Part shown: piece by piece, positions 1 to 26,870 of the stretch
How the letters are laid out: every line of letters begins with the position of its first letter
Numbering within the stretch: position 1 is the first letter of the stretch
Source: a virus
Lineage: Duplodnaviria > Caudoviricetes
Length of the DNA: 26,870 nt
Strand: one strand, 5' to 3'
IMG/VR virus record: IMGVR_UViG_3300016471_000541
Coordinates: 1 to 26,870 of that record
The notes under the pieces: model-generated
The model's database searches: none
Told to the model about the DNA's origin: nothing
The model's input: only the letters and a program-made list of their open reading frames with translations
Made by a program: the position numbers and the translations under genes

Positions 1-1004
1 CGACCACCTAATTGCCCTTCGGTTTTAATACCCAATATCATGGGGGATGTTATACGATGCGCTGTTAATATCTTTTGCTGAACCATATCGTTTAACTGCA
101 TATAGTATTCATCAGTTCCATTTGATTGTATTGGCTCTATTTTGGGTGCATTTTCAGGTGAGTCCACATCCATATAAATTAAACTACCTGCGTTATTTGT
201 CCCAGCATATTGGTTTCTTAGCATTGACTCGATTTCCATGCGCTGGTCTGGGTCAGCATTTAAGAAGGTTGTTATGGCCAATGATGGCGTTAAACCATTC
301 CTTAAATTGTTAGCATGAAAATTATCCGTTTCAATGTCTACCTCAATCACCCTCAGAGCACCTGCATAGTCTGGGAGTGGGTAGTATTTTTGACCAGGCT
401 TATATGGGTTGTAAACATATAATTGCTTGGGTTCTTCAAATGCCCTTTTGGGGTTAAAAGTTGGGAGGAAGGGCAGCTCTTCAAAGGTGCCGGCGCTTTG
501 ATACTTGTTATAAATCCCTCCTCCAATGCCGTATTTGTATTTTTCAGCCCATTCATCGCTGATATAATAACCTGGTATTTTGCCACTTGCGGTCTTTTCT
601 TTTGCTCTTATCCATGAGTAGTCTACATGATATACTTCACTTACTCTACTTCTGTCTTTTGACCATATCACCTCAAGCGCATATCCACCATATAATTTGT
701 AATCTAATGCTATTTTCTTATATATGTCATTCCATGTTTCTTCTAAATTAGCATGGTCTAACATATGGGTATGCCCTTCATCACATACCAAGCCTTCGCC
801 TATCACACCTTCAACTACCGCATTAACACAGGTATTATGTATGCTGGAGTTGTTGTATAGGTATATTAAAAACTCAGGAAAATCATTATACATCCCATAT
901 TTGTAAAACTCACCTGCATTTTGCTCTACCGGGAATATCCTATCATCAGCGTTTTGGCTGTAATTTATCTTACTAAACTTGTAATTTTGTTTTGCTTTTT
1001 CCAT
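1..1004 (-). CDS. Phage portal protein, N-terminal 334 codons (runs off left edge; absent from ORF track)
   Basis: Manual translation from ATG at 1004 is open to position 1: MEKAKQNYKF...YGMYNDFPEFLIYLYNNSSIHNTCV...KIALDYKLYGGYALEVIWS...YYPLPDYAGAL...NNLRNGLTPS...YAGTNNAG...QKILTAHRITSPMILGIKTEGQLGG. These motifs are typical of portals in this phage group. TATTTATA lies 4 nt upstream of the ATG. Confidence 0.88.
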   Translation of the reverse strand, partial: MEKAKQNYKFSKINYSQNADDRIFPVEQNAGEFYKYGMYNDFPEFLIYLYNNSSIHNTCVNAVVEGVIGEGLVCDEGHTHMLDHANLEETWNDIYKKIALDYKLYGGYALEVIWSKDRSRVSEVYHVDYSWIRAKEKTASGKIPGYYISDEWAEKYKYGIGGGIYNKYQSAGTFEELPFLPTFNPKRAFEEPKQLYVYNPYKPGQKYYPLPDYAGALRVIEVDIETDNFHANNLRNGLTPSLAITTFLNADPDQRMEIESMLRNQYAGTNNAGSLIYMDVDSPENAPKIEPIQSNGTDEYYMQLNDMVQQKILTAHRITSPMILGIKTEGQLGG

Positions 1005-1008
1005 CTTA

Positions 1009-1016
1009 TATAAATA
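1009..1016 (-). promoter_or_regulatory. TATTTATA promoter-like motif (portal)
   Basis: GATATTTATATAAG-ATG. One of nine intergenic or gene-boundary copies. Confidence 0.65.
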
Positions 1017-1019
1017 TCT

Positions 1020-1589
1020 TTAATTGTTTTTTGTTGTATAATATCCACGCTCATTTGGGGATATATAGCGCGTAAATGAACCACTTTCATTGGCAGAATA
1101 ATAGTATGTAAATGAGCCGCTTTCGTTGCCTGATGCATATCTTGTAAAATTACCACCCTCATTTGCACTTACATAGCGCGTAAATGAACCTGTTTGATTG
1201 GCATCTACATAAGTAATAAATTGCGGGTCATTACTACCACTTACGAATATTCTTAGTGTATCAATAGGTGTATTTACAAATCCAGCCGAGTCCCAATTAT
1301 AGTTTGCATCGTTCCAAGCTATACCACTACCATCCCATGTCAATAAATCAGCATCTGCATAATATGTATCAACTAAATACCACCCACTTGCAGCAGGTAT
1401 ATATGAGGCTGATATTTGCGTTATTAAATAAGGGGTATTTTGCGTTGATATTACCTCCCCAATTAGTTCAATAGCGTTTTGGTTATACTCTGATGACCCG
1501 CTAAAATAAATAGCTGTTGGCAAGACCGTTGGTGGCGCATCTGGCAACCAAGCTATTGTATTTATTTGCTGTGACTTATTTAAGAGCAT
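1020..1589 (-). CDS. Putative virion protein with Trp-spaced motif and C-terminal 12-aa tandem repeats
   Basis: 189-aa ORF between tail tube and portal. Contains WDGSGIAWNDANYNW and five FTxYxSxNExGS-like repeats. Confidence 0.7.
   Translation of the reverse strand: MLLNKSQQINTIAWLPDAPPTVLPTAIYFSGSSEYNQNAIELIGEVISTQNTPYLITQISASYIPAASGWYLVDTYYADADLLTWDGSGIAWNDANYNWDSAGFVNTPIDTLRIFVSGSNDPQFITYVDANQTGSFTRYVSANEGGNFTRYASGNESGSFTYYYSANESGSFTRYISPNERGYYTTKNN
1040..1220 (-). repeat. 36-bp-period coding tandem repeat (~5 degenerate units)
   Basis: FITYVDANQTGS/FTRYVSANEGGN/FTRYASGNESGS/FTYYYSANESGS/FTRYISPNERGY. tagcgcgtaaatgaacc recurs 108 bp apart. Confidence 0.85.
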
Positions 1590-1679
1590 ATATTATATTC
1601 ATTTTATCTGAACGATATTTCATACATTATGGGCTATAATTTGGGTTATTGAATGATATATCATACAGTTATATATTGC

Positions 1680-1712
1680 AAAAAAAAGGGGAGAGCTCAC
1701 CACCCTCCCCCG
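1680..1712 (-). terminator. Intrinsic terminator after capsid/tail-tube operon
   Basis: Minus strand reads GGGGAGGG-TGGTGAG-CTCTCCCC followed by a T run, just downstream of the tail tube stop at 1737. Confidence 0.8.
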
Positions 1713-1736
1713 ATATAAACAATGAAAATAAAAAGT

Positions 1737-2312
1737 TTACGCTGGTCCGAATGCTGACCCGGTTTGTATGGTCAAGCCATTCAGCAATGCTGGTAACCCA
1801 GCATATGTGGATGCGGACAGGAACAACGCTGGTTCAGGTTCACGCGACACAAAGGTTAATGCGTATCCGTTTCTATCAGTAAAGCCGGTGCCTGATGCTC
1901 CAGCTGACGTAGTTAAGGTTACTCCATTATCTCTGCCCACATAAATGAACTTCGAGGTTGCATCTGTGTTGTTAGTCTCAACAATCATTTTGATATTTGG
2001 GTTGCCTGAGAGTAAACGAATTTGGTTACGAGTGGAAACTTGCATTTTGAAGAATACTGCGTTAGTAGTAGTTTCATATACAATAGTTCCATTTTCCGGT
2101 GTTACCGTCATCGTTTCAGCAAAATCGCTGGTTTCTCTGAACAATTCAAACTTAAAAAACGACCCGCTACCCGACAATTGGGTTATCAAGCCTTCGGTCG
2201 GTGCAACTACTGCTGTAACTGAACCGCTAAGGATAAAGATATTTTTGATTGACCCGATATTATCGCGGCAACCTAATGTATATCCTGATGTAATCTGACA
2301 AGGTGCTGGCAT
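1737..2312 (-). CDS. Major tail tube protein (putative)
   Basis: 191 aa. MPAPCQITSGYTLGCRDNIGSIK...FFKFEL...PENGTIVYE...SGTGFTDRNGYALTFVSREPEPA matches tube proteins encoded right after the capsid gene in Bacteroidota-type siphophages. Confidence 0.7.
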   Translation of the reverse strand: MPAPCQITSGYTLGCRDNIGSIKNIFILSGSVTAVVAPTEGLITQLSGSGSFFKFELFRETSDFAETMTVTPENGTIVYETTTNAVFFKMQVSTRNQIRLLSGNPNIKMIVETNNTDATSKFIYVGRDNGVTLTTSAGASGTGFTDRNGYALTFVSREPEPALFLSASTYAGLPALLNGLTIQTGSAFGPA

Positions 2313-2331
2313 GTGTTTTCCTATTTAATTG

Positions 2332-3270
2332 TTAAGCTAAGTCGTTACTTACCCAGAACTCTGGATATGCTATGTTTACACCCATTTTAGTTGCTATCCT
2401 ATGTCGCAAGGTATCCGTATTGATATCATACCACAATTGGAACTCACTAAAGTCTGAAAGTAAATCTGTTCCTACAACAATTTGTTTTGAAGGACCGAAT
2501 ACAACCCTATTTGAACCTTGCAATCCAGTTGTTCCTACTACCTTAACATTTGGTGAGAATGGGTATGCCATTTCATACAAGTTAGGACGGTTGGTTACTG
2601 CACCTGGATCGAAGTAGAAGTTGTTAGCGCTTCTTAATGCTGTGATATAGCTACGGAAGTTTGATACACTCATAAAGAATGTCAAATCTTCACGATTTGC
2701 TATATCAGCCGAAGAAGAGGCAATCATCGCATCCATCGTATTCAAAATGTTAGCTGGTGCTACTGATGTTACAGTCGAAGCAACTACCCCAGATGTTGAA
2801 CCTGTGATAATTCTATTCAAACCTGATACATTACAAGTTCCACCGTAAGTAGAGGATGAACCACTAACTTGCTGCCATAAGAATAAATCGTTTGCTTTTT
2901 GGAATTGGGATACTAACAATTGCGAATACGCATCTGCTAATGCCCATGTTTCGTTGTATGAACCCTTACCGATTGATGAAATACCCAAATATTTTTTATC
3001 TAAGTCTTTCAAGCAAAGGGCATCAAATGATGTGCGAGGACATACTTCAATGTTTCTTTGTGAAAAGGTAGCTGAACCTGCAGCAGATGACACGCAAGTG
3101 GAGTTATTCATTGTAATAGAGACATCAAATAAATTGATTGGCTCTTGGAACTTAACGCCCTCTTGAACGGTCACATACTCTACGGTAGAACCACCATATA
3201 CCATTTTTAATACAAGCTCACCTGCGAGCTGGTTATTAAAATCTGCTAATGCTGTTGTTACTAGTGCCAT
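2332..3270 (-). CDS. Major capsid protein (putative HK97 fold)
   Basis: 312 aa, downstream of protease and scaffold. Motifs VQEGVK, ATFSQRNIEVC, LCLKDL, IVVGTDLLSDFSE, MGVNIAYP. Confidence 0.8.
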   Translation of the reverse strand: MALVTTALADFNNQLAGELVLKMVYGGSTVEYVTVQEGVKFQEPINLFDVSITMNNSTCVSSAAGSATFSQRNIEVCPRTSFDALCLKDLDKKYLGISSIGKGSYNETWALADAYSQLLVSQFQKANDLFLWQQVSGSSSTYGGTCNVSGLNRIITGSTSGVVASTVTSVAPANILNTMDAMIASSSADIANREDLTFFMSVSNFRSYITALRSANNFYFDPGAVTNRPNLYEMAYPFSPNVKVVGTTGLQGSNRVVFGPSKQIVVGTDLLSDFSEFQLWYDINTDTLRHRIATKMGVNIAYPEFWVSNDLA

Positions 3271-3289
3271 GTGTTTTTCTTTGTTTTAA

Positions 3290-3925
3290 TTAGTTTGATT
3301 TTCTATTTTTGATTAACTCTCGCATCATTGCGTATCTTTTAACATCTACAATGTCATCTTCACGCTTTTCAAGTGAGAATGCTTTTTTAGCCGGAATGGT
3401 TTTTTCAGCGGCTGGTTCGGCGGACATCTTTTCCATTTTGGTTTTCAATTCTGCCATTTCTTTCTTAACGAACTCCATTTCGCTTTTGATTACCTCTGCG
3501 ATAGCCTCTGCAATTTGTGGGAATGTAATAGTATCTTTTACTTCTTCACCCTCTGCTGCAAGTTTAACTACCTCTTCAGTAACCGGATTTGCATTTGGAT
3601 TTGCTGATGTTTCAGTAGTAGTATTAGTTTCTTCAATAGCTGGGGGAGTTACTTGCGTAGCTAGCTCAGCTTCTTTTTCTAATTCTACAACGACACCACC
3701 TTCGGTTTTAATTTTAATTCCACCCTCAAGGATATGATAGCCATCTGGTGCTGCTAACTCTTGTCCTTCTGCGGTTCTGACTGTAACTGCTTTACCCAGT
3801 TCCAATGCTTCACCATCAAAAATAAGAGTAAAAGCACCATTAATGTCTTTAATCTCACCAAAAGAATGTTTCTCTTGCAAGTTGAAGTAACTTTTAACGA
3901 GTTCTTTTAATTTTTGTGTTGTCAT
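3290..3925 (-). CDS. Capsid scaffolding protein (putative)
   Basis: 211 aa, acidic. APDGYHILEGGIKIKTEGGVVVE motif, C-terminal coiled coil and SAEPAA. Lies immediately upstream of the capsid gene. Confidence 0.7.
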   Translation of the reverse strand: MTTQKLKELVKSYFNLQEKHSFGEIKDINGAFTLIFDGEALELGKAVTVRTAEGQELAAPDGYHILEGGIKIKTEGGVVVELEKEAELATQVTPPAIEETNTTTETSANPNANPVTEEVVKLAAEGEEVKDTITFPQIAEAIAEVIKSEMEFVKKEMAELKTKMEKMSAEPAAEKTIPAKKAFSLEKREDDIVDVKRYAMMRELIKNRKSN

Positions 3926-3942
3926 GTGTCTTTCTCTTTAAG

Positions 3943-3950
3943 TATAAATA
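3943..3950 (-). promoter_or_regulatory. TATTTATA promoter-like motif (scaffold-capsid-tube operon)
   Basis: GATATTTATA 17 nt upstream of the scaffold ATG. Confidence 0.65.
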
Positions 3951-3957
3951 TCATTTA

Positions 3958-4305
3958 CTATTGGTTGGCAGCTTGCCTCTTACGAGCTAATATACGCTCA
4001 TAACACACCTTTGTAAACGCTGGGGATGTATAAGTATTACCCGGCACATTACCTTTTAATTTTGCCATGCAATCAGCAAGTTCTTCTTGTGTTACGGACT
4101 CTATTTCGGCCATAGTATTATTTTTGATTTCTTCGTATGTCCTATATTGGTCTATATTGCTTTTCATAGTTTTGCTTTCATAAAAGTTATTGTAACATAT
4201 TGCCAATGCCTGGTCTTGTGATTTACCTTCGGAGGTTAGGAACTCGGCACATCGGCCTACAAATTCATCTCTTGTTTCAGTTGCGCGTGGTGTAGGTATT
4301 GGCAT
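3958..4305 (-). CDS. Conserved phage head-module hypothetical protein
   Basis: MPIPTPRATETRDEFVGRC...QALAICY motif, common in phage head regions. Start moved to ATG 4305 because the track's upstream start overlaps the TATTTATA motif. Confidence 0.7.
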   Translation of the reverse strand: MPIPTPRATETRDEFVGRCAEFLTSEGKSQDQALAICYNNFYESKTMKSNIDQYRTYEEIKNNTMAEIESVTQEELADCMAKLKGNVPGNTYTSPAFTKVCYERILARKRQAANQ

Positions 4306-4311
4306 GTCGTA

Positions 4312-4319
4312 TATAAATA
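4312..4319 (-). promoter_or_regulatory. TATTTATA promoter-like motif
   Basis: GATATTTATATACGAC-ATG before the ORF starting at 4305. Confidence 0.6.
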
Positions 4320-4862
4320 TCAATTGGTTTTATATTTCCAAATAAAGTTTCCTGCACTTTTTGTTTTATTTTTTGCTACATTAGCAATATTGGTTACATT
4401 TATATTCAATGCTTTACCAGCATCACGTAAACTATACCACTCATTTATAAAATTACCATTTAAATCATATTGAAGTATAGGTGTATTTTTTGATGAAGCT
4501 TTAATTTTTTTACGATGTTCTTCAGTTTTGAGTTTGCCCGTTTTACTAATGCTAACTTTTGCTCGAGTTTCTACGCTACGAATTGCTCCCAAAGAACCTT
4601 CTCCACCATCAGTTTTATTTATTAGTGTTCCTAACCCCAAGTCCTTACGGCCATACAACTTAATAAACTCACGCTCTTTTTCTTGTGCCTGTTCCCATGT
4701 CAGGTCATCAAGCATAATATGCACCTTATACCCATGCTTTTGAACTATGCGCTTCCAATGATTACTTCTTTGCCTACTATAAGCGCGCTTTTCATCTTGT
4801 CCTATACCCACATAAAAAGGTGTGTTAGTGTCTAATCTGATATGTCTATATAATACTGCCAT
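4320..4862 (-). CDS. GIY-YIG-like homing endonuclease with NUMOD3-like and C-terminal NUMOD1 DNA-binding motifs
   Basis: LYRHIRLD..PFYVGIG..KRAY..EKEREFI..LINKTDGGEG nuclease domain. PILQYDLNGNFINEWYSLRDAGKAL..SAGNFIWKY is NUMOD1-like. Confidence 0.85.
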   Translation of the reverse strand: MAVLYRHIRLDTNTPFYVGIGQDEKRAYSRQRSNHWKRIVQKHGYKVHIMLDDLTWEQAQEKEREFIKLYGRKDLGLGTLINKTDGGEGSLGAIRSVETRAKVSISKTGKLKTEEHRKKIKASSKNTPILQYDLNGNFINEWYSLRDAGKALNINVTNIANVAKNKTKSAGNFIWKYKTN

Positions 4863-4934
4863 ATGTTTCGTTTATTATATAACGCATAATATTGCTATTT
4901 AGTTCCCCAAAAGATTAAAATTCGTTAAAAAAGT

Positions 4935-6335
4935 TTATACTCTACCACCATTTGACCTATCATTCATTGGAGTACCAGCTAATCCACCGGCTCTACTTTC
5001 AGATAATAACTCAAATTTGCCATTATTAAAGGTGTACTTAAATTGCCGCCAGTAGTGTTTACAATTAACGCCACCTAAATACTTAAATATGTCATATGTG
5101 CTAGAACCACCTCTACCAAAGCCAGCATTTACTGATATAGAGGACATGGCATCAATATCCTCTTTTGTATAATACTTTTTCATACTCATCATTTGTTTAC
5201 AAAAATCCCGCTCAGGTGATGGGCCTTCATATTTGTAAAGTGTTGTTTGTACACGCGGGTCTTTAGCCCAATCAGGAATTGCTTTTAAGGGGTCTGCATT
5301 TGCTGCAAATAATTCCGGTTCAGTATAACCATTTTGGAGTGCGTAATCTAATACTTTTTGTTTTATTTGTTCTTCTTTTGAAAATCCGGTTATTAATTGC
5401 TCAGTAAACCATCCTTCTACACTAAATCCTCGTATTTCACCCAGTTTTGCTTTTTCCCATATTTCTTCATTATCAATTTTATATACCCCCATCCAAGTTC
5501 CTTTTGGGTATTGTTTTCCATAATAATTTGATTTATCCCTTTCAGGCTCTTCTATTATCCAACTTTCTATCATTGAAACTCCTTCAACGGATACACCATC
5601 ATGCTCTATATTAGAAGAATGTATAAATGGTGATTTCATAAACTTTTCTTGCAATTTTTTTATAGTTTCTTCGCTGAAAAAAACAAAATACTCTTCTTCA
5701 TTTTCATCATCCCACCTACGAATAAGTTTATTTGGAATCATTACCGGCCCAAGCAATCTTCTTTGAGCATTTGTATAATCAGGTATTTCACCAACTTCCA
5801 ATCCTAATTCTTGGGCAAATATATGCTTAAATACTAAATGCTCTATATCGTTAAATGAATAATCTTTATCTATTTCATTTGTAATTAGGGATGTTTTAAA
5901 TTCTTCACCTGCTGCCCTTAATTTCTTTTCAGCCCAGGGTAATGCTTCAGGCCCTCCCCATAACATATAACTGATATATCCGCAGGCATTATAATCACCA
6001 CGACCTCTTGCTAACTCGAAGCTATTTTTATGACGAATTAAAAAGCTTCTCATTCTCCTTATAGTATCTAATGTTAAATTCTCACCTCTTACTAATTGTT
6101 GTGCACGAACTTTACCAACCTGAGTAGCACATTCATTATCTATTTTGATATTTCTTTCAATACCTATTCTTGCGTTATTTCTAACTTTTTCTGGGTAATC
6201 ATTATAAGTTTCAAAGTAATATTTTTGAGCATTGAAAGCATAAAAATCTTCTTCTACTGCTGGTTCTTTTACCAAAGATATTGCTTCAATTTCTACTGGC
6301 AAATTATCGTTTATTTCTAATTCTACTATTTTCAT
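4935..6335 (-). CDS. XkdF-like prohead serine protease with extra domains
   Basis: AISLVKEPAVE; LLGPVMIPNKLIRR..FVFFSEETIK..NIEH..ESWII..PKGTWM..GEIRGFSVEG. C-terminal RDFC..GGVNCKHYW domain. Confidence 0.8.
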   Translation of the reverse strand: MKIVELEINDNLPVEIEAISLVKEPAVEEDFYAFNAQKYYFETYNDYPEKVRNNARIGIERNIKIDNECATQVGKVRAQQLVRGENLTLDTIRRMRSFLIRHKNSFELARGRGDYNACGYISYMLWGGPEALPWAEKKLRAAGEEFKTSLITNEIDKDYSFNDIEHLVFKHIFAQELGLEVGEIPDYTNAQRRLLGPVMIPNKLIRRWDDENEEEYFVFFSEETIKKLQEKFMKSPFIHSSNIEHDGVSVEGVSMIESWIIEEPERDKSNYYGKQYPKGTWMGVYKIDNEEIWEKAKLGEIRGFSVEGWFTEQLITGFSKEEQIKQKVLDYALQNGYTEPELFAANADPLKAIPDWAKDPRVQTTLYKYEGPSPERDFCKQMMSMKKYYTKEDIDAMSSISVNAGFGRGGSSTYDIFKYLGGVNCKHYWRQFKYTFNNGKFELLSESRAGGLAGTPMNDRSNGGRV

Positions 6336-6338
6336 GTC

Positions 6339-6346
6339 TATAAATA
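6339..6346 (-). promoter_or_regulatory. TATTTATA promoter-like motif (protease)
   Basis: GATATTTATAGAC-ATG. Confidence 0.65.
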
Positions 6347-6349
6347 TCT

Positions 6350-8512
6350 TTAAAAGGTTCTACGATTATCCAGCGCTTGTTGAGCATCTAATCCACTACT
6401 TACATCATTTGCTACAACATAAGCCCGTATAGGTGTATTTGGATTTACAGGGGGAGCGGCCATAGCAGTAGAACCACCTGATGACATTGGAGTTGAACCA
6501 CCTGATGATAAATTACCACCAAATTGCCCACCACCACTAAATTCACCACCGGTATTACTTACAGTCATTCCACCTACACCTGCTCCTCCTCCTCCTCCAC
6601 CACCACCGGTACTTGTACTTGTATATTTTGTTTTTTTAATATTTGCTATTGTGGCTGCCATTTGTGCTAAAATCATTGCGGATAATATACCACCAACAAC
6701 CGGTCCTGCTATTGGCCCTAATTGCCCTATGGCACTACTAAAAGCTTGGAAAGCTGAAGATATACCTGATGTAAGAGTATCTGCTATTCTTAATTTTTTC
6801 TGGTCCTCAAATGCTTTTCTTCTTTCTGCTTCCATTTTAGCATTCATCTGCTCTTCTAATGCTTCTCTTTGGGCTGCAGCCTGCTCATCAGTTCCTTGTA
6901 TAGCATTTATTCTGGCACTGTATTCAGCTTCAATATTATTTAATCTACGTTCACTACTTTCTTGAGCAATAGATAATATACCCGATGTTACTTGATTTAG
7001 GGCCTGTAATGAAGCACCAATTGTTTTGGCGGCATCACTTTCAAAAAACTCCTTTAATTTACTGCTTCTTTCTTTTAATCCTTCATTTTGTAATTTAGTT
7101 ATAGCATCTTGTATTTGTTTATATAAAAGGGTTTCCTGATCACCCATTTCCCTCAAAGTTTGTAATCTTTCTTGAAGTAATTTTATTTCTTGATTTCTTT
7201 TTATTTGGGCATCTATACCTAATAGTTGATTAATACGTTCATTTTTATCTTGCTCAGTTTTTATTAATTCTTGTTTTGCTTTTTCTTCTTCTTCACGTAT
7301 TTTTTGGTTTCTTTCTCTAATTCTTTGTAATTCTAAATTATCATATTTTACTTCTATTTCCCGTTTTTTGGCTTCAAATAATTCTATTAAAGTCAATAAA
7401 GTTATACTATTTCCATTTGCTAATTTTTGTTGATTTTCATACCAAAAACCTAATTCTAGTAATTCTTTATCTCTACCTTCTTTATTAATAAGTGATAATT
7501 GCTCATTTAATGAATCTTGAAAATCTTTTTGTTTTTTGGCTTCTTCCAAAATCATTTTGGCTTCATTTGCTCTTTGTTCTGCATTCGCTTGTCTTTGTTT
7601 TGTATTATATTCTGTAATGTTTAAAGCCGCTTCTATTGATTTTGTTTCTGCATCTAAATAAAGTTTATAATATTCAGTATCTAATTTAATTAACTCATTA
7701 TATTCATCAGTTACGATTTTATATCTTTCTTTTACTTCGTCTTTAGTTAATTTTAATGTATTATTTTGCTGATTTTTTAAAAGTAAATCTCTTTCTTTTC
7801 CTTTTTCTTCAAGTTGTTTTGTTATTTTTTCTTGTTCTTTTTTTACATTTTCCAAATTTTCATCAGCAATTGCTTTTTTTTCATTTAATAGTGTTCTTTC
7901 ACTTGCTCCTCTACTTTTTAATCCTAAAATATATAAGTTATTAAATGAATCTATTTGCGACTGAGTTTCTTTAAAACTATCAAGTAAATCTTTATTTGAT
8001 TTTTCTAATTTTTTATTTTCTTCCTCCGCCTCATCTGCTCTTTGGGAGTAAAGGAATAAAGCACCTGCTAATGCGGTTAAACCAACTACTACTGCTGTAA
8101 TTGGGTTTCTAATCATAGCAGCAGTTAAAGCATTCCAAGCAGCTCTTGCTTTACCTAATAAACCAACTGAACTTGCCTGAGCAGTGTTATTGGCAGTTGT
8201 AGCAACAGTATTGGCAGCCGTTACAGCAGTTCCAGCCGCTTGTGCTTTTCTAAATAAATCTGCTGCTTCTCTTAATTCTTTGTATCCCTCAAATATTCGT
8301 TTAGTACCATCGGCAAATGCTATGGCTGATGTTGCTGCTTCCTGAAATTGTTTTTGTACTTTATCATCAACACCAAGTAATCCCATTAAACCTACCGTAG
8401 TTTCAACAGCACCACCCAATAAGTTAATAGCACCACCCAATGCTTTAATTCTACCTTCAACTACATCTAAGTTTCCAGTTTCAAAATTTATTCTTGCGGT
8501 TTCTTGTACCAT
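6350..8512 (-). CDS. Tail tape measure protein (putative)
   Basis: 720 aa. Ala-rich and hydrophobic segments (AWNALTAAMIRNPITAVVVGLTALAGAL), long coiled coil, Gly-rich linker, terminal IRAYVV..DVSS motif. Confidence 0.75.
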   Translation of the reverse strand: MVQETARINFETGNLDVVEGRIKALGGAINLLGGAVETTVGLMGLLGVDDKVQKQFQEAATSAIAFADGTKRIFEGYKELREAADLFRKAQAAGTAVTAANTVATTANNTAQASSVGLLGKARAAWNALTAAMIRNPITAVVVGLTALAGALFLYSQRADEAEEENKKLEKSNKDLLDSFKETQSQIDSFNNLYILGLKSRGASERTLLNEKKAIADENLENVKKEQEKITKQLEEKGKERDLLLKNQQNNTLKLTKDEVKERYKIVTDEYNELIKLDTEYYKLYLDAETKSIEAALNITEYNTKQRQANAEQRANEAKMILEEAKKQKDFQDSLNEQLSLINKEGRDKELLELGFWYENQQKLANGNSITLLTLIELFEAKKREIEVKYDNLELQRIRERNQKIREEEEKAKQELIKTEQDKNERINQLLGIDAQIKRNQEIKLLQERLQTLREMGDQETLLYKQIQDAITKLQNEGLKERSSKLKEFFESDAAKTIGASLQALNQVTSGILSIAQESSERRLNNIEAEYSARINAIQGTDEQAAAQREALEEQMNAKMEAERRKAFEDQKKLRIADTLTSGISSAFQAFSSAIGQLGPIAGPVVGGILSAMILAQMAATIANIKKTKYTSTSTGGGGGGGGAGVGGMTVSNTGGEFSGGGQFGGNLSSGGSTPMSSGGSTAMAAPPVNPNTPIRAYVVANDVSSGLDAQQALDNRRTF

Positions 8513-8521
8513 TTTCTATCC

Positions 8522-11500
8522 TTAATAAGTTAAATCATCAATTCCATAACCACCACCCACATAATGAATATTCAAGGCTGCGGCAGGCCATAATGTACAT
8601 ACCTCACCATCATCTGTACCACTTTCTAATTTTGTTTGTACATCATCACTAAAAAAGCTTACATCAAAATATCCATCATTACAATCTATATCTGCGTCAT
8701 CTACTTTTACTAACCATGAGTGTGACAGCATCTGGTATTGATTTTTATGAGTGAAATGTGATGTGTATGTTGAGTAATCAATCCTGTTCCCATTCTTATA
8801 TAAAGTAAGTGCGATATTCGTGTTATTATACGACTTAGCAATACCGGTGCCTGAAAAATCAAATTGGTAGATGCCGGGATACTTAATTTTGATTCTACCC
8901 GCATCTTCCCTTATATTATAATTAAAGTTAGTAGTTCCACTCCAATCTATAAAAACACAGTTTCCTGCTTCTTCAACCGAAACAGATTCAGCTTTAATAG
9001 CCTGTAAAAAAGCATTTCTACGTTGCTCATTTGATTTACGAATTATTTTTTGTTGTGGTTGACCACTTGGAGAGTAGGTAGCGTGTATTTCAGCAACCTG
9101 ATGTGGTTCATCTAATTTTAATTGTGTATTACCACTTGAACCATTTGCTGGGTAAAATAAATCATTACCACCTCTTTGAATGGTTATAGGATTGCAAGGG
9201 TCTATTCCTTCATCTGCCCAAAACATCATCGCCCTTCCCATGGCTTGAAAGTTATTACCCGAACCATCCATATCATCTAAATTAACGGTAATAGCTCCAG
9301 TTGATTGTTGATTTATCCAAAAAAGATATTTGTTTCTACCATTTTGTGTATTTAAATTTTCACTAAATGATCCTGAGTTCTCAATTATATATGGATACCT
9401 ATTAAACCAATATGCTTCTTCTAACCCAGTAGAAGCCATTACATTCATTCCATAATATTCAGGTAATGTTTGGTAAGAAGTATAAGTATCAGCTAAATTA
9501 TTTGGTGCTAAATTTAAGGAGTAATTAAATCTACCTATGAAATTAGTTTTGTATGATGAATCTATTAGTGAACCACTTACATTTAGAAGTATAACATTAT
9601 TAGTTCGTAGTTGAGAATCATAATCATTTGATACTGTAGTCTTGATTTGGTTTTTTTCCCCGCCTGCAATTATCAAATTATTTATCCCACCCGAATCTAC
9701 TGAATTATCATTAGAACCTATAATAGTTACATTATTAGTGGTTTCTGCTATTATGTTTTTATTTCCAGTGATTGTTATATTATCAACTGCACCCTTAACA
9801 TCATTTTGCGCACCAACTACATTTACCCTTGAAGCAATCGGGTCAACATTATTAACACCTAATATAGTTTGCTGTTGATTTTGTGATTGTGGTGCAGTAT
9901 TATCTTGTGTATTCCATATTACATTGGCACCTGTTGAGCCTGATGGGGCAATTGAAAAACCATCTTTTGAAGCAGGTAATAATAAATCGTTATAATTGTT
10001 TACTAAATTACCAGTTAAATCTTCATATTGCACATACCCACTATTTAAGAATGTTCTTGCTCTTAAAAAGCCAGGGTTAGCAGGGCCTGTGCCGGGTGTT
10101 ATTCTACGTTGTGGATAAGTAGTTGTCCTCGCGGGGATTTTAATTAATTCTACTTCAGTATTTTGTGGGCGAGATAAATTGGCATTAACTATTTTATTAA
10201 TTCTCCAATAATTACCCATTATGAAATATTGAGTATTTAATCTTAAATTAGCAATATCCAATGGCTTTAAATAAACATTACAAGTCATTTTTCTTGCATC
10301 TTCATCATATAAGGTGTTTATGTATGAACCCCAATATTTTGAATAAGCATCATTTGGTGTTTGACCATTTGAATATATTTGAAAATAAGGACTCCATTTT
10401 AAATTACCAAAATGCAAATCTTGCCCATTATTAAAATCTACTGGTGTTGATGTTAGAGGTGTCATCTGGTACCAATAAGATTGAGATATGGGTGTACCTA
10501 AATCATTTCTAAACCAATATTTCCCCCGGTTAATATTTAAGTTTTGGTCTATACCCAAAGCATCTTGTGGCACTATCCTTTTACCATTATCATATAATAA
10601 GCGTGGTTTGAATTGAATAGGTGTAGAAACTCCATTATCGTTTATATCACATAAATGGGGGATAATAAAAACGGTTGAATTTGGAATAGAAGCAATGGGT
10701 GTAGAAGCAAATGTTTTACCTATTCTTTTTTCTCCTCTTTGTGCTATATCACCATCAAAATCAAATACATAAGTTCCAAAATTATATCCATACCTATTTT
10801 TTGATTTAGCATCTTTATTATAAAAGTCTATATCATCCTCATCAGCAAATATAAGTGTTTTTTGTTGCTCACTTGCTGGGTGTGTTATTTCAAAATTAGT
10901 TCCTAAATCTACTTTACTACTCCAGTCTACTATACTACCTTGATTTACCCAATCTTGATAAGGTTCTATTCTAAATACCCGCCCACCATCAATAGGTTCA
11001 ATAATTAAATTAAACTTATCAATTAAACCCTTCATTATATCATACGCCTTCATATCTTTAGGGAATTGTGCTCCCATATTGACATTATATCCACTTGCTA
11101 TTGCTGAAGAATCAACCCTAATATAAGTTGTATAAGCACCACTATTTACATTTGGAACACCCGCTGGATTATAATTTACTGAATTACCACTTGCTGAAAT
11201 ATATTGTGTGCTTAAAGCCGGGCCTGAAAATCCTAATTTAAATTCTAAATAATCAGTTGCATCTAAATTTAAAGAAGTATTTAATGAAATAGAGCTTGTT
11301 TGCTGTGGTTGATATTGGCGATTTGTAGCAATGGGTTGTAGAGAACCATTTTTATAAATGTTTAAATCTACATGATGTGATATTCCACTTGTATATGGTG
11401 CCCAATTTTGGATAAAAAATACTGCGTTTACTGTTATATTATATAACCCGGTTGTGGGTGCGGTAAATACATCAGTTCCTAAATTATATCCTGTTGAATT

Positions 11501-12415
11501 ATTGAAATAATAAGTATCTAAATTTAATAATTCTTCACTATTTACAGCAATTGTGGGAACGGTAGAAGAAGAAGCATAAGCCCATATAGATTGTGAAACT
11601 GGGTTAAGTTGTGCTGGTCCTAATTGATTATTAGTTGATGGAAGTATGTAAAGATTATTAAAGTATGAACTATTAAAAAATGAGGATGTATATGTAAAAT
11701 TGGAAGCAGAGAATATAGTATCAACAACCGCCTTTGCCTTTATAGCAGGTTTAAAATCCCAAATACGAAGTGGTTTAGTATATGAATCAATTGTATTGGT
11801 AGTTGAAATATTCCAACCTGAAAAAGCATATTGTGGTGATGTCGTGTCGGATGGGTTAATACCATAATTTACATGCGGATATTTTATATCACCATTCGAT
11901 ATTGAATTATCCCAGCTTCCGGTAATATTATTGTATGTAAAATTGTGATTATATTTACTCCAATCTAAAAATTGTAAGTTTAATTGCTCTAATTGTGTTT
12001 TTAGGGATATTGTATTATTTACTATTCCTACATTATATTGGGAATATCCATCATTTGAAGTTATTATGCTTTTAAAATATATCTGCCCTTCAAATATTAT
12101 AGCACCATTATTTAAGATTTGGCAAGGATAATATGATATAATAGGATTGGTAGCAACTGAACCAGCATAATCTAATGTGCCAAAAAACTCACTTATATGA
12201 TTACCTAATTTATAATATGATGGTGGTGATGTAGAAGTATCTTCAACTCCTTGAGAGGTGCTTTCTAAAACAAATTCATTACTGGCAATACCAAATATCT
12301 CACCAATATTACCATTTTCAATGGCTGAAATATCAACTCTTAAATCTAAATTTTGTGGTGTAAAATCAAATCTTGAACCACTTGCATTAGTTACTCTTAC
12401 TATTATATTATTCAT
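8522..12415 (-). CDS. Large tail tip/hub and receptor-binding protein (putative)
   Basis: 1297 aa, N/S/T/Y-rich, next to the tape measure. FKPAIKAK..DWSSKVD..KPRLLY..YWRINKI hub-like region, followed by a beta-helix-like region and a beta-sandwich-like C-terminus. Confidence 0.7.
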   Translation of the reverse strand: MNNIIVRVTNASGSRFDFTPQNLDLRVDISAIENGNIGEIFGIASNEFVLESTSQGVEDTSTSPPSYYKLGNHISEFFGTLDYAGSVATNPIISYYPCQILNNGAIIFEGQIYFKSIITSNDGYSQYNVGIVNNTISLKTQLEQLNLQFLDWSKYNHNFTYNNITGSWDNSISNGDIKYPHVNYGINPSDTTSPQYAFSGWNISTTNTIDSYTKPLRIWDFKPAIKAKAVVDTIFSASNFTYTSSFFNSSYFNNLYILPSTNNQLGPAQLNPVSQSIWAYASSSTVPTIAVNSEELLNLDTYYFNNSTGYNLGTDVFTAPTTGLYNITVNAVFFIQNWAPYTSGISHHVDLNIYKNGSLQPIATNRQYQPQQTSSISLNTSLNLDATDYLEFKLGFSGPALSTQYISASGNSVNYNPAGVPNVNSGAYTTYIRVDSSAIASGYNVNMGAQFPKDMKAYDIMKGLIDKFNLIIEPIDGGRVFRIEPYQDWVNQGSIVDWSSKVDLGTNFEITHPASEQQKTLIFADEDDIDFYNKDAKSKNRYGYNFGTYVFDFDGDIAQRGEKRIGKTFASTPIASIPNSTVFIIPHLCDINDNGVSTPIQFKPRLLYDNGKRIVPQDALGIDQNLNINRGKYWFRNDLGTPISQSYWYQMTPLTSTPVDFNNGQDLHFGNLKWSPYFQIYSNGQTPNDAYSKYWGSYINTLYDEDARKMTCNVYLKPLDIANLRLNTQYFIMGNYWRINKIVNANLSRPQNTEVELIKIPARTTTYPQRRITPGTGPANPGFLRARTFLNSGYVQYEDLTGNLVNNYNDLLLPASKDGFSIAPSGSTGANVIWNTQDNTAPQSQNQQQTILGVNNVDPIASRVNVVGAQNDVKGAVDNITITGNKNIIAETTNNVTIIGSNDNSVDSGGINNLIIAGGEKNQIKTTVSNDYDSQLRTNNVILLNVSGSLIDSSYKTNFIGRFNYSLNLAPNNLADTYTSYQTLPEYYGMNVMASTGLEEAYWFNRYPYIIENSGSFSENLNTQNGRNKYLFWINQQSTGAITVNLDDMDGSGNNFQAMGRAMMFWADEGIDPCNPITIQRGGNDLFYPANGSSGNTQLKLDEPHQVAEIHATYSPSGQPQQKIIRKSNEQRRNAFLQAIKAESVSVEEAGNCVFIDWSGTTNFNYNIREDAGRIKIKYPGIYQFDFSGTGIAKSYNNTNIALTLYKNGNRIDYSTYTSHFTHKNQYQMLSHSWLVKVDDADIDCNDGYFDVSFFSDDVQTKLESGTDDGEVCTLWPAAALNIHYVGGGYGIDDLTY

Positions 12416-13866
12416 TAAAGCCTTGGATTTGGTTGAAGTGCTGGTTGTATTTGGATTGCGTAATTAAATAACTTTTGTGAAATAGGATTTGTTTTTTCTA
12501 TGACATCAGCAGAAGTAATTGTGCAGGCTAACCATGAGCTATAATTCTCATCGTAGTAATATACATTAGTGCTGAAAAATAATTCTCTAAGCCAATTTGC
12601 TGTTTGAGTATCTAACCAGTCTGAATTTGCTGTCCATGTTTGTTGTATTGTATTATAATATTGTTTATTTCCCCTCCGCGTTCTATCCATAGCAAAAGGA
12701 GTTGCTGTTACTGAATATGGGACAGGGTTTTGTTCGTATGATTGTCTGGTTATTGTATTATTCCTATCTAATTGTAAATTAAAGGTGTAATAATCAAATA
12801 CCCCGTAGTAATTTTTCCATGCTAACCTTATACCCCCATAATCACACTGTTTATAGGTTCTATTTATCCTGAATTGATCCCAAACAGCAACATCATCAAT
12901 TGTTGGGCCGGAATCTAATTGTGCAAAGAAATATACATTAGCATAACTCCAATTTGAATTGGCCCATGAACTAAATTGTGTATGACCTGGTCCTATTGCT
13001 ACACTCATTAATCCATATTTGTATCCATTAGCGGGGTCTGAAAAGGTAGCGGTTGAACTCGCCCAAGTATCAGTAGCAACAGCACGAGGCCCACCACCAT
13101 TTGAAGTTAAATTGTATTGAGTATCAGTCCCTAAAACATTATTTGCTGCATCATACCACAATATTTGATATGCGTAAACATCTTGCGCCTGATTAGTAAT
13201 ACCAAATGTAGCATCATTATTACCTTGTAAAAAAGAGACACCTAATAAATCAGTAGAAGCGAGGGATATTGTGCGTGGCATATCCGTTAAGCATATATTT
13301 CTATTAAAAGTAAGAGGTGTTACGGTTGGTGTTGCGGTTGACGGGAACCACTTTGAAGCATTTAATGGGGAAGGTAAATAAGGGCGAGTACCCGTATTCC
13401 AGTTATATGAAGTAGCAGATGGAGCCAATTTATCTTGTGGATTTGCTGTACCATTCCAAACAAAATAGAAATTAGAACCACTCACTATAGGATTACCTGC
13501 TGAACCTGTATTGCCTGGTGTTAATACGACTGAAGATGATGTTGATGTTCCCCATTCTTCACCAATTCTAACAACATATCTCATTGCTTCAGTTGTAGAT
13601 ATTCTCCACCTACCGGGGTTTATTGATAATGGCACTGAATCAAAAAGTAAATCTTGTAATACTATACCTACATCAAAAACAGAATACCCATTTAAATTAG
13701 GTTGTTGTTTTATCCTTTGTAAGCGTGTAGATGGGGCATTAAAGTTTGATATATCTACTACTGTCTTATATTGTGGTCTTGATGATGAATTAGATGTTGC
13801 TATAAAAAGATTATTATTATTAGCTACCCCTAATAAGTTTGGTTGTTTTGCTATTGTAATTGCCAT
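12415..13866 (-). CDS. Tail structural protein (distal tail-like C-terminus)
   Basis: 483 aa. C-terminal RLAWKNYYGVFDYYTF..WTANSDWL..WLRELFFSTNVY motif is typical of tail proteins in this phage group. Its stop overlaps the next start. Confidence 0.65.
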   Translation of the reverse strand: MAITIAKQPNLLGVANNNNLFIATSNSSSRPQYKTVVDISNFNAPSTRLQRIKQQPNLNGYSVFDVGIVLQDLLFDSVPLSINPGRWRISTTEAMRYVVRIGEEWGTSTSSSVVLTPGNTGSAGNPIVSGSNFYFVWNGTANPQDKLAPSATSYNWNTGTRPYLPSPLNASKWFPSTATPTVTPLTFNRNICLTDMPRTISLASTDLLGVSFLQGNNDATFGITNQAQDVYAYQILWYDAANNVLGTDTQYNLTSNGGGPRAVATDTWASSTATFSDPANGYKYGLMSVAIGPGHTQFSSWANSNWSYANVYFFAQLDSGPTIDDVAVWDQFRINRTYKQCDYGGIRLAWKNYYGVFDYYTFNLQLDRNNTITRQSYEQNPVPYSVTATPFAMDRTRRGNKQYYNTIQQTWTANSDWLDTQTANWLRELFFSTNVYYYDENYSSWLACTITSADVIEKTNPISQKLFNYAIQIQPALQPNPRL

Positions 13867-13867
13867 A

Positions 13868-14368
13868 TTAATCTACTCCCAGTGGTGTTTTTTCTATATC
13901 TTCTTTTATTTTTTTCATTATATCCACCGCACCTTTATTCACTATGTTTTGCATATTATCATTTAAAGCAGAACGTAAGGAAGATTGAATAAAAGGTTTT
14001 GGTTTTTTAAATCGTTGCCCCTTTGCACCAATGCTTCTTGCAATAAGATAAGCTAAACCTATTTGAGTAATTTTACCTTGTGGTCGAATTCGCTTTTCTT
14101 TAATCCATTCTAATATAGATGATACAGGTGGTGGTTTGCCCGGCCCACGCATTGCCCCATTATCTACCCAAAAACCATATTTTAACATTTGAACTGAAAT
14201 AGTAATATTAGAATCATTAACTGGTGGTAATAATTTTATAGATTTTGCCAAAGCACCCGTTTTATATGAACCATTCTGCCTTAATTTAGCAATAGAATAT
14301 TCAATATAATCAGCAGCTAATTGCTCAAGTGCTGGTTCAAGTTGATTCCAATTAATTACATTTGCCAT
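13868..14368 (-). CDS. Neck/tail completion protein (HK97 gp10-like, putative)
   Basis: 166 aa, basic. TGALAKSI..YGFWVDNG..PPVSSILEWI..AYLIARSI..KPKPF. Confidence 0.65.
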   Translation of the reverse strand: MANVINWNQLEPALEQLAADYIEYSIAKLRQNGSYKTGALAKSIKLLPPVNDSNITISVQMLKYGFWVDNGAMRGPGKPPPVSSILEWIKEKRIRPQGKITQIGLAYLIARSIGAKGQRFKKPKPFIQSSLRSALNDNMQNIVNKGAVDIMKKIKEDIEKTPLGVD

Positions 14369-14372
14369 AATT

Positions 14373-14831
14373 CTATACCTGTGGATATGCGCAATAATCT
14401 AATACGCCTGTGTCAGTATAATTAACGGTAGCAACCCATCCCCATACTCTATCATTAAATGCTTCACTAACAGGAGTAATATTATTTAAATTTACCCATT
14501 CTCTTTGCTGCTGTGAACCTAAATTCATATAACCAATTATATCATAAATGTATTGTTCGGTGTTTGACATTACTGATAAATAAGTTGAATCATCCAGCGG
14601 TGTAATATCTAATGAGTATAATTCAAATGTTAGAGTGCGAGTGCCTGATGTACCAATAGTAGAAATATTCATACCGGGTGAAGTAATAGTTCTTAAAAAG
14701 ATATATGGATATACTACATTTTGTGTCGTCGAATCTAATTCTTCTAAATCACCATACGCAAATGTATTTATGGAAGCATGATTAATAGATGCTGATTGGA
14801 ATCGTTGGACAACTTGCGCGTAAGTATTCAT
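14373..14831 (-). CDS. Tail terminator-like protein (putative)
   Basis: 152 aa, acidic. YPYIF, PVSEAFNDRVWGW. Position in the neck cluster. Confidence 0.55.
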   Translation of the reverse strand: MNTYAQVVQRFQSASINHASINTFAYGDLEELDSTTQNVVYPYIFLRTITSPGMNISTIGTSGTRTLTFELYSLDITPLDDSTYLSVMSNTEQYIYDIIGYMNLGSQQQREWVNLNNITPVSEAFNDRVWGWVATVNYTDTGVLDYCAYPQV

Positions 14832-14834
14832 AAT

Positions 14835-15089
14835 TTATTCTTCTTCGTTTAATTCTTCATCAATTATGGTAATAGTGCCGGTGATGTTATTATCTTCATC
14901 TAATATATTTGTAGTAGTGTAAGTAATAGGTTTTTCTTCACCTACACCATTTTGTGCTACATCCACTACTAAATCATAAGAGCAATTTAATAAAGCAGCT
15001 ACCTTATTGTAATCATAACCACCAGCTAACCAACTTGCTATTTTAATTCTTAAATCCCTATTTACAGGAGGACAATTTTTGCATGCCAT
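14835..15089 (-). CDS. Hypothetical protein (N-terminal CxxC, possible helix-turn-helix)
   Basis: 84-aa ORF tightly packed in the operon. GYDYNKVAALLNCSYDLV resembles an HTH. Confidence 0.6.
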   Translation of the reverse strand: MACKNCPPVNRDLRIKIASWLAGGYDYNKVAALLNCSYDLVVDVAQNGVGEEKPITYTTTNILDEDNNITGTITIIDEELNEEE

Positions 15090-15099
15090 AATTTTTCCT

Positions 15100-15414
15100 T
15101 TATTTTATTTTATATTGATTTGTTTTATTTTTTTGTGCCATTCTTTCTTGATATGCTAAATCCTTTTCTATTGCTAACCAGTTCATTACAAATATATAAT
15201 TTAAATCCGTGATACTTCTATCCCCGTTAACTGAAAGGATGGAAGTTTTTGATAAGTGATGAATTGTAGCAAACCATCCCCAATGTTTACTGAATTCTTC
15301 TTTATCACTTTTTTCATATTCTCCTTCAGGTTCTTTATCATCCCCTTCTTCTCCGTTTCCATTGAATAAGCCTGCGAAGCGCTTATTGTTAGACCTGACT
15401 GAAGCAAAAAAAAA
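15100..15414 (-). CDS. Tail assembly chaperone frameshift extension (gpT-like, -1 frame)
   Basis: Open -1 frame from the T9 run to the stop at 15100: FFASVRSNNKRFAGLF..FSKHWGWFATIHHLS..MNWLAIEKD. The track's start at 15471 is probably not real. Confidence 0.65.
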   Translation of the reverse strand, partial: FFFASVRSNNKRFAGLFNGNGEEGDDKEPEGEYEKSDKEEFSKHWGWFATIHHLSKTSILSVNGDRSITDLNYIFVMNWLAIEKDLAYQERMAQKNKTNQYKIK

Positions 15415-15932
15415 GTAAGTGCTCCTAATGCAAATCCAACAGGCAATCTTTCCATTTTTTCTCTTAAACAATATGACTCGGAATAGTTATATTTTTCTAA
15501 ATCATACCAGTCCCATATATTAGTAATTTGGTTAGAATAAACATTAAAAGTATTTACAATATTCCACTTTAAGCTATTAAATCTATGCTTTTTTATAGGC
15601 CTGTATAATATAGAGATTATTTGAGCCATATTTTTTTGAGTATCCTTTGCAAGATTTTCTAAATCCACATACTCACCTAATGTCATTTGCGTAATATCAC
15701 AAAATCCAAATAACTGTTCTTCAATTTTAATTATTGGAAAAAATTGCGGATTAGCTGTAGTCTCTAATAATTTAGAAAATTCATCATATTCCTTTAATAC
15801 CTCATTACCCATTTCTCTTATTTCATCTTCACTTTTTCCCAAATAATAAGACATAAAATTGATTGCACGTTCTAGTCCTTCACCTTCCAGCTCTAACCAC
15901 TTAACATAATCTTTAATCATCACATACTGCAT
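15201..15932 (-). CDS. Tail assembly chaperone (gpG-like, putative)
   Basis: 243 aa. MTLGEYVDLE..ISILYRPI..GALTFF, with a slippery T9 at the FF codons. First gene after a terminator and promoter motif. Confidence 0.65.
   Translation of the reverse strand: MQYVMIKDYVKWLELEGEGLERAINFMSYYLGKSEDEIREMGNEVLKEYDEFSKLLETTANPQFFPIIKIEEQLFGFCDITQMTLGEYVDLENLAKDTQKNMAQIISILYRPIKKHRFNSLKWNIVNTFNVYSNQITNIWDWYDLEKYNYSESYCLREKMERLPVGFALGALTFFLLQSGLTISASQAYSMETEKKGMIKNLKENMKKVIKKNSVNIGDGLLQFITYQKLPSFQLTGIEVSRI
15406..15414 (-). other. Programmed -1 ribosomal frameshift site (T TTT TTT)
   Basis: Minus strand ACT TTT TTT TTG (frame 0) versus TAC TTT TTT TTT GCT (-1 frame). Confidence 0.7.
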
Positions 15933-15946
15933 ATAATTTCCTTTTG

Positions 15947-15954
15947 TATAAATA
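15947..15954 (-). promoter_or_regulatory. TATTTATA promoter-like motif (tail operon)
   Basis: Lies between the terminator at 15977 and the chaperone ATG at 15932. Confidence 0.65.
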
Positions 15955-15976
15955 TTTTTTTATTGTTTATTTCCTT

Positions 15977-16008
15977 AAAAAAAAGGGGAGCTTGACGAAG
16001 AGCCCCCC
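15977..16008 (-). terminator. Intrinsic terminator after terminase/HEG operon
   Basis: Minus strand GGGGGGCT-CTTCGTCA-AGCTCCCC-TTTTTTTT, just after the stop at 16017. Confidence 0.8.
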
Positions 16009-16016
16009 TAATGGTT

Positions 16017-16688
16017 TTAAAATAAGTTAGGGGCGGTTATTTCCCCCAACATATATAGTTTTTTCTTTCTTTTTTCCCAATCCAATTTTGCTGCTTCGCT
16101 TAATTTAGCACGCGTTTCAGCTGAAATAGGTGGTTTGGGTTTACCTTTATTTGCTGCACTCATTTTTGCACGATGTTCGGCTGACATTATTTTACCTTTA
16201 TGCCATTCACTCATTTTAGCACGTGTTTCTGCTGATTTAGGTTTACCTTTATGTGTAACACTAATTTTAGCTTTGGTTTCAGCTGAAAGTGTTTTATTTA
16301 AATTAGGTTTTCTTCCTTTTCGTGCTTCACTCATTTTTTGTTTTGTTTCTGCTGAATGGGTTTTACCTTTATTTCCCTCACTAATTTTGGCACGATGTTC
16401 TGCTGAATATACTCGCCCAATAGTACCTTCACCACCATCAGTTAAATTACATAATAACCCACCGAACTCACTTCTACCATACAAAACAATAAACTCCCGC
16501 TCCTTCTCACAAGCTTGTTCCCATGTTAAGTCATCAAGCATTATTTGGACTTTATAACCATTCTTAGCAATATTATTCCAATGCTGGTTTCTATTAAATT
16601 TCCAATGAGCACGTTTCTCTGTTTTCCCAATACCTATATAAAAAGGCTGGTTAGTATCTAATCTTATATGTCTATATAGTACTGCCAT
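16017..16688 (-). CDS. GIY-YIG-like homing endonuclease with ~6 NUMOD3 repeats
   Basis: MAVLYRHIRLD..FYIGIG..KRAH..EKEREFI..LCNLTDGGEG, then SAE(T/H)xAK(M/I)S..KGK repeats. Confidence 0.85.
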   Translation of the reverse strand: MAVLYRHIRLDTNQPFYIGIGKTEKRAHWKFNRNQHWNNIAKNGYKVQIMLDDLTWEQACEKEREFIVLYGRSEFGGLLCNLTDGGEGTIGRVYSAEHRAKISEGNKGKTHSAETKQKMSEARKGRKPNLNKTLSAETKAKISVTHKGKPKSAETRAKMSEWHKGKIMSAEHRAKMSAANKGKPKPPISAETRAKLSEAAKLDWEKRKKKLYMLGEITAPNLF

Positions 16689-16690
16689 AA

Positions 16691-17917
16691 TTAATAATAT
16701 TTTATTTTATCCATACCACCCACATAAATGTCGCTTCCATGCAATTTATTTCTCGCAGCATTGGCCATTGCTATACTATCTACTATATCATCATGTCCGC
16801 CTGGTGGATGTGAAAAATAAATTGTGCCTGATGGACTATACTTATATGTGTACTGCGCAAATTCAGCATAGCATTCCGGCATTAGGTTTTTTGAAGGTAA
16901 TAATATTTGTGCTGTTTCAATATCATTTATTAATAAACGCACATTTTGGACTTTTATTGTATTATTTGTAAATTGTGGAATTGTTTTTATTCCTGATTTA
17001 CGGATTAATTCAAACATGCCCTGTCCAACACCGTTTGTCTCCACAATGCATTGCTTAACATTCCAGCGCTTGAGTTCGCGTATGAAAGTATTTCCAGTCT
17101 CTTCAAGACTTCTTCCATTAATTCTAATAATTGATACTGTTTCTCCGGACTCTCCAATAATGGAACATACTGCAAAGTCGCTTGAGACAGCAGTATCAAT
17201 TCCGCTAAAATAATTTCCTGTTGTGTAATCATTCCACCTTTCTATAATACATGCTTCATCCAAATTACGAAATACATCATTACCTGACTCGGAAAATTCT
17301 GCAAGATATTCTTGTCTATAAATACTATCAGGTAATGACTTTCTTTGCTCTTCAATAAACCCTAAATCAATATGTGGATTATCAGTAGATGGGCCTGTAA
17401 ATTGTATATAATCCTCACCTTGCTTATAAAACCACTCAAAAAACCAATTCTTAGAGCGTGGAGTTGATATGATTAAACATTTCTTACCCCTTGCTGAAAG
17501 AGTTGGTAGGATTGCTTCTAATACAGTATCCTGGCGAATAAAAGCAGCTTCATCTATAACCATATAATCAAAGCTGAATCCCCTTATTGAATCACCCTTT
17601 TCAGCTGAAAGAAATTGTAAGGTTGAACCATTTATGAACTCTAACTTTAATTCACTTTTATTTCCATAACGAATTATTTTATTTGCAGCAGTACTTAACT
17701 CATCATATACTTTACCGCATTGCTTGTAAATAGGTGCAATCCAACAACCCTTCATACTTCCCCTCTTTAATAACCACCATAACATCATATTTTGAGCAAG
17801 AAGCGATTTACCATATTGACGACCGGTTGATACAACGCAGAACTTATGTGGTGAATCTATAAACCCATCAATTATTCTTCTTTGCCCTTTATGTGGTTTA
17901 AATAGGGTTACATCCAT
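16691..17917 (-). CDS. terL: Terminase large subunit
   Basis: Walker A GRQYGKS, Walker B MVIDEAAF, motif III ISTP, RQEYLAEF, RNase H-like nuclease motifs GIDTA and HDDIVDSIAMA. Confidence 0.95.
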   Translation of the reverse strand: MDVTLFKPHKGQRRIIDGFIDSPHKFCVVSTGRQYGKSLLAQNMMLWWLLKRGSMKGCWIAPIYKQCGKVYDELSTAANKIIRYGNKSELKLEFINGSTLQFLSAEKGDSIRGFSFDYMVIDEAAFIRQDTVLEAILPTLSARGKKCLIISTPRSKNWFFEWFYKQGEDYIQFTGPSTDNPHIDLGFIEEQRKSLPDSIYRQEYLAEFSESGNDVFRNLDEACIIERWNDYTTGNYFSGIDTAVSSDFAVCSIIGESGETVSIIRINGRSLEETGNTFIRELKRWNVKQCIVETNGVGQGMFELIRKSGIKTIPQFTNNTIKVQNVRLLINDIETAQILLPSKNLMPECYAEFAQYTYKYSPSGTIYFSHPPGGHDDIVDSIAMANAARNKLHGSDIYVGGMDKIKYY

Positions 17918-17920
17918 CCG

Positions 17921-18175
17921 TTAATGATTCCATTGTAATGTTGCCCTCTCCTGCATTACTAATGAAGCTGGTGGTGGACAATCACATTCCTTTTTAAAAG
18001 CAAATAATAATTCATTAGGGTTTCTATTATTTTCTTTACAAAATTGGATAAATTCTTCACCATCATCCGCATCTATATAAGAAGCATGAGTTCCACATTC
18101 ATCACATAAAAAAATTAATTTATCTAAATCCTGCTCTTTAAGCTTTACTAATATTTCAGGCTTCATCGGTTTCAT
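17921..18175 (-). CDS. Hypothetical protein (Cys-containing)
   Basis: 84-aa ORF packed between putative terS and terL. CDEC and ECDC motifs. Confidence 0.6.
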   Translation of the reverse strand: MKPMKPEILVKLKEQDLDKLIFLCDECGTHASYIDADDGEEFIQFCKENNRNPNELLFAFKKECDCPPPASLVMQERATLQWNH

Positions 18176-18605
18176 CTTTTCCCCATTTTAAATTGATTTC
18201 ACTATTACCTTCAACTCTAATCTTATCTTCATGTGCACCTGAATACTTAAATACTTGCTCAACCGCTTTTTGTTGTATCTTTTCATCAACCGATTCTAAA
18301 TGCGAACCAATTTTATTTACAGCTGGGAGTAAGTATGTTCTAAGTATATCTTTCCAAGCGGAATCATACATCTCCCCTGCTTTTAACCAATATTTCGTAT
18401 AAGTGAGGCCTGATTTATCCCCATAATGCTCTTTACAATATTCCACCCATTTGGGTTGTGTTATTGCCGGTCTTTGGATATATCTTAATTCAAAGCAGGT
18501 TCGGATTCTTTCACCCGTTTCAGCTGCTGATAATCTTTCCAATTTACTATTTTTTTTATTTGCAGTTGCAAGACGTTGCTTCTGCTCTTCTGTCCAATTA
18601 TGCAT
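18156..18605 (-). CDS. Terminase small subunit (putative)
   Basis: 149 aa, helical, upstream of terL. C-terminal beta strand KIRVEGNSEINLKWG is typical of TerS. Assigned mainly by position. Confidence 0.5.
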   Translation of the reverse strand: MHNWTEEQKQRLATANKKNSKLERLSAAETGERIRTCFELRYIQRPAITQPKWVEYCKEHYGDKSGLTYTKYWLKAGEMYDSAWKDILRTYLLPAVNKIGSHLESVDEKIQQKAVEQVFKYSGAHEDKIRVEGNSEINLKWGKDETDEA

Positions 18606-18849
18606 TTTTGTCCTCCACTATCTTTTTTAATTCTTCTTCATATTGCTCAAAAAGTGAAATTGATATCTGCTGAAAAGCACCATAATTACACTTACATTCC
18701 GGAATAAAAACTTCATGCCCCCTTATCAATTCTTGAGCTAATTTGTGCATTGCAAGGCGTTTATAATCTAAATAAGAGTGTGTCATTTCCTTTTTATAAA
18801 AGTTTAGGAGCCAGCCTGCGTCTGCTTTGGTGATATTAGTGTTTAACAT
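18598..18849 (-). CDS. Hypothetical protein
   Basis: 83-aa ORF with CKC motif, overlapping the next start. Confidence 0.65.
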   Translation of the reverse strand: MLNTNITKADAGWLLNFYKKEMTHSYLDYKRLAMHKLAQELIRGHEVFIPECKCNYGAFQQISISLFEQYEEELKKIVEDKNA

Positions 18850-18873
18850 GTTTTCCTCATTTACAACATTTTT

Positions 18874-19617
18874 TTAAGAATTATTTATTACTTTTTTTTG
18901 CCAATATAGTTTAACTCTTGCACTAATTTTAGCACAATGTTCTGCTGAGCGAGGTGATTTAGGTTTACCCTTAGATGCTTCACTAATTTTAGCTTTGGTT
19001 TCAGCTGAAAGTGTTCTACCTAAATTACTTTTTTCTTTTGATATAATACTAATTTTAGCCTTAGTTTCAGCTGAATGAGTTCTACCCTTAGATGCTTCAC
19101 CAATTTTAGCTTTGGTTTCTGCTGACATTATTTTACCTTTATTTGCTGCACTCATTTTTGCACGAGCTTCTACTGACATTATTTTACCCTTAGCTGCTTC
19201 ACTCATTTTAGCACGATGTTCTGCTGAAAAAGGTGGTTTAGGTTTACCTTTTTGTATAGCACTAAGTTTGGCACGAGTTTCTGCTGAATGGGTTTTACCC
19301 TTAGCTGCTTCACTCATTTTTTGTTTAGTTTCAGCTGATGGATTAAGTATGCCATCACCACCATCGGTTAAATTACATAGTAAGCCACCAAACTCTTTTC
19401 TTCCATACAAAGCAATAAACTCCCGCTCCTTTTCACAAGCTTCTTCCCAAGTCAGGTCATCAAGCATTATTTGGACTTTGTATCCGTGCTTATTAACAAT
19501 AGACTTCCAATGCTTGTTTCTACTATGAATGCTATAAGCACGTTTTTCTGTTTTACCTATTCCTATATAAAAGGGTTCGTTTTTGTCAAGCCTGATATGT
19601 CTGTATAATACTGCCAT
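18874..19617 (-). CDS. GIY-YIG-like homing endonuclease with ~8 NUMOD3 repeats
   Basis: Paralogue of 16017..16688 with the same N-terminus and a longer repeat array. Confidence 0.85.
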   Translation of the reverse strand: MAVLYRHIRLDKNEPFYIGIGKTEKRAYSIHSRNKHWKSIVNKHGYKVQIMLDDLTWEEACEKEREFIALYGRKEFGGLLCNLTDGGDGILNPSAETKQKMSEAAKGKTHSAETRAKLSAIQKGKPKPPFSAEHRAKMSEAAKGKIMSVEARAKMSAANKGKIMSAETKAKIGEASKGRTHSAETKAKISIISKEKSNLGRTLSAETKAKISEASKGKPKSPRSAEHCAKISARVKLYWQKKVINNS

Positions 19618-19634
19618 AAGTTTTTCTTCTTTTA

Positions 19635-19642
19635 TATAAATA
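19635..19642 (-). promoter_or_regulatory. TATTTATA promoter-like motif (HEG-terminase operon)
   Basis: AAAAATTAGATATTTATAT, identical in this stretch to the copy at 20065. Confidence 0.65.
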
Positions 19643-19671
19643 TCTAATTTTTTATTAAAAACCCTTATTTT

Positions 19672-19944
19672 TTAGTATTTTTTTGTTTTTTTATTCACTA
19701 AATATTTTATTCCCACAACTTTTATTAGTGCCCCTTCCAAGCACAATGCTGCTTGCTCAGACAATCCATATGCAAAGACTTCAATGTCATAATGTCCACT
19801 ATTTTGCTGAACTATATTATACCATTCTTTTGTTCTTCCATGCTTTACTATTGCTCTATTATCACATCCTTTTCCTATATAGAAAATTGTATTATTAATT
19901 AGATGAGCATATACATAGTATTTAAAAAAATATTCATTGTTCAT
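19672..19944 (-). CDS. Stand-alone GIY-YIG-like nuclease domain
   Basis: YYVYAH..FYIGKG..RA..GR..W..EQAALCLEGALI..LVN. No C-terminal DNA-binding module. ATG at 19944 preferred over the TTG at 19956. Confidence 0.75.
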   Translation of the reverse strand: MNNEYFFKYYVYAHLINNTIFYIGKGCDNRAIVKHGRTKEWYNIVQQNSGHYDIEVFAYGLSEQAALCLEGALIKVVGIKYLVNKKTKKY

Positions 19945-19982
19945 TTCCAGCTCCAAGTTATTAATAATGAAGCTTGTATTTA

Positions 19983-20580
19983 CCCTCTCTAAGCGTAGAG
20001 AGGGGTTTTCGCATTCCCTAAAGGGAAATGCTCAAACTTCCAAACGTAACTTGTTAAATACTGATATAAATATCTAATTTTTCAGGAAACTTAAAGTTTA
20101 TAGTGTCGTTGGGGGGTTCGTTTTTCACGAACACCACAACATTCTCCGCCAGGAGAATTATTTAATGCTCAACAACCTTATTACTTAAATAAGTTTAATT
20201 ATTATTATTAAGCATAAATAAGCCGTATAGCGAAATTGAAAAAAAAATAAATTGTGATTTAGTAAAGCAGTCCTGTCGGATAACCCATATTGTTACATAT
20301 TCCTAAACAGGCTACGTCTATATTACGCCCTGTTCCTATTGTGTTTTTTACTTATATAAGAATGCGGTTGGGAAATTTCACCCCGGAGTGGTTACCGTAT
20401 TCATTCTTAATTTCATAAAAAGACAAGGCCCCATTTCGCATATTAACAAAATGGTTCTGCACCCTAACTATCTGTTCTACGGCTAAGCAGAGGCCTGTTG
20501 CTCTTTTGCATGCACGTTGCGTTCCCCTGCTGAATTGTGAGCTTTTCGCTCCCGCATAATAGTTACTATTGTTTTTCATT
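19983..20580. ncRNA. Candidate structured RNA or replication origin (hairpin cluster)
   Basis: At least eight inverted repeats in the largest region lacking convincing genes, with promoter motifs at 20585 and 20065. No known family recognised. Confidence 0.35.
20065..20072 (-). promoter_or_regulatory. TATTTATA promoter-like motif
   Basis: GTTT-N14-TATTTATA upstream of two hairpins and the stand-alone nuclease. Confidence 0.6.
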
Positions 20581-20584
20581 CTTA

Positions 20585-20592
20585 TATAAATA
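20585..20592 (-). promoter_or_regulatory. TATTTATA promoter-like motif driving the structured region
   Basis: ATATCGTTTTTTAAA-N9-TATTTATA. Confidence 0.6.
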
Positions 20593-20725
20593 TACCCGAA
20601 ATTTAAAAAACGATATTAAAAAAGGATTAAAAAAATAACTTAGTGTGACAAGAGATGTCACTGTGACTTAGGTAATTTTTGCTTTTTATTGCGGTTGCTT
20701 AATCTTTTGCAAATTTTATTCCATT

Positions 20726-20836
20726 TTATTTTTCAGCATAATGCTTTTCAACAAGGTGTTTAACCCATTTTGGAATCCATCCAATTACGATTACCCAAAA
20801 GGTTATTATAAACACTATTATTTCTTTTTCAGTCAT
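20726..20836 (-). CDS. Small membrane protein (36 aa, below track cut-off)
   Basis: MTEKEIIVFIITFWVIVIGWIPKWVKHLVEKHYAEK starts 2 nt after the sigma gene stop and has one hydrophobic segment. Confidence 0.55.
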   Translation of the reverse strand: MTEKEIIVFIITFWVIVIGWIPKWVKHLVEKHYAEK

Positions 20837-20838
20837 TT

Positions 20839-21360
20839 TTATTCCTCCATACAGTTTTTACAGGTTTCTTTAATTCTATCATAGATTTTTTGAAACTCTT
20901 GCGGCAAAGTACCTTTTGGTAAGCCGTAAGTTTTTGTTATTTTCCGTAAACTCATTCCATCAAAAAAATGTAACTGTATTAAACGAGCTTCATACCACCC
21001 TAATTTTTTTATTTCTCTATCAATGCATTTAATCATTATTTCTTTTGGTTCTTCTTCTTCAATAGATGGATTACCCAAAATAGGTACATTTCTTGTATAA
21101 TATGCACGATATTTTCTAAAAAATGGTGATGAACCTGATTTAATTTGCATTGATGCTACCCTGAATAAGAAGTTTTGTATTTTATCATCCCTCAACATCT
21201 GCTCTTGCATAACAATGTCTTTATTTAGGAAAGTTTCTATGCATATTTGTAATAAATCATCAGCATAACCTGACATTTGACCATTAGCAATATTTTGTTT
21301 AAAGTTCTTGCGTAAATTTTGATAATTGGCTTCAAACCAGTCATTTATTTCGTCTTTCAT
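20839..21360 (-). CDS. Sigma-70/ECF-like phage transcription factor
   Basis: Region 2-like ADDLLQICIETFL..NFLFR and region 4 HTH LGWYEARLIQLHFFDGMSLRKITKTYGLPKGTL. Confidence 0.75.
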   Translation of the reverse strand: MKDEINDWFEANYQNLRKNFKQNIANGQMSGYADDLLQICIETFLNKDIVMQEQMLRDDKIQNFLFRVASMQIKSGSSPFFRKYRAYYTRNVPILGNPSIEEEEPKEIMIKCIDREIKKLGWYEARLIQLHFFDGMSLRKITKTYGLPKGTLPQEFQKIYDRIKETCKNCMEE

Positions 21361-21364
21361 CTTA

Positions 21365-21452
21365 TATAAATATTAAAAAATAAAAAAAACATTAAAAAAA
21401 TAACGAAAAAATACAAAAATTCATATCGTTTTTTAAAAAACTAACTATTTAT
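21365..21452. promoter_or_regulatory. Divergent promoter pair (GTTT-N14-TATTTAT on each strand)
   Basis: Minus TATTTATA at 21365-21372 lies before the sigma gene. Plus ATATCGTTTTTTAAA..TATTTAT at 21423-21452 lies before the plus-strand cassette. Confidence 0.6.
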
Positions 21453-21510
21453 TATTAAACCAACACAGTTATGTTAAACTTAATTAAAACAACCATTATG
21501 AAAGGAAACA

Positions 21511-22047
21511 ATGTTAAAACTGTGCAAAAAATGCGAAAATTATCACCCAATAACCAACTTTTCTAAAAAAACTAAAAATAAAGATGGGCTGCAAGATTAT
21601 TGTAAATCATGCAATAAAATTGACAATCATAAATTTAGAATATTAAAGCCTGATTATAAACAAGAATGGGATACTAAAAACCCTGGTGTTCAATCAAAGA
21701 TTTTTAGAAATTGGTGCAAAAATAACGCAGAAAAATTAAAAGAAATACAACAAAGACATATTAATAGCTGGGGAGCAGGGGTTTATGAAATAAAAAATAT
21801 CGTAACGGGAGAAAGATACATAGGTGCTTCTAAAAAATTAAGAATACGATATACTGAACATTTTACTGGTAATGAAAAAATATCCAACAAAAATTTACAG
21901 GCTTCTATCAAACATTACGGAAAAAACTTATTCCAATTTAAAATATTAGAAAAGGTTGCTGATACGAATTTATTACTTAAAAGAGAGAGATATTGGATTG
22001 GGAAAGAAAAGCCGGAATATAACATATACCTGTATCATCAACAATAA
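21511..22047 (+). CDS. Zn-finger + GIY-YIG endonuclease
   Basis: N-terminal CKKC..CKSC. GVYEIKN..YIGAS..RYTEH..FKILE..RERYWI..PEYN. Confidence 0.85.
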   Translation: MLKLCKKCENYHPITNFSKKTKNKDGLQDYCKSCNKIDNHKFRILKPDYKQEWDTKNPGVQSKIFRNWCKNNAEKLKEIQQRHINSWGAGVYEIKNIVTGERYIGASKKLRIRYTEHFTGNEKISNKNLQASIKHYGKNLFQFKILEKVADTNLLLKRERYWIGKEKPEYNIYLYHQQ

Positions 22048-22064
22048 AAAAAAGGGGAAATAAA

Positions 22065-23204
22065 ATGAATAACTTTTGGGAACAAATTGATTATAATAAA
22101 GCACGAAAAGTATTAGTAATACCAAATATAACTAATTCTAGAAATATCGAAAAAGATTCTTTTGTAGATGTAATTTATAACCACATTAAAGCATTAGAAA
22201 AATATGGCAATTACTATTGGCATATATTAATTCCTACAGGAAATATTACAAAAAAACTAAACTTACCAAATGTAAAGCAGTATCAAATTGATATTCCAGG
22301 TGATATGCTTAATCAAAGAGCATTTCCATCTCCCAAGCTTATTGATTTATTGCGAGATATTGATTATGATATAATTTACTCACATTTACCAGATTGGCCA
22401 CAAGTTCATCGTTATCGTAAAACAGCAGATACTAAAATAATTGGTTACTGTCATTGGTGGGAAATGAAATTATGTAATGGACCTGATAATAGACCAGGTA
22501 AGCCTAAATCATTATGGTTTCAAATGCAGATATTAGGAGCATCTAAAATGGAAGTCCTATATGTAAATACACATGAACAAAAAAGAAGAGTATTAGAAGA
22601 AGCAAGTGAAACATTTAATACTGCTTTTATTTCTAAATTAGATAATATAATTAAAGTATGGCATTTAGGTGTACCTGAAGAAAAGATATTAAATAAAGCG
22701 AATACTGAAAAAGAAAATATAATTGTATTTAATCACAGGCCTGCCGGATATAAAGGTTATCCAAAGTTTATGGAAATGATGGAAGAATATTATAAAAGAA
22801 GGCAAGATTTTGTAGTATGGGTTACTCAGTTAGATGGAGAAGTTCCGCATAAATGGATTAAAATAATTAAACCTTTAAGTAAAGAAACTTATTATCAAGA
22901 ATTACAAAAATGTAAGGTTGGTATTCAAATGAAGCAGACACATTATGGTTGGAGTATTGCTGCAACCGATTGTATGATGAATGGAACACCGGTTATTTTT
23001 CAAGAATCACCAAATTATTATGAGTTACATCCCCATGCACCTTTCTTCAAAAATAAAAATGAATTCTTCCATTTGCTTGATAAAATGTTAGATGATAATT
23101 CATTTAGACGTGCAGAAGAATCAAAAGCACTTATTCGTTCTAAAGAATTATTTGCTGAAGAAGATATTATGATTAAAGAATTACACCAAAGATTGGGTGG
23201 ATAA
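22065..23204 (+). CDS. GT-B fold (GT4-like) glycosyltransferase
   Basis: 379 aa. DYDIIYSHLPD, IVFNHR..KG, YGWSIAATDCMMNGTPVIF corresponding to the GT4 nucleotide-sugar-binding motif. Confidence 0.8.
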   Translation: MNNFWEQIDYNKARKVLVIPNITNSRNIEKDSFVDVIYNHIKALEKYGNYYWHILIPTGNITKKLNLPNVKQYQIDIPGDMLNQRAFPSPKLIDLLRDIDYDIIYSHLPDWPQVHRYRKTADTKIIGYCHWWEMKLCNGPDNRPGKPKSLWFQMQILGASKMEVLYVNTHEQKRRVLEEASETFNTAFISKLDNIIKVWHLGVPEEKILNKANTEKENIIVFNHRPAGYKGYPKFMEMMEEYYKRRQDFVVWVTQLDGEVPHKWIKIIKPLSKETYYQELQKCKVGIQMKQTHYGWSIAATDCMMNGTPVIFQESPNYYELHPHAPFFKNKNEFFHLLDKMLDDNSFRRAEESKALIRSKELFAEEDIMIKELHQRLGG

Positions 23205-23205
23205 T

Positions 23206-23607
23206 TTAACTTTTATGTTTATCTATCTTTTCTAATATTTGTTGTAGTAATCCAGCCTTTATATACCCTGCTCTTGAGGCATTTTTAAGGGCGCTAATCA
23301 ACTGAAATATAACGAATGGTAATATAATAGTTTCGCTTAAAAAGAACACTTTAAAAGCCCTCTCTGTGATTAATACGGTGGCAAGTATAACACACCAAAC
23401 TGCTGTATTTCTTATTACATTGAGGGCTTTATTTGTTTTAAATCCTTCCCTCTTACTACCGGCAATTATACCAAATACTCCATCTAAAAACATTACTGCA
23501 ATAATAGATAAGAATTGCTCAGCATTATCCATAACTAATATTTGTAAGTAAGAGCATATAAATGCTATTAGTCCTGCAATTCCAGTTGCTGTTATTTCAG
23601 TTTTCAT
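23206..23607 (-). CDS. Holin (phage holin 4-like)
   Basis: 133 aa with 3-4 hydrophobic helices. FLDGVFGIIAG..FKT..QLISALKNASRAG and a basic C-terminus. Confidence 0.75.
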   Translation of the reverse strand: MKTEITATGIAGLIAFICSYLQILVMDNAEQFLSIIAVMFLDGVFGIIAGSKREGFKTNKALNVIRNTAVWCVILATVLITERAFKVFFLSETIILPFVIFQLISALKNASRAGYIKAGLLQQILEKIDKHKS

Positions 23608-23610
23608 ATG

Positions 23611-23808
23611 TTATTCTTCTTCGGTTGTCAGTAATTGATATATAACATCATTTATGATATTTTCATCTGTTGTTTCTAATTTATCTATTAGTATGCTATA
23701 TAATTCATGATAGTTTGATTCACCCTTCACATACATTATATCATTTGCTTCTACAAATAGTTTAAGCATTCCAACTAATTGTCCAATTTGATTATCTAAC
23801 TCATCCAT
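23611..23808 (-). CDS. Hypothetical acidic protein
   Basis: 65-aa ORF packed between fibre and holin. Confidence 0.6.
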   Translation of the reverse strand: MDELDNQIGQLVGMLKLFVEANDIMYVKGESNYHELYSILIDKLETTDENIINDVIYQLLTTEEE

Positions 23809-23821
23809 AATATTCTTTCAT

Positions 23822-25912
23822 TTAATATAAAGCGTTCCAAGTTGTTCCATCCCAAAAGAAGGGCTTAGGAGGTATAGAAGAAGATACCATAAAAGAACCT
23901 GTAGGGATATTTGTTGTAGGTAAAGGATGATGTGGTGTAATAGCAAGTATAGGAGCTAAACCTAAGGAAGAAGAAATATGAATTGAAGCAGAAGGCGTTG
24001 TAATACCAACCCCAATACTTCCAGTAATATTAACTACGCTACGTTGTACCCCACCAAATTCCCAAGTTTGTAATAGTTTACTTCCTGTTCCTGCTGTTGT
24101 AGCGTGGGTAGCATTTACTCTTAATACAGTATAACCACTCCCACCAGTAGAACTTTGGTTAGCATTAAAGGTTACAGACATCGGGTTTTGTATAGCGGTT
24201 GCTGATGTGCCACCCATTGTGACATTAAACAGCTCACTATTGCCTGTACTATCTCTATTAACTGAGGATACGCTACCAAATCTCCATTCACTACCATTAG
24301 CTGCAAATCTTACTGAGCCACCAAATGCTGTTCCTGTTCCTTGAACATCTAAATCAAATCCTGATGTTGGTGCCACTCCAGTTCCAGCAAAAAATACTGC
24401 GCTACCGCTTCTAATATTTAATATGTTTTGTGAGCCGCTTGTTACTCTAAGAAAATCATTACCATCTGAACCTGATACATGAAGGCGAGCTAAAGGGTTT
24501 GTTGTTCCTAATCCTAAACTACCACTACCAGTCAATCTTAATTTTTCGGTTAAACTATTAGAAGCACCAGCAGCAATAGGACCGAAAGTAGAAATAGTTA
24601 TAGGATATCCTTGCCCACTAACCAATCCTAAATCAGTTATTCTACTATTACCACTCCCCCAATCAATATATCGTGTACCATCTAATGCTATATTACCACC
24701 TGCTACATGTAATAATTCTCTTGGTGTTGTAGTTCCAACACCTACTCTACCACTACCACTTATAGACATTATAGTACTACTACCAGTAATAAAATCTAAT
24801 CTTGTTTGTCCAGTAGCACCTGTATTTTGTAGGGCGATTGTACCATTATCACTTGAGTTATTTAATCTTACTTGCTTTCCAGTTAAAAATACAGTTGCAC
24901 CCGTTCCATTGGGACTTATATTTAAATTTGCATTAGTACTTGTAGTTAATCCGGCAACACCATTTTGTTGAGATATAATTAGAGAATTACCATTTCCAGC
25001 GTATCTAAATTCTGCTATATTTTGGGTGAATGGAGAAACACCTGCTCCTTGAACAAATAATGCTGCCTCATCTGATGTTATTCTTGTTTGCCTATCATCC
25101 AACACCACCAAACTTGCGCTTGCATTGCTGTTTTCTACTCTAAGTGCTGTTGTTGCGGATGTTGCTCCACTACCTCTAATTTCTAATCTCGCGGAAGGGT
25201 TTATTTTGTTTATACCAACATTACCATTACCTAAAAAGGTCATTTCTTTTACACTATCTGTCTCATTATTAATAGTCAATCCACCATCTAAATGTCGTAT
25301 TGAATAAGTATCTTGCCCTGCTCTATTTAATAGATAACCATAACCAGAGGCACCACTACCACTAACTTGTATAAAACCATCTCTAACATCTAAACGTTGG
25401 GTTGGGGATGTTGTTCCAATACCTACATTACTTGTTGGGGTTATTTTAACATTATTTGTAAATGTAGAGCCATTCCAACTTCTTAATAGCATACCACCAT
25501 CGGTACTATCACGATGTATGTTGGGGAATGTGGCCCCATTAGCATTTATACTAACACCAGTACTCCCATTAACAACTAAATTATGGACAGGTGTTGCAGT
25601 TCCAATACCTACATTACCACTGCTACTAATATGAACTCTTACTGAACCACTTGTTTCTAATTGTAAATCTTGAGTATCGTTAGTGCCTAAAAGTGCCGTA
25701 GCCCCAAATGAGTTGCCACCTTGTAAAAAAGCCCCACTTAGGAAAGATGCGGTTTGAGCATTAACCGCATTTGAAGCACTTTGGGCCCAACTTGCGGTTA
25801 CTGATATATTGGATATACTTGTCCCATCACCCTTTGCCAAAGCATTGGATGCGGTTATTTGTACCAGGTCTTGGTAACTATTTTTTATGAATTGTGGTCC
25901 TAAGTTCGCCAT
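23822..25912 (-). CDS. Tail fibre/spike-like protein with GNVGIGTTxP repeats
   Basis: 696 aa, G/S/T/N-rich. About six G(N/R/S)(V/L/I)G(I/V/L)(G/N)xxxP..L(H/D/E)V repeats. No C-terminal S74 chaperone recognised. Confidence 0.75.
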   Translation of the reverse strand: MANLGPQFIKNSYQDLVQITASNALAKGDGTSISNISVTASWAQSASNAVNAQTASFLSGAFLQGGNSFGATALLGTNDTQDLQLETSGSVRVHISSSGNVGIGTATPVHNLVVNGSTGVSINANGATFPNIHRDSTDGGMLLRSWNGSTFTNNVKITPTSNVGIGTTSPTQRLDVRDGFIQVSGSGASGYGYLLNRAGQDTYSIRHLDGGLTINNETDSVKEMTFLGNGNVGINKINPSARLEIRGSGATSATTALRVENSNASASLVVLDDRQTRITSDEAALFVQGAGVSPFTQNIAEFRYAGNGNSLIISQQNGVAGLTTSTNANLNISPNGTGATVFLTGKQVRLNNSSDNGTIALQNTGATGQTRLDFITGSSTIMSISGSGRVGVGTTTPRELLHVAGGNIALDGTRYIDWGSGNSRITDLGLVSGQGYPITISTFGPIAAGASNSLTEKLRLTGSGSLGLGTTNPLARLHVSGSDGNDFLRVTSGSQNILNIRSGSAVFFAGTGVAPTSGFDLDVQGTGTAFGGSVRFAANGSEWRFGSVSSVNRDSTGNSELFNVTMGGTSATAIQNPMSVTFNANQSSTGGSGYTVLRVNATHATTAGTGSKLLQTWEFGGVQRSVVNITGSIGVGITTPSASIHISSSLGLAPILAITPHHPLPTTNIPTGSFMVSSSIPPKPFFWDGTTWNALY

Positions 25913-25919
25913 ATATCAA

Positions 25920-26558
25920 TTAACACTCTCTGCAGCCAGGGTAAAATATATCACTTCCGTATGGCATATATGGGTAGCGTGAGTCTGCCATTCTCATACC
26001 AGCTCTTTGAGCCTGTCTTTGCCATTGATTAAACCTTGATGTAACGAATGGAGAGCGATAACCTGTCTGATAATCCGGGTAGGCCTTCCAAAACTCACCA
26101 TTATTATTTAACTCTGGAAAGTCATTTTGGTTTTGTATTAAGTATTGTGTAAGTTTATTTCCGTAAAATTGCGACTTATTGTCAGCCAACTGCCTCTTTT
26201 TCTCAAATAGTCGTTGGTCCACATTGATGCTATTTTCACCACCTGTTGGGGTTAGCAAACCATTGTTGCGTGGTCTTAAATAGATGTATTCCAGCGACTC
26301 CCAGTATGATGCCCATATAAGGTAGGGGACAATAAAAGAGTTTACAAGCGTTAAATATACGCCAGCTAAGGTATTGTTATCAATGTCATTTATTACTCTC
26401 TGATATAATGCAGTGCTTATCAAGCGTTGTAAATACACATCTTGCGCAGTTGATATAGCTGTTGTTAGTAGTTTTGCATCTACATTGTTATTCAGGTCTG
26501 TAAATGACCGCAATTTGGTTTCTGATATAATAAGTGTTTCAGTCGGTGGGTAGCTCAT
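25920..26558 (-). CDS. Head-tail adaptor-like protein (DUF6712-like)
   Basis: LIISETKL..NNNVD..AQDVYLQRLISTALY..YLTLVNSFIVPYLIW..YL..FPE. Lies directly downstream of the portal C-terminus. Confidence 0.65.
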   Translation of the reverse strand: MSYPPTETLIISETKLRSFTDLNNNVDAKLLTTAISTAQDVYLQRLISTALYQRVINDIDNNTLAGVYLTLVNSFIVPYLIWASYWESLEYIYLRPRNNGLLTPTGGENSINVDQRLFEKKRQLADNKSQFYGNKLTQYLIQNQNDFPELNNNGEFWKAYPDYQTGYRSPFVTSRFNQWQRQAQRAGMRMADSRYPYMPYGSDIFYPGCREC

Positions 26559-26676
26559 ACTTTTTCCGTTTATATAATTTTTTAGATGGTGTTATTTTCT
26601 CTGTCATTTTAATGCCGATATGTCGGTTCGCTTCACCAGCACTCCAACCACCATTAAAGTTTAATTTCTTCTTCAT
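26539..26676 (-). CDS. Small basic hypothetical protein (45 aa, below track cut-off)
   Basis: MKKKLNFNGGWSAGEANRHIGIKMTEKITPSKKLYKRKKYELPTD fills the gap and overlaps both neighbours by ~20 nt. Confidence 0.5.
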   Translation of the reverse strand: MKKKLNFNGGWSAGEANRHIGIKMTEKITPSKKLYKRKKYELPTD

Positions 26677-26870
26677 TCGTTACCCCCAAAAAAGCATCAA
26701 TTTGCTCTTTCGACAATCCGAACCCAGCAGCTAGCATTGTTTTAGCTTGTTCAAGTGTAATCTTATCTTGCCCATAATGCCTCACTATCCTCATCAGGTT
26801 TTGATATTGACGTCCGCTAAGGGTTCGCATTACCTCATTGGATGAAAGCTCAACAGCGTCGCTCGTTTGC
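26654..26870 (-). CDS. Portal protein C-terminal fragment (enters from right edge)
   Basis: QTSDAVELSSNEVMRTLSGRQYQNLMRIVRHYGQDKITLEQAKTMLAAGFGLSKEQIDAFLGVTNEEEIKL*. I recognise this helical extension from portal C-termini of related phages, and it lies upstream of the adaptor. Confidence 0.65.
   Translation of the reverse strand, partial: QTSDAVELSSNEVMRTLSGRQYQNLMRIVRHYGQDKITLEQAKTMLAAGFGLSKEQIDAFLGVTNEEEIKL

Follow-up and report, generated by a model that had tools for sequence, protein, structure and literature searches.

A 27.1-kb long-tailed phage genome without recognizable replication and endolysin genes: a possible virion-encoding satellite of large T4-like phages

To our knowledge, bacterial satellite viruses that lack a replicase are represented by a few Streptomyces isolates, none of which has a long tail of its own. 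The Streptomyces satellite viruses MiniFlayer and MulchRoom carry virion genes without a replicase (PMC10690885). Other small, helper-dependent elements do the reverse: cf-PICIs, P4, PLE and Acinetobacter phage Phanie carry genes for their own replication and rely on others for virion parts (PMC10690885, PMC11476376), with cf-PICIs and Phanie building their own heads, as the genome described here would. We analyzed a stretch of viral DNA of 26,870 nucleotides (the window), the entire record G000 (IMGVR_UViG_3300016471_000541), which like MiniFlayer, MulchRoom and Ando (PMC13587820) has capsid and packaging genes of its own but no primase or replicase. It resembles the Streptomyces satellites in its apparent tie to large virulent phages, whose composition it tracks, and MiniFlayer in lacking an integrase. 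It differs from them in size and tail (27.1 kb with tail tube, tape measure, tail tip and fibre, against 13-17 kb with a short tail or the helper's tail, the Mulch/Flayer family having 15-17 kb and lacking a long-tail gene set), in having its own sigma factor, and in that the candidate helper is T4-like. For the Streptomyces satellites dependence was demonstrated by culture, whereas we infer it for the window genome. A sequence link to the Streptomyces satellites was not found: the capsid had 0 matches in 50,697 phage records, the portal matched nine phage records, none of them from Streptomyces, and neither Mulch nor Flayer phages were among the 20 terminase matches listed of 1,708. Two features of satellite viruses in PMC10690885 and PMC13587820, own capsid and packaging genes and the absence of replication genes, are found here, with six ORFs of 36-84 aa bearing no assignment. 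The features of cf-PICIs, PICIs and P4 are not, as the window has no integrase, no integrated copy, no primase or Rep, and does have tail genes. The preliminary description had set this genome against P4, PICIs and PLE as elements that replicate themselves; that contrast overlooks the replicase-less, virion-encoding satellites already reported from Streptomyces (PMC10690885).

Nearly all of the genome of a 27.1-kb long-tailed phage, a member of a freshwater clade, is contained in the window. A minus-strand portal gene leaves it at position 1 and re-enters at 26870, the two ends making up a single 484-aa portal ORF less 234 nt. Exactly 234 nt bridge these ends in contigs L001, L002/L081, L003, L438 and L439 and in a Logan unitig of 5,668 nt from run X2; L003, L081, L438 and L439 are other strains, of 83-97% DNA identity, while L001 and runs X1 and X2 may represent the population from which the window came; runs with a share below 0.3 were left aside. 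Because all bridges give 234 nt within one portal ORF, a circular map of 27,104 bp was drawn; 32 genes account for a coding share of 94.6%. Direct joining of the ends leaves the portal in frame yet incomplete and was rejected, the real gap being 234 nt. The ends belong neither to different portal genes nor to sites kilobases apart, and the earlier claim of a nearly complete genome is borne out. It is hardly credible that a replication module was lost from the contig through an assembly artefact or a defective particle. Although none of the unitigs listed spans the whole genome and breaks fall at endonuclease repeats (X1 unitigs cover 7000-26848, interrupted at NUMOD3 repeats only), the 234-nt gap is identical in six independent assemblies, the module is also absent from four clade relatives closed by direct terminal repeats (24.3-28.4 kb), and the clade contigs at the 80 capsid, 80 terminase and 80 metagenome loci compared are all 31.3 kb long or shorter.

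The window ORFs were compared with the PHROGs and Pfam libraries (34 ORFs) and with NCBIfam (30 ORFs). Families were matched for portal, large terminase (TerL), XkdF protease, tape measure, neck, fibre, DUF6712, holin and ECF-type sigma factor, together with five GIY-YIG-type nucleases and one glycosyltransferase (Table 1). Polymerase, primase, helicase, Rep, SSB and recombinase families were absent from the window in all three libraries, as were integrase, repressor, partition and endolysin families, in agreement with the initial reading of a full virion set without replication, integration or endolysin genes. No tRNA and no Rfam family was found in the window, and in its largest gap (19957-20351, 395 bp) all stop-free stretches are of 39 aa or less.

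Table 1. Features of the window, with strand and the basis of each assignment
Feature	Position	Strand	Basis or remark
Portal, N-terminal 334 aa	1..1004	-	PF04860, phrog_11226, bridging contigs; continues into 26654-26870
Core gene in tail tube-portal interval, 189 aa, probable head-closure/neck protein	1020..1589	-	position; no family matches
Predicted tail tube (major tail) protein, 191 aa	1737..2312	-	phrog_19091; function by position
Predicted major capsid protein, 312 aa	2332..3270	-	phrog_11320; conservation, position after protease and scaffold
Predicted scaffolding protein; TATTTATA at 3950	3290..3925	-	
Small conserved ORF, head region; TATTTATA at 4319	3958..4305	-	
GIY-YIG/NUMOD1 homing endonuclease 1	4320..4862	-	ECF-type site AAC-N17-CGTT immediately upstream
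XkdF-type prohead protease; TATTTATA at 6346	4935..6335	-	PF14550
Tape measure protein, 720 aa	6350..8512	-	phrog_1506/3336
Two tail-tip genes (1297 aa with C1q-like domain; 483 aa)	8522..13866	-	
Neck/tail-completion 166 aa, terminator-like 152 aa, HTH-like small ORF 84 aa	within 13868..15932	-	phrog_5, PF04883 (for this row and the next)
Tail-chaperone-like, 243 aa; TATTTATA at 15954	within 13868..15932	-	
GIY-YIG/NUMOD3 endonuclease 2	16017..16688	-	
Large terminase	16691..17917	-	PF03237, phrog_2
84-aa ORF, probable small terminase (18156-18605), 83-aa CxC ORF	17921..18849	-	weak matches
GIY-YIG endonucleases 3 and 4; TATTTATA at 19642	18874..19956	-	
Mainly non-coding block; TATTTATA at 20072 and 20592; hairpins	19957..20725	-	candidate origin region
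36-aa membrane ORF	20726..20836	-	conserved in G001, L081
ECF-type sigma factor; TATTTATA 4 nt ahead of start	20839..21360	-	TIGR02937/TIGR02959, phrog_1740, Atlas
GIY-YIG endonuclease 5; TATTTAT at 21446	21511..22047	+	
GT-B glycosyltransferase	22065..23204	+	
Holin; no endolysin alongside	23206..23607	-	PF05105, TIGR01593
65-aa ORF and tail fibre, 696 aa	23611..25912	-	
DUF6712 protein, predicted head-tail adaptor	25920..26558	-	PF20459; sister-group and P12024S homologues
Portal, C-terminal 71 aa	26654..26870	-	bridging contigs

Nonlabens phage P12024S (Inhavirus) and an uncultured sister group of six genomes (G023-G028) share homologous virion genes with the window, in the same order and with the sigma gene preceding the terminase block. 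The major capsid gene is the most conserved, with homologues in the sister group (1e-34 to 1e-42; identity between clade and sister group about 25%) and in P12024S gp02; the clade profile of the tail tube matches the sister group and P12024S gp03 at 1e-18, genes of the 13868..15932 block have sister-group homologues, and the 189-aa core gene was found in 96 clade loci. Unlike the window, P12024S and the sister genomes keep primase-helicase, ERF, exonuclease, SSB and endolysin genes and use other late motifs. In P12024S, the slot between holin and sigma factor holds endolysin, ERF, exonuclease, SSB, primase and helicase; in the window, GIY-YIG endonuclease 5 sits where sister-group genomes have their replication module.

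The clade comprises 11 more complete or near-complete genomes, of 24.3-31.3 kb and with the same gene order. Probes for primase-helicase, ERF, exonuclease, SSB, VRR-NUC and five lysins were applied to 17 clade genomes (12 complete or nearly so) and to the sister set. They matched 0/17 clade genomes, 0/174 clade loci and 0/80 metagenome loci versus 6/6 sister genomes, which establishes the clade-wide lack of these genes for which a check had been proposed. The slot from fibre to sigma factor measures 0.27-2.9 kb across 23 contigs and is empty in two of them. The capsid profile found no integrated copy in GTDB, where a terminase search gave one haloarchaeal match, unrelated, and the longest of 80 metagenome contigs measures 27.6 kb. 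Capsid stretches number 227 in IMG/VR and 257 in metagenomes, from lake and estuary data.

A lambda-like design, in which a small ORF acts as a hidden initiator that brings in the host replisome, a role that the DUF6291 and winged-helix proteins of another subclade may have, appears quite improbable. In that subclade (13 rows, support 100), Pfam finds DUF6291 proteins in G015, L068 and L279, and inspection by eye adds L252/L253; L285 has an initiator-like protein and L288 an AAA protein. Outside it, L237 carries an SF2 helicase. Initiator-like genes occupy the slot of about five related lineages, a sporadic occurrence that counts against a satellite reading of the clade, and six window ORFs (84, 84, 83, 75, 65 and 36 aa) have no family assignment. 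Across the three libraries, however, initiator resemblance was found in 0 window ORFs, and probes made from DUF6291 and L285 gave no window match. The 75-aa ORF is not conserved as a protein in G001, the 65-aa ORF arrived with a large-phage fibre, and the slots of G012 and L248 are without such a gene; a hidden initiator would also leave the missing endolysin and the promoter motif unexplained. The largest unassigned ORF of the early block (149 aa, 18156-18605) has a predicted helical fold and its weak named matches are small terminases, the probable identity of its product; the fold search with the 149-aa model gave no match at E < 0.001, and a PDB search of the 17921..18849 block no meaningful match.

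The promoter-like motif TATTTATA occurs ten times on the minus strand of the window and not at all on the plus strand (shuffle means 3.3 and 4.6), and 8/10 copies lie 3-17 nt upstream of a start codon. TATTTAT precedes 8/31 window ORFs (0.8 expected) as well as 29/231 and 26/202 ORFs of large phages (4.0 and 4.9 expected), and stays at background level in the sister genomes (2-3 of 39-46 ORFs) and P12024S (1/49), whose late-gene motifs differ from it. The base profile of the motif is alike in the clade and the large phages. Among distinct upstream sequences across the clade, it was found for the chaperone in 48/58, the portal in 42/68, the scaffold in 38/66 and the tape measure in 30/52, but for the ECF sigma gene in 6/38 only; the per-genome count (3) does not exceed the random maximum in five clade genomes. 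In the cultured Flavobacterium phage immuto_2-6A, TATTTAT stands before 18/60 virion-block genes versus 2/47 small early-type ORFs (Fisher p=0.0008). A link to large phages through a motif common to window operons and large-phage virion genes, for which a check had been proposed, is present. A reverse-read control was set aside, as it overlaps the motif itself. A host-promoter weight matrix gave no sites in the window or in the sister group and a strong site in two clade genomes; together with a two-box pattern it failed to separate clade from sister group and was dropped as an early-promoter test.

The large Immutovirus-like phages differ from the window in being myoviruses of 160-266 kb with a full T4-type replisome and an unrelated capsid; they encode polB, UvsX, a gp41-like helicase, SSB, clamp, clamp loader, primase and two endolysins, and a sigma-region-2-like ORF (weak match). 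Uncultured members share fibre DNA and the glycosyltransferase with the window. In the fibre region, 1,145 bp (23624-24764) are 87% identical to the large phage G029 and 333 bp (25094-25426) are 95% identical to L338, the 65-aa ORF having been acquired together with the fibre; strain L438 has a further 1,863 bp at 86% identity with large-phage DNA. Such recent exchange was seen in 2/17 clade genomes and in close strains, within a limited comparison pool. Of the glycosyltransferase loci, 78/80 are large-phage DNA, with a polB-like gene following in 73/80, and in a quick version of the tree either one or two acquisitions would fit; the best match, L135, shares the IMG number in its name with L001. 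The predicted fold matches general retaining GT-B enzymes and not any listed T4 glucosyltransferase, and the enzyme has no PDB sequence match and no cultured-phage match, Immuto included. Both the polB-adjacent relatives and the fibre DNA uphold the proposed link to large phages. The endonucleases are not specific to large phages (10/80 relatives in large-phage DNA, 55/80 unassignable). Codon usage is closer to the large phages than to the sister group in 12/12 clade genomes. Because a lysin (60% identical) is also common to the autonomous G028 and a large phage, the exchange indicates a shared host and not dependence, and late motif, codon usage and fibre DNA are in part compatible with a shared host as well. 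The host is probably a member of the Bacteroidota. A helper would probably belong to the large T4-like, Immutovirus-related phages; because immuto gave no glycosyltransferase match, it is regarded as a relative of the likely helper and not as the established helper.

On this genomic evidence, we think it fairly probable that the window genome is a virion-encoding satellite virus that borrows replication, late transcription and lysis, and that it multiplies only where a large phage of this kind is in the cell too. The virion would enter the hosts of the large phages, equipped with fibre parts acquired from those phages. With both in one cell, the TATTTAT sites would be recognized by a late sigma-like factor of the helper, which would turn on the operons, among them the satellite's own ECF sigma gene, which may then boost the head operon. 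Copying of the terminally redundant satellite DNA would fall to the T4-type replisome and recombination proteins of the helper, starting either at ends or nuclease breaks, as recombination-dependent replication, or at an R-loop within the non-coding block. The satellite's own terminase would fill its own heads, and the helper's endolysins would free both progenies. The earlier proposal that replication, and possibly lysis, is borrowed from a helper or the host is supported with a helper favoured, while the dependence itself is something that we infer. With chances slightly short of even, the clade would be a family of long-tailed satellites descended from an Inhavirus-like phage through deletion of replication and lysis genes and rewiring of promoters to the late sigma factor of T4-like Bacteroidota myoviruses; recombination-dependent replication by these myoviruses would copy the satellites without any Rep protein. 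T4 itself copies plasmids that have no origin by way of recombination (PMC3016281).

The retention of the ECF sigma factor by all clade members (54 loci) counts against the satellite reading and favours an autonomous phage that would use host enzymes, a protein-free ColE1-like origin, its own ECF sigma factor for late genes, and an unrecognized lysis enzyme or a non-lytic exit. Host-dependent replication exists in some tailed phages (10.1101/2024.04.26.591309), and the slot of many clade members holds a conserved hairpin (5/5 compensatory pairs, 85/85 cells paired in 17 sequences) followed by a G-run, which resembles an RNA-primed origin. Such autonomy is nonetheless unlikely, as it requires three separate coincidences: loss of the endolysin, missing from 17/17 clade genomes; convergent arrival at precisely the late motif that co-occurring large phages have, where the sister group has different motifs; and codon usage closer to those phages. 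An R-loop origin would moreover suit a T4-type replisome as well (PMC3016281).

If the satellite reading is true, this lifestyle is common, given hundreds of clade records in lake and estuary data, and small phage genomes that look complete in viromes may not be autonomous. The clade would form a mirror image of P4 and PICIs, concealed in viromes as ordinary small siphoviruses. The shared promoter motif offers a possible sequence-only signature for pairing satellites with helpers, and the idea is testable, since the candidate helper has a cultured relative.

An nhmmer search did not detect the two slot elements of the relatives in the window, and they have no Rfam match (four loci). The window's own mainly non-coding block, the candidate origin region, contains DNA blocks conserved in G001, with 84% identity over 67 nt at 20350-20416. 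In a count of palindrome avoidance, which gave no indication as to base modification, GATC and CTAG were low in the window and in G006 and G009.

The window, positions 1..26870, is the entire record G000, and its lack of replication, integration and endolysin genes is real: the genome is complete and the absence is clade-wide among its freshwater relatives. The portal gene leaves the window at position 1 and an open frame comes in at 26870, while 234 nt bridge both ends in contigs L001, L002/L081, L003, L438 and L439 and in a 5,668-nt unitig of sequencing run X2. Translation of L001, L002/L081 and L003 gives a single 484-aa portal, and the genome is therefore a 27,104-bp circular map, of which the window holds 99.1%. 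L001 and runs X1 and X2 may represent the source population; the other bridging contigs are separate strains, 83-97% identical. Only two of the large genes are not on the minus strand; the 32 genes together cover 94.6% of the sequence and leave no gap wider than 395 bp, where at most 39 aa could be encoded. PHROGs, Pfam and NCBIfam named portal, terminase, protease, tape measure, neck, fibre, holin, an ECF-type sigma factor, a glycosyltransferase and five GIY-YIG-type nucleases, and found no replication, recombination, integration, repression, partition or wall lysis family in the window. Capsid, tube, scaffold, chaperone and adaptor were assigned from position and profile homology to related phages and not from a family name. 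The preliminary description of a virion gene set without replication, integration or endolysin genes is upheld by three family libraries and by the closure of the circle. Four 36-nt tandem repeats end a 189-aa gene, and their copy number differs between strains.

Relatives of the capsid gene turned up in 227 IMG/VR stretches and 257 metagenome stretches, and a terminase profile matched 177; the best 80 of each were examined, and the longest contig among the matches listed, a clade member of 31.3 kb, repeats the terminase within it. All relatives compared share the gene order: five partial genomes and 11 that are complete or nearly so (24.3-31.3 kb, CheckV 94-100; terminal repeats in four). The same virion module occurs in a more distant sister group, G023-G028 (terminase 32-35%, capsid about 25%), and in the cultured Nonlabens phage P12024S, all of which also have an endolysin and, between the lysis genes and sigma, a primase-helicase, ERF, exonuclease, SSB and VRR-NUC nuclease. 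Sister-group replication and lysin probes matched 6/6 sister genomes but 0/17 clade genomes, 0/174 clade loci and 0/80 metagenome loci listed. The corresponding slot, from fibre to sigma, spans 0.27-2.9 kb in 23 contigs and usually contains a nuclease; two of the 23 have no nuclease-type gene.

Accessory proteins were scanned from five genomes (68 proteins) and from 293 clusters (105 chosen, excluding core and fibre-like proteins and shadow frames). Several exceptions count against a clean clade-wide absence. DUF6291, which we take to be a replisome-organiser domain, is found in G015, L068 and L279, with similar proteins in L252/L253 (judged by eye). In addition, L285 has an initiator-like protein, L288 an AAA protein and L237 an SF2 helicase. 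A quick terminase tree (43 rows, L068 outside it) places all carriers but L237 in one subclade, intermixed with non-carriers, and the window in a different subclade from the DUF6291 carriers. In one subclade, short DUF6291 or winged-helix initiator-like genes directly before sigma alternate with small genes.

The late-gene motif links the clade to T4-like, Immutovirus-related large phages. The coding strand of the window has 10 copies of TATTTATA and the other strand none, and eight copies sit 3-17 nt ahead of gene starts (portal, scaffold, a 121-aa ORF, protease, chaperone, endonuclease 3, a 75-aa ORF and sigma); TATTTAT heads the plus-strand operon. Among distinct upstream sequences in the clade, the motif precedes chaperone in 48/58, portal in 42/68, scaffold in 38/66, tape measure in 30/52 and protease in 20/65, and the operon-internal capsid and terminase in 0/77 and 0/71. 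Its frequency equals background in four sister genomes and P12024S. The late genes of P12024S are instead preceded by AAC-N17-CGTT, an ECF-type site (7/49 genes versus 1.7 expected), and those of the sister group by a CGAACA-led motif (judged by eye). In large phages G006 (29/231) and G009 (26/202) the motif is enriched, and its base profile there matches that of the clade. In the cultured Flavobacterium phage immuto_2-6A it precedes 18/60 virion-block genes, including terminase, portal, sheath, tube, hub and tape measure, versus 2/47 small ORFs (p=0.0008; annotated starts, blocks assigned by the analyst, 100 of 160 kb), the small ORFs having a two-box promoter in its place. Immutovirus-like phages conserve an unannotated protein of 241 aa that gives a weak signal for sigma region 2 (E 0.012) and whose Atlas neighbours are named sigma factors. 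From its sequence, this protein is a candidate late sigma factor, counterpart of T4 gp55, which is part of T4 late transcription, and we infer that the motif is the promoter it recognises. The element retains its own sigma gene, which the strict motif precedes in just 6/38 clade sequences, and an ECF-type site precedes the window's head operon. A test for missing host promoters in the clade gave no discrimination.

Fibre DNA has been exchanged with large phages. The window's fibre end and a 65-aa ORF are 87% identical to a gene adjoining neck genes of G029, a fragment encoding sheath, and a further stretch is 95% identical to large phage L338. In L438, whose capsid is 99% identical to the window's, two genes replace most of the fibre, 86% identical to genes adjoining the L338 neck genes; its 1,863-bp piece, in the same place, differs from the window's. 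Exchanges of this kind require that both phages enter the same cell. They were found near the window's branch only, and the autonomous sister G028 shares a lysin with large phage G006, so the swaps fall short of proving dependence. In codon usage, 12/12 clade genomes lie 0.73-0.87 from large phages and 1.19-1.43 from the sister group, itself 1.08-1.53 from large phages, distances that genome length and GC may bias. The host is probably a member of the Bacteroidota, because cultured relatives of the large phages point there; no prophage copy was found in GTDB or metagenome contigs.

Against the sister design, three changes would have come jointly: loss of replication, loss of the endolysin, and exchange of the late motif for that of co-occurring T4-like phages. 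The simplest account is an element that would build its own particle and use a helper's late transcription, replisome and lysis, and we consider helper dependence fairly probable. G006 encodes polB, UvsX, helicase, SSB, clamp, clamp loader and primase, and two endolysins. Recombination lets T4 replicate plasmids that lack a T4 origin, given homology or a break, and its replication assembles on any preformed R-loop (PMC3016281); a terminally redundant, endonuclease-rich genome would therefore require no Rep. Alternatively, a cis origin in the slot is possible. Many clade relatives, and clade members only, keep there, upstream of sigma, a hairpin (5-bp stem, 20-30 nt AT-rich loop) followed by a G-run, with compensatory changes in 5/5 pairs and 85/85 cells paired, Watson-Crick only, in an alignment of 17 sequences, several near-identical, from which the structure was itself drawn. 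It has no Rfam match and is a candidate origin or protein-binding palindrome. It would fit equally well with RNA-primed replication by the host, which is the main rival to helper dependence. The hairpin is absent from the window, which has a conserved non-coding block of its own. A second conserved slot element, about 130 nt and non-coding, has several short inverted repeats, and its GGGGTGAAATT core recurs in the window. In G001 the window's 75-aa ORF shows no conservation at the protein level, although the DNA of its promoter-like start and of its end is conserved there; its transcript may be non-coding.

Coordinates of features in the window and related contigs
Feature	Location
Tandem repeats	window 1034-1203
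75-aa ORF	window 20352-20579
GGGGTGAAATT recurrence	window 20384
Fibre end and 65-aa ORF	window 23624-24764
Stretch shared with L338	window 25094-25426
Replaced fibre	L438:14969-16815
241-aa protein	L217:17778-18503 (G006 55778-56503)
Hairpin and G-run	L249:3805-3885; L241, L097, L298, L288, L259, L262, L292, L057, L237, others
Second slot element	L303:4025-4157, L297:455-586, L048:19394-19518; L087, L094, L272
Initiator-like genes before sigma	L296:6492-7010, L068:19279-19836, L279:6613-7074, L252:6585-7127, L285:187-726
Second variable island	L317:5167-8478 (G012), L319:1914-4785 (G013)
Atypical terminase block	L254:114-4256

Among known satellites, MiniFlayer and MulchRoom are described as satellite viruses that encode capsid genes but lack a primase (PMC10690885), the similar Ando as borrowing tails (PMC13587820) and Phanie as having a polymerase and borrowed tails (PMC11476376). 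The element would work like MiniFlayer and MulchRoom, lies outside their family and, unlike them, has a full long-tail module. Neither the clade nor the motif link was found described in the literature searched, subscription journals and supplements being outside the search.

The window's glycosyltransferase is confined within the clade to the window's close relatives; of its best 80 IMG/VR loci, 78 are large-phage DNA (contigs up to 266 kb), and a polB-like gene follows in 73. In G006 its neighbours are a nucleotide pyrophosphohydrolase and three Mom-like genes. It is this position that makes a role in DNA modification plausible, since the structural model resembles retaining GT-B enzymes in general. 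Immuto DNA modification is a deazaguanine (10.1101/2023.04.13.536721) and unrelated to this enzyme. Four of five glycosyltransferase-bearing large-phage genomes have a Gp23-type capsid, and among cultured records Microcystis phage Mel-JY01 (as deposited) and the immuto phages of Flavobacterium come nearest to the large phages (53-56%). PP395634.1, with a cyanobacterial host as deposited, is the closest cultured match to these Flavobacterium-phage-like genomes, and its host record is perhaps worth checking.

Elsewhere in the clade, G012 and G013 have a second variable island of up to ten small genes from terminase to tail chaperone, one in G012 with a strong large-phage-type early promoter. In L254, unlike other members, a clade-type terminase block follows thymidylate synthase-like, MazG, PLP-enzyme and primase-zinc-finger-like genes, either a base-modification cluster or a recombinant. 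Single 4-base palindromes are strongly avoided genome by genome (L095-L104, L315-L334), AATT being absent in G002, CTAG in G011 and G012, and GATC nearly so in the window, which points to hosts with differing restriction systems.
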